Of a stretch of DNA of 64,000 bases, positions 1-64,000 are shown in pieces (the stretch's first letter is position 1; each line of letters opens with the position of its first letter). This DNA comes from an uncultured Verrucomicrobiae bacterium (GTDB taxonomy: Bacteria > Verrucomicrobiota > Verrucomicrobiia > Chthoniobacterales > UBA10450), in the NCBI GenBank assembly GCA_963726745.1, contig CAVSDR010000005.1, forward strand, positions 64,001 through 128,000, given 5' to 3'. The notes below the pieces were generated by a model that worked only from the letters and a program-made list of their open reading frames with translations, searched no databases and was not told the origin of the DNA. A program made the translations under genes and the position numbers.

Positions 1-830
1 TCCGGACTCACCTGCATCCAGCGAGCGCGATTTATTGGATCGAGCCGAAGCTCTTCAAGATCGTGGCGCCTTATAAATTTCACGGCACGCCGGCGATCAC
101 CGCCGAGGGCGTGGTGCAATATCGCGGCGGGAAAAACACGCACCTCGCGCTCACCGTCGAGGCCCCGGGCGGGATGGATTACCTTTTTCTCGGGAAGACC
201 CTCTCGTTCGAGCGCGTGAAGGGCGACCTGCTGGTGACCGATGACCGCGTGCAGCTCGCGAAAATGGAAGGGACCCTCTTCGGTGGCACCGTGCGGGGCG
301 CAGCCGACATCTCGACCGCAGAGGGCGATCCGCATTACTCCGCCGAGGTCGCGCTCGAGGGAGTGAATTTTCCGCGGCTGACTGAGCTTTACTTCAAATA
401 CGAAACCTCGCAGGGCCAGCTCGCCGGCAATTATCGCTGGACTGGCTTGGGCGACGATGCCCGCACCATGCGCGGCACCGGCGACATCAAAGTGTCGAAC
501 GGCAACGTCTTTGCCATCCCGGTGCTCGGCCCCATCTCCGGCCTGGTCGCGGCCGTGATTCCGGGCGCCGGCTACAGCGTGGCCAAGCAAGCCACCGCCA
601 GTTTCACGATCAAGGAAGGAGTCATCCACACGGATGATTTCAAGGTTTCCGGCAAACTCTTCGGGCTCGTAGGCCACGGCGACATCCATTTCCTCGAGGA
701 CCGGCTCAACATGGACATCCGCATCCACGCCGGCGGCGCCGGGATTCTGCTCACCCCGGTCTATTCGCTCTTTGAATACAAAGGCGAAGGCAGCCTGGCG
801 AAGCCGAACTGGCACCCGAAAAATTTCTGA
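1..830 (+). CDS. AsmA-like C-terminal domain protein (5'-partial)
   Basis: Frame is open from position 3 through ORF 63..830. Beta-rich repeats and a C-terminus (ATASFTIKEGVIHTDDF...GHGDIHFLEDRLNMDI...GSLAKPNW) typical of AsmA/YhdP-like C-termini. Confidence 0.6.
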   Translation, partial: RTHLHPASAIYWIEPKLFKIVAPYKFHGTPAITAEGVVQYRGGKNTHLALTVEAPGGMDYLFLGKTLSFERVKGDLLVTDDRVQLAKMEGTLFGGTVRGAADISTAEGDPHYSAEVALEGVNFPRLTELYFKYETSQGQLAGNYRWTGLGDDARTMRGTGDIKVSNGNVFAIPVLGPISGLVAAVIPGAGYSVAKQATASFTIKEGVIHTDDFKVSGKLFGLVGHGDIHFLEDRLNMDIRIHAGGAGILLTPVYSLFEYKGEGSLAKPNWHPKNF

Positions 831-1684
831 TGGCGACGCATCTGCTCGGCGCGCACATGTCGATCGGTGGCGGATTGCACCGCGCAATCGAACGCGCTTG
901 CTCGATCGAGAGCACGGCGCTGCAGATTTTTGTGAAAAACAACATGCAGTGGTTTGCCCGGCCACTGGAGCGCGCGGAGATCAGCGCCTTTCGCGAGCAC
1001 GCGCAGCGCCGGCAGATCAGCGCGGCCTTCGCTCATGCGAACTACTTGATCAATCTCGCGGCGACCAATCCGCAATTTCACGCCAACTCGCTGCGCGCGC
1101 TGGCCGAGGAATTGATCCGCGCGGACCAGCTCGGTCTGCCGTTTCTCGTGCTCCACCCGGGCGCGCATCTCGGCGCGGGAGAGGAGGCGGGGCTGGCGCG
1201 AATTATTGCTTCGATCGACGCGGTGCACCAGGTGATCCCGAAGGTGAAAACCAAGATCGCGCTCGAGACGACTGCAGGGCAGGGCACGTGTTTAGGCGAC
1301 AAGTTCGAACACCTGGCAACGATCATCGAGCAAGTGCGCGCGCCGGAGCGGCTTTGCGTTTGCCTCGATACGGCGCATGTCTTCGAGGCCGGTTACGATC
1401 TTTCGAGCGAGGCGGGCACGCGAAAGACTTTCGCCGAGTTCGACCGCGTCGTCGGGCTCGAGCGGCTGGCGGCGTTGCACTTGAACGACAGCAAGACCGC
1501 GCGCGGCTCGCGCGTGGATCGGCACGAGCACATCGGGAAAGGGCAGATCGGGTTGCCGGCGTTTCGTTACCTCATGCGAAGCACGCGACTGCGGAAAATT
1601 CCGAAGGTGCTCGAGACGCCGAAGGGGAAGGAACTCCTCGAGGACGTGGCCAATCTGGCGACGCTGCGCGAGCTCGCGCGCTAG
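830..1684 (+). CDS. nfo: Endonuclease IV (AP endonuclease)
   Basis: LGAHMSIGGG, HANYLINL, HPGAH, ETTAGQG, CLDTAH, HLNDSK, DRHEHIGKG and ETP motifs. Confidence 0.95.
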   Translation: MATHLLGAHMSIGGGLHRAIERACSIESTALQIFVKNNMQWFARPLERAEISAFREHAQRRQISAAFAHANYLINLAATNPQFHANSLRALAEELIRADQLGLPFLVLHPGAHLGAGEEAGLARIIASIDAVHQVIPKVKTKIALETTAGQGTCLGDKFEHLATIIEQVRAPERLCVCLDTAHVFEAGYDLSSEAGTRKTFAEFDRVVGLERLAALHLNDSKTARGSRVDRHEHIGKGQIGLPAFRYLMRSTRLRKIPKVLETPKGKELLEDVANLATLRELAR

Positions 1685-1688
1685 GTCG

Positions 1689-2948
1689 TTAGGCTTTCAC
1701 GCGCTCGATGTGCGCGCCGAGCGCCCCGAGCTTTTCATCGAGATGCTCGTAGCCGCGGTCGATGTGATACACGCGGCTGATCTCGGTCGTGCCCTCGGCT
1801 TTCAAGCCGGCAAGCACGAGCGCAGCGGAAGCGCGCAGATCGCTCGCCATCACCGGCGCGCCGAAAAGTTTCTCCACGCCCTGGATGATCGCCGTGGGCC
1901 CCTCGATCTGCACGTGCGCGCCCATGCGCTTCATCTCCGCCAGGTGCATGTAGCGCTGCGGGAAAATGTTTTCCGTGATCACGCTGATCCCTTCGGTGGT
2001 CGCAAGCAGGGCGCACATCTGCGCCTGCATGTCGGTGGGAAATCCGGGATACGGCTCGGTCGTGAGTTCGAGTGGCTTGTGCGCGCCATTGGGCGTGACT
2101 GTGATCGACGACCCGTCGACGTCGATCTGGTAACCCGCTTCGGTCAACGCATGGGTCACGGCCGTGACATGCGTGGCATCCGCCCGCGTGACTGTGACGC
2201 CGGTCCCGCAAATCGCTCCGGCGACCAGAAAAGTGCCGGCCTCGATCCGGTCGGGAATGATGTCGTGCTCCGCGCCGTGGAGTTCCTTTACGCCTTCGAT
2301 GATCAAGCGCCGCGTGCCCGCGCCTTCGATCTTCGCGCCCATCTTGTTGAGGAAGTTGGCCAGGTCGACCACCTCCGGCTCGGAAGCGGCGCCTTCGATC
2401 ACCGTGGTGCCGTCGGCCAGGACCGCGGCCATCATCACGTTGTCTGTCCCGAGGACCGTGGGCCCAAATTTACCCAGCAAGTTCACCACCGCGCCTTTGA
2501 GCTGCGAGGTGAAGACCTTCACGTTGCCCGCTTCCACGCGCACTGCCGCACCGAGCGCCTCGAACCCGCGCAGGTGCAAGTCGACCGGGCGATCGCCAAT
2601 GACGCAGCCGCCCGGGAGCGAAACCGTCGCCTCGCGGCAACGCGCCAGCAGCGGCCCGAGCACGCAGACCGAAGCGCGCATTCGCCGGACGACATCGTAA
2701 GGGGCGAGCGACTCGACCTTCTCCGCCGTGACCGTGACCGTGCCGCTGGCCCGTTCCACCTGCGCCCCGAGATACATCAGGATCTGGAGCATGTAGTTCG
2801 TGTCGCTCAGGTCCGGCACGCGATGGAGCACGCACGGCTCACGCGTGAGCAGGGTCGCGGCAAGGATCGGCAGGGCCGAATTCTTCGAGCCGCTGACCCT
2901 GATCGAACCGGAAAGCGGCCGGCCGCCGTGAACGAGAATTTTATCCAT
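1689..2948 (-). CDS. murA: UDP-N-acetylglucosamine 1-carboxyvinyltransferase
   Basis: [61 protein letters not shown]. Confidence 0.97.
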
Positions 2949-3778
2949 GCCGTGCGAGGAGGAACCGTGTCACACCGGCATAGTCCTGTCGCTGCGAAAC
3001 GTCGTGGTAATTCCGCTCCGCGAGAAGGGCGGCCAGCGCCTCGGCCTGGCCCAGGCCGATCTCGAGCGCGAGCAGTCCGCCGGGCGCGAGGCGCTCCGGC
3101 GCGGCGGCGATCAAACGCCGGATGATCTCGTCGCCTGTTTCTCCGCCGAAGAGCGCCGTCTCCGGGTCGCGCAAAACCTCGCGGGCCAGGGTCGCGCGGT
3201 CGCCCAGCGGGATGTAAGGCAGGTTGGCCACGATCAAATCAAACGACGATTCGTTAGGCGGCAGGAGATCACCCTGGTGAAAACGGATGCGCTCGCCGAG
3301 CTCCAGTTTCGCGGCGTTGGCCCGCGCGAGCGCGAGCGCTTCCGCGGACAGATCGAGCGCATGCACCTCGGCCTCGGGAAATTTAGCCAGCAAGCTGAGC
3401 GCGATCACGCCGCTGCCGGTGCCGACATCGAGGATCTTCGACGGGGGCTTTTGGATGGTCGCTTGCAGCAGCTCGACCAGCTCCTCGGTCTCCGGCCGCG
3501 GGATCAGGGCGCGCCCGTCGGAAAGAAAAGTGTGCCCGCAAAACTCGACCGTGCCCAGCAAGATGCTGAAGCGGTTCGCCCTGACCGCGGCGCCGGACGA
3601 GATCGCGCAGCGGCACCAACTCTGCCTCGGTAAGGTTGCGCTCAAAGGCGACGTAAAGCTCGATCCGCTTCAAGCCTAACGAGTGCGCCAGGAGATGCTC
3701 GGCATTCAGGCGCGCGCTCTCCACGCCGCGCTTCTTGAAGTAAGCCGTGGTGGTTTGGAGGAGCTCGAGGACGGTCAT
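2941..3778 (-). CDS. prmC: Release factor glutamine methyltransferase (frameshift near 3560)
   Basis: N-terminal part MTVLELL...[12 protein letters not shown] is in one frame and LGTVEF...[24 protein letters not shown] in another. Lies downstream of prfA. Confidence 0.9.
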
Positions 3779-3803
3779 CCGGCGCGCGACTGTAGCGCCG
3801 ATG

Positions 3804-4730
3804 CTACCCCGCAGCGACCGCGGCTTCGCGCCGGCGCGGAATCCCGAGGCTGTCGAAGATCGTGCGCGTCGCGTCCGAGCGATTGAGCGTGTAAAAATGG
3901 ATCCCGGCCACGTGGTTATCCAGGAGGTCGTGGCATTGCTCGAGCGCGAAGTGCACCCCCACACGCTCGACCATTCGGCGGTCGTCGCCGCAGCGCTGGA
4001 GCGCGCGCAGGAGCTTGGCCGGGAAACGCGAGCCGCCCGCGAGCTCCGCGATTCGGCGGCAGCCGCTCATCGAGGTGATCGGCATGATCCCGGCCACGAT
4101 CGGAATGCGAATGCCGGCAAGGTCGCAGCGTTCGCGGAAATCGTAGAAGTCGCGGTTATCGAAGAAGAGCTGGGTGACAATGTAATCCGCGCCCGCCTCG
4201 ACCTTCGCCTTCAGGTGATCCATTTCCACGAGGCGATTCGGCGTGCCCGGATGTCCCTCGGGGAAGCCGGCCACGCCGATGCCGAAACCGCGCGCGTCGG
4301 GGTGCGCGCCGCTCTCGTTGAACTGGCGAATGAATTTCACCAGGTCGACCGCGTGCTGGAAGAAATCCTGGTCGCGCCGATAGCCAGCGAGATCACGCGG
4401 CGGATCGCCGCCGAGCGCGAGGATGTTGCCGATGCGGTTCTTCGCGTAGCGCTGGAGAATGCCGTCTACTTCCTCCTGCTGGTGGCAAACGCAGGTGAGA
4501 TGCGGGATCGGGTCGAGCTTGGTCGTCGTCTGGATGCGCTCGACCAGGTCGTGCGTCAGGTCGCGGGTGGAGCCGCCGGCGCCGTAGGTCACGCTGACGA
4601 AGTCCGGCATGTATTCCTCGAGCTCGCGGATCGTCTGGTAAAGGCTCTCCGCGGCCTCGGCGGTTTTTGGCGGAAAGAATTCGAAGGAAAACGTCGGCGA
4701 ATCCTTCCGCATGATCTCGGTGATGTGCAT
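3804..4730 (-). CDS. metF: 5,10-methylenetetrahydrofolate reductase
   Basis: [55 protein letters not shown]. Confidence 0.95.
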
Positions 4731-4765
4731 CGCGGGAGGATCCTAGCAAAGACGACGCGGTGCCG

Positions 4766-5845
4766 TCACGCGGTCAGCTCTGTCTCTTTCAAGCGCTCTT
4801 GCAACTCCGCTTCCTGGAGCGCGCCCATCATCTCGGCGAGCTCGCCTTCCACGAAGCGGTCGAGGTTATAAAGCGTCAGGCCGATGCGGTGATCGGTCAC
4901 CCGGTTCTGCGGGAAATTGTAGGTGCGGATTTTCTCCTCGCGACCGCCGGAGCCGATTTGGTTTTTCCGGTGCGCGGAATACTTCGCCTCTTCCTCGCGC
5001 TGCTTATCCTCGAGCAGGCGCGCGCGCATGATGCTGAGCGCTTTTTCCTTGTTCTTCTGCTGGCTGCGTCCGTCCTGGCAACGCACGATCCGGCCAGTCG
5101 GGATGTGCATCACCTGCACCGCGGAGTCGGTCGTGTTCACGCCTTGGCCACCGGGACCGCCCGCGCGGCAAACTTCAATCCGGAGGTCTTCCGGCTTCAG
5201 GTCGATGTCGACATCCTCGGCTTCCGGGAGGACCGCGACCGTCGCGGTGGAAGTGTGGATGCGGCCCTGCGCCTCGGTCGCGGGCACGCGCTGCACGCGA
5301 TGAACGCCGCTCTCGAACTTCAGTTTCCGGAAAACACTTTCGCCGGAGACCTTGAAGATCGCCTCGCGCAAGCCGCCAAGCTCCGACGGGCTGGACTCGA
5401 GGTCTTCGATCGTCAGGCCCGCAGTCTCGGCAAAGCGGTGATACATCCGCCAAAGATCGGCCGCGAAGATCGCCGCTTCGCTTCCGCCGGTGCCGGCGCG
5501 GATTTCGATGATGGCGTCGCGGTTTTCGTTCTCGTCCGGCGGGAGGAGCGCCACCTGGATGTCGCGCTCTAAATCAGCCAGCCGCTTCTCCAGCGCGGGA
5601 ATTTCTTCCTGCGCCATCTCGGCCATTTCGGGGTCGCCAGCGGAGGCGAGCTCGCGGTTTTCCGCGAGTTGCTTGCGGGTGTTTTGGAAGTCATCCGCGA
5701 GCGCCAGGAGTTGCTTCGAGCTGGCGTGCTCGCGCATGATCTCGCTCGCGCGCTTCCGGTTCTCGAAGAGCGTGGGGTCGGCGATCTCGCGCTCCAGTTC
5801 GGCAAAGCGCTCGCGTTTCCGGGAGATCAATCCTTCGAAGTCCAT
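4766..5845 (-). CDS. prfA: Peptide chain release factor 1
   Basis: EIRAGTGG, ESGVHRVQRVPATE (PxT specificity motif), GGQ, IRTYNFPQNRVTDHRI. Confidence 0.97.
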   Translation of the reverse strand: MDFEGLISRKRERFAELEREIADPTLFENRKRASEIMREHASSKQLLALADDFQNTRKQLAENRELASAGDPEMAEMAQEEIPALEKRLADLERDIQVALLPPDENENRDAIIEIRAGTGGSEAAIFAADLWRMYHRFAETAGLTIEDLESSPSELGGLREAIFKVSGESVFRKLKFESGVHRVQRVPATEAQGRIHTSTATVAVLPEAEDVDIDLKPEDLRIEVCRAGGPGGQGVNTTDSAVQVMHIPTGRIVRCQDGRSQQKNKEKALSIMRARLLEDKQREEEAKYSAHRKNQIGSGGREEKIRTYNFPQNRVTDHRIGLTLYNLDRFVEGELAEMMGALQEAELQERLKETELTA

Positions 5846-5873
5846 GGCGTTTTAGGCAGCGAGATCAGTACAC

Positions 5874-5902
5874 AAAAACGCGGCAGTCGTGGGACCGCCG
5901 CG
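5874..5902 (-). terminator. Rho-independent terminator/attenuator between rpmE and prfA
   Basis: Minus strand reads CGCGGCGGTC-CCAC-GACTGCCGCG followed by TTTTT. Confidence 0.7.
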
Positions 5903-5916
5903 CCAATGTGGAAAAG

Positions 5917-6141
5917 CTACTTCTTGGCGACGCGCGTCGCCTTGGTGCTGCCGTAGCGGCGCGCAAATTTTTCCACGCGGCCGGCGGTGTCGACGAACTT
6001 TTGCTCGCCGGTAAAGAAAGGATGGCAAGCGGCGCAGATGCCGATCTTGATGTCCTGCTTGGTGGAACGGGTGTGATAGACAGTCCCGCAGGCGCAGGCA
6101 ATCTCGGTCTCGCGATAATCAGGATGAATGTCCGTTTTCAT
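5917..6141 (-). CDS. rpmE: 50S ribosomal protein L31 (Zn-ribbon type)
   Basis: MKTDIHPDY, CACG, CAACHPFFTGEQKFVDTAGRVEKF. Confidence 0.97.
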   Translation of the reverse strand: MKTDIHPDYRETEIACACGTVYHTRSTKQDIKIGICAACHPFFTGEQKFVDTAGRVEKFARRYGSTKATRVAKK

Positions 6142-6159
6142 GGGAAAATTTGAGTCCGC

Positions 6160-6187
6160 AACCTAGCTTCCCTTCGTCGCGGTGCAA
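6160..6187 (-). promoter_or_regulatory. Possible sigma70 promoter of the rpmE operon
   Basis: TTGCAC-16 nt-TAGGTT on the minus strand, about 20 nt upstream of the rpmE ATG. Confidence 0.3.
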
Positions 6188-6214
6188 GGTCGAATGCGCT
6201 ACCGTGCCGCCGCC

Positions 6215-7591
6215 ATGAACGGAAGCGATGCTGATCCTCTCCTGGAACGCTGGGCCGCGGTTTGCGCCCGGCGCGCAGGGGAAGCGGCGATCCTCGGAAC
6301 TGGCGGCGAGACCGTGCGGACGTTTGCGGAGATCGAGGCGGAAGCGGCGGATTTTGCCAGCGGGCTCTTGGGCGGGCTTGAGCCGGGCGCCGTGCTCGCG
6401 GTGCAGACCGGGAATCATCCTGCGTGGCCGGCGCTTCTGCTGGCGTCGCTCCGGCGCGGGCTGGTTTTTCTCCCGCTCGAGCGCTCGATCTCGGCCGCGG
6501 AACTGGCTGCGGCCTGCGCGGTTTGCCAGGCGGCGGCGGTTTTAGACAGCAACTTGTGCCTAACGAGTCGTGCGGCGGAGCCGATCGTCTGGGAGGGCCC
6601 AAAGCCAGTGCTCCTGAAGCTGACCTCGGGCACGACCGCGGCGCCGCGCGCGATCCGATTCCGCAGCGCGCAATTGCTGGCCGATGCCGACCAGATCTGC
6701 GCGACCATGGGGATTACCGAGCGCGACCGGAATTTCGGGGTGATCCCGGTTTCGCACTCCTACGGCTTGAGCAATTTGATCACGCCGCTCCTGGCGCATG
6801 GCGTGCCGCTGGTCCTGAGCAACGACCGGATGCCGCGCGCCGTCCTCGCCGATCTCGCCCGCAGCGGCGCGACCGTGTTTGCCGGCATGCCGGTGTTTTA
6901 CCAGGCGTTTTGCGAACTCGATGCCGTGCCGCCGCTGCGCCTATGCCTTTCGGCGGGCGCGCCGCTGCCGTTGCCGGTGGCGCGAAAATTCCAGGAGAAG
7001 TTCGGGCTCGCGATCCACTCGTTCTACGGTTCGTCGGAATGCGGCGGGATTTGTTACGACCGCACGGCGGCGCTGGAGGAGGCAGGATTTGTCGGCGCGC
7101 CGATGAGTGGCGTGGAGCTGGAGTTGCTCGAACCGCTGGCGGAAATGAGCCGCGTCCGCGTGCATTCGGCCGCGGCAGGCGATGGCTATTTTCCCGAGCC
7201 GGAGCCGGAGAAACTCGGCGGCGGCTGCTTCGCGCCGGACGATCTCCTGGCCCCTTGCGGCGATGGCTTCCGGATCGCCGGCCGCGTTTCCGACGTGATC
7301 AATGTTGCCGGCAAAAAAGTGAACCCGGCAGAAGTGGAAGCCACGCTGCTGGCCGCGCCCGGGGTGCGTGCGGCGGTCGTCTTCGGGCGGGTTTCGCAGT
7401 TGCGGAATGAGGAGGTGGCCGCTTGCGTGGTCGCGGCGGACGGAGTGGAAGCGCGGGCGCTGCTGGAGTTTTGCCGCACGCGCCTAAGCGGCTGGCAGGT
7501 GCCGAAGCGGATCTTCTTCCTCCCGGAAATGCCGGTGACGGAGCGTGGCAAGATTAGCCGACGCGCTCTGGCGGCTCGCTTTGCTGCGTGA
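6215..7591 (+). CDS. Class I adenylate-forming enzyme (acyl-CoA synthetase family)
   Basis: LTSGTTAAPR P-loop, FYGSSECG, GRVSDVINVAGKKVNPAEVE, C-terminal PVTERGK. Confidence 0.85.
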   Translation: MNGSDADPLLERWAAVCARRAGEAAILGTGGETVRTFAEIEAEAADFASGLLGGLEPGAVLAVQTGNHPAWPALLLASLRRGLVFLPLERSISAAELAAACAVCQAAAVLDSNLCLTSRAAEPIVWEGPKPVLLKLTSGTTAAPRAIRFRSAQLLADADQICATMGITERDRNFGVIPVSHSYGLSNLITPLLAHGVPLVLSNDRMPRAVLADLARSGATVFAGMPVFYQAFCELDAVPPLRLCLSAGAPLPLPVARKFQEKFGLAIHSFYGSSECGGICYDRTAALEEAGFVGAPMSGVELELLEPLAEMSRVRVHSAAAGDGYFPEPEPEKLGGGCFAPDDLLAPCGDGFRIAGRVSDVINVAGKKVNPAEVEATLLAAPGVRAAVVFGRVSQLRNEEVAACVVAADGVEARALLEFCRTRLSGWQVPKRIFFLPEMPVTERGKISRRALAARFAA

Positions 7592-7655
7592 GAAAACATG
7601 CGCCCATTTGCGCGCGAGTTTGCGAATAGGAGGAAACGAAAGGAAACCAAAAACC

Positions 7656-7778
7656 ATGCGAACCATTCTTGTAGCTCTTGTCGGTGCAGTCGTGATCCTC
7701 GGCGGTTTGAGCGCCTGCTCGACCACCGTGCGGACGGATAACGGCCATGCCGTGACCACGGGCGTCCACACCCGTTAG
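7656..7778 (+). CDS. Small lipoprotein (40 aa)
   Basis: MRTILVALVGAVVILGGLSAC, with lipobox LSA-C. Purine-rich leader upstream and a terminator downstream. Confidence 0.7.
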   Translation: MRTILVALVGAVVILGGLSACSTTVRTDNGHAVTTGVHTR

Positions 7779-7790
7779 GCCTCGATTCCA

Positions 7791-7836
7791 CGGCGCGGCG
7801 GTTGGTTGCCGAAACCAGCCGCCGCGCTGTTCTTTT
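7791..7836 (+). terminator. Rho-independent terminator
   Basis: CGGCGCGGCGGTTGGTT-loop-AACCAGCCGCCGCGCTG followed by TTCTTTT. Confidence 0.7.
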
Positions 7837-7965
7837 CCCCCTCGGCCTGCGGTCCGGGCGCCCGTCCCGCCACAGGCAAAAAAGGCTTTTCATTTGCAAA
7901 GAAGCGGGCATGTCTAAGCACACGAGCGCCCGGCTGCTGGCCGTGGGCGTTGCTCGACCCATCTT

Positions 7966-10278
7966 GTGAACGAAACGACGTCGCCGCCTTCATCCGCATC
8001 CGAAACCCAGAGGAGAGTCCTCGTCCTCGCGCCCGACGAGCACCTGGCCACGGCCATCGTGAATGCGCTGCGCGAAGCCGCACCCGGCGCCACGGTCGAC
8101 CTGGCGCACAGCCTGGAGGAAGCGCAGCAGTTGGTGGTGCACCAGCGCCCGAATCTCTTCGTGCTCGATGTGGATGCGACCTACGACCTCGGGCAGGAAT
8201 TCCTCTACGATTTGCGCACGAGCCATCCGAACGCGCGTGCCATCGTGTTGACGGCAGTGCATTTGGCGGCGCATCGCGAGCAGGCGGCCGGACTGGGCGC
8301 GATCCACTTTCTCGAGAAGCCGTTTCCGCATGGCGACTTCGTGACCTTGGTCGAGGCGTTGCTCCTCCCCGGCGCCGATGAAGACCAGCGCTTCCAGGGG
8401 AAGCTGAGCGATCTCCACATTGCCGACATCGTGCAGCTCAAGTGCATGAGCGGCGCGACCAGCGTGCTCGAATTCACCGGGCCGAAAGGCGAGAAGGCGC
8501 GGATCTTTTTCGATCACGGCCAGGTGCGGCACGCGATCGCGCCGGGGAAGGAAGGCGTTGATGCCTTCAACGAGATCGTGAACTGGAAGGGCGGGATGAT
8601 CTCGGAAGTCGCCGGCGCCGGCCAGAGCCCGCGCACGATTGATCTCGATTGGCAGGTGCTCCTGATGGAAGCAGTGCGCAAGATCGATGAAGACCGCGGC
8701 GCGAGCGCGGCAGCCACGGCCAACGCCGGCGCGCCTCCGGCGCAACGCAAAGTCCTGGTGATCGACGACAGCGTGATGCTGCTGAATTTCGTCAAAGAAA
8801 TCCTGGCCGAGGCGAATTACGACGTCGCCGCTGCAGCCACGGCCGAGGAAGGTCTGCGCGCCGCGGGGGAGAACGTGCCGGAGTTGATCCTGCTCGATTA
8901 CGTCCTGCCGGACATGCGCGGCGACGAAGTGCTCAGCCGCCTGGAAGGCGAAAGCGCGACTGCGAAAGTGCCGGTTGTTTATATGTCGGGATTCGGCGCC
9001 GATCTGCCGTCCGATCCGCGGCAGCACGCGAACGTGATCGGTTCCTTGAACAAGCCTTTTACCTCCGAGTTGCTCCTGAAAACGGTCGAGAGCCACATGC
9101 CCGCAGCGACGTCCGCGCCTGCGGCAGAGCCGGAAGCAGCACCGGTGGACGAAGCAGCGCCGGCTGCGAACGATTGGAACACCGGCAGCAACTGGCAACC
9201 GGAAGCGACGGCCGAACCGCCATCGGAATTCCAGCCCCAGCCCGAGCCTGAAGCGGAGCCCATGTCCGAACCGGTTTCCGAAACCACGACCGAGACGGAA
9301 AACATCGCCGCCAGTGCCGGAGGGGAAAGCAACGCGTGGTGGAACACGCCGTCGGCGGCACCGTCCTGGGCGCCGGCCGCGCCCGAAGTTTCTGCGGTGA
9401 GTTTCGAGCATCCGCCGGAAGAAACGCCTGCGCCTTTCGCGGCGGCGAGTCCAGCCAGCGAGATGGAAAATTTTGTCGAGGACGAGAGCGCGACCACGAG
9501 CGGCAACGCCTTCTTCTCCGGCGACACCAGTTTCTTCTCATTGAACTGGGCGCTGCACGCGATCGCCGATCAAAAATTAACCGGCACTTTGCGCGCCTTT
9601 TGGGACAAGGCGCCGGTGGAATTGCTGGCGCGCGACGGCCGCATCCTGCTCGTGACCACGCGCGACCCGGAGCTCTATTGCCCGGAAGCGCCGATCACCC
9701 TGGTGAATCTCGAGGAGGAAAAAACCGCCGAGGCCCGCGAGCAGCAACGCCAGACCGGGCGCCCGCTTTTCATCACCCTGGCGCAACAGGACCTGATCCT
9801 GCGCGAGCCGGCGATCCAACTGGTGCAGCATTACGGGCAAAAACTTTTCGCGCAGCTCTGGAGCGCGCCCCGGGCCCGCTTTGTCTTTGAGCAGAGCGAC
9901 GACCTGCCCGCTTACGTGAGCGAGGTGCCGGCGGAAGAGGACGTGGATCATTGGGCGCTGAGCACGCTCCGTTTTATCCAGCACAATGAACTGGGCCGGA
10001 AAGTGGACTACGATCCGGGCTCGATCCCGGCCTATACGAAGACCGGCTTCGAGCGCGTCCAGCGCCTGCGGCTGACGGTCGCGGAAGCGCAGTTCGCCTC
10101 GCAGTTCAACGGCGTCCGCTCGATCGCGCAGATCGCGAAAAATCTCCGGCTCGACCTGAAGTTTGCCCGCCTCACGCTCTTCCGTTTCCTCGCGCTCGAA
10201 ATCGTTGACTGCTGGCCGGCGACGGCGGGCGTGAAGCCGGAAAAGCGCGGTGTCTTCGGGCGACTTTTCGGCGAGTAG
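7966..10278 (+). CDS. Multi-domain response regulator: REC, DUF4388/PATAN-like, REC, Pro/acidic linker, DUF4388-like
   Basis: Two receiver domains (LFVLDVD...FLEKPF; VLVIDDS...LILLDYVLPDMRG...LNKPF) and FQGKLSDLHIADIVQL typical of DUF4388. GTG start. Confidence 0.75.
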   Translation: MNETTSPPSSASETQRRVLVLAPDEHLATAIVNALREAAPGATVDLAHSLEEAQQLVVHQRPNLFVLDVDATYDLGQEFLYDLRTSHPNARAIVLTAVHLAAHREQAAGLGAIHFLEKPFPHGDFVTLVEALLLPGADEDQRFQGKLSDLHIADIVQLKCMSGATSVLEFTGPKGEKARIFFDHGQVRHAIAPGKEGVDAFNEIVNWKGGMISEVAGAGQSPRTIDLDWQVLLMEAVRKIDEDRGASAAATANAGAPPAQRKVLVIDDSVMLLNFVKEILAEANYDVAAAATAEEGLRAAGENVPELILLDYVLPDMRGDEVLSRLEGESATAKVPVVYMSGFGADLPSDPRQHANVIGSLNKPFTSELLLKTVESHMPAATSAPAAEPEAAPVDEAAPAANDWNTGSNWQPEATAEPPSEFQPQPEPEAEPMSEPVSETTTETENIAASAGGESNAWWNTPSAAPSWAPAAPEVSAVSFEHPPEETPAPFAAASPASEMENFVEDESATTSGNAFFSGDTSFFSLNWALHAIADQKLTGTLRAFWDKAPVELLARDGRILLVTTRDPELYCPEAPITLVNLEEEKTAEAREQQRQTGRPLFITLAQQDLILREPAIQLVQHYGQKLFAQLWSAPRARFVFEQSDDLPAYVSEVPAEEDVDHWALSTLRFIQHNELGRKVDYDPGSIPAYTKTGFERVQRLRLTVAEAQFASQFNGVRSIAQIAKNLRLDLKFARLTLFRFLALEIVDCWPATAGVKPEKRGVFGRLFGE

Positions 10279-10302
10279 TATCACCGGCCCTCTTGCCGCG
10301 CG

Positions 10303-12529
10303 ATGCCTTCCGAGCCGCAACCCACTTCTTCGTCGAACGAGCCGAGTAACATCGTGCCGTTGCCCGAAACCGGGGCGCGCGATCACTCCAGCGATTCGCT
10401 CCCGGAGAACTTCATCAATCGCGAGCTGAGCTGGCTTGAGTTCAATCGCCGCGTCCTCGAGGAAGCGCAGGACCCGACGCAGCCGCTGATCGAGCGGGTG
10501 AAATTTCTCACGATCGTGAGCTCAAACCTGGACGAGTTCTTCGAAATCCGGGTCGCCGGGATTAAGCAACAAATAGCCAGCGAGACGAGCGACGTAGGGC
10601 CCGATGGGATGACGCCCACGGAGACGTTCGAGGCAATCCAGCGCCGGGTGCACGAGATGGTCGCGGCGCAGTATTCCCTCTGGCGCGATGAGCTCCTGCC
10701 GGCGCTGGCGAAGAACGGCATCCGGGTGCACGACGTCGCGCAGTTAAACGCGAAACGCGCCGCCTGGGCGCGGCGTTACTTCCAGGAGGAAGTCTTTCCG
10801 ATGCTCACGCCGCTGGCGATCGACGCGAGCCATCCGTTCCCGCAGTTGCTCAACAAGAGCCACAACCTGCTCGTCCGCGCCCGCGCGCAAAAAGGGAGCC
10901 CGCCGCTCTTCGCGATCGTGCAGGTGCCGCGGGTGATCCCGCGCCTGATCCAGATGCCGCGCGGCAAAACCGGCGACGAGCCGTGGGACTACATCTACCT
11001 CGCGGCGCTGATTAAACATTTCATCGGCGACCTTTTCCCGGGCCTGCTGCTCGACGACGTGCACGCCTTTCGCGTGACCCGAAACAGCGACCTCTATATC
11101 GATGAGGAAGAAGCGGAGAACCTCCTCCGCTCGATCGAGCAGGAACTGCGACGCTCGAGCCGCGGCGATGCCGTGCGCCTGGAAGTGGAAGCGGATTGCC
11201 CGCGCGAAGTGCGCGAGCAGTTGCTCCGCTTTTTCAAGCTGACCGAAGCCGATCTTTACCGGCTCGATGGCCCGCTGAGCATGGGCCACTTGATGCCGCT
11301 GGTGACGAACGACGCTTTCGCCAAGTGGAAGGACCGCGTCTTCCAGCCGACACGCGACCCGGCGCTCCCGCCGCATGCGAACGTTTTCGAGGTCATGCGG
11401 AAGCAGGACGTCCTCCTGCATCATCCGTATGAAAGCTTCGACCAGATCGTGGAGTTGATCGAGACTGCGGCGCAGGACCCGCAGGTGCTCGCGCTCAAGA
11501 TCACGCTTTACCGCACGAGCGGCGATTCGCCCATCGTGGAAGCGTTGATCCAGGCCGCGAGCGAAGGGAAGCAAGTGACCGCGCTTGGTGGAATTGCGCG
11601 CGCGCTTCGACGAGGCGGCGAACATCCAGTGGGCCCGCCGGCTCGAGGAAGCCGGCGCGCACGTGGTCTACGGCGTGGTCGGCTTGAAGACGCACTGCAA
11701 GGCGCTCCTGATCGTGCGCCGCGACAGCGATCGCCTGCGGCATTACGTCCACCTCGGCACCGGGAATTACCACCCGAAAACGGCGCGCGTTTACACCGAT
11801 TTCAGCCTGCTCACGACCAATCCGAAATTGACCGAGGAGATCGCGATCGTCTTCAACACCCTCACCGGTCTCGCGAGCTATCCGGGCCTCGAAAAACTCC
11901 TGGTCGCCCCGTTCGATCTCCAGCGCCGCGTGCTCGGGATGATCGAGCGCGAACGCGACCACGCGCTCGCCGGCAAAGGCGGCCGGATGATCGTGAAACT
12001 GAACTCGCTGGTGGACCAGGAGGCGATCGAAAAACTCTACGAAGCCTCCCGCGCCGGGGTGAAGATCGACCTGATCGTGCGCGGCATCTGCTGCCTGCGG
12101 CCGGGCGTTCCGGGGCTCAGCGAAAACATCCGCGTGGTCAGCATCGTCGGCCGTTTTCTGGAGCACAGCCGGATCTACTATTTCGAGAATGCCGGTGAAC
12201 CGGTCGTCTATCTGGCCAGCGCCGATTGGATGCCGCGGAATTTCCAGCGCCGGGTCGAGATCGCGTTCCCGATCGAGGACCAGACGCTGCGCGAAGAGTT
12301 GATCGAGGAAGTGCTGCCGGCCTTCGTCAATGATTGCGTGAAAGCGCGCGAGCTCCAGGCGAACGGGACTTACCGGCGGGTGCACGAAATCGAAGGCCAG
12401 CCACGGCGGCAGGCGCAGCTTTATTTCCGCGAGCGCTCGCGCAAGCAAGCCCGCACCGCGGCCGAGGCGCAGAAGGCGCGCGCGGTCAAACTCACCCCCA
12501 TCACCACTCCGAAGAAGGATCGTCCGTGA
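10303..12529 (+). CDS. ppk1: Polyphosphate kinase 1 (frameshift near 11585)
   Basis: FINRELSWLEFNRRVL, SSNLDEFFEIRVAG, LLHHPYESF, VELRARFDE, KTHCK, LGTGNY, GRFLEHSRI, SADWMPRN, split over two frames. Confidence 0.95.
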
Positions 12530-13215
12530 AGCAAATCCTCGTGATCGATATCGGCGGCACCAGCGTGAAGCTGATGATGTCGCGCGACGACAAACGCAAG
12601 TTCGCCTCCGGCCCGGAGATGACTCCGCGCGATTTCGTCCGGCAGGTGAAGAAGGCTGCGGAAGGCTGGGAGTTTGACGCCGTCTCCATCGGCTTCCCTT
12701 CGCCCGTGCAAAACGGCTTCATCAAAAACGACCCGAAGCATCTCGGGAAAGGCTGGATGGATTTCAATTTCAGCGAAGCCCTCGGCAAGCCGCTGCGCGT
12801 GGTCAACGACGCCGCGATGCAGGCGCTCGGGAGTTATCACGAAGGGCGGATGCTTTTCCTCGGCCTCGGCACCGGCCTCGGCTCCGCGCTCCTCTGGGAG
12901 CGCAACCTCCTCGCGCTCGAGCTCGGCGATCTCCCGTATCCGGGCACGAAACGGATCGAGGAAGTCGTCGGCAAAGACGGCTTCGAGCGGCTTGGAAAAA
13001 AAGCCTGGCAAGCCGAGACGCTGAAAATCCTGCGCGCGCTCAAGAAAGCGCTCATCGCCGATTACGTGGTCGTCGGCGGCGGCAACTCGAAGCAGCTCTC
13101 GGAATTACCCGAAGGCTTCGAGCTCGGCCACAACCGCAACGCCTACCTCGGCGGCACCCGCCTTTGGCAAGTCGACCCGAAGAGCAAGCAGCCGCATTGG
13201 CACGTCATCTCGTAG
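12526..13215 (+). CDS. ROK-family sugar kinase, polyphosphate glucokinase-like
   Basis: VIDIGGTSVK, VVNDAAMQALG, LGLGTGLGSAL, ELGDL, VVGGGN. The GTG start overlaps the ppk1 TGA. Confidence 0.75.
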   Translation: MKQILVIDIGGTSVKLMMSRDDKRKFASGPEMTPRDFVRQVKKAAEGWEFDAVSIGFPSPVQNGFIKNDPKHLGKGWMDFNFSEALGKPLRVVNDAAMQALGSYHEGRMLFLGLGTGLGSALLWERNLLALELGDLPYPGTKRIEEVVGKDGFERLGKKAWQAETLKILRALKKALIADYVVVGGGNSKQLSELPEGFELGHNRNAYLGGTRLWQVDPKSKQPHWHVIS

Positions 13216-14107
13216 CGGCGCCCAAGCGCTCCCGCACCAGCGCCGCGCCCCGGGCCGAAACCCCGCGCACGATCGTCACTTTCCGCCCGCGCCCGCTGCG
13301 TAGTCGCCCAGCCGCGTCCACTTCCGCTCGTCCCTCCATGGCGGCGGCAAACTCCGGCCGCGCCGCGCGCAGCACCACCGCGGCGTCGAAGATCGGCCCG
13401 CCGCTTTCGCCCACGTAGCGCGTCCAAAACCAGAGCCAGACCCGGCTGCGCCGCGCGAGAAATTGCCCCGCCGGTCACCGGCGCGCCGCAGCGCCGCCAG
13501 GTCCGGCGCGCGCAGCTGCAGCTCGGCCGCGGCGCGGATCGGCACCAGCGTCATCGGAATCCCGCTGCGCAGGACTGCGCGCACCGCCGCGGGATCCTTG
13601 AAGACGTTCGCATCGTGAATGCGCAACCGGTCGTTAGGCCCGAAGCGGAGCGCGTTCGGTGCGTCCTCGCCGCCGAGGAAAATCACCCGCTCAATCCGGC
13701 GCGCTAGCGCGGGCTCGCGCTTGAGCAGCGCGGCCAGATTCGTCAGCGGCCCAAGCGCCAGGTAGGTCAGCCGCTCGCTCGCCAAAGTGCTGGCTAATTT
13801 CGCCGCCGCCGGGGTGGCCGTCGCATCGCCTGCTCCCTGTGCGCCGCGAAAAACTTCGCCTTTTCCGAACAGCCCCACGAGTTCTTGCGCAACTGCGGTC
13901 GTGCGCGCCACCCCGGCGTTTCCGTAAGTGCTGCTGATCCCGACGATCCGCAGTTCCGGCGAACGGAAGGCGAGCGCGAGGGCGTAGGCATCGTCGACCT
14001 CGCGCCAGGGCGCGCCGATTGCCGGATCGGTATCGATCCAGACTGCGGTGCGGCCCAAGGCGCAGCCGGCCAGCAGCAGCGAAAGGAGGAAGCGCGCGCC
14101 CGATCAT
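13205..14107 (-). CDS. Inosine/uridine-preferring nucleoside hydrolase family protein (frameshifts near 14093 and 13470)
   Basis: WIDTDP...DDAYAL, ISSTYGNA, ALGPLTNLA, DANVFKDPAA, PIFDAAVV. Confidence 0.8.
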
Positions 14108-15961
14108 TCCGGCGGTTTCGCCGTGCCACTGGTCCAGGCGGGATCGGGCGCGCTCGCGAAGACTTCGCGGTCGGATTGCAGGGCGTTCTGGAGATTCTCC
14201 ATGTGCTGGCGCGCGATCGAGACGTAGACCTCGTCATCCGCGTCGCTCTCGAGGTCGGCCATGGCGCGGACGGAAGTTTCGTCGTGCTCGCGGAAGAGAT
14301 GGGCCGCGCGGTAGGCCCGTTTGCCGCGCACGCCGAGCGCACGCGGAGCGCATCGATGCTCAGGTCGAGCGCGCTGCCGAAAGTTTCGCGGTGCACTTGC
14401 TTCACGCCCCGGCGCAGAAGCTCATAGGCATGTTGCCGGCTCAGCGCCCGCGCCAGAATCTGCAAATGCGGGAAGTGCTCGTGCAAGAGATCGACCAGCA
14501 CGAGCGACCGCTCTTCGTCGTCGATCGCGATGATGAAAAGGCGCGCGCGCTCGGCTCCGGCGGTGCGCAGGAGGTCGAGCCGGGTGGCGTCGCCGTAGAA
14601 CGAAGACATGCCGAAGCGGCGGAGCAGTTCCACCTGCTCCTGGTCGTAATCGAGCACGGTCAGGCGAAAGCCATTCGCGCGCAGCAAGCGGCCGACGATG
14701 TGCCCGAAGCGGCCGAAGCCGGCGAGGATCACGGGATTGTCGTGCTCGGTAATTTCATCCGCGGCGCGCTCCGGAACGCGCGGGGTGAAGAGCGGCTGCA
14801 CGAGGCGTTCGTTTGCAGTCAGGAGGAAGGGCGCGGCCGCCATGCTCATGGCGATGGAGGCGATCAGGAGGTTGGCTAATTCCGCGGGCAGGACGCCGTT
14901 TTGCGTCGCGAACGAGCAGAGGACGAAGGCAAACTCGCCGCCCTGCGCGAGGGCGAAGGCGAGCAGGAGCGCCTGCCCATTTTCGAGGCGGAAGGAGCGG
15001 CCGAGCGCGAAGAGGACGACAAATTTAAGCAGCAAGATGGCGGCGACGAAGCCGGCGATCGTGCCCGGTTCGCGGCCGATGAGGGCGAAGTCGATGCTCG
15101 CGCCCACGGAGATAAAAAAGAGGCCCAGGAGCAGGCCCTTGAACGGCTCGAGATCGGTCTCGAGCTGCGTGCGGTATTCACTTTCCGCGAGGACCACGCC
15201 GGCGAGGAAAGTCCCGAGCGCGGGCGAGAGACCCACGCGTTGCATGAGCAGGGCGATGCCGACCACGAGCAGGAGGGCGGTGGCGGTGAACATCTCGCGC
15301 AGGCGCGTCGCCGCGATGTAACGCAGGAGCGGCCGGAGCAGGAAACGCCCCGAGACGATCACCGCCGCGACCGCCGCGAGCACGATCAAGCCGCGCGCCC
15401 AGGGCGGCAAGCCCGCCTAACGAGTGGTCGTGCAGGGCGTCGCCCGCGCGCGGCAAAGTCGCGAGCAGCGGAAGGAGCGCGAGGATCGGGATGACCGCGA
15501 TGTCCTGGAAGAGAAGAATGGAAAAGGAAGCGTGCCCGCCGCTGGTGCGGAGGAGGTTCTTCTCGTTGAGCGACTGGAGCACGATCGCGGTTGAGGACAT
15601 CGCCGCGATGAGCCCGACGGTAAGCGCGACCTGCCAGCGCATCCCGAAGACGAGCGCGCTCGCCCCCACGACCAGCGGCCGTGGCCACGACCTGCCCGCC
15701 GCCGAGCCCGAGGATTTCGCCGCGCGATTGCCAGAGCAACGCGGGCCGCAACTCCAGGCCGATGAGGAAAAGCATCATGACCACGCCGAACTCGGCGAAG
15801 TGCATCACCCCGCCGGCCTGGCCCACGAGCCGGAGCGCATACGGCCCGATGACCACGCCGGCGATGAGATATCCGAGGACGGAGCCGAGGCCGAGGCGCT
15901 TAGCCAGCGGGACGGCGATGACCGCGGCGAGCAGATAAATGAAGGCTTCGAAAAAGCTCAT
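14104..15961 (-). CDS. CPA2 K+/H+ antiporter with KTN/RCK domain, KefC/KefB-like (frameshifts near 15680, 15410 and 14340)
   Basis: [83 protein letters not shown]. Confidence 0.88.
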
Positions 15962-15974
15962 GGGGTCGCGGAAT

Positions 15975-16554
15975 TCAAGATGGGCGCGCCCGCGCGCGCT
16001 CGGTGAGATCGAAGGTGCCATCGCGCAGGGCCGCGAGCGTCCGCGCATACTCCTCCGCGTGCGCCTCGATCTGCGCGTCGCTCATTTCAAAGGCGCCGGG
16101 AATCACGAACGGCGGGAGGTATTCCATCCCGCAAAAGCGCGCCGTCTGCTCGAGCGGCGCGAGGAATTCCCGCACGGTGAAGTGATTGAGCGCGCCGCGA
16201 CCGTAGCTCTCGGCCCCGCCGCCGGTGCTGATGACCGAGAGCATTTGCTTGCCCTGGAGAGCGACGCCGTCCGTGCCGTAGGCAAAGCCATGCTCGAGCA
16301 CGAGGTCCTGCCATTCCTTCAGAATCGCGGGCGTGCTGTACCAGTAAAACGGATGCTGCAGCACGATCAGGTCATGCGCCCGCAGAAGCTGCTGCTCGCG
16401 CGCGACATCGATGTATTGCTCCGGGTAGGCCTCGTAGAGATCGTGCCGCGTGATCCCGTCGCCTAACGAGTCCAGACGCGCGAGCAGCGCGCCGGTGCAC
16501 GCGCGATTTCTCGAGCGCGGGATGGGCAAAGAGAATGAGCAGGCGCGCCGGCAT
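15975..16554 (-). CDS. Flavodoxin-like NAD(P)H oxidoreductase, KefF/KefG-type ancillary protein (frameshift near 16490)
   Basis: ILFAHP...[41 protein letters not shown]. Directly upstream of the Kef transporter. Confidence 0.88.
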
Positions 16555-16592
16555 CGGGCGTTTATTCTGCCGTGCCGGGCGCGCGCCGACAA

Positions 16593-18830
16593 CTACGGCG
16601 GCGAGCCGGCGTGCGCGCGGACGATCACGGTGTCGCCGCCGTTGATCGTGCCGTCTAAATTGACGTCGCTGCGGAAGTTGTCGGCATCGGCCAGGCTCCC
16701 GGAGCGGTCGCGCGTTTCCACGGTATCGCCGCTGTTCACCGCGCCGTCGCCGTTGGTATCGCCGAGGAGAAGATTGACCGGCAAGGCGATGCTGGCGGCG
16801 GTGTTGCCCTGGTTATCCTGCACGCCGCTGAGCGTGAGGGTGATCACTTGCGCGGTCGCGCTGCAGCCGGTCACGGTCACATTGTAGTTGAAGGCATCGC
16901 TGCCATTGATCGCGCCCGTGGCTGTGCCGCAACTCGAAGTCACGCCCGTCACGGCGGTAAGTGGATTGCTGAAGGTGAGCGCAAACTGGTGCGTCCCGGC
17001 GGGCTGCGCCGCGCGGCATTCCACGCCGGGCGTGCCGGTGGTAGGAAGATTGACGTTGAACGCGCCCTGCGGGCCATGGGTCTTCCGCGAGACCGCATTC
17101 GCCAGGATCAACGGCGGCACCGTCGGCGCGCAGGTGGGAAACTTGAAACTGCCGATGCGCGTCTGCCAATTCATCGAGGGCGCATACGGCGGGGCCGGGA
17201 TGGTGGTGTCGTAATATTCCTGCGTGTACCAGAAGGTGCAGTCGTCCGTCGGATCGACTGACATCGAGCTATAATCGCCCCAGCGATTGAAGCCGCCGGT
17301 CTGCGAGAGGCCGCCTTCGACGAAGGAACTCTCGGTTTGCGGGAGCTGGTTGGCCGGGTCAGCCGCGAGCCGGCCGGAGTAACGGACCGCGGGGAACATG
17401 GCGGCGCTCGAGACGCTGTAGCCCATGGCCATGTTGCCGGCGCGATCGACCGCGAGGCTGCCCATCCAACGGTAATTCGTGTCCGGCGAGTAGGTGCTCT
17501 GCTGCACCGGTGCGGTGCGGATGGTGCCGCCGGTGACGTTGAGCTGATACCACCGAAGCGCGGTCTGCGGGCCGCTTGCGGGCGCGATCACGGTGTGGAG
17601 ATTCCAAAGCGACTCCACCCCATTGAGGTTGCGGTATTGGTTCTGCATCATCAAGCGGTCGCCTAACGAGTCCAGCGGTTCGCCCCCGAGCTGCGGCACG
17701 TAGGGCGCGAGGTAGGGCGCCTCGCGATACTGCTGCACGCTCACGTTTGTAGCCGGGCTAAAGCTGGCCGTCATCGTGGCCCAGTCGGTGATGGTGAACT
17801 TGTGCACCTTGAGCGTGTTCCCGGTGAACTGCGGGAAGTTTTCCTGATACCAGATGAAGTAATTTGGCGTGCCCGGCGGCGGCGGGGTGCCGCGAAAATT
17901 GCTCGGGATCATGGCAAAGCTGTTCCCATCCGCATTATTGAACATGATCTGGCGCACCGGGCCGCCGCTCTCCATGTCCTCGCGGTTAAAGGCCCAGGCG
18001 CGCGTGCCGGTGTAGCTCCCGCCGGCGTCGAAGAGATTGGCTGACATGTAGATTCCATCCGGCCAAACGCCGATGCGCGGGTAATCCGGGAAGCTCGTCT
18101 GATCGGTCAGGATCGCGTAGAGCCACCAGCCGCCGCTGATCGGGTCGGATGTTTTCGAGACCGCGAAGCATTGATAGTAGGGGCCCACGGGGTTGTTTGA
18201 GCTGTCGGTATCGAAGGCAAAATCGCTGATGATGTAACGGCCACCGATGGGGTCATAGTTCACGTTCGGGTCGCCGGCGTTGAGGTTGTCGCAAGGGGTG
18301 CCGGTGCCATCGAAGAAGGTGTCGAAGGTAAACGCGGCCAGGCGCGTGCCGGTCTTATTGTAGATCCCGATCGAGGTGTTCACTGCCTGGATGTAATGGT
18401 TCGGGCCGACGTCGCCGGTGGTGTCGGGTGGCCAGCCGGCGCCCCAGCCATCGAAGTCGAGGCCCTTGAAACTCGCGCTCGGCGTCGGCGCCGGCGCGGC
18501 CGGGAGCGGCGGCTGCAGGGCGCGATCGGGAGCGATGATCTGCTCCACTTTCGGCGCGATCTTGTGGCGCGTCCGTTCCTCGAAAACGCGTTTCGTGGCC
18601 GGGCCGGTTTGCGGGAGGTCACGCAAGTCGCCGTCAAAAGAGACCGCCGCCTTCGAAATGGCGGTCGCGGACGCGGGCGTGGCCTTGCCCGGGGGGCGCG
18701 CGGGCTCCTTGGATTGCCCGAAGCTGAGAACGGCGAAGACCAGCGCGCAGCCGGCGAGGGTGAGCGCGATCGAGAGTCGGAGCCGCGAAAAGCCAGACTC
18801 GTTAGGGGAATTTTTCTTGATGGAGTTCAT
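16593..18830 (-). CDS. Secreted protein with C-terminal SRKTHG Ig-like module and dockerin-like EF-hand repeats
   Basis: Signal-like N-terminus, PPDTTGDVGPNHYIQAVN, FPDYPRIGVW and RWGDYSSMSVDP core, C-terminal GDTNGDGAVNSGD...SDVNLDGTINGGD. Confidence 0.75.
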   Translation of the reverse strand: MNSIKKNSPNESGFSRLRLSIALTLAGCALVFAVLSFGQSKEPARPPGKATPASATAISKAAVSFDGDLRDLPQTGPATKRVFEERTRHKIAPKVEQIIAPDRALQPPLPAAPAPTPSASFKGLDFDGWGAGWPPDTTGDVGPNHYIQAVNTSIGIYNKTGTRLAAFTFDTFFDGTGTPCDNLNAGDPNVNYDPIGGRYIISDFAFDTDSSNNPVGPYYQCFAVSKTSDPISGGWWLYAILTDQTSFPDYPRIGVWPDGIYMSANLFDAGGSYTGTRAWAFNREDMESGGPVRQIMFNNADGNSFAMIPSNFRGTPPPPGTPNYFIWYQENFPQFTGNTLKVHKFTITDWATMTASFSPATNVSVQQYREAPYLAPYVPQLGGEPLDSLGDRLMMQNQYRNLNGVESLWNLHTVIAPASGPQTALRWYQLNVTGGTIRTAPVQQSTYSPDTNYRWMGSLAVDRAGNMAMGYSVSSAAMFPAVRYSGRLAADPANQLPQTESSFVEGGLSQTGGFNRWGDYSSMSVDPTDDCTFWYTQEYYDTTIPAPPYAPSMNWQTRIGSFKFPTCAPTVPPLILANAVSRKTHGPQGAFNVNLPTTGTPGVECRAAQPAGTHQFALTFSNPLTAVTGVTSSCGTATGAINGSDAFNYNVTVTGCSATAQVITLTLSGVQDNQGNTAASIALPVNLLLGDTNGDGAVNSGDTVETRDRSGSLADADNFRSDVNLDGTINGGDTVIVRAHAGSPP

Positions 18831-18852
18831 GGGGTCGTGGGGTGGTGCGGGG

Positions 18853-21688
18853 TTAGGGGACGACGGCGGTGCCGGAGTTGTTCCGCACGATCACGGCGTC
18901 GCCGCCATTGACCGTGCCGTCGGTGTTCACGTCGGAGCGGAAGTTGAGGTTGTCGGCTAATTGCCCGGAGCGGTTGCGGGTTTCGGTGGCGTCGCCGGCG
19001 TTGACCGCGCCGTCGCCATTGGAATCGCCGAGGAGCGTGTCGAAAACCACCGTGGCCGGGCCGGTGACGGTGCCGTCGTTCACGCCATTGAGGGTGAGGA
19101 CCACGCGCGCCGCGTTGGGCACGCCGCTGAGGTTGATCGTGGCTGTGGCTCCGGTAAAGGAGACGCTGTCGACCGTGCCGACGTTGCTCGTGACGCTGGC
19201 GATGGCGGTGAGGTTGCTGGCAAAAGAGACGACGATTTGGTGGCTCCCGGCGATCGGCCCGCGGCGGCATTCCGTGCCGGTGGCGCCGTTCTGCGGCAGG
19301 TCGATATCGAACGTGCCCTGGCTGCCGTGGGTCTTCCGCGAGACCGCACCGAGCACGGTGACCTGCGCGGGATCGAAGGTGTAGCCCTGGACCACGTCGA
19401 TCAGGTTGAAGAGCAAACCGCCCACACCGCCTAACGAGGGCACGCTCTCGGCCGGTTGGGTGAGCGTCATCGTGCTGGCGGTGACCTCGTGCAGCTTCGC
19501 GTCGATCGCGCCCGGCTCGCTCACGTTAGCCAGCGGGACGTAAATCGTGATCGTGCCGTTGGGGCCGGGCGTGCTCTGGCAATTGGCCGCCGGCAAGGCG
19601 GCGTTCCCGGGATAAGTCAGGCTCACGCCGCCGCCGACGAAGGTGGCCGCGTTCTCGCCGTAGAAACACTGGAGCGCCGCGCCGTTGTTCGACTCCGCGT
19701 AAACGTGAAAGTTTTTGCCGCCATTCGCGTCCGTGGCGGAAGGAACGAGCCATTGCGTCGACCAGACCAAAACCGGGTCGGGATCCTGCGCGGTCGTGGG
19801 CGCGAAGCGTGAGATTGTTCACCCGCATGAACACGCGATAACAGGGCGCGCCTATCGAGCAGGGAGCGGTCGTCACTTTGGTGATGCTCGATTGCAGGAG
19901 ATCGAGCTGCGGCATGTTCGCGCTGCGAGAGGCCGCCCGCTTCGTATTTGCCGTCGCCCGCGGGATCGCCCGCGCTGTTCATCGGCGCGAGGCCGGGGAG
20001 ATTGATCGGCGAATTGGCCGCGAAGAGCGTCTGGCCGCCGTTTTGGCGCACGAACATGCCGTGCGGGTCGAAGGCCTCGGTGATGTTGTTTGAATCGGCG
20101 TAGGAAATTTCCGCCTCGCCGAGCGCGCCCAGCCGCACCTGCAGGAAATCGCCCAGGGTGCGGTCGCCAGTTTGGCCGCCGATGAGCGTTTGGATGCTGC
20201 CGCGATGGACGAAATGCGCGCTCGCCAGGATCGGCGCGGTGAAGGTGGGCACGGCGGTCGTGCGCGTTCAGCGATTGCATCATCCAAAGGCTCCAATCGC
20301 AGGTCGCTGGACACGAATCCGGGCCGCTCGAGGGATACGCCGGCGCGCCCGGCGTGCCATACCAAACGAGGTCGACCCGGCCGTCGTCCCCGGCGACGAT
20401 CCAGGCGAAAACGTTATTCCGCAGTGTTCCGGCGGAGGAGCCGCTGGTGTTGAGCGCGATCGGCGCGGCCCAGGTGTTTCCCTGGTCGGTCGAGTAGGTG
20501 TATTTCAGAATCGTGTCCCCGGTCACTTGCCCGCCGGCATTGATCGGCGCCTCTTCCCAGACGGCGTAGAGATTGCCCGCGCGGTCGATCGCCATCGTGG
20601 GGAAGTTGCCGCCTGTTTTCGCGTTCGGGCCGAGATCGGCCACCGGCAGGTCGACGCAGTTCAAGCCGCTCGGATCGCTCACGTTGGCGACCGGCGGCGC
20701 CGAAGGCCACGGGAAAGCAGCGGCCCACGAGAATCTTGTCCAAGGTGGCGTTGTCGTGAACCACGAAGACGTGCTTGACCGGCGTCGCAAGGGTGGCGTA
20801 TCCGCCCTGGCCGTTCGGTTGCCCGAGGGTGGTCGCGACCGGGCTGACCTCGTTATTGCCCATGATCGCCTCGTCGCAACTTCCGACCGCGCTCACGTGA
20901 TTCGCCGGCCCAAACTCGATCCCGGCGGTCGCGCCCGCGCCGGTCACGGGCGAGCGATACATCACCAGGACGTTGTTGCCCGTGCTGCCCCCGCAAACGA
21001 CGCCGCCTGGCCCGATCTCGTCATTCGCCAGGTAAAGGCTGCCGCCGTTGAGCGGGTCGCCATCGAGCGCATACCATTGGCGATCGACCGCGGTGTCGGG
21101 CACGCCCGTGTTGCTGCAGGCAAAAGTCGCGCCGAAATCATCCGAGCGGCCGGTGCTGAAGTTCGCCAGCGTGAGGTCGTTGAAGTAAAGCCGCCCGGCA
21201 GAGTCGACCGCGAGTTCGGTGTCGCCGCCGCCATTGCAAGCGGTCACTTTTCCTTCGAGCGGCGCGCCGTTCGGGATCCACTTAAAGGTCCGGCCGCCAT
21301 CGAGCGAGCGCCAGATCCAGCTGGTGTTCGCCGAGAGCGTTCCCGGCGCGCTGGTATAGATGCGGCTGGGATTGGACGGATCGACTCGCAGGTCCTGCTC
21401 AAAGCCCGAACCGCCGATGCCGCTGATGATCGGTTGCCCAAAAGTCGGCGTGCCCGCCGGCGCAGAAACCGTCGGCAAATCGAAGGTTGCGGCGCGCATG
21501 GATGGCGCGCTTTCGAGGTTCCGCGCGCGCAGCGGCAGCGGCCGCTCCAGGCTTAACCGTGGTCCGGGGCGGCGTGGAAGTTCTCCGCGAAATCCGATCA
21601 CCGCCAGCGCCGCGCCGGCTGAGCCGAGCAGCAGCGCGCAAATGACCCGCGCCAGGCGGGCGGTCCGCAAACGAGCCGAGTGAGACAT
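18853..21688 (-). CDS. Large secreted BNR/Asp-box (sialidase-like) protein with C-terminal SRKTHG+dockerin-like module (several frameshifts)
   Basis: Signal peptide (...ICALLLGSAGAALA), Asp-boxes RSLDGGRTF, RSDDFGATF and YSTDQGNTW. Pieces joined across about 20700, 20260, 19920 and 19800. Confidence 0.7.
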
Positions 21689-21801
21689 GGGGGTGTCCTC
21701 CGGGCCGCAGCCGGCGAGGAACCATTCCTGGCCCGATACGGCGCTTTCCAAAAGTGCATCGTCGCTGGCGCCGCAGCCGCGCGTGCGGCCGGCCGAAGAA
21801 G

Positions 21802-21883
21802 TGCCGGGGAGGGGACTCGAACCCCTAAGGATTGCTCCACCAGATCCTAAGTCTGGCGCGTCTGCCAATTTCGCCACCCCGGC
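21802..21883 (-). tRNA. tRNA-Leu (anticodon TAG)
   Basis: GCCGGGG acceptor stem, GGCGAAATTGGCAGACGC D-arm, CCAGA-CTTAGGA-TCTGG anticodon arm, long variable arm, GGTTCGAGTCC. CCA is not encoded. Confidence 0.95.
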
Positions 21884-21975
21884 GGCGTGCGGCTCCGCGA
21901 ACTTTAGGGAGAACTGCGGCCGGCTCCAGAGATTTGCGTGACGCCGGCGCAGGCGCGCTCTAACAAGGCGGGACG

Positions 21976-22920
21976 ATGGAGCACTCTCCCGCGCGGCGTG
22001 TCGGCTATGGACCCTGGCTGGTGGGGTTGGGCGCGGCGCTCTGGGGGACGGAAAGCGCCTGGCGCATTCCGCTGAACGATCTCTTCGCGGCGCCGGTGAT
22101 CGTCTTCTGGGAGCACGTGCTCATCCTGCTTTTGTTCCTGCCGATTTTGCTGCCGCAACTGGGCGAGCTGCGAAAAATTAGCCGGCAAGCTTGGGGCTAT
22201 CTGCTCTTCAGCGGGTTTGCCGGATCGGCCGTGGGCACGGTCTTCTTCACGCTCGCGCTCAAGAACGGCAATCCCACCGTGGTCAACGTGATCCTGAACC
22301 TTCAGCCAGTCATCTCGACCGCGGGAGCCTTCCTTTTTTTCCGCGACCGCCTTACGCCGCGCTTCTTCCTTTTCGCAGGCATCGCAATCCTCGCCGGGGT
22401 TTTTCTGTCGGTGGAACATCCCACGCTCATCGGCCGTTCGTTTGCCGAGGCGGGCTTGAATCTCGGGACCGGTTATGCGCTCATCTGCGCGGTTTTCTGG
22501 GGACTCTCGACCGTGGCCGGACGGGGCGTGATGCTGGGAATGCCGCTGCGCCTGGCCGCGGGCTTGCGCATCGTCGTGGGGCTCGTCTGCATGACGGTCA
22601 TCCTCCTGATTTACGGCTTGTTGAACGGCGCCGCGCTCTGGCCGGCGGCGGCGCAAGCAAAGCCCGGGACCGCGATCGGCGCGATGATCTTGCTGGCTAC
22701 AATTTCCGGCGGCATCCCACTTTTGATTTACTTCGAGGGCTTGCGGCTGACGCGCGCTTCCACCGCCGGCTACTTCGAGATGCTGCAAACTCTGGCCGCA
22801 GTTGCGATCACCTGGGGAGTGTTCCACGCCGCGCTGCGGCCGCACCAGGTCCTCGCGGCCATCGTCCTTATGGCCGCGGTCGTCATGGTGCAGCGCGCGC
22901 AGGCCGCGGTGGAGAATTAG
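21976..22920 (+). CDS. DMT/EamA family transporter
   Basis: About 10 hydrophobic segments in two repeats (AALWGT...NLQPV; AVFWGLSTV...YFEGL...EMLQTLAA). Confidence 0.8.
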   Translation: MEHSPARRVGYGPWLVGLGAALWGTESAWRIPLNDLFAAPVIVFWEHVLILLLFLPILLPQLGELRKISRQAWGYLLFSGFAGSAVGTVFFTLALKNGNPTVVNVILNLQPVISTAGAFLFFRDRLTPRFFLFAGIAILAGVFLSVEHPTLIGRSFAEAGLNLGTGYALICAVFWGLSTVAGRGVMLGMPLRLAAGLRIVVGLVCMTVILLIYGLLNGAALWPAAAQAKPGTAIGAMILLATISGGIPLLIYFEGLRLTRASTAGYFEMLQTLAAVAITWGVFHAALRPHQVLAAIVLMAAVVMVQRAQAAVEN

Positions 22921-23966
22921 CCGGCAAGTTGGCGACGGGAGAAAAACTCCGGGGTCGCGACGAGCAACGCAAGCAGACCGCCGAGCGCAGTGTTGGCCAC
23001 ACGGTGAAGCGCAACCTCTCCCTCCGGCAAACCGGCGAAGGAAAGCAGGAATGCGATGTAGGCAGTCACGCAAATGCTGAAGACGCCGTAGTTCACGTTC
23101 AGGACGGAGTAGCAGAGCCACGCCGACAGCACGATGAGCGCGCTCAAGGCCACCGGGTCGGGCCGCAATCCGCTGGCTAAAACTGTCGCCAATCCCGCAC
23201 CCACGAGCGTCCCGGCCACGCGGGCCACGCCGCGGCTGTAGGTTTCCCGAAGATCCGTGCGGAGGACAAAGAGCGCGGTCATCGGCACCCAGTAGCCATT
23301 CGGCAAAGCGAGCGCACGCGCGAGCGCAGCCGCGCCGGCCAGGAGCAGCGCGAGCTTGACCGCGTAGCGAAATTCCGCGGAGCGGGCGCGGATTTTTTGC
23401 TGCAGCAGCTCCAAGGCCGAGGCAAACCCCGGGAAGGGAATTGCCGACGGGATCACCACATCGAAACGCGCATGGATTCGCCGGAAGAGAAGCACGATCG
23501 CCATCTGCAAACAGCCGCCAAGGAGAACGAGAAGCGCGCGCCCGGAGGCATTCGCGAGGTCGGAAGGATAAGCCGTGGAGACGAGCGCGAAGATGGCGCA
23601 TTGCAAGGCGATCCAGGCGACGCTTTCCCCGAGCGCGCTCAGCATTCCGTAAACGAAGCCGACGGCCAGGCCGTTGAGCGCGACCCCGAGAGGCGTGTGC
23701 GGCACGAGCGAGCCGACGCCGGTCGCGAGGCTCATCCCGAGGCTCGCCCAGAGCATGGGGCGGCGCCGGGAGTTGCCCAGTGTTTGAAACGCGCCGAAGC
23801 CGACCGACATCGCGCCGCCGGCCGCGATCATGCCGTAAATCGGGCGGCCCGCGATGAGCCCTGCGCCCAGCGAAAGCGCGATCGCAAGGATGCAGGGAAA
23901 TGCCGCGCGCGCGCGGGATTCGGCCCAATTGAGCCTGAACGCGTCGCCAAAAATCTCGCGGAACAT
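22917..23966 (-). CDS. FUSC family membrane protein
   Basis: NGYWVPMTALFVLR...RVAGTLVGA...RVANTALGG pattern of the FUSC-like domain. Confidence 0.8.
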   Translation of the reverse strand: MFREIFGDAFRLNWAESRARAAFPCILAIALSLGAGLIAGRPIYGMIAAGGAMSVGFGAFQTLGNSRRRPMLWASLGMSLATGVGSLVPHTPLGVALNGLAVGFVYGMLSALGESVAWIALQCAIFALVSTAYPSDLANASGRALLVLLGGCLQMAIVLLFRRIHARFDVVIPSAIPFPGFASALELLQQKIRARSAEFRYAVKLALLLAGAAALARALALPNGYWVPMTALFVLRTDLRETYSRGVARVAGTLVGAGLATVLASGLRPDPVALSALIVLSAWLCYSVLNVNYGVFSICVTAYIAFLLSFAGLPEGEVALHRVANTALGGLLALLVATPEFFSRRQLAG

Positions 23967-23991
23967 CCGTAGTGATACGTCGCTCCGTGGC

Positions 23992-24873
23992 CTAGCGACC
24001 GCGCAGCCAGGCGAGCACGCCTAACGACTGCAGGAGGATGAGCGCGCCGTCGAGGATGGCGATGACCGCGAAGAAGCGCTTGGCGTTCTGGCTGGAGAGC
24101 CATTGCGCGAGGAACGGCCCCAGCCGCCCGCCCCAGAGCGCGCCCAGGAAAGTGAAAGCGGCCATCTCCCAGGGCACCCCGCCGAAGACAAAGCTGTGCA
24201 GGCCGGCGAGCAGGATGGAATTAATAGCCAGCAAGACGACGCCGAGGCCGAGCGCGCGGTTGGCGTTGAGCCCGTAGGCGAGCATGCAAAAGGCCGCGAC
24301 GATTTCACCTTCGCCGATCGCGACCCAGCCGGTGATCAAGCCGCCGATCGCGGAAACGCCGAGGAGCGGCCAATGCGCGCGCGCCGGGAGTTCGTCCACC
24401 CCGCCGTTGCGCCGCGCGGTCAGGAGCGTGAGCGCGCCGGCTAAAAGACAGATCGGGCCGAAGAGGCCTTTCACCAGCATCGGGCTGGCGTGGATCACGA
24501 ACGAGGAAAAGAGCGCGCCGAGCACGAGCGACGGCACCGTCCAGCGCAGGAGCCGCAGCGGCACTTCGCCGCGCGCGAGCCAACCGGCCGCGCCGCTGCT
24601 CATGCCCGCGGTCTGGCTAACGAAGGCGAGCTTGAGCGCGCTCACCGGGTCGAGCTGGTAGGCAAAAATCAGCGCCGGGATGAAGACCAGGCCGCCGCCG
24701 ATCGCGGTCAAATTCCCCAGGGTCGCGCCGGCCAGGCCGACGAAAATCAGCGGCCAGTTGCGCGCCGCGAGCGCTGCCGGTTGCTCGAAAAACCAGAGAT
24801 AAGCGACCAGCCAGAGCGCGGTGCACACAAAGAGCCACGGGTTGAAGTAACGCAGGCGGCGCGTGGCGGGCAT
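23992..24873 (-). CDS. Sulfite exporter TauE/SafE family protein
   Basis: AIGGGLVFIPAL and a second repeat GGLITGWVAIGEG, about 8 TM segments. Start uncertain (24873 or 24888). Confidence 0.75.
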   Translation of the reverse strand: MPATRRLRYFNPWLFVCTALWLVAYLWFFEQPAALAARNWPLIFVGLAGATLGNLTAIGGGLVFIPALIFAYQLDPVSALKLAFVSQTAGMSSGAAGWLARGEVPLRLLRWTVPSLVLGALFSSFVIHASPMLVKGLFGPICLLAGALTLLTARRNGGVDELPARAHWPLLGVSAIGGLITGWVAIGEGEIVAAFCMLAYGLNANRALGLGVVLLAINSILLAGLHSFVFGGVPWEMAAFTFLGALWGGRLGPFLAQWLSSQNAKRFFAVIAILDGALILLQSLGVLAWLRGR

Positions 24874-24955
24874 GGGCGCGCCTCTCATCGACCGCGCAGG
24901 CCCCAGGTGCAAATTTCCGCTGGCGCATTCCCCTTTTCGGCGGTGAGTTCCTCTC

Positions 24956-25570
24956 ATGACGAAGACGCGCCTCCTCTCCATGGCCATGGCGTTGCTCGGC
25001 CTCAGCTTGCGGCCTTTGCCCGCGCAGGAAACTCTTGCGGCCGACGAGTTGAGCCTAACGAGTGCAACCGAGGCCGCGTCCGCGCTCGCGCTTTCGCGCC
25101 CGGACCTTTTCGGCACGATCGATGGCTCGCTTCTTTTGCACGGTCTTCCTGCGCTCACGCTTTTGGACGGGCGGCGGTTCCCCATCAACCAGGAGCTCGG
25201 CCGCATGGGCCGCGGGCCGTTTGACCTTTTCCCGCTCGCCTTCCTTTCTTCGGTGGCAACGCAGCCGCACGGCGCGGCCCCGCGCTCCGGGAGCGATGCG
25301 CCCGGCGGCGTGGTCGACCTGCAGCTGAAACGCGGGGTCTACACCGGCGGCGAGCTGGGCGTATTCTACGGGAAATCAGGCGGCAAGTTCAGCCGCGAAG
25401 ACAAGTCGGCCTACATCATCGGCACGGTTGGAAACGACAAGGTGCAGATTACCGCCGGCGCCTCCTATCAGGAATCGAGCGGCCGCGGCGGCGTGCGATT
25501 ACGGTCGTTAGGCGCAGGCAGTCAGGCGACGCAAGGTCCCACGCCCGTAACTGCAGTTTCCCCGGGCTAG
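24956..25570 (+). CDS. Secreted protein resembling a stand-alone TonB-dependent receptor plug domain
   Basis: Signal peptide, LHGLPALTLLDGRRF, DLFPLAFLSSV, GSDAPGGVVDLQLK. Only 204 aa, no full barrel. Confidence 0.55.
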   Translation: MTKTRLLSMAMALLGLSLRPLPAQETLAADELSLTSATEAASALALSRPDLFGTIDGSLLLHGLPALTLLDGRRFPINQELGRMGRGPFDLFPLAFLSSVATQPHGAAPRSGSDAPGGVVDLQLKRGVYTGGELGVFYGKSGGKFSREDKSAYIIGTVGNDKVQITAGASYQESSGRGGVRLRSLGAGSQATQGPTPVTAVSPG

Positions 25571-26709
25571 GGCACGACGACGCGGAAGATCCGTTGCGCC
25601 GCGCCGAGGCCACCAGTCTGGCTGCCGTCGTCGGTCCAGGTCAGCGCATGCCCGTTGCCGGAAAAATCCGGCACGATCGATCTCCAGCTCGCGTCGGCTA
25701 ACGAGTCTTTCCATTGCACGCGATAGCTCAAGCCGGGCTGGCTGTCCCAGGAGAGCGTGGTCCCGCTGGCGGTATGCGCGACGAGATGCAACGCGAAGAG
25801 CGGATCGGCCTGCGGAATCGCGCCCGGGAGAAAAAGATCGCTCAGGTCGAGCGCGGCGGCGGCGTCGCCCAGCGGCGGGCCGACCGCGAAAATCTTTTGG
25901 AGGGTGCGCACGGTGGAGCTGTGCGTGTACGGCAAGCTGTTGGCGTAGCCGCCGCCTTTTCCCGAGGGCGAGAGCACGAGCAACCCGATCGGACCATCGC
26001 TTCCGCTGCCGCCCTCGTCCCAGGTGATAAGCAGCAAGCCGCCATTTTGATAGGCGGCCGAATTCAGGATCCCGGGCACGATCGCGGCCAGCCAGTTGTC
26101 GCCTTGTTTGACCGGGTCGTTCGTCGGCGCGCAACTATCGTGCATGCTGTTGCAGATGTTTGGGGTGATGAAGTTGTAGTGTGCCACGGTCCCATTCGCG
26201 AGGTCGGCCGCGAGTTCCGTAACCGGACGCATCAGGCCCAGGCAATCGCCTCCAACGACATCGTCGAAGTAGGCGAAAGGATTGTGCTTCACGTAGTAGG
26301 GATAGCTGTCGGTTGTCGGACAAGTGGTGCCGCTGATGCTCTCCTGGTAGGTCTTCCAGGAAATGCCGGCCTGCCGAAGCTGGCTCACGAGATGTTGGGT
26401 CGTCGCCTGATGGTTGGTTGACGGCGGATTGTTGTTCGTGATCCCGAAGTTCGTCCCGGCTTCCAGCCAGAGATAATTTGGGAGACTCGGATGCAGCGCC
26501 GGCGGGTTGCGATACTGCTCCGCATGCGCGGCCATCGGCAGGAGAACGTTGTTGATGTAGGGCGCGCTGGGGTTGCCCTTGATGCCCGACCAGTTGTGAT
26601 TCTCCAGGACGATCAGGAAGACCGTCTTGCTGCCATCGAGCGTGGCCGCGCCAAGCGAACCGCAGAGCATGCCGGCGGCGCCGATGAAAAGAAGGAGCGC
26701 ACGCCGCAT
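25567..26709 (-). CDS. Secreted phosphoesterase (acid phosphatase/phospholipase C family) with Verrucomicrobia-type C-terminal domain
   Basis: VFLIVLENH, HPSLPNYL, YYVKHNPF, FITPNICNSMHD, LITWDE, YTHSSTVRT. Confidence 0.8.
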   Translation of the reverse strand: MRRALLLFIGAAGMLCGSLGAATLDGSKTVFLIVLENHNWSGIKGNPSAPYINNVLLPMAAHAEQYRNPPALHPSLPNYLWLEAGTNFGITNNNPPSTNHQATTQHLVSQLRQAGISWKTYQESISGTTCPTTDSYPYYVKHNPFAYFDDVVGGDCLGLMRPVTELAADLANGTVAHYNFITPNICNSMHDSCAPTNDPVKQGDNWLAAIVPGILNSAAYQNGGLLLITWDEGGSGSDGPIGLLVLSPSGKGGGYANSLPYTHSSTVRTLQKIFAVGPPLGDAAAALDLSDLFLPGAIPQADPLFALHLVAHTASGTTLSWDSQPGLSYRVQWKDSLADASWRSIVPDFSGNGHALTWTDDGSQTGGLGAAQRIFRVVVP

Positions 26710-26825
26710 GGTCCAACTCCTAGGCCCGATCAGGCGTCAGGCGAAATGGAAAGAAAGCGCCGCCAGTTGCCAGGCGCATCGAGTTGCGGGATGTAACTGG
26801 CGCGCCGCGCGCGCCACTTTTACGC

Positions 26826-27554
26826 ATGAAAAAAATCGCCCTCGTCACTGGAGCCAATAAAGGCATCGGCCTGGAAACTGCGCGGCAGCTCGCGCAGAAA
26901 GGGATGACCGTCCTCCTCGGCGCGCGCGATGCGCGCAAGGGCCAGGAAGCGGTCGCGCAGCTGCAAGGCGAAGGCCTGGAGGTGCAGTTGCTCGAGATCG
27001 ACGTAAGCGACGAGGCGAGCGTCGCGCGGGCAGCGAAAAAAGTGGAGAGCGACTTCGGCCGGCTCGACATCCTGGTGAACAACGCCGGCGTGATGCTCGA
27101 TGACGAAACGAAAAAGGCCAGCGAGCAAACCATGGAAACCTGGCGCCGCACCTTCGACACCAATCTCTTCGGCCTCGTCGCCACCACGAATGCTTTCCTT
27201 CCGCTTCTGCGCAAAAGCGACGCCGGCCGGATCGTGAATTTAAGCAGCATCCTGGGCTCGATCACGCATCACGCCACGCCCGGCTCGCCGGTCTACGACA
27301 GCAAGGGCTACACTTGCTACAACGTCTCCAAGACCGCGGTCAACGCCTACACGGTGCAGCTCGCCTACGAGTTGAAGGGCACGAAGATCAAGGTCAACGC
27401 GGCGCATCCCGGCTGGGTCAAAACCGAGATGGGCGGGAAAGGGGCGAGCATGGAAATTCCCGATGGCGCCAAGACCAGCGTGGCCCTGGCGACGATCGGC
27501 GAGGATGGTCCGAACGGCGCTTATCTGCACGAGGGCGAGCCGCTTCCTTGGTGA
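26826..27554 (+). CDS. Short-chain dehydrogenase/reductase (carbonyl reductase-like)
   Basis: VTGANKGIG, LVNNAG, YNVSK, HPGWVKTEMG. Confidence 0.9.
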   Translation: MKKIALVTGANKGIGLETARQLAQKGMTVLLGARDARKGQEAVAQLQGEGLEVQLLEIDVSDEASVARAAKKVESDFGRLDILVNNAGVMLDDETKKASEQTMETWRRTFDTNLFGLVATTNAFLPLLRKSDAGRIVNLSSILGSITHHATPGSPVYDSKGYTCYNVSKTAVNAYTVQLAYELKGTKIKVNAAHPGWVKTEMGGKGASMEIPDGAKTSVALATIGEDGPNGAYLHEGEPLPW

Positions 27555-27570
27555 GAAATTAGCCAGCGAG

Positions 27571-27900
27571 ATGAACGAACCAATCAACATCAACGAAGCC
27601 AGTTTCGAGAAAGCCGTGCTCCGTTCGCCCGTTCCGGTAGTGGTCGACTTCTGGGCCGAGTGGTGCGGCCCGTGCAAGATGATCGCGCCCGTCCTGAATG
27701 AGATCGCGCGGGAACAAGGCGATCGTTTTCGCATCGCGAAAGTGAATGTGGATGACGAGCAGGCGTTGATGCAGCGCTTCCAGATTCGCGGCATTCCGAC
27801 GCTGCTTTTCTTCAGCGGCGGCGAGCAACGCGACCAACTGGTCGGGATGGCGCCGAAGCAGGCCATCCTGGAAAAGCTCGAGCAGCTCGCCGCGAGCTGA
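27571..27900 (+). CDS. trxA: Thioredoxin
   Basis: VDFWAEWCGPCKMIAP, IRGIPTL. Confidence 0.92.
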   Translation: MNEPININEASFEKAVLRSPVPVVVDFWAEWCGPCKMIAPVLNEIAREQGDRFRIAKVNVDDEQALMQRFQIRGIPTLLFFSGGEQRDQLVGMAPKQAILEKLEQLAAS

Positions 27901-27943
27901 CTTTTTCTCGCGTCGGGCCGCGCGCTCGCGCAAGGTCGCGCGC

Positions 27944-30940
27944 ATGCGGCGGCAACTTTTGCTTTTCCTTGCGTTCGTCCAGCTGGCCGGCGGCGCGCCT
28001 AACGAGTCCAATTTTTTAGACGGCATCCTTCATTGGCGGAATGTCGGGCCTTTCCGCGGCGGGCGCACGCGCGCGATCTCCGGGGTGCCGTCGCAGCCGA
28101 ACGTCTTTTACATGGCGCCGGTCAATGGCGGGGTCTTCCGCACGGACGATTACGGCCGCACCTGGGTGCCGATCTTTGACGATCAACCGACCGGCTCGGT
28201 TGGGCGCGCTCGCGGTCGCGCTTGTCCGATCCCGAACGTGATTTACGTCGGCAGCGGCGAGGGTTTGCACCGGCCCGATCTTTCCGTGGGCGACGGGATT
28301 TACAAATCGACCGATGCCGGAAAAACCTGGACGCACCTCGGACTGCGCGACGGCCAGCAGATCGCGCAGCTCGCGGTCGATCCGAAAAACGCCGATCGCC
28401 TTTTCGTGGCCGTGGGCGGGCATCCCTACGGGCCGAACGCCGAGCGCGGCGTTTACCGTTCGCTTGATGGCGGGAAGACGTTCGAGAAAGTGCTGTCTAA
28501 AGATGAGGACACCGGCGCGGGCGACGTCCTCCTCGATCCGCAAAATCCGCAGACCGTCTACGCCGCGCTCTGGGAATCGCGCGAAGGTCCGTGGGAAAAC
28601 GCGGTCTGGAATGGCACCGGCGGCGGCATCTACAAGTCGACCGACGGCGGGAGCACGTGGGCGCCCCTAACGAATGGTCTTCCGGCGGGCATCACCCAGG
28701 CGAACATTGCCCTGGCCCCGAGCGATCCGCGGATTCTCTTCGCCGCGGTCCGCACGCCGAAGTTCTCCCAGCTCTACCGATCGGAGGACGGCGGCGAAAG
28801 TTGGCGCGAAGCGACCACCGACAAGCGTCCGGCGGTCGGCATCGGCGGCGGCGACCTGCCGGTGGTGCGGATCGATCCGAAAGATCCGCAGGTGATCTAC
28901 TCCGCGAGCGTGGTCTGCTGGAAATCGACCGATGGCGGGAAGACTTGGACCGGCTGGCGCGGCGCCCCCGGCGGCGACGATTACCAGAACGTCTGGATCA
29001 ACCCCAACGACACGAAAACGATCCTGCTCGCAAGCGACCAGGGGGCGATCGTGACCGTCAATGGCGGCGAAACCTGGAGCTCGTGGTATAACCAGCCGAC
29101 CGCGCAGATGTATCACGTGAGCGCGGACAATGCCTTCCCGTATCGGCTTTACAGCGGCCAGCAGGAGAGCGGCTCGGCCGGCATTCTCAGCCGCGGCGAC
29201 AACGGCGCGATCACCTTTCGCGATTGGCACCCGGTCGCGGCCGAGGAATACGGCTACGTCGTGGCCGATCCGCTCGACCCGGACATCATCATCGGCGGCA
29301 AGCTTTCGCGCTACGATCGCCGCACCGGGCAGGCGCAGGAGATCCTGCCGGTGCCGTTGCGCGGACCGGAGTTCCGCATGATCCGGACGCAGCCGGTGGT
29401 TTTCTCGCCGGCCGATCCGCACCTGCTTTTCTTCGCCGCGAACACGCTCTGGCAGACGCGCGACCGGGGCGATCATTGGGAGCAAATCAGCCCCGACCTG
29501 TCGCGCAAAACCTATGAGCTGCCCGCGAGCATCGGGAAATATCGCGACCCGAAAGAGGTGAAACAACGCGGCGTGATCTACGCGGTCGCGCCTTCGCCCT
29601 TGGAAGTGAAACGCATCTGGGCGGGCACGGACGATGGGCTGATTCACCTGACGACCGATGGCGGCAAGACCTGGAACGACGTCACGCCGCCGGCGCTGGC
29701 GCCGTGGGCGAAAGTGTCGATCCTCGAGGCCGGGCACTTCGACGCGAAGGTGGCCTACGCGGCGGTGAACACGCTCCGGTTGGACGACAACCGCCCGCAC
29801 ATCTACCGCACGCGCGACAACGGCCAGACCTGGACGGAGATCGTCCGCGGCATCCCGGACGGGCAGACGGTCAACGTTGTGCGCGAGGATACGCAGCGGA
29901 AAGGGATGCTCTTCGCGGGCACGGAACGCGCCGTCTATTTCTCGCTCGACGACGGCGAGAACTGGCAGCCATTGCGCCTGAATATGCCGGCTACTTCCAT
30001 CCGCGACCTGATCGTGAAAGACGACGACCTCGCGGTCGGGACGCACGGGCGCGGCTTCTGGATCCTGGACAACCTTACCCCGCTGCGCCAGCTCTCGTTA
30101 GGCGACAAGATGACGAAACTCTTCCAGCCGCAGACCGCACTACGAGTGCGCTGGAACATGAACACCGACACGCCGCTTCCGCCGGACGAACCCGCGGGTG
30201 AAAATCCGCCGGACGGCGCAATGATTGATTACCAGCTTGCGGAAAACGCGACCGGCCCGGTGACGCTCGAGATCAAGGATGCGCAGGGAAAACTGGTGCG
30301 CCGCTACGCAAGCGACGACTCGTTAGCCGCGCCTGACCCGGCGAAGTTGAAAGTGCCGGCGTATTGGGTGCGCCCGCCACGCCCGTTGGCGGCGACCAAG
30401 GGGATGCATCGCTTTCTCTGGGACTTGCATGGCAGCCCGCTGGCTAAAGTCGAACCGCAGTATCCCATGACCGCGATCTACCGCGACACGCCGCCGGCGC
30501 CGACCGGCCCGTGGGCGCTGCCGGGCGATTACACGGTCACGCTCACCGCGAACGGCCAAAGCCAGACGCAGCCGTTGAAGGTGCAGATGGATCCGCGGGT
30601 GAAAGCCTCCGCGGCCGACCTGGCGAAACAGTTCGAGCTTTCGCGCCAGCTCTACGAGTTGCGCGCGAAACTCCTCCCGATTGGCGAAGCCTTTGACTCG
30701 TTAGCCGAGAAGGCGAAGGACGACGAAGCGCTGGCAAAAAAGCTCGAGGAATTTGCCCCGCCGCCCCCGCGTCGCGGCGGGTTGAGCTTCCAATTGCTCG
30801 GTCAGGTCGAAAGCCTCTTCGGCACCATCCAGGAGGCCGATGCCGCGCCCACGCCAGCGGTGGAAAAAGCCGTCGCGGAGGTGCTCGCACGCGCCCCGCA
30901 GGTGCTCGAGCGCTGGCAGCGCCTAACGAGTGAACGCTAG
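27944..30940 (+). CDS. Secreted VPS10/sortilin-like BNR-repeat glycosyl hydrolase family protein
   Basis: WRNVGPFRGGR and many S/T-x-D-x-G-x-T/S-W Asp-boxes. A short compensated frameshift near 28200-28225. Confidence 0.8.
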   Translation: MRRQLLLFLAFVQLAGGAPNESNFLDGILHWRNVGPFRGGRTRAISGVPSQPNVFYMAPVNGGVFRTDDYGRTWVPIFDDQPTGSVGRARGRACPIPNVIYVGSGEGLHRPDLSVGDGIYKSTDAGKTWTHLGLRDGQQIAQLAVDPKNADRLFVAVGGHPYGPNAERGVYRSLDGGKTFEKVLSKDEDTGAGDVLLDPQNPQTVYAALWESREGPWENAVWNGTGGGIYKSTDGGSTWAPLTNGLPAGITQANIALAPSDPRILFAAVRTPKFSQLYRSEDGGESWREATTDKRPAVGIGGGDLPVVRIDPKDPQVIYSASVVCWKSTDGGKTWTGWRGAPGGDDYQNVWINPNDTKTILLASDQGAIVTVNGGETWSSWYNQPTAQMYHVSADNAFPYRLYSGQQESGSAGILSRGDNGAITFRDWHPVAAEEYGYVVADPLDPDIIIGGKLSRYDRRTGQAQEILPVPLRGPEFRMIRTQPVVFSPADPHLLFFAANTLWQTRDRGDHWEQISPDLSRKTYELPASIGKYRDPKEVKQRGVIYAVAPSPLEVKRIWAGTDDGLIHLTTDGGKTWNDVTPPALAPWAKVSILEAGHFDAKVAYAAVNTLRLDDNRPHIYRTRDNGQTWTEIVRGIPDGQTVNVVREDTQRKGMLFAGTERAVYFSLDDGENWQPLRLNMPATSIRDLIVKDDDLAVGTHGRGFWILDNLTPLRQLSLGDKMTKLFQPQTALRVRWNMNTDTPLPPDEPAGENPPDGAMIDYQLAENATGPVTLEIKDAQGKLVRRYASDDSLAAPDPAKLKVPAYWVRPPRPLAATKGMHRFLWDLHGSPLAKVEPQYPMTAIYRDTPPAPTGPWALPGDYTVTLTANGQSQTQPLKVQMDPRVKASAADLAKQFELSRQLYELRAKLLPIGEAFDSLAEKAKDDEALAKKLEEFAPPPPRRGGLSFQLLGQVESLFGTIQEADAAPTPAVEKAVAEVLARAPQVLERWQRLTSER

Positions 30941-32762
30941 CGCAGCCGGTAGCTCTCGTGCGGGCCGATGCCGCCCTGACCGCTGAGAATTTGCGCAGTC
31001 GCGATCATGGCCACGTGCGAGAAGGCTTGCGGGAAAATTCCCCAGCTGCCGCTTCGCTTTCGGATCGTACTCCTCGGAGAGCAAACCGAGATCGTTCCGG
31101 AGCGCGAGCAGGCGCTCGAAAAGCGCGCGCGCTTCGGCCTCGCGGCCCATCAGGTAAAGACAATCGGCCAGCCAAAAGGAGCAAGGAAGGAAGGTCCCTT
31201 CGTTGCCGGGAAGCGCGTCGGCATCTGTTTTATCGGTGTGATACCGCATGACCAAGCCGTCGTGTAAAAGCTTGCTCTCGATCGCTTCCACGGTGGAGCG
31301 CACCCGCGGATCGGTCGCCGGGAGGAAGCCGACCAGCGGAAGCATGAGCATCGCCGCGTCGAGCGACTCGGTTTCATAATGCTGGGTAAACGCGCCCACT
31401 TTCTCGTTGTAACCGCGGGCGCAGACCTCGGCGTGAATCTTGTCGCGGACTTCGATCCAGCGCGCGAGTTCCTCCGCACTTCCGCGTTTCGCTTCGCGGG
31501 CTAATCGGATCGCGCGGTCAAAGGCTACCCAGGCCATCATCTTCGAGTGGGTGAAATTTCGCCGCCCACCGCGCATCTCCCAAATGCCTTCGTCGGGTTC
31601 CTGCCAATGCTTTTCCAGGAAGTCGAGCAGGTGCACTTGCAGGCGCCAGTCGGCATCGGTCGTTTCGATCCCGGCGCGATGCGCGTGATACATCGAGCTG
31701 ATGACTTCGCCGTAGACATCGAGTTGAAGCTGGGTCGAAGCGGCGTTGCCCACGCGCACGGGTTTGGAATGGTGGTAGCCCTCGAGCCACGGAAGCTCGA
31801 ATTCCGTCAGCCGTCGCTCGCCGCGCACGCCATACATGATCTGCAGCTGCGCCGGGTCGCCGGCGATCGCGCGCAGGAGCCACTGCCGCCAGGCGCACGC
31901 TTCCTCCACGTAGCCCGCGCCGAGAAAAGCAAAAAGCGTAAAGGTGGCGTCGCGCAGCCAGCAGTAGCGGTAGTCCCAATTACGCACGCCGCCCAGTCCC
32001 TCGGGCAACGAGGTCGTGGCCGCGGCGACGATTCCGCCGGTAGGCGCGTAGGTCAGCCCCTTGAGCGTGATCAACGAGCGCGTGACTGCTTCCCGCCATT
32101 CGCCCTGGTGGCCGCAACGCGCGGCCCACTCGGTCCAATAGCTTTCGGTTTCGCGCAGCGCGTGCTCGGGATGGACCCGTCGCGGCGGCGCTTCGTAGGA
32201 GCGATACCAGGTGAGGACAAAAGGGACGCGCTCACCCGCTTTCACGGTGAACTCGGCGACCGTGCTCAAGTTTTCCCCGCGCGTTTTCACCTCGGTGTGC
32301 AGCAGGAGCGCGTTCGGCCCGCCGATCGCTTCCAGCCCGCCGTGATGCCGGCGGACCCACGGGACGATTTGCCCGTAGTCGAAACGGATGAGCAGCTCCG
32401 TGGTCATTTTCACCTCGCCGCGCAGTCCTTCGACGATCCGGACAATGTCGGGGTTTGTCCCGCGTGGCGGCATGAAGTCGATCACCCGCACCGCACCCTC
32501 GGCGGTCTCGAATTCCGTTTCGAGAATGAGCGTCTCGGGACGGTAGCGGCGGGATTTGCGCGGTGACTTTGCCAGCAGGATGCAACTTCCAGCAGCCGTC
32601 TTTTTTCGTCCCGAGGAGCGCCGCGAAACACGAGGGCGAATCGAAGCGCGGGAAGCAGAGCCAATCGATCGAGCCGTCGCGGCTGACGAGCGCGCCCGAC
32701 TGGGTGTCGCTGAGAAAGGCGTAATCTTCGATCGGCGGTTGGAGGTCGTCAGATGCGTGCAC
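30937..32762 (-). CDS. Glycoside hydrolase family 15 (glucoamylase/trehalase-like; frameshifts near 32555 and 31030)
   Basis: IEDYAFLSD, GSIDWLCFPRFDS, TTSLPE, RNWDYRYCWLRD, QLDVYGE, PDEGIWE, GLLSEE, GNFP(QAFSH after correction). Confidence 0.88.
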
Positions 32763-32811
32763 GCTTCCGAAGATGACCGCGAGGCGCACGTCGTCCACCC
32801 TTGAAAACGCC

Positions 32812-33390
32812 ATGCCGACACGCCGCCGCCAAATTCACCCGGAGCACCTCTTCGCTCTGCGCGACCGCTATGTCCGGCTCGCGGGCGAAATTGTCTCCGC
32901 GGTGGCGGAGAATCACCCGGACCCGCAAAAAAACGACCACGTTTGGATCAATCTGCGCGCGGGTGCAGCTGGTGAACTGCAAATTTCCGTGAGCACCGCT
33001 TCGCGGCCAAGCGCCGTCGCGGGTTTCGATCCGCGCGTGCGCCTGGCAATTTTGCCGTCGACTTGGCGGGTGCTGCCGCCGCCGGGCGTCGCGCTGGCGG
33101 AAGGACTGGATTACCGCGCGCTCACGGCCACCAATCCGGAGCTGCGTTTCGTCGCGCAGTCGCGGCCGGAGTTGGAAAAGTTGCTGCTCGAAAAAGCGCG
33201 GAGCGCGATTTTCGCCGAGGCCTGGGGAGAATTTTATCTGCGGGGACATCCCGGGGTGCACCAAATCCACAGCCGGCGCGCGAGCTCGGCGGTCCCGCGC
33301 GACCTCGTCGGCCAGGACGGCGCGCTGCAGTTTTACTTCCCGGAAAATCGGCGCGAGCTGCTCCTGTTTCAGTTTGCCGGCCAACTGTGA
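32812..33390 (+). CDS. Hypothetical protein, YukJ/DUF2278-like
   Basis: GLDY...WGE...GVHQIH...QDGALQF pattern resembles DUF2278. Confidence 0.45.
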   Translation: MPTRRRQIHPEHLFALRDRYVRLAGEIVSAVAENHPDPQKNDHVWINLRAGAAGELQISVSTASRPSAVAGFDPRVRLAILPSTWRVLPPPGVALAEGLDYRALTATNPELRFVAQSRPELEKLLLEKARSAIFAEAWGEFYLRGHPGVHQIHSRRASSAVPRDLVGQDGALQFYFPENRRELLLFQFAGQL

Positions 33391-33395
33391 CCGGC

Positions 33396-34094
33396 TCAGG
33401 AAATGGCGCGCGCGATCAGGTAGGCCGCGGTCGCCGCGAGGCCGCCGATGAGCGCCGTCTGGAAGGCGCTCTTGATCTTCGAGACGCCGGTGAAACGGCC
33501 TTTGACGAAGCCGAAAACAAGCAGCGCGATCAGGGTCACGAGGGCGGAGAACGGGAGCGCCGCGCGCGCATCGGTCTCGAGCAGGTAGGGCAGGAGCGGA
33601 ATGGTGCCGCCGACGATGTAGGCGCCGGCGATCGTGAGCGCGCTTTGCAAGGCGCGGCCTGGCTCCGGTTTCTCCAGGCCGAGCTCGAAGCGCATCATGA
33701 AATCGACCCACGCCTCCGGCCGCCGGCTGAGCGCCTCCACCACCGGCGCAGCTTCGGCACTCGTTAGGCCGTAGGTCATGAAAACTTCCGCGACCTCGGC
33801 CTTTTCGACCTCGGCCTTCTCGACCACTTCCTGCCGCTCGCGCGCCAGTTCGCTCGCGTAGTGCTCGGCTTCGCTGCGCGCGGCGAGGAATCCGCCCAGG
33901 CCCATCGCGATCGAGCCGGCGGCGATCTCGGCAAAGCCAGCCGTGATCACCAGACGCGAGGACGCGATCGCGCCGGTGAGCCCGGCGGCGAGCGCGAACG
34001 GCACCGTGAGGCCATCGGCCATGCCGATGACGACGTCGCGCACGCTCGGGCCGGCGGTGAAATGCTGTTCGAGATGCGGCGTGGTGGAACTCAT
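33396..34094 (-). CDS. VIT1/CCC1 family Fe/Mn transporter
   Basis: RDVVIGMADGL, AGSIAMGLGG, MMRFELGL, GGTIPLLPY. Confidence 0.9.
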   Translation of the reverse strand: MSSTTPHLEQHFTAGPSVRDVVIGMADGLTVPFALAAGLTGAIASSRLVITAGFAEIAAGSIAMGLGGFLAARSEAEHYASELARERQEVVEKAEVEKAEVAEVFMTYGLTSAEAAPVVEALSRRPEAWVDFMMRFELGLEKPEPGRALQSALTIAGAYIVGGTIPLLPYLLETDARAALPFSALVTLIALLVFGFVKGRFTGVSKIKSAFQTALIGGLAATAAYLIARAIS

Positions 34095-35251
34095 GGCACA
34101 GGGGATTCGTTTGCGAGGCCGAGCGCGGCCTCTGCGTTGCGGGCAAAGCGCAGGCCGCGGAGGCGCGGGGCTGCGGGGAAGTTTTTCGCGAGCGCGAGGA
34201 ATTGGAATTTCATCCCGAGGAATCCCGGATGCAGCAGGGTTTGCAGACCGCGGGTGAGCGCCGGGTCGCTTGCGACCTTTTCATCGAGCAGGCCGGTGAG
34301 GAAATGATGCTGGTCGGTGAAACCGGCGAGCGCGCAGCCGTGCGCCAACGCCTGCTCCGCCAGGCTGGTCCACTCGACATGCGCGGTGAGATCGGCGCGG
34401 CCGGGATGCGCCAGCGGATCAGGCAGCACTTTGTGGCCGGCGTAACTTTGGAGCGTGCCGCGCGTGCGGTGGGGCGCGTAGAAGTCGGCGCGCGGGAAGC
34501 CGTAATCCGCCACCAAGACCACGCCTTGCGTGAGAATCTTGGACAGCGACTCGATCCAACGCAGCGCCGCCAGGTTGACCTCGGTCTCGTAGCCGGCGGG
34601 AAGCGGCTGCGGGATGAGCTCGAGCCGCGCGGCCAGCGCAGCATTCGTTAGGGGAAGATCGACGAATTCGCCCGCGGCATCGACGCCGCGTTCGCGCCAT
34701 TCCGTGCCGGTCCAGCGGACGAGGTGGACCGGGAAAGCATCGAGCAGTTCGTTCGAAAAATGCACCCCGCGGAAAGGCTCCTCGAGCGTTTCCTGCCAGG
34801 TGATCTTGCTGGCTAATTCCCGCAGCCGCGTCTGCTGCCGCGCGCGCAGGACCGCGAAGGGCTCGACAATTCGGTAGCGCAGCGCGGCGAAAAACTCCGG
34901 CCACTCCTGCGCCGCGGCCCGCAGCGCATCGTGCGCAAAGGCGCCGTCGTGCGCCCCTTGTTCCACGATCGTGAAATCGGTCGGCCGCTCGAGTAGTTCC
35001 CAGATGTCGGCGAACTGCGCCGCCAGCAGCCGCCCGAAGACCGGGCCCACGCTCACGCTCGTGAAGTAATCGCCCCCCCGCCCCACGCGTGCGCGCCCGG
35101 AGCTGTAGTAGCCGTGTTCCGGATGGTACAGAGCCGTCGCCATGTAGTCGGCAAACGGGAGCGCGCCGCCGCGCTGCGCGATCTCCGCCGCGAGGGAGGC
35201 CCGCAGCGCGGGCTCGGCGTTTTGCCATTTGGATTTTCGGGGGAGTTGCAC
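34091..35251 (-). CDS. MidA/NDUFAF7-type SAM-dependent methyltransferase
   Basis: FADYMATALYHPEHGYY, GDYFTS, EQGAHDG, SNELLDAFP, DYG, DLTAHV. True start is probably ATG 35228 with a homopolymer indel. Confidence 0.85.
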   Translation of the reverse strand: MQLPRKSKWQNAEPALRASLAAEIAQRGGALPFADYMATALYHPEHGYYSSGRARVGRGGDYFTSVSVGPVFGRLLAAQFADIWELLERPTDFTIVEQGAHDGAFAHDALRAAAQEWPEFFAALRYRIVEPFAVLRARQQTRLRELASKITWQETLEEPFRGVHFSNELLDAFPVHLVRWTGTEWRERGVDAAGEFVDLPLTNAALAARLELIPQPLPAGYETEVNLAALRWIESLSKILTQGVVLVADYGFPRADFYAPHRTRGTLQSYAGHKVLPDPLAHPGRADLTAHVEWTSLAEQALAHGCALAGFTDQHHFLTGLLDEKVASDPALTRGLQTLLHPGFLGMKFQFLALAKNFPAAPRLRGLRFARNAEAALGLANESPVP

Positions 35252-35299
35252 CTAAGTTGCGCGCGGCCCCACAGTTTCCCTCTCCGGACTTCACCCGCA

Positions 35300-37813
35300 A
35301 TGTCAGTCTCTTTCCCGCCGCGCCGTCAGCGCGACGAGTATGTCGAATACCGGCCGCCCTGGTATGCCCGGCCGCACTTCTACGTGCCTGCGGGCGTGCT
35401 TCTCGCGCTGCTCGTGGGCGCGGTGATTTATCTCTTTGTGCTCACGGCCGACCTCACTCGGCAGGCCGAGGCGTATGACTTGAAGGAGCTGGACCAGATG
35501 GAATCAGCCAGCGTGATCGTGGACCGGAACGACAAGATTTTCGGCCAGATCTACGTGGAGAATCGCGAGACCGTGCCCTATGACCAGCTCCCGCGCGACC
35601 TGGTGAACGCAGTCGTGGCGATGGAGGACAACAAGTTCTACCAACACAGCGGCTATGACTTGATGGGGATCATTCGCGCGGCCTTGAAGAACTTCACCGC
35701 CGGCCACGTGCGCCAGGGTGCCAGCACCATCACCCAGCAGCTGGCGCGCAATACTTTTGAACTCAAGGAGCGCACCTTCCGCCGGAAATTCGTGGAGCTT
35801 TTCCTGGCGCGCCGGATCGAGGACGCGATCGGCAAACAAAAGATCATGGAGCTTTACCTCAACCGGATTTACTTCGGCGCCGGGCTCTATGGTGCGGAGG
35901 CGGCGGCGCGCGGCTACTTTGGGAAACCCGCGCGCGAAATGACGCTGGCGGAAAGCGCTACGCTCGCCGGCTTGATCAAGAGCCCAAACCGGCTCTCGCC
36001 CTGGACAGACAAGGAAGCTTCGCGCGAGTCGCGCAACGTCGCGCTTTCGCGCATGCGCGACCTGGGGTTTATCTCCGCGGAGAAAATGGCGGCGGCGCAA
36101 GCGGAGCCGGTCGTGACCGGGAGCCGGCAAAGCGCGCAGGGCCAGACCTACGCGGTGGAATATATCCGCCAGCAGGTGATCGCGGCGGTCGGCTGGGACA
36201 AGGCGATGAACGAAGGCTATCGCATCCGCACGACGATCGATGCCGACCTGCAGCAGACCGCGGAGGAATCGCTCCGGCGCCATCTCGCGGAGGTCGAGCG
36301 CACCCCGGGTTACAAGCACGAGACCTACGAAAGCTACGCGGCGCATTTCAAGGTCGCGAAGTCGAAAGGCCAGCAGGGCAAGGAGCCGACACCGGAGTAT
36401 CTCCAGGGCGCGGTGATCGCGCTGGATAACAAAACGGGCGGCATTCTCGCGCTCGTGGGCGGGCGCGATTTCGAGCACAGCCAATACGATCGCGCGCTCC
36501 AGGCGCGACGCCCGGCGGGCACGGCCTTCACGCCTTTCATGTATGCGGCCGCGTTCGAGAAAGGGCTCTACCCCGGCACGGTGGTGCAGGATTCCGCGCT
36601 GGATAATCGCGTGGTTATGATCGGCGGCACTACCGGCATCCTGGGCGAGTGGGGCCCGGAGAATCCCGAGAACCGCTACGAAGGCGCGATGACCGCACGC
36701 GAGGCGCTGGCTAAATCGAAAAACGGCGCGGCCGTGCGGCTCGGCTTGCAGATCGGGGTGGACCCGGTTTTGCAGTTGGTGAAGGCGGCCGGGATCAAGT
36801 CGCCCATGCGTCCTTACCCGGCGACTTTCCTCGGCAGCAGTGAAGTGACGCTGGCCGAACTGGCCCTGGCGTACACCAGTTTCCCGAACGGCGGCACGCG
36901 GCCGAACACGCCCTTCATCCTCGAGCGAATCGAGGAAAAAGACGGCACCGTCGTCTGGCAATCGCGGCACGACAGCCGGCCGCTCCCAGTGATGAAAAGC
37001 GCGACCGCCTTCGAAGTGCATTCGTGCCTGGTTGACGCGCTCGAGAAAGGGACCGGAGCGGCTGCGCGCACGCGGCTCGGGCTGGCGCAATTTCCCGCCG
37101 CGGGGAAGACCGGCACGGCCTACGATTTCACTGAGGCGCTTTTCGCGGGTTACGACAGCAGCGTCACCTGCGCGGTCCGCGCCGGCTTCGACAAGCCGCA
37201 GCAAATCTTCCGCGGCGCCTTCGGCAACCTGGTCGCGCTTCCGGTGTGGGTGGACGTAATGAACGCCGCGGCCCGGCAATATCCCGCAAAGGAACTCGCG
37301 CAGCCGGCCGACGTTTTGACGGTCGAGATCTGCTCGAAAAGCGGCCTGCTCGCGACCGACAAGTGCGGCGAGTTCGCCTATCGCGAGCTGGCCACGAAAG
37401 AACAGATGCCGACTGAACCTTGCAACGTGCACGGCGACGCGCGCACGCGCATTGTCCGCGACCTGCCGGAAGCCGGGGTGCCGCGCGCCGAGCTCGCGGT
37501 CGATACCTCTCAGGTTCACCCGGTGGCGGTGAAAGCGCCGACTCTCCTGGCCGACAATGATCCTTACAACGCGGTCCATTCCACCGTGAAACCGCCGAAG
37601 CCCGAAGGTGCTGAGGACGAGGTCAAGGCGGCGCTGCCGGTGACCAGGGAAGACAAGCTCAAGGCGGCGGAACCGAGCCCGAGCGAGGAGACGGACGAGC
37701 CGGTTTTGCGCGCGCAGCCGGTAGACCCGGCGGACCAGGCGGAGCCGACGCCAGCGGGCGAAGAACCGATTCGGCGCGCCGTTCCGGTGCCGCCGCGGCG
37801 TCGTGGCGCCTAA
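35300..37813 (+). CDS. Class A penicillin-binding protein (PBP1A family)
   Basis: N-terminal TM, GT51 motifs EDNKFYQH, GASTITQQL, LYLNRIYFG. TP domain has SKN and KTG but SxxK reads TAFT. Confidence 0.85.
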   Translation: MSVSFPPRRQRDEYVEYRPPWYARPHFYVPAGVLLALLVGAVIYLFVLTADLTRQAEAYDLKELDQMESASVIVDRNDKIFGQIYVENRETVPYDQLPRDLVNAVVAMEDNKFYQHSGYDLMGIIRAALKNFTAGHVRQGASTITQQLARNTFELKERTFRRKFVELFLARRIEDAIGKQKIMELYLNRIYFGAGLYGAEAAARGYFGKPAREMTLAESATLAGLIKSPNRLSPWTDKEASRESRNVALSRMRDLGFISAEKMAAAQAEPVVTGSRQSAQGQTYAVEYIRQQVIAAVGWDKAMNEGYRIRTTIDADLQQTAEESLRRHLAEVERTPGYKHETYESYAAHFKVAKSKGQQGKEPTPEYLQGAVIALDNKTGGILALVGGRDFEHSQYDRALQARRPAGTAFTPFMYAAAFEKGLYPGTVVQDSALDNRVVMIGGTTGILGEWGPENPENRYEGAMTAREALAKSKNGAAVRLGLQIGVDPVLQLVKAAGIKSPMRPYPATFLGSSEVTLAELALAYTSFPNGGTRPNTPFILERIEEKDGTVVWQSRHDSRPLPVMKSATAFEVHSCLVDALEKGTGAAARTRLGLAQFPAAGKTGTAYDFTEALFAGYDSSVTCAVRAGFDKPQQIFRGAFGNLVALPVWVDVMNAAARQYPAKELAQPADVLTVEICSKSGLLATDKCGEFAYRELATKEQMPTEPCNVHGDARTRIVRDLPEAGVPRAELAVDTSQVHPVAVKAPTLLADNDPYNAVHSTVKPPKPEGAEDEVKAALPVTREDKLKAAEPSPSEETDEPVLRAQPVDPADQAEPTPAGEEPIRRAVPVPPRRRGA

Positions 37814-37816
37814 CGA

Positions 37817-38809
37817 ATGGCCTTCCGGCTCTCGGTCTTGAATCCCGGCGGGCGCGACCCGGACCAGGATTTTGCCGGCACGCTCGCGGGCCCGGAGGCG
37901 CCGGGCCACGCGCCGGTGAATTTTCACGCCTACGCGGCCTGCACCGGCGGGGGTTTTCTGCGGGAAACAGCCAGCGCTTTGACCGCGCGGCAGCCGGTGC
38001 TCCTGCTCCTGCGCGGCGACTTCCGGGAAGCGCAGCGCGCGCTCGCGAAGCTGCAAGCCGCCGGCCTGAAAGTGGCGGTCTCGCTCAAGGAAACGGGGCT
38101 GCACCAGATCGCCGCGCAATTGGCCAATCGCGGGCGGCTCCGGCGCTTTCTCGAGCTGGTCCGCGCAGCCGATGGCTGCCTCGCGCCCACGCCGGAGGCG
38201 GCGGATATTTATCGTTCACTCCGCGGAAGCGGCGGCGGCGTGGCCTTCATCCCGACGCCTTACCCGCTCGAGGAAGCGCGCTGGGATTTCTCACGGCCGG
38301 TGGCGGAGCGGCAGGGAATTTTTCTCGGCACGCGCGAGTGGGACGTGCCTTCGCGGAACCACTTTGCCGCGCTCGCGCTTGCCCGGTCGCTCGAGGTGCC
38401 GGTGACGGTTTACGATTTCGCCGGGCGCAAGGGGAAGCACTTGTTAGGCGAATTAGGCGGCAACTTCCGCGTGCTCACGAAACGCGGGTCGTATGCCGAC
38501 TATCTCCGGGTGGTCGCGCAGCACCGGATCGTCCTGCAAATGGACACCAGCTTTGTTCCCGGACAGGTCGCGGGCGATGCGCTCCTTTGCCGCGTTCCCT
38601 GCGTCGGCGGGAATGGCGCGATCGACCGGCTGGGGCACCCGGAGACGTGCGGCGCCGGGCGTTCCGGCGATGAGCTGCGCGCTATTGCGCAAACGCTCCT
38701 GACGGATGACGCGGCCTACGGGGCGGCGGTAACGAAGTTGTCGGCTAACGAGCGGTTGGGCTTCAACGCCGTGGCGGGTGAGCTCGAGAAATTCTACGCC
38801 GCGCTCTAA
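37817..38809 (+). CDS. Hypothetical protein, possible GT-B glycosyltransferase-like
   Basis: Intact 330-aa ORF coupled to the PBP gene. GQVAGDALLCRVPCVG resembles a GT-B donor-binding region. Confidence 0.45.
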   Translation: MAFRLSVLNPGGRDPDQDFAGTLAGPEAPGHAPVNFHAYAACTGGGFLRETASALTARQPVLLLLRGDFREAQRALAKLQAAGLKVAVSLKETGLHQIAAQLANRGRLRRFLELVRAADGCLAPTPEAADIYRSLRGSGGGVAFIPTPYPLEEARWDFSRPVAERQGIFLGTREWDVPSRNHFAALALARSLEVPVTVYDFAGRKGKHLLGELGGNFRVLTKRGSYADYLRVVAQHRIVLQMDTSFVPGQVAGDALLCRVPCVGGNGAIDRLGHPETCGAGRSGDELRAIAQTLLTDDAAYGAAVTKLSANERLGFNAVAGELEKFYAAL

Positions 38810-38813
38810 CGCG

Positions 38814-39963
38814 TCACTGCATCGCTTCGAAGTAAATTTCCTCGAGCCGCCGGACCTGGCGATTGCTGCGCGAAATTTTCCTGCACCGCCTGCGCTCCAC
38901 CCTCCGCGAGGCGGGTCAGGCGCTCGGGATTAGCCGCGGCGGCCAGGAGCTCGCTCGCCAGTGCCGCGTGATCGCGTTCGGCCACCAAGATCCCGCTGAC
39001 GTCATGCTCGACCGCCTCCGGAATCCCGCCGTGCCTGGTCGCGAAAACCGGCAGCCCGCTGGCCATCGCCTCGAGCATCGCGTTCGGCACGCCTTCCTGG
39101 TTACCGTCGGCCGCGGTCTCGCTGGGGTGGAGGAAAAGGTGCGCGCGTTCGAAGAGTGCGCGCAGCGGCTGGAAGCCGGGAAAATGCACCCGCCCGGCCA
39201 CGCCCAACTCGCTGGCTAATTCCCGCAGCTCCGCCAGCATCGGCCCGTCGCCCGCGATGGTGAACTCGGCTTGCGGATACGTTTTCGAAAATTCGGCAAA
39301 GGCGCGCAGGCTGGTGCGCAGGCCTTTCTTGGAAATGAGCCGGCAAGCCTGGAGCAATTGCCAGCGACCATCGCGCGGCCACGCGCGCGCGTGGAATGGA
39401 AATTCCTCCAGCGGAATGCCGGTGCGCTGGAGGCGAATCTTCGCTTCCGGGCAGCCCAGCCTAACGAGAGCTTCGGCGAGCGATTGCGAACGCACGAGCA
39501 CAAGCCGCGCAGCCGCGAGCATCTCCGCGGTCGCGCGGCGGTAGGCCGGCTTGTCGAGATCGACACCGACATCGGCGCCATGAAAGGAAACCACGCTCGG
39601 CCGTTCCCACCTTTTCAGCAGCGGGAGCAGGTGCACCGCGATGTGGCCGAAGTAAACATGCAGCAGGCGGGCGTCGGTTTCCCGCAACACCGCGAGCAAG
39701 CGCTCCTGCTCCCCGCGCGAGATTTGCCAGGGCGTGTCGCGCAGTTGCCGATACCAAATGCGCCGGAGGAATTGCGTGCGCGGCCGCGGGACGATCCGCA
39801 GGTCGGCGAAGGGGAAGCGCGCGGCCTCCTCGCGTTTCCGCGTGAGCACGAACGGCCGGACGCGCTCGAGCGCGGTGATTTGCCGGTAGATGTGGAGCAT
39901 CTCCGGCTTGAGGAAGGTCGCGCAATAGGAAGCGACGACTGGCCGTTCGTCGCGCGCGTTCAT
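38814..39963 (-). CDS. Glycosyltransferase family 4 (WcaL-like; frameshift near C-terminus, about 38860)
   Basis: HVYFG, VSFHGAD, RLISKKG, EGVPNAMLEAMASGLPV, HGGIPE. Confidence 0.88.
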
Positions 39964-39973
39964 CGCGCCGGGC

Positions 39974-40282
39974 TTACCAGACGATCCCGACGAGGATGAT
40001 GCCGGTGACGCGCGAGGGATTCGTCGGATCGAAGGTCACGGTGTCCTGCGGGGCGGCGTAATATTTCTGCGGTGCACGCGGGTTGAGCATCTGCACCGGG
40101 TTGCCGCGCGCGGCACGAGGAAGGGCGCCGATGACGCCGCGGCGCTGCAGCGGGATGTCCCGTTGTGAGCTGCGCTCCTCGGCCCGGGCGCGATTGATCG
40201 GCGCGCGGAAATTTTGGCCCTGGGCGGCGGCGCTGCCGAGACCGGCGGCGAGGAGAAAGGCGGCGAGGAAAAGTGTTTTCAT
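39974..40282 (-). CDS. Small secreted protein (102 aa)
   Basis: Signal peptide MKTLFLAAFLLAAGLGSAAA-Q, C-terminus GIILVGIVW. Confidence 0.65.
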   Translation of the reverse strand: MKTLFLAAFLLAAGLGSAAAQGQNFRAPINRARAEERSSQRDIPLQRRGVIGALPRAARGNPVQMLNPRAPQKYYAAPQDTVTFDPTNPSRVTGIILVGIVW

Positions 40283-40357
40283 AGGTCGTGCAGGTGACGC
40301 GAGACGGCGACGCAAGTTCTTGCCGCTCGATTCGCTCCGGCGCAGTCTTACGCGGCG

Positions 40358-41329
40358 ATGGACTATCTTGAAAAGGGGAAACGCGTCCTGGAGATGGAAA
40401 TCTTCGAGCTCCAGCGGCTGCGCGAGCGGCTCGATGGCGCGTTCGTGCGCGCGGTGGAGCTGATCAAAAGCGCGGTGGAAGCGCGTGGGAAAGTGGTCGT
40501 GCTCGGCGTGGGCAAGAGCGGGCATGTAGGCAGCAAGATCGCCGCGACCCTGACCAGCACCGGCTCCCCCGCGGTGGTGCTCGATTCGCTCAACGCGATG
40601 CATGGCGACCTCGGGATGGTGGCCGATGGCGACGTCGTCCTGGCGCTGAGCGCAAGCGGCGAGACCGAGGAGCTGCTCCGGATTTTGCCAGCGCTTTCAC
40701 GCTTCCAAGTGCAGATCATTGCGCTCTGCGGCGGCCGGGAATCGACCCTGGCGAAGAACTGCGACGTCTTCCTCGACGTGAATATCGAGCAGGAAGCCTG
40801 TCCCTTAAACCTCGCGCCGACCTCGAGCACGACGGTGATGCTCGCGCTGGGCGACGCGCTCGCGATGGTGCTGCTGGAGGCGCGCGGTTTCCAAAAGGAA
40901 GACTTTGCGCGTTTTCATCCGGGCGGGATGATCGGCCGCAGCCTGCTCGTGCGCGTGCACCAGATCATGCGTCCGCGCTCGGCCCTGGCGCTGGTGCCGG
41001 ACGATGCGCCGGTGCGGGTGGCGCTCAAGGCGATGACCGATGTGCGCGCGGGCGCGGCGGTGATCGCCGATGCCGCGGGGAAATTAGTCGGCATTTTCAC
41101 GCACGGCGACTTCGTGCGGCATTACCAGACCGACCCGCGAGTGGGCGAGCGCCTGGTGGCTGACCTGATGACGCTCCATCCAGTGACGGTGCAGCAGGAC
41201 CGGCTGGCAGTGGAAGTGTTGAACCTGCTCGAGCGCCATCGGATCGATGACCTCGTGGTGGTGGACGAAGCGGGCACGCCCGTCGGCCTGGTCGACTCGC
41301 AGGACCTGACCAAGCTGAAGTTGCTCTGA
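40358..41329 (+). CDS. kdsD: Arabinose-5-phosphate isomerase (KpsF/GutQ family, SIS+CBS)
   Basis: GVGKSGHV, HGDLG, SASGETEE, EACPLNLAPTSST, FHPGG, CBS pair. Confidence 0.9.
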   Translation: MDYLEKGKRVLEMEIFELQRLRERLDGAFVRAVELIKSAVEARGKVVVLGVGKSGHVGSKIAATLTSTGSPAVVLDSLNAMHGDLGMVADGDVVLALSASGETEELLRILPALSRFQVQIIALCGGRESTLAKNCDVFLDVNIEQEACPLNLAPTSSTTVMLALGDALAMVLLEARGFQKEDFARFHPGGMIGRSLLVRVHQIMRPRSALALVPDDAPVRVALKAMTDVRAGAAVIADAAGKLVGIFTHGDFVRHYQTDPRVGERLVADLMTLHPVTVQQDRLAVEVLNLLERHRIDDLVVVDEAGTPVGLVDSQDLTKLKLL

Positions 41330-41360
41330 TGGGCTGCCGGTTGTAAGACAGACGCTCTTT

Positions 41361-41918
41361 ATGGCAGCAGCGAACGACCTTCGAAAAGGACAGGCGATCA
41401 AATACAACGGCAACGTCGCGATCGTGCTCGATGTGCAGCACCGCACGCCGGGCAACTTGCGCGCCTTCGTCCAGGCGATCATCCGTTACATCAACACCGG
41501 CAAAAGCGCGGACGTGCGTTTCGGTTCGACCGACAAGATCGAGCTGGTGGATGTGAACCGGACGAACCTCGAGTTCTCCTACAAGGACGGGACCGGCTAC
41601 CATTTCATGGATCCGAGCAGCTACGAGACGATCACCCTGCAGGAGAGCCTGCTCGGCGAGGCGAAGGATTACCTGGTGGAAAATCTCTCCGTGGAAGTGC
41701 TCTACACTGAGGGCAAGGCGGTGCAGGTGGACCTGCCGTCGTCGGTGCACTTGAAGGTGGTGGAAGCGCCTGAGGGCGTGCGCGGCGATACCGCCTCGAA
41801 TGTGACCAAGCCGGCGGTGCTCGAGACCGGCAAGACGGTCAACGTCCCGCTCTTCATCAAGGAAGGCGAAGTGATCAAGATCGACACGCGCACCGGCAAC
41901 TACATGGGCCGCGCTTAA
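41361..41918 (+). CDS. efp: Elongation factor P
   Basis: ANDLRKG, HRTPGN, FMDPSSYE, GVRGDTAS, KPAVLETG, VPLFI, IDTRTG. Confidence 0.95.
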   Translation: MAAANDLRKGQAIKYNGNVAIVLDVQHRTPGNLRAFVQAIIRYINTGKSADVRFGSTDKIELVDVNRTNLEFSYKDGTGYHFMDPSSYETITLQESLLGEAKDYLVENLSVEVLYTEGKAVQVDLPSSVHLKVVEAPEGVRGDTASNVTKPAVLETGKTVNVPLFIKEGEVIKIDTRTGNYMGRA

Positions 41919-41948
41919 CCGGCGCGCATCCGCAGCTTTTCCCCGAGC

Positions 41949-42779
41949 ATGGAACCTCGCGCGCGACGCTCCGCTGGTGGGAAAAAACCGAGCGGCTCGC
42001 GGGTTAAGATCGCTCCCTACGTCGTTCCCACGCGGCGCCCGCCGGCCGGCCGCGCGCCCATCCCGGTGATGGTGCCAACTCGCTGGGTAAAATTTGTCAT
42101 CGCGCTCCTTTTCCTGCCGTTTGCCGCCATCCTCACGCAGACGTTTTTCACCGTCTTCACCCGCGCGACGGTCACGCAGCAGTTCTGGGCCGGGGAAGAA
42201 TTCTGGTTCTTCTCGTTAGGCGTCGTCTTGTGGCTGATCGCTTTCTTCGGCTTGCCGCGGCCGCTCACGGCTTATGTTTTCGGCCACGAACTGACCCACG
42301 CGATCTGGGTTTGGCTGATGGGCGGACGGGTCAGCCAATTCAAAGTCGGCCGCAGCGGCGGGCACATCGTGACCGACCGGAACAATTTCTGGATCTCGCT
42401 CGCGCCTTACTTTTTCCCGATCTACAGCATCCTCGCCCTCGCGCTTTACGGCGGGCTGAGCTTCTTCTTCCCAGTCCAGCCATACGGGAAGCTGCTCTAC
42501 GCGATCATCGGGATCACCTGGGCCTTCCACGCCACCTTTACGCTCTGGATGATTCCGAAGAGCCAGACTGACCTGACGCACAACGGCACCTTCTTCTCGC
42601 TCGTGCTCATCTACGTGATGAATCTGCTTCTCCTGAGCGTGATGTTGATCGTCGCTTCGCCGCAAATCGGCGTGGGCGACTTCGCGATGGAGGTGGGGGA
42701 AAACGCCGATCGCGTCCTCGGTTTCTTCGGGCACTGGTTCGATCGCTTCGCGCGCGGGTATAACCCGGTGACGCGCTAG
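41949..42779 (+). CDS. Membrane protein with HExxH motif (peptidase M50-like)
   Basis: YVFGHELTHA, ISLAPYF, several TM helices. Confidence 0.65.
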   Translation: MEPRARRSAGGKKPSGSRVKIAPYVVPTRRPPAGRAPIPVMVPTRWVKFVIALLFLPFAAILTQTFFTVFTRATVTQQFWAGEEFWFFSLGVVLWLIAFFGLPRPLTAYVFGHELTHAIWVWLMGGRVSQFKVGRSGGHIVTDRNNFWISLAPYFFPIYSILALALYGGLSFFFPVQPYGKLLYAIIGITWAFHATFTLWMIPKSQTDLTHNGTFFSLVLIYVMNLLLLSVMLIVASPQIGVGDFAMEVGENADRVLGFFGHWFDRFARGYNPVTR

Positions 42780-45634
42780 CCGACGGTGTAAACCGCGAAC
42801 GGCAGCGTCGCCAAAGCGTCGGCTAATTTTAGCCGCCCGCCTTCCGCGGTGAGTTCGCGCCCGGTGAAAAGCTCGCGCGCCTGCTGCGCCGCGGCTGGCA
42901 GCTCCACCGCGGTTTCCTGCCAGGCCTCGCCGAGTGGCGGAAAACCAACCCGCGAACTCAAGCGCGGAACCACCACCACGATCCATTGCTGGCCCTCTTC
43001 GCGCGCAAAGGCGACGACCGACTCCGCGTGCGTGCCCATGACCTGGAGCGGCACGTAGCTGTGCGAACGGAAGAGCGCCGGATGCTCGCGCCGGAAATGC
43101 AGCAGCTTCTGGATGACGTAAAGCTTGATCCGACCATCGGGCCACGCGCCTAACAAGTCCTCGGGCGCGGCTTCCTTGACCTCCGCGAGCAGCTCACGGC
43201 GTTTCCCGTAATCGACCGGCCGGCGATTGTCGGGATCAACCAGCGAATCGTCCCAAAGCTCAGTCCCTTGGTAGATGTCCGGCACGCCCGGCGCGGTCAG
43301 TTTCAAGATCACCTGCGTGAGCGAATTCACCGCCCCGAGCTTCGCGATTTCCTCCGCCAGCGGCAGGAACGCGGGCACGAAACGGTTCTTCACGCCTGGC
43401 TCAAGAAGGCCGGCGATGAACTTCTTCACCGCCTCGTTCCACTCCTCGTTAGGCTGGATCCAACTGGTGTTCACCTTGGCCTCGTTCATCGCCTTGGCCA
43501 TGTAAGCCTGGATGCGCTCGATGTATTCCGCGCTCGCTTCCGTGACCGGTTTGCCTAACGAGTCCACCGGCCAGGTGCCGAGGATCGTCTGGTAAAGGAG
43601 GTATTCCTCGTTCGCGTCGGGCGCGTCCGCTTCGTCGATCTTGGTCTTGTGCCGGCGATTGATCGTGCGCCAGCGCTGCAGGTGCGTGCGCCATTTATCC
43701 GGCACCTCGGAGAGCGCGATCATGCGCGCGCGCACGTCCTCGCTGCGCTTGGTGTCGTGCGTCGAGGTGGTGTTCATCGTCGAGGGCCAGTGCTCCGCGT
43801 AATGCCGGAGCTCCTCGTGGAATTTCTCCGGGGTGATCCCGAAGACCTGCGGCTCGCCGCCGACTTCGTTCAGCGCGGCCAGGCGGTTGAAGAGATAAAA
43901 CGCCGTGTCTTCCAAGCCCTTGGCCATGATCGGCCCGGTGGCCTGCTGGAACTTGAGCACGAAGTGCACGTGCGCGGCGCGCGCTTCGTCATCGAGATTC
44001 TCCGGGAAACGGAACGAGAGAATGTCGCGCAGGAAGTTGAAGACCGAGCCTTCGATGCCGGGGTTGCGCCGCTTGGCCGAGGCGATCGCGCGCTCGATCA
44101 CCGCGAGGTCTTCGTCGCTCACTTTTCCCTCGGGCGTGACGTAGGTCCGGTAGACCGGGAAGCAGGCGATCGTCTCGCGCACCGCGAGGCTGAGCTGGTC
44201 GAGCGTAAAGTCGCGGAACCAGCGGTTCTGTTCCGAAAGGCGGTCGAGTAAATTACCCAGCACTTTGACGTCGTTCGAAAGCGAAAGGCGCATGACCAGC
44301 CGCTTCTTCGCGTAAACCAGGTGCCCGAGGTGCATCGAGTGCCCGAGGAATTTCCGGAAGGTTTTCGTGATCGCCTGCTCCGCGCTCGGGTCGCACAGGA
44401 GGCTGTTCACGATCCGGCCAAAGTCGTAGCCAGTGGTGCCGTGCACCGGCCAATCGGTCGGCAAACGCTCCGGGCCGGAGAGGATTTTTTCGACCACGAG
44501 GTAAAGCGCGCGTCCGTCTTCCGGCAGCGCAATCCCGAGCGCCTCCGCGGAGCGCTGCTGCAGCTTCGCGAAATATTCCTTCGGCAGGTAAAGGCCGTCC
44601 GGGTGATCGATCCGCAAGCCGGTGACCGCCCCTTCCTTGACCAGCTCGAGCACGAGCTGGTGAGTCGCATCGAACACTTCCGGGAGCTCCATCCGGATGG
44701 CCGCGAGATCGTTGATGTCGAAGAAGCGGCGGTAGTTGATCTCCTCCGCGGCCACGCGCCAGAAGGCGAGCCGGTAAGCCTGGTCGTTCAGGAGCTCATC
44801 GAGCGCGTCAAAACTGCGGGCCTCGCCGGGTGTGCCGTTGATTTTAGCCAGCGCTTTCTCGATCGCCTCGCGCACGGGCGCGGCTTCGCTGCAACGCCGC
44901 TCGAGCCGGCGTTTGACGATCTCTTTTTCGCGGGCGCGAATGGCCACGCGCTCGGGATCGGTCTCGCTCCGGCGCGGGAGATTCTCCAGCGCGGTGATGA
45001 TGCTCTGGAACTCGGCGTAAAAGATCTCCTCCTTGTGCGGCTCCAGCTCTTCGAGCGCGAGATTGAGCACGTGCCGGTAAGTGCCGGGCGCGATCGGGAA
45101 TTGGTTCTCGAAGTAATGGAGGAAAAACGCGCCGCTGTCGTACTTCACCTGGAGCTCACCGCGCTCGAGCACGCGTCCGTATTGGTCGCCCAAAATAGGC
45201 AGCAGGACCTTGTCCCAGAGGTCCTGCTTCAGCGGCTTCCAGTCGATGTCGAAAAAGGGCGCGTAGGTCGAGCTCGGGCCGTTCTCGAGCACATCCATCC
45301 ACCATTGATTGAGCGGCTCGCCCACGCCCATGTGGTTCGGCACGAAGTCGAGCACCTGGCCCATCCCGCGCTCGCGCAGCGCGTCCACGAAGGCGTCGTA
45401 TTCCGCGCGTGTGCCGATGGCGGCGTTGAGCTTGTTGTGATCGGTGATGTCGTAGCCGTGCAGGCTCTCCGCGCGCGCCTGGAAGTAGGGCGAGGCGTAG
45501 CAATCGCTGATCCCGAGCTCGTCGAGATAGGGCACGATTTCGCGCGCCTGGTTGAAGGTGAAATGCCGGTTGAATTGCAACCGGTAGGTCGAGGTCGGGA
45601 TGCGCGGGTGTTCGGGATTCACGGAAGTAGGCAT
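42776..45634 (-). CDS. treY: Malto-oligosyltrehalose synthase (GH13)
   Basis: [68 protein letters not shown]. Confidence 0.95.
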
Positions 45635-45720
45635 GGTAGCACAGCCAATCGAGCGCGGCGCGCCGGCTGCGCGCACGAAAACCTCGTCAGCCACCGTGCG
45701 CTCGGGTAAGATCGCGCACC

Positions 45721-47358
45721 ATGAGATGCTTCCGCGGTGGCGTGGTTCTTGGGCTGGCCGCCCTGGCCATGCCCTCGCTGGCAGCCGAGGAGCACGCGGG
45801 CCACAGCTCGTTAGGCAAAGTAGATTTCCCGGTCAGCTGTTCGCCGGCGGCGCAGGAGGAGTTCACCCACGCGGTCTCGCTGCTCCATCACATGACCTAT
45901 CCGCAGGCGCGCGCGGCGTTTCAGCAAGCGATGAAAACCGACCCGTCCTGCGCGTTGGCGCAATGGGGCTTCGCGATGACGCTCTTCCAGCCGCTTTGGC
46001 CCACGCGCCCCAGCCCGGCAGCGCTGCAAGCTGGCTGGGAAGCGGTGCAAAAAGCACAGACGCTGGACGCGCCCACGGCCCGCGAGCGCGCCTTCATCGC
46101 GGCGGCGGCGGCGTTCTTCGAGGAACCGCAGGCGGACGATTATTGGGCGCGCATCCGCCGTTGGGAAGCAGCCATGGCGAAGGCCTACGCGGCCTTTCCG
46201 GAGGACGATGAAGTGGCTGCCTTTTATGCGCTGGCCCACCTGGCGACGGCGCCGGCCGACACCATCTCGCGCGAGCATGCCGATCGCGCGGCCGCGATTC
46301 TCCTGCGGCTCTACAGGAAGAATCCCGAGCATCCCGGCGCGATGCATTACCTGGTGCACGCAAACGACGTGCCCGGCCGCGAACGCGAGTCGCTCGAGAT
46401 CACGCGCCGCTACGAGTCGATCGCGCCCAACAACCCGCACGCGCTCCACATGCCCACGCATATCTACACGCGGCTGGGCGATTGGGACGGGGTGGTGCGG
46501 GGCAACTTGAAGGCGGCGGAAGCGGCGCTGGCCCACCCGGCGGGCGAGCGCCAGGAGTATGTCTGGGACGAGTTTGCCCACGCGATCGAATACCTGGTCT
46601 ACGCCGATCTGCAGAAAGGCGACGATGCCGCCGCGGCCGCGCAATTAAATCGGCTGCACGGGACGCCGCAACTCGAGCCGAGCTTCAAGACGGCGTTCCA
46701 TCTCGCCTCGACCCGGACGCGTTATGCGCTGGAGCGCCGGGATTGGGCCGAGGCCGCAAAGCTGGCCGCGCGTGAGCCCGCCGCGCTGCCGTGGGATCGC
46801 TATCCCTGGGCGGAAGCGATCGCGCGTTTCGGGCATGGCCTGGGCGCGGCGCATCTGGGCGAACTCGACGCGGCCAAGGCCGACATCGCGCGCTTGCGAG
46901 CGCTCGAAGAGGTGGCGAAAGCATCCGGCGAGGAACTCTTCCAGCGGCACATTCGCGTGGCCCGCCTGGAACTGGAAGGCTGGAGCGCGCAGGTCGCCGG
47001 CGAAGGCGAGCGCAGCCTCGCGCTCCTCCGGGAAGCCGCCGAGCTGGAAAGCGCCACGCCGAAACATCCGGTCACGCCCGGCCCGACGCTCCCGGCACAC
47101 GAGTTGTTAGGCGACTTGCTCCTGGAACAGGGCGCGCCGGCCGCGGCGGCGGCGGCTTACCAGCGTTCGCTCGAGCTTTACCCGCGCCGCCTGAACAGCC
47201 TCCTCGGGGCCGCACGCGCCTCCGCCGCGGCCGGCGATGGCGCCGCCGCGCGGAAATTTTACCAGCAACTTGTGGCCCTCGCCGGCCAGGGCACGCGCCG
47301 CGCGCCGCTCGCAGAAGCGGAAAAATTTCTCGCCGCAGGCGAAACCGCGTCTCGTTAG
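45721..47358 (+). CDS. Secreted TPR-like helical protein
   Basis: Signal peptide, GKVDFPVSC, HPGAMHYLVH, PHALHMPTHIY. Ala-rich helical repeats. Confidence 0.7.
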   Translation: MRCFRGGVVLGLAALAMPSLAAEEHAGHSSLGKVDFPVSCSPAAQEEFTHAVSLLHHMTYPQARAAFQQAMKTDPSCALAQWGFAMTLFQPLWPTRPSPAALQAGWEAVQKAQTLDAPTARERAFIAAAAAFFEEPQADDYWARIRRWEAAMAKAYAAFPEDDEVAAFYALAHLATAPADTISREHADRAAAILLRLYRKNPEHPGAMHYLVHANDVPGRERESLEITRRYESIAPNNPHALHMPTHIYTRLGDWDGVVRGNLKAAEAALAHPAGERQEYVWDEFAHAIEYLVYADLQKGDDAAAAAQLNRLHGTPQLEPSFKTAFHLASTRTRYALERRDWAEAAKLAAREPAALPWDRYPWAEAIARFGHGLGAAHLGELDAAKADIARLRALEEVAKASGEELFQRHIRVARLELEGWSAQVAGEGERSLALLREAAELESATPKHPVTPGPTLPAHELLGDLLLEQGAPAAAAAAYQRSLELYPRRLNSLLGAARASAAAGDGAAARKFYQQLVALAGQGTRRAPLAEAEKFLAAGETASR

Positions 47359-50300
47359 CCGCGCGTGCGCGCCTTGCGCCAGCGAGCGACCAGAAGCAGC
47401 GCCGTGCCCGCGACCGCGAGGGCCGCGGGAGCGGGCTCGGGGACGAGGAGAGTGTTGGCGGCGGAAGCGTTGAAGCCGAAGGAATCGCCCACCGTGGTCG
47501 CGGTCAGCGAAAGCGAAAATTGGAGATCAAGGGTGCCGTTTACGCCGGTCCCGATCGCGCCCAGGTCGACGACGGTGCCGTCGAAAAACGAGATCGCGCT
47601 GCTGAGCGTGGTGAAGCTTTGGTCGACCACCACAAGGTTCTCGCGCAGGACCTGGAGCGTGAGCGAATGGAAGCCGCCGCCGGTGAATTGCGGCGCGAAA
47701 AATCCGAGCTTGAGCTGGTGCTGCGCCGGAAGCTGCGCGAGGTCGATCGAGAAAGTGATCTCGCTGGCAAAAGTACGCGGCGCTCCCGAGCCATCGGCGG
47801 GATAACCGCCCGCGAGGAATAACTGCGCCAGCGTATCGGCGCCGAAGGGCCCGCCCGCGGCAGTGGGCAGGCCGGTGGCAAAGGCCGCGGCTTCGAGCTG
47901 GTTTGCGAGCATCGGTGAAGGCGCTGGCTGCCCCACGGCGGCGCGCGCTTCGGTTTCGCTGGTGCTCCCGACCGGCGCGCTCGCCACTGCCTGGATGGTG
48001 GTGATGGCGCCGCCGCTCGAACTCGCGCTGGAACTCGAGGTGCCGCTGCTGCCGGTGGCGCTGGCGTGGGCCAGGGCGCTGCCGCCTAACGAGTCGTTCC
48101 GCCCGGCGCCGCCCGTGGCGGTGGCGCTGGCGCTCACCTGTCCCAGGCCGGTGGCGCTGGCCTTCGCCGTGGCCGTGCCGCCGGCGCCGCTCGTGGTCAT
48201 GCTCCCGCCGCGCAAGCCCCCGAGCCCGCCGGTGGCGGTGGCCTTCGCGAACACCGCGCTGGCCTGGCCGCTGGCGATCGCAGTGGAATGGGCGCTGCCG
48301 CCGTTCCCGCCGTGGCCGGTGCCATCGGAGATCGAACCGCCCGCGCCGCCTTGTGCCACATCCTCCGCGCTCGCGCTGCTCGCACCGAGCGCGGTCGCGC
48401 TGGAAGTGCTGGTGCCGCTGCCACCCGCGCCGGCCTGGCTGTTGCTCGCACCGGAGACCATTCCGCCGGCGCCGCCCAGACCCATGCCAAAGGCCTGGAC
48501 CGCCTGCCCGTCGCCGGACGTCTGCGCGGTTGCGCTGGCCTCCCCGTCGCCCCCGTTTCCGCTATCAGATCCCAGGAAGGCGTTCCCGCCACTCCCGCCG
48601 CGCGCATTTGCATCGGCTCGGGCTGCGCCGCCGCTGTTCACGGAACTGGTGGTGGCAGTGCCGTTGGCTCCGCGACGCGAACTGCCGAGCGCCGCGCTGC
48701 GCATTCCGCCCGCGCCGCCAACGGCGAAAGTCTGGAGGTGGAGCAACCCACTGGTGTTCTTCGACCGGTTTAACGTGCTCTCCGCGGTCCCGCCGAAGCC
48801 CGCCGCGCCGGCCAAGGCGGAGCCGCCATTGCCGCCGGCGGCGACCTGGCTCAGGAGCACCGGGCCGGTGCTGTCGCCATCGAGCGCGTTGTTAATCGAG
48901 GCGGCGGCTCCGTGGCCCGCGGAGCCCATGCCGGAGGTGACACTGCCGCCGGTGCCGCCGGTTTGCGTGCCGCTGAGGTTCAGGGACGCGCCGCCGGTGG
49001 AAGTGGCGCTCACATTGCCGAGGACGGCCGTCGCCCCATCTCCCGCGGATGGTCCGTCGACGGTGTTGCCGCCCGCGCCGCCGGTGGCGGTGACGATGCC
49101 GGAGAGGGAAGAAGCGTTGTTGCTGGAAAGGGCGAGCGCCGCGGTTGCGCCCGCGCCGTGGGAGCCCGCCACATCCTGGCCCTCGCCGCCCGCGCCGCCC
49201 AAAGCGCTGACTATTCCGGTGAGCATTCCGCCAGCTGAGTTCGAGGCGGTGAGCGTGGAACTGGCCGCGCCCGCCTCTCCGGCCACGCTGCCCGCGCCTC
49301 GCGCCGCACCGCCGTCTCCGCCGGTTGCACTTTGCGTGAGCTGCAAGGCGCCCGCAGTCGCGCCGCTGACGGCATTGTGGATCGTGCTGCTGGCGCCGTT
49401 GCCGGCGGTGGCGCCAAAGTAGGCCGCGCCGCCCGCGCCGCCGATTTGGTTCGCGCTCGCGCTGACGTTGCCGCCGCCATTGGAATTTCCGCTCGCGCTC
49501 GCGTTCGCGCTGCCGCCCTGCCCGCCAAAGGTGCCGCCCCCGGCCGCCTGGCCGCCGCGGCCGCCCTCTGCGGTATTCGCGACCGTGACGTTCCCGCTGC
49601 CGGCCGTGCTGCCGGTGCCGCCGGCGGTCGCCTGCCCGCCCGCGCCTCCGCTGCCCTGGCCAGTGTCGACTGCGGCTACGCCGCCGCCGGTGCCGCCGGT
49701 GGCCGTGGTGGAAAGGGAGGCGAGGTTGCCGTCGGCCGTGACGGTGCCGGTGACGACGGCCTCGCCGCCGCTGCCGCCATGAGTGGTCGTCGCGCCGGTC
49801 GCGATCGCGCCGCCCAAGCCGCCGGTCGCGAGACCGATGGCGGCAGCGGGATTGCTCGCGCCACTGGCCGTGGCCATCGCGCTGCTGCTGGCCTTCCCGC
49901 CGGCGCCGCCATGGCTGCCGCCAAATCCTTGGCCGCCCATGCCGCCGTATGCCTCCGCATTGGCGCGGGCCAGGCCGGCGTCGTTGGTCGAGTTGGCGAT
50001 TGCGGTCGCCTGGCCGGCGGCGCTTGCGGTGCCGGTGCCGGAATGGAGTGCGCCGCCGTTACCGGAAGTGGCGGCGGTGTTAATCGTGAGCCCGGCAAAG
50101 CCGCTCAAGCCCGTTTGGCTGCGCGTGAGCGAGCTAAACGCGTCGCCGGCAGCGCCCGCGGCGGAATACCCCGCGCCGCCGGAACCGCCGCCGACGGTTT
50201 GGTTGAGCGTGACGCTTCCGCCACTGGCCGCGTGGCCATCGATGGCGTCGACTAAATGGACCGACGCGCCCTTGCCGCCCACGCCGCCGGGCGAGATCGC

Positions 50301-51035
50301 GTGGCCGCCGTTGCCGCCCTGGGCGGAGAGAATCACCAGGGCCTGACCTTCGGCCGCGCTGGAAGTGGCGGCGATCTCGCCAAGCGTAATGCCTGCGCCA
50401 TCGCCGCCGATGCCGCCGGGCGAATTGAGATCGCCCAGGACAGAGCCCCCGTTGCCTCCGGCGAGGGTGACATTCACGAGCGCGTGGCCCGCGCTGTTCA
50501 ACGCCGTCGCGCTGGCGGTAGCCGCGCCGCCGTGACCGCCGTTGCCGTTGGTCCCGGCGAGACCGGGCGATGATGCGCCGGCGCCCCCGCCGCCGCCATG
50601 GCCGCCAGCGCCGCCCACGGACTGAACGGTCGCCTGGGCGCCGCCAGCAAATGCTCCGCTGGTGCTGGCCGTGCCCGAGGCGGTTCCGCCATTGGCGCCA
50701 TTTCCGCCCATGCCGCCCCCGCCGCTCGGCGGAATGCCGCTGCCGCCATTTCCTCCGTTCCCGCCTTTGCCGCCGAAGGCGGTCGCGGAATTGCTCGAGT
50801 CGGCGGGATTATTTGCGGTCGCGTTTGCGTCTCCGCCCGGGGTGCCCGGGCCGCCGGCCATGCCGGTGCCGGGTCCGCCCGCCGTTCCATCCATGCCCGG
50901 CGGGCCGGTATCCACTACATCCGCGGCTCGGGCCGGGAGCAAAAAAAAGGCGCTGGCGAGAACCAGCGCAAAGGCTTGAACCGGACGCAGCGACGAACCG
51001 CGCCGGGGGGAACCGACAAGCTTCCGTGACAGCAT
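47355..51035 (-). CDS. Giant Gly/Ala-rich repeat surface protein with PEP-CTERM sorting signal
   Basis: GGAGG RBS, signal peptide, dozens of GGxGGxGG motifs, C-terminal VPEP followed by a TM segment and RWRKARTRG. Confidence 0.8.
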   Translation of the reverse strand: MLSRKLVGSPRRGSSLRPVQAFALVLASAFFLLPARAADVVDTGPPGMDGTAGGPGTGMAGGPGTPGGDANATANNPADSSNSATAFGGKGGNGGNGGSGIPPSGGGGMGGNGANGGTASGTASTSGAFAGGAQATVQSVGGAGGHGGGGGAGASSPGLAGTNGNGGHGGAATASATALNSAGHALVNVTLAGGNGGSVLGDLNSPGGIGGDGAGITLGEIAATSSAAEGQALVILSAQGGNGGHAISPGGVGGKGASVHLVDAIDGHAASGGSVTLNQTVGGGSGGAGYSAAGAAGDAFSSLTRSQTGLSGFAGLTINTAATSGNGGALHSGTGTASAAGQATAIANSTNDAGLARANAEAYGGMGGQGFGGSHGGAGGKASSSAMATASGASNPAAAIGLATGGLGGAIATGATTTHGGSGGEAVVTGTVTADGNLASLSTTATGGTGGGVAAVDTGQGSGGAGGQATAGGTGSTAGSGNVTVANTAEGGRGGQAAGGGTFGGQGGSANASASGNSNGGGNVSASANQIGGAGGAAYFGATAGNGASSTIHNAVSGATAGALQLTQSATGGDGGAARGAGSVAGEAGAASSTLTASNSAGGMLTGIVSALGGAGGEGQDVAGSHGAGATAALALSSNNASSLSGIVTATGGAGGNTVDGPSAGDGATAVLGNVSATSTGGASLNLSGTQTGGTGGSVTSGMGSAGHGAAASINNALDGDSTGPVLLSQVAAGGNGGSALAGAAGFGGTAESTLNRSKNTSGLLHLQTFAVGGAGGMRSAALGSSRRGANGTATTSSVNSGGAARADANARGGSGGNAFLGSDSGNGGDGEASATAQTSGDGQAVQAFGMGLGGAGGMVSGASNSQAGAGGSGTSTSSATALGASSASAEDVAQGGAGGSISDGTGHGGNGGSAHSTAIASGQASAVFAKATATGGLGGLRGGSMTTSGAGGTATAKASATGLGQVSASATATGGAGRNDSLGGSALAHASATGSSGTSSSSASSSGGAITTIQAVASAPVGSTSETEARAAVGQPAPSPMLANQLEAAAFATGLPTAAGGPFGADTLAQLFLAGGYPADGSGAPRTFASEITFSIDLAQLPAQHQLKLGFFAPQFTGGGFHSLTLQVLRENLVVVDQSFTTLSSAISFFDGTVVDLGAIGTGVNGTLDLQFSLSLTATTVGDSFGFNASAANTLLVPEPAPAALAVAGTALLLVARWRKARTRG

Positions 51036-51141
51036 GATTGCCCTCCTGGTTTAGTGGCAGCCGGTTGCGATTTTAGGGAGCGCGCCGCGCGCTGGCAAGC
51101 CTCCGCTCGCTTTCTCCGGCGACGGCGGCTACTCCATCGGC

Positions 51142-51933
51142 ATGGCAATTGTCGGACGCGTGGCAAGCTTGTGGCGTTATCCTGTGAAGAGCATGCGCGG
51201 CGAGCAGATGCCGGAGCTTTTCGTGAGCTACGCCGGGGTTTACGGCGATCGCTTGTTCGCCTTCCTGAGCGCGGGAAATCCCGCCGGCTTTCCGTTCCTC
51301 ACCGGGCGCGATCAACCGCAGCTCCTGCGCTGTCGCGCGCGTTTCCGGCATCCGGAAAAAGCCGCGCGCCCGGTAAATCAACGCGCAGCCGAAGCGCTCT
51401 CGCCGATGATCAATCCGGTGACCGCAAGTGCAGCGGACTTGATGGTGGACGTAGAAACACCGGACGGGCAAACCTTCGCGATCGACGATCCGAAATTAGC
51501 CGACACTCTCTGCGCCGGGCTCGCGGAGAAGCACACGCTCACACTCCTGCGTTCCGACAAAGCGCTGACTGATTGCCGGCCGCTCTCGCTCTTCTCGCTT
51601 GGGACCGCGCGCCAGCTCGGCGACGAGGCCGGGATGGCGATCGATCCGCGCCGCTTCCGCGCGAATGTTTGCCTCGAGCTGGAGAGCGGCGCCGGCTTCG
51701 CTGAAGATCACTTCGTCGGCAAAAGCTTGCGCCTCGGGGCCAAGGTCATCGTCTCCGTGCTCGCGCGCGACGGCCGTTGCATGATGATCACGCTCGATCC
51801 CGATACCGCCGTGAAGACGCCGGCTATTTTAAAGCAAGTCGCGCAGGCGCACGAAGGCAAAGCCGGCGTCTACGGCGCCATCCTCGCCGAGGGCATCATC
51901 CGCCAGGGCGACCCGGTCGAGTTACTCGATTAA
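51142..51933 (+). CDS. MOSC domain protein
   Basis: LWRYPVKSMRGE, GDR, RRFRAN, RCMMIT, GVYGAI...IRQGD. Confidence 0.88.
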   Translation: MAIVGRVASLWRYPVKSMRGEQMPELFVSYAGVYGDRLFAFLSAGNPAGFPFLTGRDQPQLLRCRARFRHPEKAARPVNQRAAEALSPMINPVTASAADLMVDVETPDGQTFAIDDPKLADTLCAGLAEKHTLTLLRSDKALTDCRPLSLFSLGTARQLGDEAGMAIDPRRFRANVCLELESGAGFAEDHFVGKSLRLGAKVIVSVLARDGRCMMITLDPDTAVKTPAILKQVAQAHEGKAGVYGAILAEGIIRQGDPVELLD

Positions 51934-52298
51934 GCCGTCGCCTTGAGGCTTTCGCACTTCGCCTCATAGCGCTCGATCAAGGCAGTCAGCTTCGTCTGGA
52001 AGCCATCCTGCGCGCCGTAGACTTCGCCGATTGCATCGGAGAATTCCTTTTGCTTGAGCTCGTCCTCCACCTCGAGGGTCAAGCCGGCGAGCGTCTCGAT
52101 GTTGGCCCGCGAGTGGAACTCCATCTCCTTGAGCTTCGAGAGGACAGCGACGGATTTCTCCAGCTCGCCCGGAGCAGCCGCAGCCTGCGGGGCCTCTTCG
52201 GCGGCGTCGGTCTTAGCCTTCGGCTCCTCGGCGGCTTTCTCGTGTTCCTTTTCCTGGGCGACCTTCTTATCGTGCGCGACGTTTCGTGGATCTGACAT
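51930..52298 (-). CDS. Hypothetical charged helical protein (122 aa)
   Basis: ATG at 52298 preceded by GGAGAAGG, plausible codon usage. Confidence 0.6.
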   Translation of the reverse strand: MSDPRNVAHDKKVAQEKEHEKAAEEPKAKTDAAEEAPQAAAAPGELEKSVAVLSKLKEMEFHSRANIETLAGLTLEVEDELKQKEFSDAIGEVYGAQDGFQTKLTALIERYEAKCESLKATA

Positions 52299-52492
52299 CC
52301 TTCTCCATACACCGGTTAGCTCGCCCCCGCTTGGAAGAGTGGTCTGCCCGCGGGTGGGATCGCCGGGGCTTGTCGATTTCGATCGCCGCGCACGCACGCG
52401 AGGATCGAGGCCTTGCCGGAGACAAACTTGCGGTGTCTTCCGGCATTCCGCGGTGGACTTGTGAGCGGCGAACTTGCGTAATTCCACTTCAA

Positions 52493-53305
52493 ATGAGCAA
52501 TCCAAACAAAGCCCTCTGGGAGAAAGGCGACTTCACCCGCATCGCGGCGACCATGCGCGAGAGCGGGGCGGAATTGGTCCGGCGGATCGGGATCGGGAAA
52601 GGGGACAAAGTCCTCGAGCTCGGCTGCGGCGATGGCACCACCGCGATTCCCGCGGCGCAGCTCGGCGCGGAAGTTCTCGGCGTGGATATAGCCAGCAACC
52701 TGGTCGCCGCGGGCCACGCGCGCGCCGCCAAGCTGGGACTGGCAAATTGCCGCTTCCAGGAAGGCGATGCCTCGAAGCTCGACGGCCTGCCGGATGACAC
52801 CTTCGATTACGTCGTCAGCATCTTCGGCGCGATGTTCGCCCCGCGTCCGTTCGATGTCGCCAAGGAGATGGTCCGCGTAACCCGGCCCGGCGGGAAGATC
52901 GTCATGGGCAACTGGATTCCCGGCGACCCGACGTTGGTCGCGCAGATCCTTCGGATCAGCTCCGCCTACACCGCACCGCCGCCGGAAGGATTCGTTAGTC
53001 CGATGACCTGGGGCCTCGAGGAGCACGTGCGCGAGCGCTTTGCCGCGGCCGGCATCGCCCCGGAAAACATCTCCTTCATTCGCGAGTCGTTCACCTTCCG
53101 CTTCGACGGCCCGCCGGCCGGCTTGGTCGACGCCTTCAAGACCTACTACGGCCCAACGATGAACGCCTTCGAAGCCGCGGAAAAGAACGGCCGCGCCGCC
53201 GAGTTGCAGCGCGAGCTGGAGGAACTCTTCGTTAGCCAGAACCAGGCTAAGAATAATGCCACCGAAATCGCCGCCACTTTTCTACGAGTGACGGTGCAAC
53301 GGTAA
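52493..53305 (+). CDS. Class I SAM-dependent methyltransferase
   Basis: VLELGCGDG, GVDIA, EGDA, FDYVVSIFGAMFAP, VTRPGG. Confidence 0.88.
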   Translation: MSNPNKALWEKGDFTRIAATMRESGAELVRRIGIGKGDKVLELGCGDGTTAIPAAQLGAEVLGVDIASNLVAAGHARAAKLGLANCRFQEGDASKLDGLPDDTFDYVVSIFGAMFAPRPFDVAKEMVRVTRPGGKIVMGNWIPGDPTLVAQILRISSAYTAPPPEGFVSPMTWGLEEHVRERFAAAGIAPENISFIRESFTFRFDGPPAGLVDAFKTYYGPTMNAFEAAEKNGRAAELQRELEELFVSQNQAKNNATEIAATFLRVTVQR

Positions 53306-53316
53306 CGGCGGCCCCG

Positions 53317-55027
53317 CTACATCCGCTCCGGGACTTCGATGCCTAACAAGTCGAGACCGCGCTGGAGAATGCGGGCGGTGAGGTGGCAGAGGGCGAGGCG
53401 GGTGCTGCGGGCGGGCTCGTCGGCCTTGAGGACCGGGCAGGCTTCGTAGAAGCCGTGGAAGTGGTTGGCTAATTCGAAAAGGTAATTAGCCAGCACATTG
53501 GGGCGGAAGTCGTTCAGGACCGTAGGGACGATCTCGGCGAATTGGCAGAGCTTCTTCGCGAGGACGATCTCCGCGGGCTCGGCTAACGAGAGGTTGTCGG
53601 CTATTTTTTCCGCGGCGCCGGCTTTGCGGAAGATCGACTGGATGCGGACGTAGGCGTTTTGCAGGTAGGGCGCGGTGTTCCCCTGGAAGGAGAGCATCCG
53701 GTCCCACGAGAAAACATAGTCGGTCATCCGATACTGCGAGAGGTCGGCATACTTGACCGCGCCCAGGCCGATGATGCGCGCCACCGCCTCGCGCTCCGCC
53801 GCGGGCAGCTCGGGATTTTTCTCGTCGACGATTTTTTGCGCGCGCGCCATCGCCTCGTCGAGCACGTCCTGCAGGGCGACGTTTTCGCCACTGCGGGTCT
53901 TCATCAATTTGCGGTCGTCGCCGAGGATGCTGCCGTGGGTGATGTGGCGGAAATCGGCGGTGAAACCTTCGCGCCGGGCGATCTCGAAGATCTGCCGGAA
54001 GTGCAACTGCTGGGGCGCGCCGGTCACGATCCAGATGGTGTCGCGCGCGAGATCGTGAATGCGGTAGTCGACCGTGGCGATGTCGGTGGTGGCGTAGTTA
54101 TAGCCGCCGTCGCGCTTCTGGATGATCGCCGGTTTGTCGGCGAGTTCCGGGATGTCGCGGAAGAAAACGCAGGTGGCGCCTTCGCTTTCCTCGGCCAGGC
54201 CAGCAGCCTTCAAACGCGCAACCACCCCGGCGAGGCGGTCGTTAAAGAAACTCTCGCCGCGCTGCATGTCGTAGCGGATCCCGAGGAGGCGATAAGCGCG
54301 GGCAAATTCGCCTAACGAGAGGTTCACGCACTCCTGCCAGATGGCAAAATTTTCCGGGTCGCCAGCCTGCAGCTTGACCAGCTCCGCCTTGCAGGCTTCG
54401 CGCACTGCGGGGTCGGCCGTGCCGCGTTCGTTCGTCTCCTTGTAGATGCGGACGAGCTCGGCAATCGGAGCACGGGCGAGCGCCTCGCGATCCAACAAGT
54501 TCTTCCAGCCCCAGACGACCATGCCGAACTGCGTGCCCCAGTCGCCGATGTGGTTGTCGCGGATGACGTCGTGCCCGAGGAACTCGGCGATGCGCGCAAG
54601 CGTGTCGCCCAGGACGATCGAGCGGATATGGCCGATGTGCATCGGCTTGGCCACGTTGGGCGAGCCGAAGTCGATCACGATCTTTTTCGGATGACTCGTT
54701 AGGGCAACGCCCAGGCGGTCGTCGCGGAGGAGGGCGCTGGCTTTCGCGGCCACGGCTTCGGGTTGGAGGGTAAAGTTAACGAAGCCGGCACCGGCGATGG
54801 TGGGCGGGCCGCAAAGGTCGGTCGACGGCCAGGCATCGACGATCTGCTGGGCGAGGGCGCGGGGGTTTTGCCCCAGCTTCTTCGCGAGCACGAGGGCGAC
54901 GTTGCTCTGGTAATCGCCGAAGCGCGGATCAGTCGCCGAGCGCGACCTCGGCGGCGTCGGTGGGAAGCCCAGCGGCGGTGAGGGTGCCGGCTAATTTTTG
55001 CGCGAGCTGCGCCTGAAAAGTTTCCAC
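53317..55027 (-). CDS. argS: Arginine--tRNA ligase (frameshift near 54940)
   Basis: FGDYQSN, AGAGFVN, SPNVAKPMHIGH, GDWGTQFG, KLMKTRSG, GNTAPYLQ, C-terminal PERM. GTG start at 55027. Confidence 0.95.
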
Positions 55028-55030
55028 CGC

Positions 55031-55495
55031 CTACTTCTGTGGGCGGTCGCGGAAGATCGCGAGGATTTCTTCGGACGACTTCGCCTGCGCGAGGCTCTCG
55101 CGGGTGGCGCGGTCGTTCAGGAACTTGGCGATCGAGGCGAGCGTGCGCAGGTGCGTCTGGAATTGATTCTTCGGGACGACGAAGAGGACGACAAATTTAA
55201 CCGGCGCATTGTCGAGCGCGTCGAACTCAATTCCGCGGGTGGAGCGGCCGAAGGAGGCGACGACCTGGTCGATCCGGTCGGACGAGGCGTGGGGAATGGC
55301 GATGCCGAAGCCGATCCCGGTGCTCATGGTTTCCTCGCGTTGCTTGAGCGAGGCGAGGATGCTCTCGCGGTCGTCGCCCTTGATTTTGTCGAGGCTAACG
55401 AGCAGATCGATCAGTTCGACGATGGCGGGCCAGCGTTCGGTGGCCTGCATCTCCGGAATGATCTGCTCGGCAGATAGTAGGCTCGCCAAAGACAT
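55031..55495 (-). CDS. PTS IIA domain protein (PtsN/fructose-type)
   Basis: REETMSTGIGFGIAIPHA, FDALDNAPV, HLRTLA. Confidence 0.88.
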   Translation of the reverse strand: MSLASLLSAEQIIPEMQATERWPAIVELIDLLVSLDKIKGDDRESILASLKQREETMSTGIGFGIAIPHASSDRIDQVVASFGRSTRGIEFDALDNAPVKFVVLFVVPKNQFQTHLRTLASIAKFLNDRATRESLAQAKSSEEILAIFRDRPQK

Positions 55496-55640
55496 GCTTT
55501 CCCGGGTTCGGGAGCGCCAACCTTAGCGGTCGCTCCCCGGATGACAAGTTTGCATTTGGCAGAGGAAACGGAGCGGGAAAATGCAGCCGCGCCGAGGCCG
55601 GTGGCGAAAGCGCGGAGGCTGCGATAACCTCTGGGCCCGA

Positions 55641-56909
55641 ATGCAGCGCGTCGCTTATTTTCTCTGTGGTTTGCTCCTGGCGGCGCCGCTCGCCGGCCGC
55701 GCCCAGACGCTCTACAGCGTGCGCGATCTCGGAACGCTGGGCGGCAGCACGAGCGCCGGGAATGCGCTCAACGCCGCCGGCCAGGTCGTCGGCAATGCGG
55801 CGATCGCGGAAGACACGGCCACGAATGGATTCCTCTCCGGCGCGAATGGGGCGCTCCCGTTGCAGAATCTCGGGACGCTCGGCGGACTGGAGAGCTTTGC
55901 GCAGGGGATCAACTCCAGCGGGCAGGTGGTGGGGAGCTCGATTCTCGCGGACGGGATTTCCTATCGCGCTTTTTGGCGGCCGGCGACTGGTGGGGCGCTG
56001 GTGAACCTGGGGACGCTGGGCGGCTCGCAAAGCTACGCCTACGGAGTGAACGGCGCGGGTGAAGTGGCTGGCTATTCTTTCCTGAGCGGCAACGGCGTAG
56101 CGCGGGCCTTCCTGAGCGCGCCGGGCGGCGGCGCGCTCCGGGCCCTGGGCACGCTGCCGGGCGGGACGAGCAGCTACGGGGTGGGAGTAAATGCGAGCGG
56201 GCAGGTGACGGGTTACTCGGGAACAACCAGCGGCTTCAATCATGCGTTCCTGAGCGAGGCAAGCGGCGGAGCTTTACGCGATCTCGGGACGCTCGGCGGG
56301 CGCTACAGTTTCGGGATGGCGGTGAACAACGCCGGCCAGGTGACCGGACGGTCGGAGCTGGCCTCGGTGGGCCAGCACGCTTTCCGGAGCGCGCCGGAGG
56401 GCGGGCCGCTGCTCGACTTGGGGACGCTGGGCGGCTTCTCGTCCTACGGGCTCGGGATCAATCGCGACGGCGCGGTCGTCGGTTATTCCTACTTGAGCGA
56501 CAACAGCACGACGCAGGCGTTTCTCTACACGACCGCGGAAGGGATGGTGAATTTAAACAGCCGTTTGGCGCCGGGGAGCGGCTGGGTCTTGCAGGAAGCG
56601 CGCGCGATCAACGACGCCGGGCAAATCACCGGCGTGGGAAAAATCGCGGGCGCCACGCGCGCCTTTTTGCTCACGCCCTTGATCGCGGAGCTGCGGATCA
56701 CCGCGATCACCCGGCTAACCAATGGCTGGATCGTGGTCGAAGGCCGGGGTGGCCCGAACCAAGTCTACGGCGTGGAAGCGGCGGCGCGGCCGCTGGGGCC
56801 GTGGACGCGGCGGGGAGATCTGCAGGCGAACGGCGAGGGCGTGTTGTTGTTCGAAGATCAGGCCGCGTCGGCGTTCGCGCAGCGGTTCTACCGACTCGTC
56901 TCACCATAA
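55641..56909 (+). CDS. Secreted HAF-repeat protein with Verrucomicrobia-type C-terminal domain
   Basis: Signal peptide, about 7 repeats of LGTLGG..S.A.G(I/V)N..GQV.G...(H/R)AF, C-terminus QRFYRLVSP. Confidence 0.85.
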   Translation: MQRVAYFLCGLLLAAPLAGRAQTLYSVRDLGTLGGSTSAGNALNAAGQVVGNAAIAEDTATNGFLSGANGALPLQNLGTLGGLESFAQGINSSGQVVGSSILADGISYRAFWRPATGGALVNLGTLGGSQSYAYGVNGAGEVAGYSFLSGNGVARAFLSAPGGGALRALGTLPGGTSSYGVGVNASGQVTGYSGTTSGFNHAFLSEASGGALRDLGTLGGRYSFGMAVNNAGQVTGRSELASVGQHAFRSAPEGGPLLDLGTLGGFSSYGLGINRDGAVVGYSYLSDNSTTQAFLYTTAEGMVNLNSRLAPGSGWVLQEARAINDAGQITGVGKIAGATRAFLLTPLIAELRITAITRLTNGWIVVEGRGGPNQVYGVEAAARPLGPWTRRGDLQANGEGVLLFEDQAASAFAQRFYRLVSP

Positions 56910-57090
56910 AAAAGATTACGCGACAGAAGAAATAAGATTGACGCCCGGCGGCCGTTTCTCTTTTCTCCCGCTCGGCGCTCGCTTGCTGAAGCCGCTGCCA
57001 AAGAGGCTTTTGGGCGCTCGCAGTCTTCGGATTTGCCGGTTGCAACAGGGCCTCTTGCCCTCGGATCTCAATCAATCGGACCAAATAAAA

Positions 57091-57786
57091 ATGCTTAAAA
57101 GAATCGTCGCAAACCTCATCGCGGTCACCGCGAGCCTGGCTCTGGCCGGGATCGTCTCAGCCCAAAATTTCACGGAAATCGGCGATGCCGGCCAAACTTT
57201 GGGCACCGCCCAGGCAACCGCGGCCAGCCCGGCGGTCGCAGGTATGCCTCTGGCCAGCATCACCGGATCACTCTTCTCGATCGGCGATGCGGACATCTTT
57301 GCCATCTACATCAACAGCCCGTCGACGTTCTCAGCGACCACGGTGAATGCGGTTACGACCACCGCCAACACCGACACGGCGCTGTTTCTTTTCGATTCCA
57401 CCGGCAAGGCGATCTACGCGAATGATGACGCCGCCGGCGGTCTCAGTGTTGGCTCCTCGCTCCCAGCGAACAATCCGCTCGGGCCGCAGGTCGTGGGCGT
57501 TTATTATCTCGCGATCAGCCTTTCGGGGAACGAGCCGGTGAATTTCGCGTCGCAGCTCATGTTCATGATGCCGACGACTTCCACCGACCTTCGCGGGCCA
57601 AATTCGCAGGCCACCGGCGGGCTCTTCGCCTTCGACGCGAATGGCGTCAACGCCACCGTGGGCGGGAATTACCGGATCGACCTCACCGGCGCGCAGACCT
57701 CGGCGGTGCCGGAACCGAGCACGGTCGCCCTGGCCGTCTTCGGCGCCCTCGGCTTGATCTCGCTGGTTAAAAAGCGCCGCGCCTAG
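57091..57786 (+). CDS. PEP-CTERM protein with PPC/DVUA0089-like domain (copy 1)
   Basis: Signal peptide, EIGDAGQTL, DTALFLFD...NDD, VPEPST followed by a TM segment and KKRRA. Confidence 0.85.
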   Translation: MLKRIVANLIAVTASLALAGIVSAQNFTEIGDAGQTLGTAQATAASPAVAGMPLASITGSLFSIGDADIFAIYINSPSTFSATTVNAVTTTANTDTALFLFDSTGKAIYANDDAAGGLSVGSSLPANNPLGPQVVGVYYLAISLSGNEPVNFASQLMFMMPTTSTDLRGPNSQATGGLFAFDANGVNATVGGNYRIDLTGAQTSAVPEPSTVALAVFGALGLISLVKKRRA

Positions 57787-57856
57787 ACCGGCTGGAATCA
57801 CCCTACTTATTTCGCGCCCGAACTTTCGTCGTCACTCACTCCGTCATCCAATAAAT

Positions 57857-60800
57857 ATGAAATTGAGCTCCCATCTGCGGCCTTTCCTCAAAGGCACCCT
57901 GTGCACTGCACTTGTCCTGGCTTCCGCAGCCAGCCTTCTCTACGCCAAGCCCGTCCCGTCGAATCTCGGTTACGGCCTGGATAAGCTGGTCGAAAGCAAA
58001 CTCGCCATCCAGCAGGCTGCAGCGCGCGGGCCTCGCGCCTTGGCCGCGGCCACGCGTTACAACGGCTACGCTACCGAAGAAGCGGCCAGCTACGCCGCAG
58101 AGGCGATCACCGAAGAATCCACCGGACGCGTCACGGTGGACATCACCCTGCGCGGGACGCGCAGCATGGACGACGTGACCGCGCAATTAGCCGCGCAGGT
58201 CCCTTCCTTTAGCGTCGTCGCCCGCGATGGCAGCTATCGCGGCGTCGGCATTATCGAGGCCTGGATCTCGGTCGAAGACGTCGCCACGGTGGCCAAGATG
58301 GAAGGCGTGCGCGCGGTCTTTCTCGCGCTCAAACCCCAGCTCGACAGCGTGATCGCGATCGATCCGCAATCCTACTCGCCCACGCGCATCGTGCCTGCGT
58401 TGCGCGAAGTGGCCCGCGCGACCAAGACGGTCGAGCCTTACGTCACGCCCGGCCAGGTCTTGAAGAAGATCGGCACCACCTTCGACCAAGGTGTCACCCA
58501 ACATCGGGTCGACAAAATCAACCAGCTCTATAACCCGAGCGCGCCGGTCAATTACGACGGCACTGGTATCTCCATCGGCGCGCTCTCCGATAGCTACAAT
58601 ACCCGCACGCTCGCACCGCATGCGGACACCGGGGTGGCGAACTTCGACCTCCCGGGCGCGGTCGGAAATCCGATCAACTCCCAGCCCGTCGTCGTCCTGA
58701 AGGACCAGGCCACGGCCGGGACCGACGAAGGTCGCGGTATGTTGGAAATCGTGCACAAGATGGCACCACGCGCCCGCCTGGCCTACGCCACCGGCGTGGA
58801 CGGCGAAGTCGCCTTTGCGAACTACGTGCGCGCCCTCGCCGGCTTGCCCGGTTTCACCTTCGATCCATCGATTCAGCAGGGCTTCAAGGCCGACGTGATC
58901 GTTGATGACATCAGCTACGGCGGGGAACCCTTTTACGGCGAAAGCATCATCGGCGGCGGCATCGACGACGTGGCCGCAGCCGGCGTCTCCTATTTCTCTT
59001 CCGCGGGCAACAACATCGGCACGAACGCCTATGAATCCTTCCTCCGGATCATCCCGGCAGACAGCAATGCGCTCGTGGGGACAAACATCAACCTCACCGG
59101 TGTGCCCACGAACCTCTACGCCGGCGGCTTCCATAACTTCAACCCGAACCCCGGCCAACAAGACATCGCCGCGCTTTGGAATATGCCAACCGGTTCGCCC
59201 GGCGCGACCGAGATGCAGTGGGACGATCCCTACGACATTCGCGACCCCATCTTGAACCAACCCGCAATCTACTCGAACAGCGGCACGATCGACAACACCA
59301 CCACGACGGTGAATTTCAACGACATCCCGGTCTTCAATCAAGGCGTCGGCTATGTGATCAACACCAAGGGCACCAGTGGCGACATCGATACGGTCGTGAT
59401 GTTGATCGACCCCGATGGAAACACAGTCGTGAACCAGGATACCGGCGTGGACGAAACGGTTTACTTCTACGCTCCCCGCAGCGGGCAATACCGGATCACG
59501 GTCGGCCGTTACTCTACCACAATCGGCAGCTTCACGATCACGATCAATACCACTCAGACCCCGGCGTCCGTCACGACCGACCTGAACCTGCTCGTCTTCC
59601 GCGCTGACACCGGGGCGTATCTCGGGACGAAGTCGCTTACGACCGACAACCTGGCGAACAACCGCCCAGTGGAACTTGGCAGCAGCAGCACGGTTAGCTC
59701 GCCTACGGGTCAAACCCAACTGCAGTTCGTGATCGCCCGGGCGAACAACCCCACCGCGCCGCAATTGCCCACCCGGGTGCGCATTTCCACCCGTGGAAAT
59801 GGCGCTGCGGGCATCGGACCGGCAGAGTATTTCTCCTATAACGCGACCACGACCAAAGGGCACGCCACTGCCAAGGGTGGCAATGGCGTCGCGGCTTACT
59901 CGCCCTTCCGCCCGAATGTGCCGGAAAGCTTCACCTCGCCCGGACCGGCCACGATCCTGTTCGACAAGAATGCCAACCGCCTCGCCGTACCGGACATCCG
60001 CCTGAATCCGACGGTGGCCGCAATCGACGCCGCGAACACGTCGTTCTTCGGCAGCGACACGAACCGGGACATCGATGTGAACCCGAACTTCTCCGGCACC
60101 AGTGCCGCGGCACCGCACGCAGCGGCGCTGGCTGGTCTGGTCTTGCAGGCGAAGGGCGGCTCGGGCTCGGTCACTCCCACGCAGATGCGCACCATGTTGC
60201 AGCGGAGCGCTTTCCCGCATGATCTCGATCCCTCTTATGCCTCAGGCACCGCGCGTGCGACCAATGGCGGCAAGATCACGATCACGATCAACAGTGACAA
60301 CAGCGCGAACGTAAACACCGGCCGGAACGACCCGAACTCGATCGCGGTCTCCTACGTGGGGCCGGGGTCGCTCGCGAGCCTGACCTTTAACCCGAGCGGC
60401 ACCGCGACCGACGGCGGCAACGTCACCGGGGGCAACAATGGCTACACCGATGACGCCGGGACCACCCCGCCGAACGGAACCATCACCTACTTCGCGAATT
60501 ACTTCCCGGGTCTGGTCTTCCTGCCGGCGACGAAGGGCTTCACTCTCGGCAACCTCACCGGGTTGACCGCGGGCGACATCACCGCTCCGACGAACGCTTC
60601 GCCTTACACCGGTTTCAGCAATCTCGCGCCGGCGCCGGCCAACGGCACCTCGCAGTTCTGGACCATGTCGCTCGGTTTCCCGACGGGGAATTTCACCGGC
60701 GGCAAAGTTCTGCGCTTCACCGTGGGTCGCGGCACCGCGCACGGCCCGCAGGTCTCGAATAGCACTGGGCCGACGGGCGGCAGTGTGCTCGACTTCCCGT

Positions 60801-60997
60801 TAGCCGATCTCTTTGGCGGCGGCGTCTTCATCCCGGAAGGCACGGTGGTGCAGGACGGCATGAAGTTTAGCGGCACGATCACCGGCGGCGGCGTCTTTGA
60901 AGGCAACATCCGCAACCGCATCGGCAGCGGCTACACCCCAGTCGACGGCTACGGAGTGATCAACATCGAGTCGGCCGTGAACCAGCCTCTGCCCTAA
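57857..60997 (+). CDS. Secreted subtilase (S8/S53-like) with PPC-like insert (copy 1)
   Basis: Signal peptide and prodomain, LSDS, DEGRGM, IVDD, SSAGN, FSGTSAAAPH, C-terminal GYGVIN. Confidence 0.85.
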   Translation: MKLSSHLRPFLKGTLCTALVLASAASLLYAKPVPSNLGYGLDKLVESKLAIQQAAARGPRALAAATRYNGYATEEAASYAAEAITEESTGRVTVDITLRGTRSMDDVTAQLAAQVPSFSVVARDGSYRGVGIIEAWISVEDVATVAKMEGVRAVFLALKPQLDSVIAIDPQSYSPTRIVPALREVARATKTVEPYVTPGQVLKKIGTTFDQGVTQHRVDKINQLYNPSAPVNYDGTGISIGALSDSYNTRTLAPHADTGVANFDLPGAVGNPINSQPVVVLKDQATAGTDEGRGMLEIVHKMAPRARLAYATGVDGEVAFANYVRALAGLPGFTFDPSIQQGFKADVIVDDISYGGEPFYGESIIGGGIDDVAAAGVSYFSSAGNNIGTNAYESFLRIIPADSNALVGTNINLTGVPTNLYAGGFHNFNPNPGQQDIAALWNMPTGSPGATEMQWDDPYDIRDPILNQPAIYSNSGTIDNTTTTVNFNDIPVFNQGVGYVINTKGTSGDIDTVVMLIDPDGNTVVNQDTGVDETVYFYAPRSGQYRITVGRYSTTIGSFTITINTTQTPASVTTDLNLLVFRADTGAYLGTKSLTTDNLANNRPVELGSSSTVSSPTGQTQLQFVIARANNPTAPQLPTRVRISTRGNGAAGIGPAEYFSYNATTTKGHATAKGGNGVAAYSPFRPNVPESFTSPGPATILFDKNANRLAVPDIRLNPTVAAIDAANTSFFGSDTNRDIDVNPNFSGTSAAAPHAAALAGLVLQAKGGSGSVTPTQMRTMLQRSAFPHDLDPSYASGTARATNGGKITITINSDNSANVNTGRNDPNSIAVSYVGPGSLASLTFNPSGTATDGGNVTGGNNGYTDDAGTTPPNGTITYFANYFPGLVFLPATKGFTLGNLTGLTAGDITAPTNASPYTGFSNLAPAPANGTSQFWTMSLGFPTGNFTGGKVLRFTVGRGTAHGPQVSNSTGPTGGSVLDFPLADLFGGGVFIPEGTVVQDGMKFSGTITGGGVFEGNIRNRIGSGYTPVDGYGVINIESAVNQPLP

Positions 60998-61021
60998 CGA
61001 GCGGAGCAACGAGCGATCTTG

Positions 61022-61060
61022 CGCGGCAGGCCGGGAAACTGGCCTGCCGCGTTTGTTTTT
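61022..61060 (+). terminator. Rho-independent terminator
   Basis: CGCGGCAGGCC-GGGAAACT-GGCCTGCCGCG followed by TTTGTTTTT. Confidence 0.8.
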
Positions 61061-61243
61061 AGACAGCAAGTTGTCGCCCGCGCGCACCCGCGGGAGAGGA
61101 CCGGCGCGACGCGAGGGAACTCGTTTCGAGAGGGCGCGAATAATGATTGACCGCCCCGATCTCAATCCGCAGGATCGCCGCTCTTCTGGCTCGCGCTGAG
61201 CCCTTTCCAACCCAACGATCCCACCCCGCCCGCATCCCCGTCT

Positions 61244-61945
61244 ATGGACTCACTCCGTTTCATCCGCCCGTTTCTTGGCCTCGCCAGCTGCCTGGCTCTC
61301 TCCGCCTCCGCGCTCCAGGCGCAGACCTACACTGAAACCGGCGACGCCGGTCAATCGCTCCCCAGCGCCCAGGCCACGGGCACGAGCAGCGGCAATCCCC
61401 TAACGACCATCTTCGGGACGCTGTCGAATGGCTCGGATGCCGACCTGTTCCTGATCATGATCACCTCGCCGACGATGTTCTCGGCCACGACGAACAATTC
61501 CCTGACGATCGCTTCGGGCCTGGATACGGCGCTCTTCCTTCTCAATAGTTCCGGCGCCGCGATCTACACGAATGACGACGCCAATGGCACCACGCTGCAA
61601 TCGACCTTGCCCGCTGGGAGCAGCTTCACCATGTCGCTCAGCCCGGGAATTTATTACCTCGGCATCAGCATTACCGGGAACGAGCCGGTTAACCTGAACA
61701 ACCAACTCCTGTTCGCCGGCTATCCCGGCGGCGATTCCACCGCCGTGCGCGGGCCGGCTGCCGGCATCAGCCCCCAGACGCTTTCCTCCTTCAACGGCGC
61801 GAATTCCTTTTCGCAATCCGGCGCCTATCGGATCGACCTGACCGCGACCGCCTCCGCCGTGCCGGAGCCCTCGGCCGTGGTCTTGAGCGTGGCCGGGATT
61901 CTCCTGCTCGCGGTCTTCCTGCGCCTGCGTCGTCAATCGGCCTAA
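61244..61945 (+). CDS. PEP-CTERM protein with PPC/DVUA0089-like domain (copy 2)
   Basis: Paralog of 57091..57786 (ETGDAGQSL, DTALFL..NDD, GNEPVN, YRIDLT), VPEPS followed by a TM segment and RLRRQ. Confidence 0.85.
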   Translation: MDSLRFIRPFLGLASCLALSASALQAQTYTETGDAGQSLPSAQATGTSSGNPLTTIFGTLSNGSDADLFLIMITSPTMFSATTNNSLTIASGLDTALFLLNSSGAAIYTNDDANGTTLQSTLPAGSSFTMSLSPGIYYLGISITGNEPVNLNNQLLFAGYPGGDSTAVRGPAAGISPQTLSSFNGANSFSQSGAYRIDLTATASAVPEPSAVVLSVAGILLLAVFLRLRRQSA

Positions 61946-61966
61946 GTCCCTCACCTCCTCACTCAC

Positions 61967-64000
61967 ATGACATTTACCACTCCTTCCTTCCTTTGCTCCA
62001 CCCGGGTGGCCACCGCGATTCTGTGCGCTGGCTGGCTCGGCTACGCCGCCCCCGCTGGGGCCAAACCGGTGCCGGAAAATCTCGGCTACGGCATGGATAA
62101 ACTGGTCGAAAGCGACCTCGCGCTTAAAGCGGGCAGGAACCAGCGCGGCCTGCGCTTGTTCAACGGCTACGCCACCCAGGAAGCGGCTAACTACGCCGCG
62201 CGCGCCATCGCCTCAGAGGATGGCCGCTTCATGATCGACATCACACTCACCGGAAAAGTACCGGTCGAGAAATTGCAGGAGATGTTGCGCGCTAAATTCC
62301 CGTCGTTCGAAGTGACCGCGGTCGATCCGAGCTATCGCAAGGTTGGCATCATCGAAGGCTGGATCGCTGTCGAGGAAGCGGCCGCGCTGGCCGAGACCGC
62401 TGGTATCCGCGCCGTTTTCCTGGCTCTGCAACCGCAGTTGCACCGTGCCGCTGCGACCGGCGAGGCGATCCCTGCGCGTGGCGCGGTCAACGCCCCGCCA
62501 TCGACCAACCTGGCTTTGCTCGGGACGAAATTTCTCCAGGGCGTGACCCAACATCGCGTCGACAAAATCAGTCAGATCTACAACCCCTCCGCGCCGGTGA
62601 ACTACGACGGCACCGGGATCACCGTGGGCGTCATGTCGGATAGCTTCAACCGCCGGGCGGCCAACACCGCGACCAGCCCGAACTACCAGACCAACGTCAA
62701 CAACTACGACCTGCCGGGCCACCCGAGTAACCCGATCAACACCAACCCGATCATCGTCCTTGAGGACACCGTCGAGGCCAACTCCGACGAAGGCCGCGGG
62801 ATGTGCGAGATCGTTTACAAGATGGCGCCAAAATCGAAGATCGGTTTTGCCACCGCTTTCACCGGCGAAGTCGGCTTTGCCAACAACATCCGCGCGCTCT
62901 CCGGCAAGTTCCCCTCGGTGCCGAACACGCTGCCTGATTTCAAGGCCGACGTGATCGTGGACGACGTGAGCTACGGCGGCGAGCCCGTCTTTGCCGATGG
63001 CGGCGTGGTCATGAACGGCGTCGACGACGTCGCGGCCGTGGGCGTTTCCTACTTCTCTTCGGCGGCGAATTCCTACGGCGTCTCGGTTTACAATTCCGAC
63101 CTGCGGATGGTCGCGAATGGCAGCGGCAACACGGCCGCGACCAATGCCGCGCTCGTCGGGACCAACATCGACCTCTCCGGCGTGCCGACGAATCTCTACC
63201 AAGGTGGCTTCCACAATTTCAACCCGACCGGCGGACTCGACGTGGCCTGCCTTTGGAACATCGGCACCGCTGCCGGCATCGCGACCGAAATGCAGTGGGA
63301 CGACCCCTACGACACCTCCACGCCGGTGGTCAATGAACCCCCGATCTACACCAACAGCGGCACGATCTCCGGCGCCACGCCGGTGACCTTTACCGACATT
63401 CCGAATCTCAGCGCCGGCACGAAATACATCATCACCGAGACAGCCACCGGCGGCGGATTGGATGGCATCGTCTCGATCATCGACGACGCCACCGGGACGG
63501 TGATTGTCGACCAGGACACCGGCACCGACGAGGTGGTGACCTTCTTCCCCCCGACGACGGCCAAATACAACATCTCCGTGCGTCGTTACGGAACGACCAC
63601 CGGGACGTTTGACCTCAAGATCAACACCGCCAGCGGTTCGCCCTCGCTCTCGACCGATCTGAACCTGCTCGTCTTCCGTGCCGACACTGGCGCCTACATT
63701 GGGTCCAGCTCGCTCACGAGCAACAACTACGCGAACAACCGCCCGGTCGAGCTCGGCACGGTCGTTCGCCCCACCGGCCAGACTCAGGTGCAGTTTGTGA
63801 TCGCTCGCTCGAGCAACCCGATCGGCCCGCGGGCCGCGACCCGGGTGCGTTGCGGGACCGATGCGAACAGCAACTCGAGCAATGCCCCGGCGGAATATTT
63901 TGACTACAACTCGGCGGTGACCAAGGGCCACTCGATCGCGGCCGGCTGCAACGGCGTCGCGGCTTACGATGTCTTCCGGCCGAATGTTCCGCAGAGCTTC
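61967..64000 (+). CDS. Secreted subtilase (copy 2, 3'-partial; missing from the ORF track)
   Basis: ATG at 61967, MTFTTPSF...AKPVPENLGYGMDKLVES, QGVTQHRVDKI, MSDS, DEGRGM, FKADVIVDD. Colinear with 57857..60997 and open to the window end. Confidence 0.85.
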   Translation, partial: MTFTTPSFLCSTRVATAILCAGWLGYAAPAGAKPVPENLGYGMDKLVESDLALKAGRNQRGLRLFNGYATQEAANYAARAIASEDGRFMIDITLTGKVPVEKLQEMLRAKFPSFEVTAVDPSYRKVGIIEGWIAVEEAAALAETAGIRAVFLALQPQLHRAAATGEAIPARGAVNAPPSTNLALLGTKFLQGVTQHRVDKISQIYNPSAPVNYDGTGITVGVMSDSFNRRAANTATSPNYQTNVNNYDLPGHPSNPINTNPIIVLEDTVEANSDEGRGMCEIVYKMAPKSKIGFATAFTGEVGFANNIRALSGKFPSVPNTLPDFKADVIVDDVSYGGEPVFADGGVVMNGVDDVAAVGVSYFSSAANSYGVSVYNSDLRMVANGSGNTAATNAALVGTNIDLSGVPTNLYQGGFHNFNPTGGLDVACLWNIGTAAGIATEMQWDDPYDTSTPVVNEPPIYTNSGTISGATPVTFTDIPNLSAGTKYIITETATGGGLDGIVSIIDDATGTVIVDQDTGTDEVVTFFPPTTAKYNISVRRYGTTTGTFDLKINTASGSPSLSTDLNLLVFRADTGAYIGSSSLTSNNYANNRPVELGTVVRPTGQTQVQFVIARSSNPIGPRAATRVRCGTDANSNSSNAPAEYFDYNSAVTKGHSIAAGCNGVAAYDVFRPNVPQSF

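What the first reader, a model, noticed from the sequence alone, without database searches (positions are those of the whole stretch)
1686..61406. Unrecognised highly iterated DNA signal G(C/G)CTAACGAGTC: candidate uptake-sequence or HIP1-like system
Seen: about 40 copies of CTAACGA/TCGTTAG in 64 kb (23 plus, 17 minus, about one per 1.6 kb). Nine are perfect GSCTAACGAGTC 12-mers (6558, 16461, 17661, 25696, 27997, 30317, 30695, 43553, 48084). Near-matches with CTAACAA occur at 38441, 43148, 47104 and 53341. My rough zero-order estimate at about 65% GC is about 4 for the 7-mer and under 0.05 for the 12-mer, and the motif uses TTA/CTA codons that are otherwise rare here. It is non-palindromic, not strand-polarised and almost entirely intragenic. 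Established: these properties and this density match the Neisseria DUS and Pasteurellaceae USS uptake sequences. Cyanobacterial HIP1 is similar but palindromic, while Chi and KOPS sites are strand-biased. Inference: this may be a self-DNA uptake signal, a genome-wide nucleoid-protein binding site, or the product of a sequence-specific biased repair or methylation process in a Verrucomicrobia lineage. I know of no described motif with this sequence.
Basis: partly seen in the sequence, partly recalled or inferred. Interest (0 to 1): 0.92.

Follow-up and report, generated by a model that had tools for sequence, protein, structure and literature searches.

The report
Integron core word saturating a genome
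A ten-letter DNA word identical to the recombination core of this soil bacterial family's integrons is written about two thousand times through the genome, even changing proteins, in the manner of the self-DNA uptake tags of Neisseria and Haemophilus, though what reads it is untested.

Summary
CTAACGA occurs 40 times in the window (2.75 expected) and 2025 times in the 3.41-Mb genome. Its full form is GCCTAACGAG, with 820 copies. In ORFs there are 659 copies against 9.8 under a codon-preserving null. It lies on both strands, in every reading frame and at stop codons. It arises by point substitution, changes protein sequence, shows no replichore polarity and is rarer in low-GC, atypical DNA.

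The word is enriched in all 34 genomes of the genus (14-479 per Mb) and in 4 of 5 other genera of the family. It is not enriched in 16 genomes of other families of the order (Chthoniobacterales).

New here: the word is the integron core site (GTTRRRY/RYYYAAC) plus three bases. That is exactly the attC/attI crossover core of this family's integrons. Yet 99% of copies are solitary, and density tracks neither the integrase nor attC number.

My best reading (0.4) is an uptake-sequence-like transmission-bias tag that coincides with the integron core. Nothing has been tested at the bench.

I found no published description. This scan has noted similar uptake-like words on other DNA: gut Opitutales, a Gemmatimonadales genome, Rhodocyclaceae and giant viruses.

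The parts
1686..1692 (-). word copy; its TAA is the stop codon of a minus-strand ORF
3251..3257 (-). word copy, sense frame xCT-AAC-GAx
3676..3682 (+). perfect 10-mer GCCTAACGAG, between ORFs
6560..6566 (+). perfect 10-mer (and 12-mer), sense frame CTA-ACG (Leu-Thr)
13631..13637 (-). word copy between ORFs
15417..15423 (+). perfect 10-mer between ORFs
16463..16469 (+). perfect 10-mer (12-mer), antisense frame TCG-TTA-GGC (Ser-Leu-Gly)
17663..17669 (+). perfect 10-mer (12-mer), antisense Ser-Leu-Gly frame
18799..18805 (-). word copy, sense frame xCT-AAC-GAG
19431..19437 (+). perfect 10-mer, antisense Ser-Leu-Gly frame
24021..24027 (+). word copy, antisense TCG-TTA frame
24617..24623 (+). word copy (GG variant), antisense xTC-GTT-AGx frame
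25055..25061 (+). perfect 10-mer, antisense xTC-GTT-AGG frame
25505..25511 (-). word copy between ORFs; unchanged in a soil-metagenome contig that differs nearby
25698..25704 (+). word copy (12-mer, GG variant), antisense TCG-TTA frame
27999..28005 (+). perfect 10-mer (12-mer), sense CCT-AAC-GAG (Pro-Asn-Glu) in the 998-aa ORF
28667..28673 (+). word copy, sense CTA-ACG frame, same ORF
30095..30101 (-). perfect 10-mer, antisense Ser-Leu-Gly frame, same ORF
30320..30326 (-). word copy (12-mer, GG variant), antisense TCG-TTA frame; unchanged in a soil-metagenome contig
30698..30704 (-). word copy (12-mer, GG variant), antisense TCG-TTA frame
30923..30929 (+). perfect 10-mer, sense CTA-ACG frame; unchanged in a soil-metagenome contig
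33761..33767 (-). perfect 10-mer, sense CTA-ACG frame
34645..34651 (-). word copy, sense CTA-ACG frame
37810..37816 (+). word copy; its TAA is the stop codon of a plus-strand ORF
38745..38751 (+). word copy (GG variant), sense xCT-AAC-GAG frame
39461..39467 (+). perfect 10-mer, antisense xTC-GTT-AGG frame
42213..42219 (-). perfect 10-mer, antisense Ser-Leu-Gly frame
43446..43452 (-). perfect 10-mer, sense Pro-Asn-Glu frame
43555..43561 (+). perfect 10-mer (12-mer), antisense Ser-Leu-Gly frame
45808..45814 (-). perfect 10-mer, sense CTA-ACG frame
47352..47358 (-). word copy; its TAA is the stop codon of a minus-strand ORF
48086..48092 (+). perfect 10-mer (12-mer), antisense Ser-Leu-Gly frame
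52992..52998 (-). word copy, antisense xTC-GTT-AGx frame
53229..53235 (-). word copy, antisense xTC-GTT-AGx frame
53583..53589 (+). word copy (GG variant), antisense TCG-TTA frame
54312..54318 (+). perfect 10-mer, antisense Ser-Leu-Gly frame
54696..54702 (-). word copy, sense CTA-ACG frame
55395..55401 (+). word copy (GG variant), antisense xTC-GTT-AGx frame
60994..61000 (+). word copy; its TAA is the stop codon of a plus-strand ORF
61400..61406 (+). word copy, sense CTA-ACG frame

Best explanation
GCCTAACGAG, with core CTAAC(G/a)A, is a family-specific 'own-DNA' word kept at roughly one copy per 1-4 kb by a force acting on DNA, not on proteins.

The most likely force is a transmission bias, or molecular drive, of the DUS/USS kind. 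Under it, DNA fragments carrying the word are favoured in gene exchange between relatives, most plausibly at DNA uptake during natural transformation. Point mutations that create the word are then over-transmitted, and mutations that destroy it are under-transmitted.

The word is also the crossover core (R' box plus three bases) of the attC and attI sites of this family's integrons. Every integron cassette therefore carries one copy and would be favoured by the same bias.

Shown here:
- the enrichment and its DNA-level nature;
- origin of copies by substitution;
- the effect on proteins;
- strand symmetry;
- the family limits of the enrichment;
- the identity with the integron core;
- the independence of density from integrase and attC number.

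Inferred: that the bias acts at uptake, and that the integron link is functional.
For: 1. Enrichment. The 10-mer has 820 copies against a zero-order expectation of 7.7. In ORFs it has 659 copies against 9.8 +/- 3.1 with amino acids and codon usage kept.

2. Frames. The word occurs in all frames on both strands. In antisense frames the counts are 668, 214 and 80, and in sense frames 321, 308 and 156. A further 278 copies lie between ORFs, for 2025 in all.

3. Effect on coding.
- 502 of 811 Ser-Leu-Gly tripeptides are spelled TCG-TTA-GGN, against 0.9% expected.
- 150 of 253 Pro-Asn-Glu tripeptides are spelled CCT-AAC-GAG.
- SLG (811 against 519 expected) and PNE (253 against 107) are themselves in excess.
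- In 78 orthologs, 8 of 9 Ser-Leu-Asp at a column that is otherwise Ser-Phe-Asp carry the word.

4. Origin by substitution and turnover.
- In the window's 998-aa ORF against its G010 ortholog, 0 of 6 and 0 of 7 sites are shared. There are synonymous double changes such as CTC to TTA.
- In 78 orthologs, 134 copies fall at 31 aligned positions. Of these, 17 are unique. The most shared position (43 orthologs) sits on a conserved Pro-Asn-Glu.

5. Recognition-like tolerance.
- GCCTAACAAG has 93 copies, although it is non-synonymous in the commonest frame.
- GCCTAATGAG has 0 copies, although it is synonymous there.
- G048 gives the same pattern, 16 against 1.
- 18 of the 21 core one-off variants have 12 copies or fewer.

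6. No replichore polarity. Counts are 146:153 in positive-skew windows and 604:585 in negative-skew windows (odds ratio 0.92, p 0.56). The control word GGGNAGGG gives 34:10 and 40:148 (odds ratio 12.6, p 5e-12).

7. Rarer in atypical DNA, although the word is AT-richer than the genome. There are 0.8 copies per 10 kb in windows under 59% GC against 7.7 above 65% (rho 0.42). A 25-kb island has none.

8. Distribution among genomes.
- All 34 genus genomes are above control.
- 4 of 5 other genera of the family are above control.
- 16 genomes of 15 other families are at or below control.
- Density differs sharply between sister species, for example 456 against 81 per Mb.
- The logo is the same in G048, at 56% GC.

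9. The parts needed for transformation are present: ComEC (849 aa), DprA, a ComEA-like HHH protein, 10 T2SSE-family ATPases including short PilT-like ones, and 3 secretins.

10. Natural transformation is known to feed cassettes to chromosomal integrons in Vibrio (PMC12614218, abstract).
Against: - No uptake, binding or transformation has been tested, and no member of the family was grown here.
- ComEC and DprA are also intact in relatives without the word. These include 15 of 16 other-family genomes and G050, which has 22 copies against a control of 35.
- No receptor was found. The two minor-pilin-like clusters tested do not follow density.
- Unlike DUS/USS, the copies are not paired as inverted repeats. 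Of 44 pairs 100 bp or less apart, 10 are +/- and 10 are -/+. About half of DUES lie in terminators, according to the abstract of 10.1101/2025.10.24.684340.
- The shortage of close pairs in G000 (44 against 117 expected at 100 bp or less) was not seen in 400 kb of G048 (24 against 26).
- Uptake alone does not explain why the word equals the integron core.
- Earlier notes of this scan report similar words in giant viruses, where uptake cannot be the cause.
Confidence: 0.4

Rival explanations
1. The word serves integron or tyrosine-recombinase function. On this reading the solitary copies are kept as secondary (attI-like or attG) sites for the family's integron integrase. They could act as landing pads for cassettes, as raw material for making new cassettes, or as decoys.
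For: - The 10-mer equals the attC R' box plus three bases, and also the attI core, beside intI in G048, G018, G005, G016, G046 and G023 and in other genera (G098, G108, G062).
- The attC fold shows R''/R' and L''/L' stems with 7 compensatory pairs.
- 236 of 2755 crude ORFs end in a stop codon supplied by the word. From recall, cassette ORFs often end in the R'' box in the same way.
- The mechanism that creates cassettes is unknown (PMC4889954 passages).
Against: - G000 has no integrase. The best match to the integron-integrase family is 80 bits against a cut-off of 265. There is one 52-aa remnant at C2:58739-58894. The word is nonetheless sharply maintained.
- IntI scores over the cut-off in 5 of 10 high-density and 10 of 24 lower-density genus genomes.
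- attC number does not follow density. G002 has 32 attC and 51 words. G050 has 24 attC and 22 words against a control of 35.
- Families with other integrons do not enrich their own core. CGTTAGGCC gives 19 against a control of 87, 15 against 80, 7 against 103 and 11 against 60.
- Off-target recombination at such sites is expected to be harmful (PMC10127599 passages).
- There is no excess of convergent pairs that could fold like attC.
- No known recombinase step would create sites by point mutation.
Confidence: 0.2
2. The word is the binding site of an abundant chromosomal protein, either nucleoid-associated or chromosome-organising, and is kept by selection for density.
For: - Density is even along all contigs.
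- In G000, spacing is depleted below 300 bp and enriched at 300-2000 bp.
- The logo is a sharp 8-10 bp, like a protein footprint.
Against: - Density varies more than 30-fold between related species and is at background in G002, G003, G005 and G050.
- Positions are mostly not conserved.
- The spacing pattern was not repeated in G048.
- From recall, no known nucleoid protein site is enriched about 100-fold.
Confidence: 0.12
3. The word is HIP1-like, a by-product of a sequence-specific methyltransferase with biased (very-short-patch-like) repair.
For: - HIP1 abundance has been tied to methyltransferases (PMC4390886, abstract start only).
- G000 has one C5, one N6/N4 and two type I methyltransferase genes.
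- The commonest core variant is a CpG-to-CpA change.
Against: - The word is non-palindromic, and 8-10 positions are specified.
- All core positions are sharpened, not one.
- The C5 methyltransferase has close orthologs only in G013 and G046, of 33 other genus genomes.
- The opposite-strand CpG product has 0 copies although it is synonymous.
Confidence: 0.07
4. The word is a Chi- or KOPS-type polar site, or a sequencing or assembly artefact.
For: Its abundance and length are in the range of such sites. G000 is a 7-contig, probably long-read assembly.
Against: - There is no polarity, while the GGGNAGGG control is strongly polar.
- The same word is found in 38 further genomes, many in hundreds of short contigs.
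- Orthologs show codon-respecting substitutions.
- Three window sites are identical in independent soil-metagenome contigs whose flanks differ. Those runs may be the source sample.
Confidence: 0.02

Closest known systems
DNA uptake enhancing sequences: DUS of Neisseriaceae and USS of Pasteurellaceae
   Same: - It is a short non-palindromic word at about one copy per 1-2 kb on both strands, without replichore polarity.
- It lies inside genes in all frames, overrides codon usage and changes proteins.
- It is limited to one family, with strongly varying density.
- One-off variants are graded by position.
- The molecular-drive model for these sequences is in the abstract of PMC1939737.
   Different: - Uptake preference is untested.
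- The lineage belongs to another phylum.
- The copies are not arranged as inverted pairs or terminators (against the abstract of 10.1101/2025.10.24.684340).
- No pilin receptor was identified.
- The word coincides with an integron recombination core, which has not been reported for DUS or USS in what I read.
Integron attC/attI core site (GTTRRRY, inverse core RYYYAAC)
   Same: - GTTAGGC/GCCTAAC fits the consensus (PMC3053210 passages).
- The family's own attC and attI sites carry (T/C)CTCGTTAGRY at the crossover.
   Different: - About 99% of copies are solitary. In G000, 24 attC hits compare with 2025 words, and the window has 0 attC hits.
- Solitary copies lie inside housekeeping genes, on both strands, with no L boxes or hairpin and no integrase in this genome.
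HIP1 (GCGATCGC) of cyanobacteria
   Same: It is a hyper-abundant short word inside genes whose function is unknown (PMC4390886, abstract start).
   Different: HIP1 is a palindrome tied to orphan methyltransferases. This word is asymmetric, and no conserved methyltransferase was found.
Chi and KOPS/AIMS polar sites
   Same: It is a 7-10 nt asymmetric word at kilobase spacing.
   Different: Those sites are strand-polar with replication. This word is not, while a KOPS-like control in the same genome is.

Membership tests
DUES (DUS/USS uptake sequences) | Genomic over-representation far above composition- and codon-aware nulls | tested here: met
   The 10-mer has 659 copies against 9.8 +/- 3.1 in ORFs and 820 against 7.7 genome-wide.
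DUES (DUS/USS uptake sequences) | Both orientations about equal, no replichore polarity | tested here: met
   There are 1034 + and 991 - copies. The skew test gives an odds ratio of 0.92 (p 0.56), with a polar control at 12.6.
DUES (DUS/USS uptake sequences) | Shared by a family, with lineage variants (dialects) | tested here: inconclusive
   The word is family-limited. The low-density genome G002 has no variant word. A second, different word (GNNGGCTAATT) is enriched in one subclade, but it is not a one- or two-base dialect.
DUES (DUS/USS uptake sequences) | DNA carrying the word is taken up preferentially by competent cells | not testable with these tools
   This needs uptake or transformation assays.
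DUES (DUS/USS uptake sequences) | A surface receptor: minor type IV pilin ComP, or ComN/PpdA as predicted for USS (PMC12616744, listing only) | tested here: inconclusive
   Seven N_methyl pilin-like ORFs and two minor-pilin-like clusters were found. Orthologs of the two clusters do not follow word density.
DUES (DUS/USS uptake sequences) | Frequent inverted-repeat pairs in transcription terminators | tested here: not met
   Only 44 pairs lie 100 bp or less apart, of which 10 are +/- and 10 are -/+.
DUES (DUS/USS uptake sequences) | Transformation machinery encoded | tested here: met
   ComEC, DprA, a ComEA-like HHH protein, T2SSE ATPases and secretins are present. This is necessary but not sufficient, because the same genes occur in relatives without the word.
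Integron attC/attI recombination site | Core GTTRRRY / inverse core RYYYAAC | tested here: met
   GTTAGGC/GCCTAAC fits the consensus (PMC3053210 passages; logo).
Integron attC/attI recombination site | Imperfect palindrome R''-L''...L'-R' with unpaired bases (attC) | tested here: not met
   Flanks of the 2025 copies are flat beyond about 3 bases. Covariance model R1 finds 24 attC in G000 and 0 in the window. The feature is met only for the arrays themselves.
Integron attC/attI recombination site | Integron integrase (TIGR02249) in the genome or next to the site | tested here: not met
   In G000 the best match is 80 bits against a cut-off of 265, and there is a 52-aa remnant. The feature is met in G048, where intI lies at C7:262924-263865 next to 46 attC.
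HIP1-like iterated palindrome | Palindromic word with a cognate conserved methyltransferase | tested here: not met
   The word is asymmetric. The C5 methyltransferase has close orthologs in 2 of 33 other genus genomes. Other methyltransferases were not tested across genomes.
Chi / KOPS | Strand polarity relative to replication | tested here: not met
   

The most novel reading that the evidence does not exclude
In this family, the machinery that chooses which DNA enters gene exchange reads the integron crossover core. That machinery would be uptake in transformation, or another transfer step. Exchange is thereby aimed at integron cassettes, each of which carries the tag in its attC. The thousands of solitary copies in the chromosome are then the by-product of the resulting molecular drive. 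This would be the first uptake-type self-tag outside Proteobacteria and the first mechanistic link between uptake specificity and integrons.
Probability: 0.2. Interest if true: 0.95.

Novelty: new variant of a known kind. Interest (0 to 1): 0.82.

Why it matters
According to the abstracts I read, uptake sequences are known from only two proteobacterial families. Why they exist is still argued.

A word with the same genomic signature, found in abundant uncultured soil Verrucomicrobiota, would widen that phenomenon. It also gives a natural series of related genomes running from none to about 480 copies per Mb. In such a series the responsible gene can be sought by comparison.

The identity with the integron core is unexpected. 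Off-target integrase sites are thought to be harmful (PMC10127599), yet here they are enriched about 100-fold, including in genomes that encode the integrase.

Either reading bears on how integron cassettes spread or arise, whether the tag aims transformation at cassettes or the chromosome is seeded with recombination cores. The passages of PMC4889954 describe the mechanism creating cassettes as unknown.

Tried and rejected
- Dialect in the low-density genome G002. A k-mer scan of 400 kb found no alternative dispersed word.

- C5 methyltransferase as the driver. Close orthologs occur only in G013 and G046.

- Minor-pilin-like clusters. The cluster beside dprA (C6:622.9-626.1 kb) and its paralog (C3:584.4-586.9 kb) do not follow density. 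The first is closest in the low-density genomes G015, G018 and G002.

- Integron integrase and attC number as drivers. Neither shows any relation to density.

- A general rule that integron cores are enriched. This was rejected: the cores of other families are at or below control.

- ComEC and DprA presence as a discriminator. Both are intact in G050, which lacks the word. ComEC is split in G005 and G075, both low-density, but these are long-contig MAGs where frameshifts may be errors.

- A reservoir of decayed copies in low-density genomes. None was found. Counts at one mismatch or fewer are below control in G005 (403 against 628), G002 (339 against 583) and G075 (452 against 519).

- Even spacing. 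It was seen in G000 but not repeated in 400 kb of G048, part of which is an integron array.

- Reads. Only small shares of the stretch were held by three soil-metagenome runs of one study. When laid, short contigs covered three word sites without change. This support is weak and possibly not independent. Uncovered parts say nothing.

- A simple regular-expression attC finder failed and was replaced by alignment and a covariance model.

- Literature. The 7-mer and 10-mer occur only as parts of primers and the like. 'DNA uptake sequence' together with Verrucomicrobia gave 3 irrelevant papers. Integron together with Verrucomicrobia or Chthoniobacter gave nothing about a dispersed core word.

- Earlier notes of this scan hold nothing for look-alike stretches in other genomes.

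Full report
**What is there.** The window is G000:C5:64001-128000 of a 3,406,779-bp, 7-contig genome with 62-64% GC.
- CTAACGA occurs 40 times in the window (23 +, 17 -) against 2.75 expected. None of 100 shuffles reaches 40.
- The nine 12-mers sit at the stated coordinates.
- Eighteen of the 40 are perfect GCCTAACGAG.
- Genome-wide there are 2025 copies of the 7-mer (1034 +, 991 -) and 820 of the 10-mer.
- The logo is G(0.87) C(0.75) CTAACGA G(0.64) T/A, and it is flat beyond about three bases on each side.
- One-off counts give the specificity. The core C-T-A-A-C-(G, or A at about 10%)-A is 95-100% fixed, and the outer G, C and G are 62-85% fixed.

**It is a DNA-level signal.**
- With a crude ORF caller of my own (2755 ORFs covering 90% of the genome), ORFs hold 1672 copies of the 7-mer. 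Twenty shuffles of synonymous codons within genes give 151.7 +/- 9.4. For the 10-mer the figures are 659 against 9.8 +/- 3.1.
- Copies lie in all six frame-and-orientation classes. The antisense frames hold 668, 214 and 80 copies, and the sense frames 321, 308 and 156. A further 278 copies lie between ORFs.
- In 236 cases the word's TAA or TAG is the ORF's stop codon.
- 680 of 3354 TTA codons lie in the word.
- 502 of 811 Ser-Leu-Gly tripeptides are spelled TCG-TTA-GGN, against 0.9% expected from codon usage. 150 of 253 Pro-Asn-Glu are spelled CCT-AAC-GAG.
- Both tripeptides are in excess over their permutations: 811 against 445-601, and 253 against 58-180. The force that keeps the word has therefore changed proteins.

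**How copies arise.**
- In the 998-aa ORF at 27944-30940, none of the window's 6 sites is shared with the 7 sites of the G010 ortholog. At such sites the partner has a similar sequence that differs by substitutions, some of them synonymous double changes such as CTC to TTA.
- In 21 ComEC orthologs, 23 copies fall at 18 aligned positions, 4 of them shared.
- Of 81 rows for the window ORF (the window's own ORF plus 80 fetched loci), 3 with in-frame stops were dropped. The remaining 78 orthologs are 65-78% identical.
- In those 78 orthologs, 134 copies fall at 31 positions. Seventeen positions are unique. The most shared position (43 orthologs) lies on a Pro-Asn-Glu conserved in 61. Four of the window's 6 sites are unique to it.
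- The word therefore sits wherever the protein tolerates it, and it turns over.

**What it is not.**
- It is not polar. In 100-kb windows with positive GC skew the + to - counts are 146:153, and in negative-skew windows 604:585 (odds ratio 0.92, p 0.56).
- A recalled KOPS-type word, GGGNAGGG, gives 34:10 against 40:148 in the same test (odds ratio 12.6, p 5e-12). Skew therefore does mark replichores here.
- It is not an artefact. The same word is enriched in 38 other assemblies, many with hundreds of contigs, and orthologs show codon-respecting substitutions.
- Three window sites (25505, 30320, 30923) are unchanged in short soil-metagenome contigs whose flanks differ. That support is weak, because the runs may be the source sample.
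- It is not a repeat element. The flanks are unrelated.

**Distribution in the genome.**
- Density is even over all contigs, about 30 copies per 50 kb.
- Density rises with local GC although the word itself is 50% GC. There are 0.8 copies per 10 kb in windows under 59% GC, against 7.7 above 65% (Spearman 0.42).
- Genes in the lowest GC3 decile have 0.31 copies per kb, against 0.53-0.58.
- The longest gaps are low-GC islands, for example 25 kb on C7.
- In G000, pairs closer than 300 bp are depleted (ratio 0.34-0.79) and spacings of 300-2000 bp are enriched (1.15-1.27), against a null that keeps local density. This was not repeated in 400 kb of G048.

**Distribution among genomes.**
- By the record titles of the nearest relatives, the lineage is Chthoniobacterales (Verrucomicrobiota), near the Candidatus Udaeobacter group.
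- All 34 genomes of the genus exceed the reversed-word control. The range is from 51 against 40 (G002) to 1749 against 40 (G048), that is 14 to about 480 copies per Mb.
- Ten genomes have 240 or more per Mb: G000, G001, G010, G013, G024, G042, G044, G047, G048 and G049.
- The figures for G001, G008 and G042 rest on unpublished genomes, and no conclusion depends on them.
- On a ComEC tree, dense and sparse genomes are sisters, for example 456 against 81 per Mb and 390 against 44.
- Four of 5 other genera of the family are enriched: 618, 491, 299 and 165 copies against controls of 33-45. G050 is not (22 against 35).
- Sixteen genomes of 15 other families of the order are at or below control.
- G048 has 56% GC, yet it shows the same logo and the same variant asymmetry.
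- Sparse genomes hold no reservoir of decayed copies, and G002 has no substitute word.

**The integron link.**
- In G048, 51 copies in one orientation within 50 kb led to an array of 46 repeats spaced 420-780 bp apart. The array lies next to an integron integrase gene (TIGR02249, 429 bits, C7:262924-263865).
- Each repeat is about 125 nt long. It reads RYCTAAC-CAGGCGATGCAGCGAAC ... GTCGCTGATCTTGNGT-CTCGTTAG-RY.
- I aligned 26 of the 46 repeats.
- The consensus fold of that alignment pairs RYCTAAC with GTTAGR, leaves a central spacer open, and pairs the inner boxes around bulged bases. It has 21 pairs, 7 with compensatory changes. That is the attC architecture.
- GTTRRRY and RYYYAAC are the integron core and inverse core (PMC3053210 passages).
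- The same attC, and an attI ending in (T/C)CTCGTTAGRY, lie beside intI in G018, G005, G016, G046, G023 and G048:C1. Some of these genomes are sparse and some dense. The same holds in other genera of the family: G098, G108 and G062.
- The 10-mer CTCGTTAGGC is therefore this family's integron crossover core.
- Integrons of other families use other flanks, for example NCGTTAGGCC in G067.

**The copies in this genome are not attC sites.**
- A covariance model built from the 26 aligned G048 attC units finds 24 attC in G000. Most form an array at C6:736.3-745.3 kb, and the window has none. About 99% of the 2025 copies are therefore solitary.
- G000 has no integron integrase, only a 52-aa remnant at C2:58739-58894.
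- IntI scores over its cut-off in 15 of 34 genus genomes: 5 of the 10 dense and 10 of the 24 others.
- attC sites occur in all 34 genus genomes and in all 5 other genera tested, including G002 (32 attC) and G050 (24 attC), which lack the enrichment.
- Integrases are common in the order, occurring in 32 of 81 genomes. Other families nonetheless do not enrich their own core. CGTTAGGCC gives 19, 15, 7 and 11 copies against controls of 87, 80, 103 and 60.
- Integrons of this type are older and wider than the enrichment. Some further factor, present in only part of the family, spreads the word.

**Mechanism.**
- All core positions are sharpened.
- A non-synonymous variant, CAAG, is common (93 copies), while a synonymous one, TGAG, is absent.
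- Positions turn over, and density changes fast between sister species.
- Together these features point to recognition of the whole word by some machine, combined with a transmission advantage. They argue against site-by-site function.
- The only established process of that kind is the molecular drive proposed for DUS/USS (PMC1939737, abstract).
- G000 encodes the parts needed for transformation: ComEC, DprA, a ComEA-like protein, 10 T2SSE ATPases and 3 secretins. Relatives without the word encode them too.
- In Vibrio, transformation delivers single-stranded cassettes that chromosomal integrons recruit (PMC12614218, abstract). A tag placed in every attC would therefore pay for the cassettes. 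This is inference.
- I put the uptake-type reading at 0.4 and an integrase-linked role for the solitary cores at 0.2. The latter is weakened by the lack of any relation to integrase or attC number, and by the expected cost of off-target sites (PMC10127599 passages).
- A chromosomal-protein site gets 0.12 and a methylation/repair by-product 0.07.

**Novelty.**
- Searches for the 7-mer and 10-mer found only primers and the like.
- Searches for uptake sequences in Verrucomicrobia and for integrons in Verrucomicrobia or Chthoniobacter found no description.
- Cury et al. note integrons in Verrucomicrobia (PMC4889954 passages).
- Supplementary files were not consulted.
- Earlier notes of this scan describe other uptake-like words in gut Opitutales, a Gemmatimonadales genome, Rhodocyclaceae and giant viruses. 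I did not test those. The kind of signal may thus be more widespread than the literature says. The tie to an integron core is, as far as I could find, new.

Noticed in passing
window 13792, 14874, 18955, 22176, 22915, 27557, 34811, 39214, 42821, 51494, 53467, 53484, 54989, 58185 (8-mer starts): A second hyper-abundant word, roughly CAAnnTG-YY-GGCTA followed by an A/T tract.
- GGCTAATT occurs 423 times in G000, mostly inside ORFs in two main frames (Glu/Lys-Leu-Ala using TTA, and Leu-Ala-Asn).
- GYBGGCTA occurs 2001 times.
- GNNGGCTAATT is enriched only in one subclade. The counts are G000 397, G011 200, G015 102, G017 67, G018 49, G009 47 and G002 37, against controls of 9-17.
- It is not polar and does not form arrays.
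   Followed up: partly
G000:C6:736300-745300 (outside the window): A cluster of about 18 attC sites without an integrase (a CALIN), all in one orientation. Smaller attC groups lie at C2:58980-60425 (next to a 52-aa intI remnant at C2:58739-58894), C3:633200-635400, C4:149600-151070 and C4:24500-25420.
   Followed up: partly
G048:C7:262924-292000; also G048:C1:281706-285300 and G048:C3:784000-804400: Complete chromosomal integrons with many cassettes. At least 46 attC lie in one array, and the genome has 103 or more attC hits, which is the scoring cap. Integron integrases score over the cut-off in 32 of 81 sampled genomes of the order.
   Followed up: partly
G000:C5 around 100000 (window about 36000): GC skew changes sign between the 50-100 kb bin (+0.020) and the 100-150 kb bin (-0.018) of this contig. 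Gene orientation flips there too (14:28 to 22:7). This may be a replication origin or terminus inside the window.
   Followed up: no
G000 genome-wide: GGGNAGGG is strongly strand-polar with GC skew (34:10 against 40:148). It is a candidate KOPS-like word for this lineage.
   Followed up: no
G000:C6:617000-626200: The genes topA, dprA, ssb, rpsF and pth lie on one strand. Facing them is a three-gene cluster of pilin-like ORFs of 161, 232 and 531 aa, the last with DUF7305. A paralogous cluster at C3:584400-586940 lies near a PilB-like ATPase and a Xer-like recombinase.
   Followed up: partly
G000:C7:60030-85007: A 25-kb stretch at 58% GC without a single copy of the word, probably recently acquired DNA. 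Other gaps over 10 kb are also of lower GC.
   Followed up: no
G005:C12:409293-409950; G075:C9:459447-460251: ComEC is split into two frames, or holds a TGA, in two sparse genomes. This could be real decay or long-read frameshift errors.
   Followed up: no
G002, 400-kb sample (L016-L035): A repeated element containing AGCGTGAGCCCATC and GTCATCCCGA occurs about 30 times in 400 kb. It looks like a REP/MITE-type repeat and is unrelated to the word.
   Followed up: no
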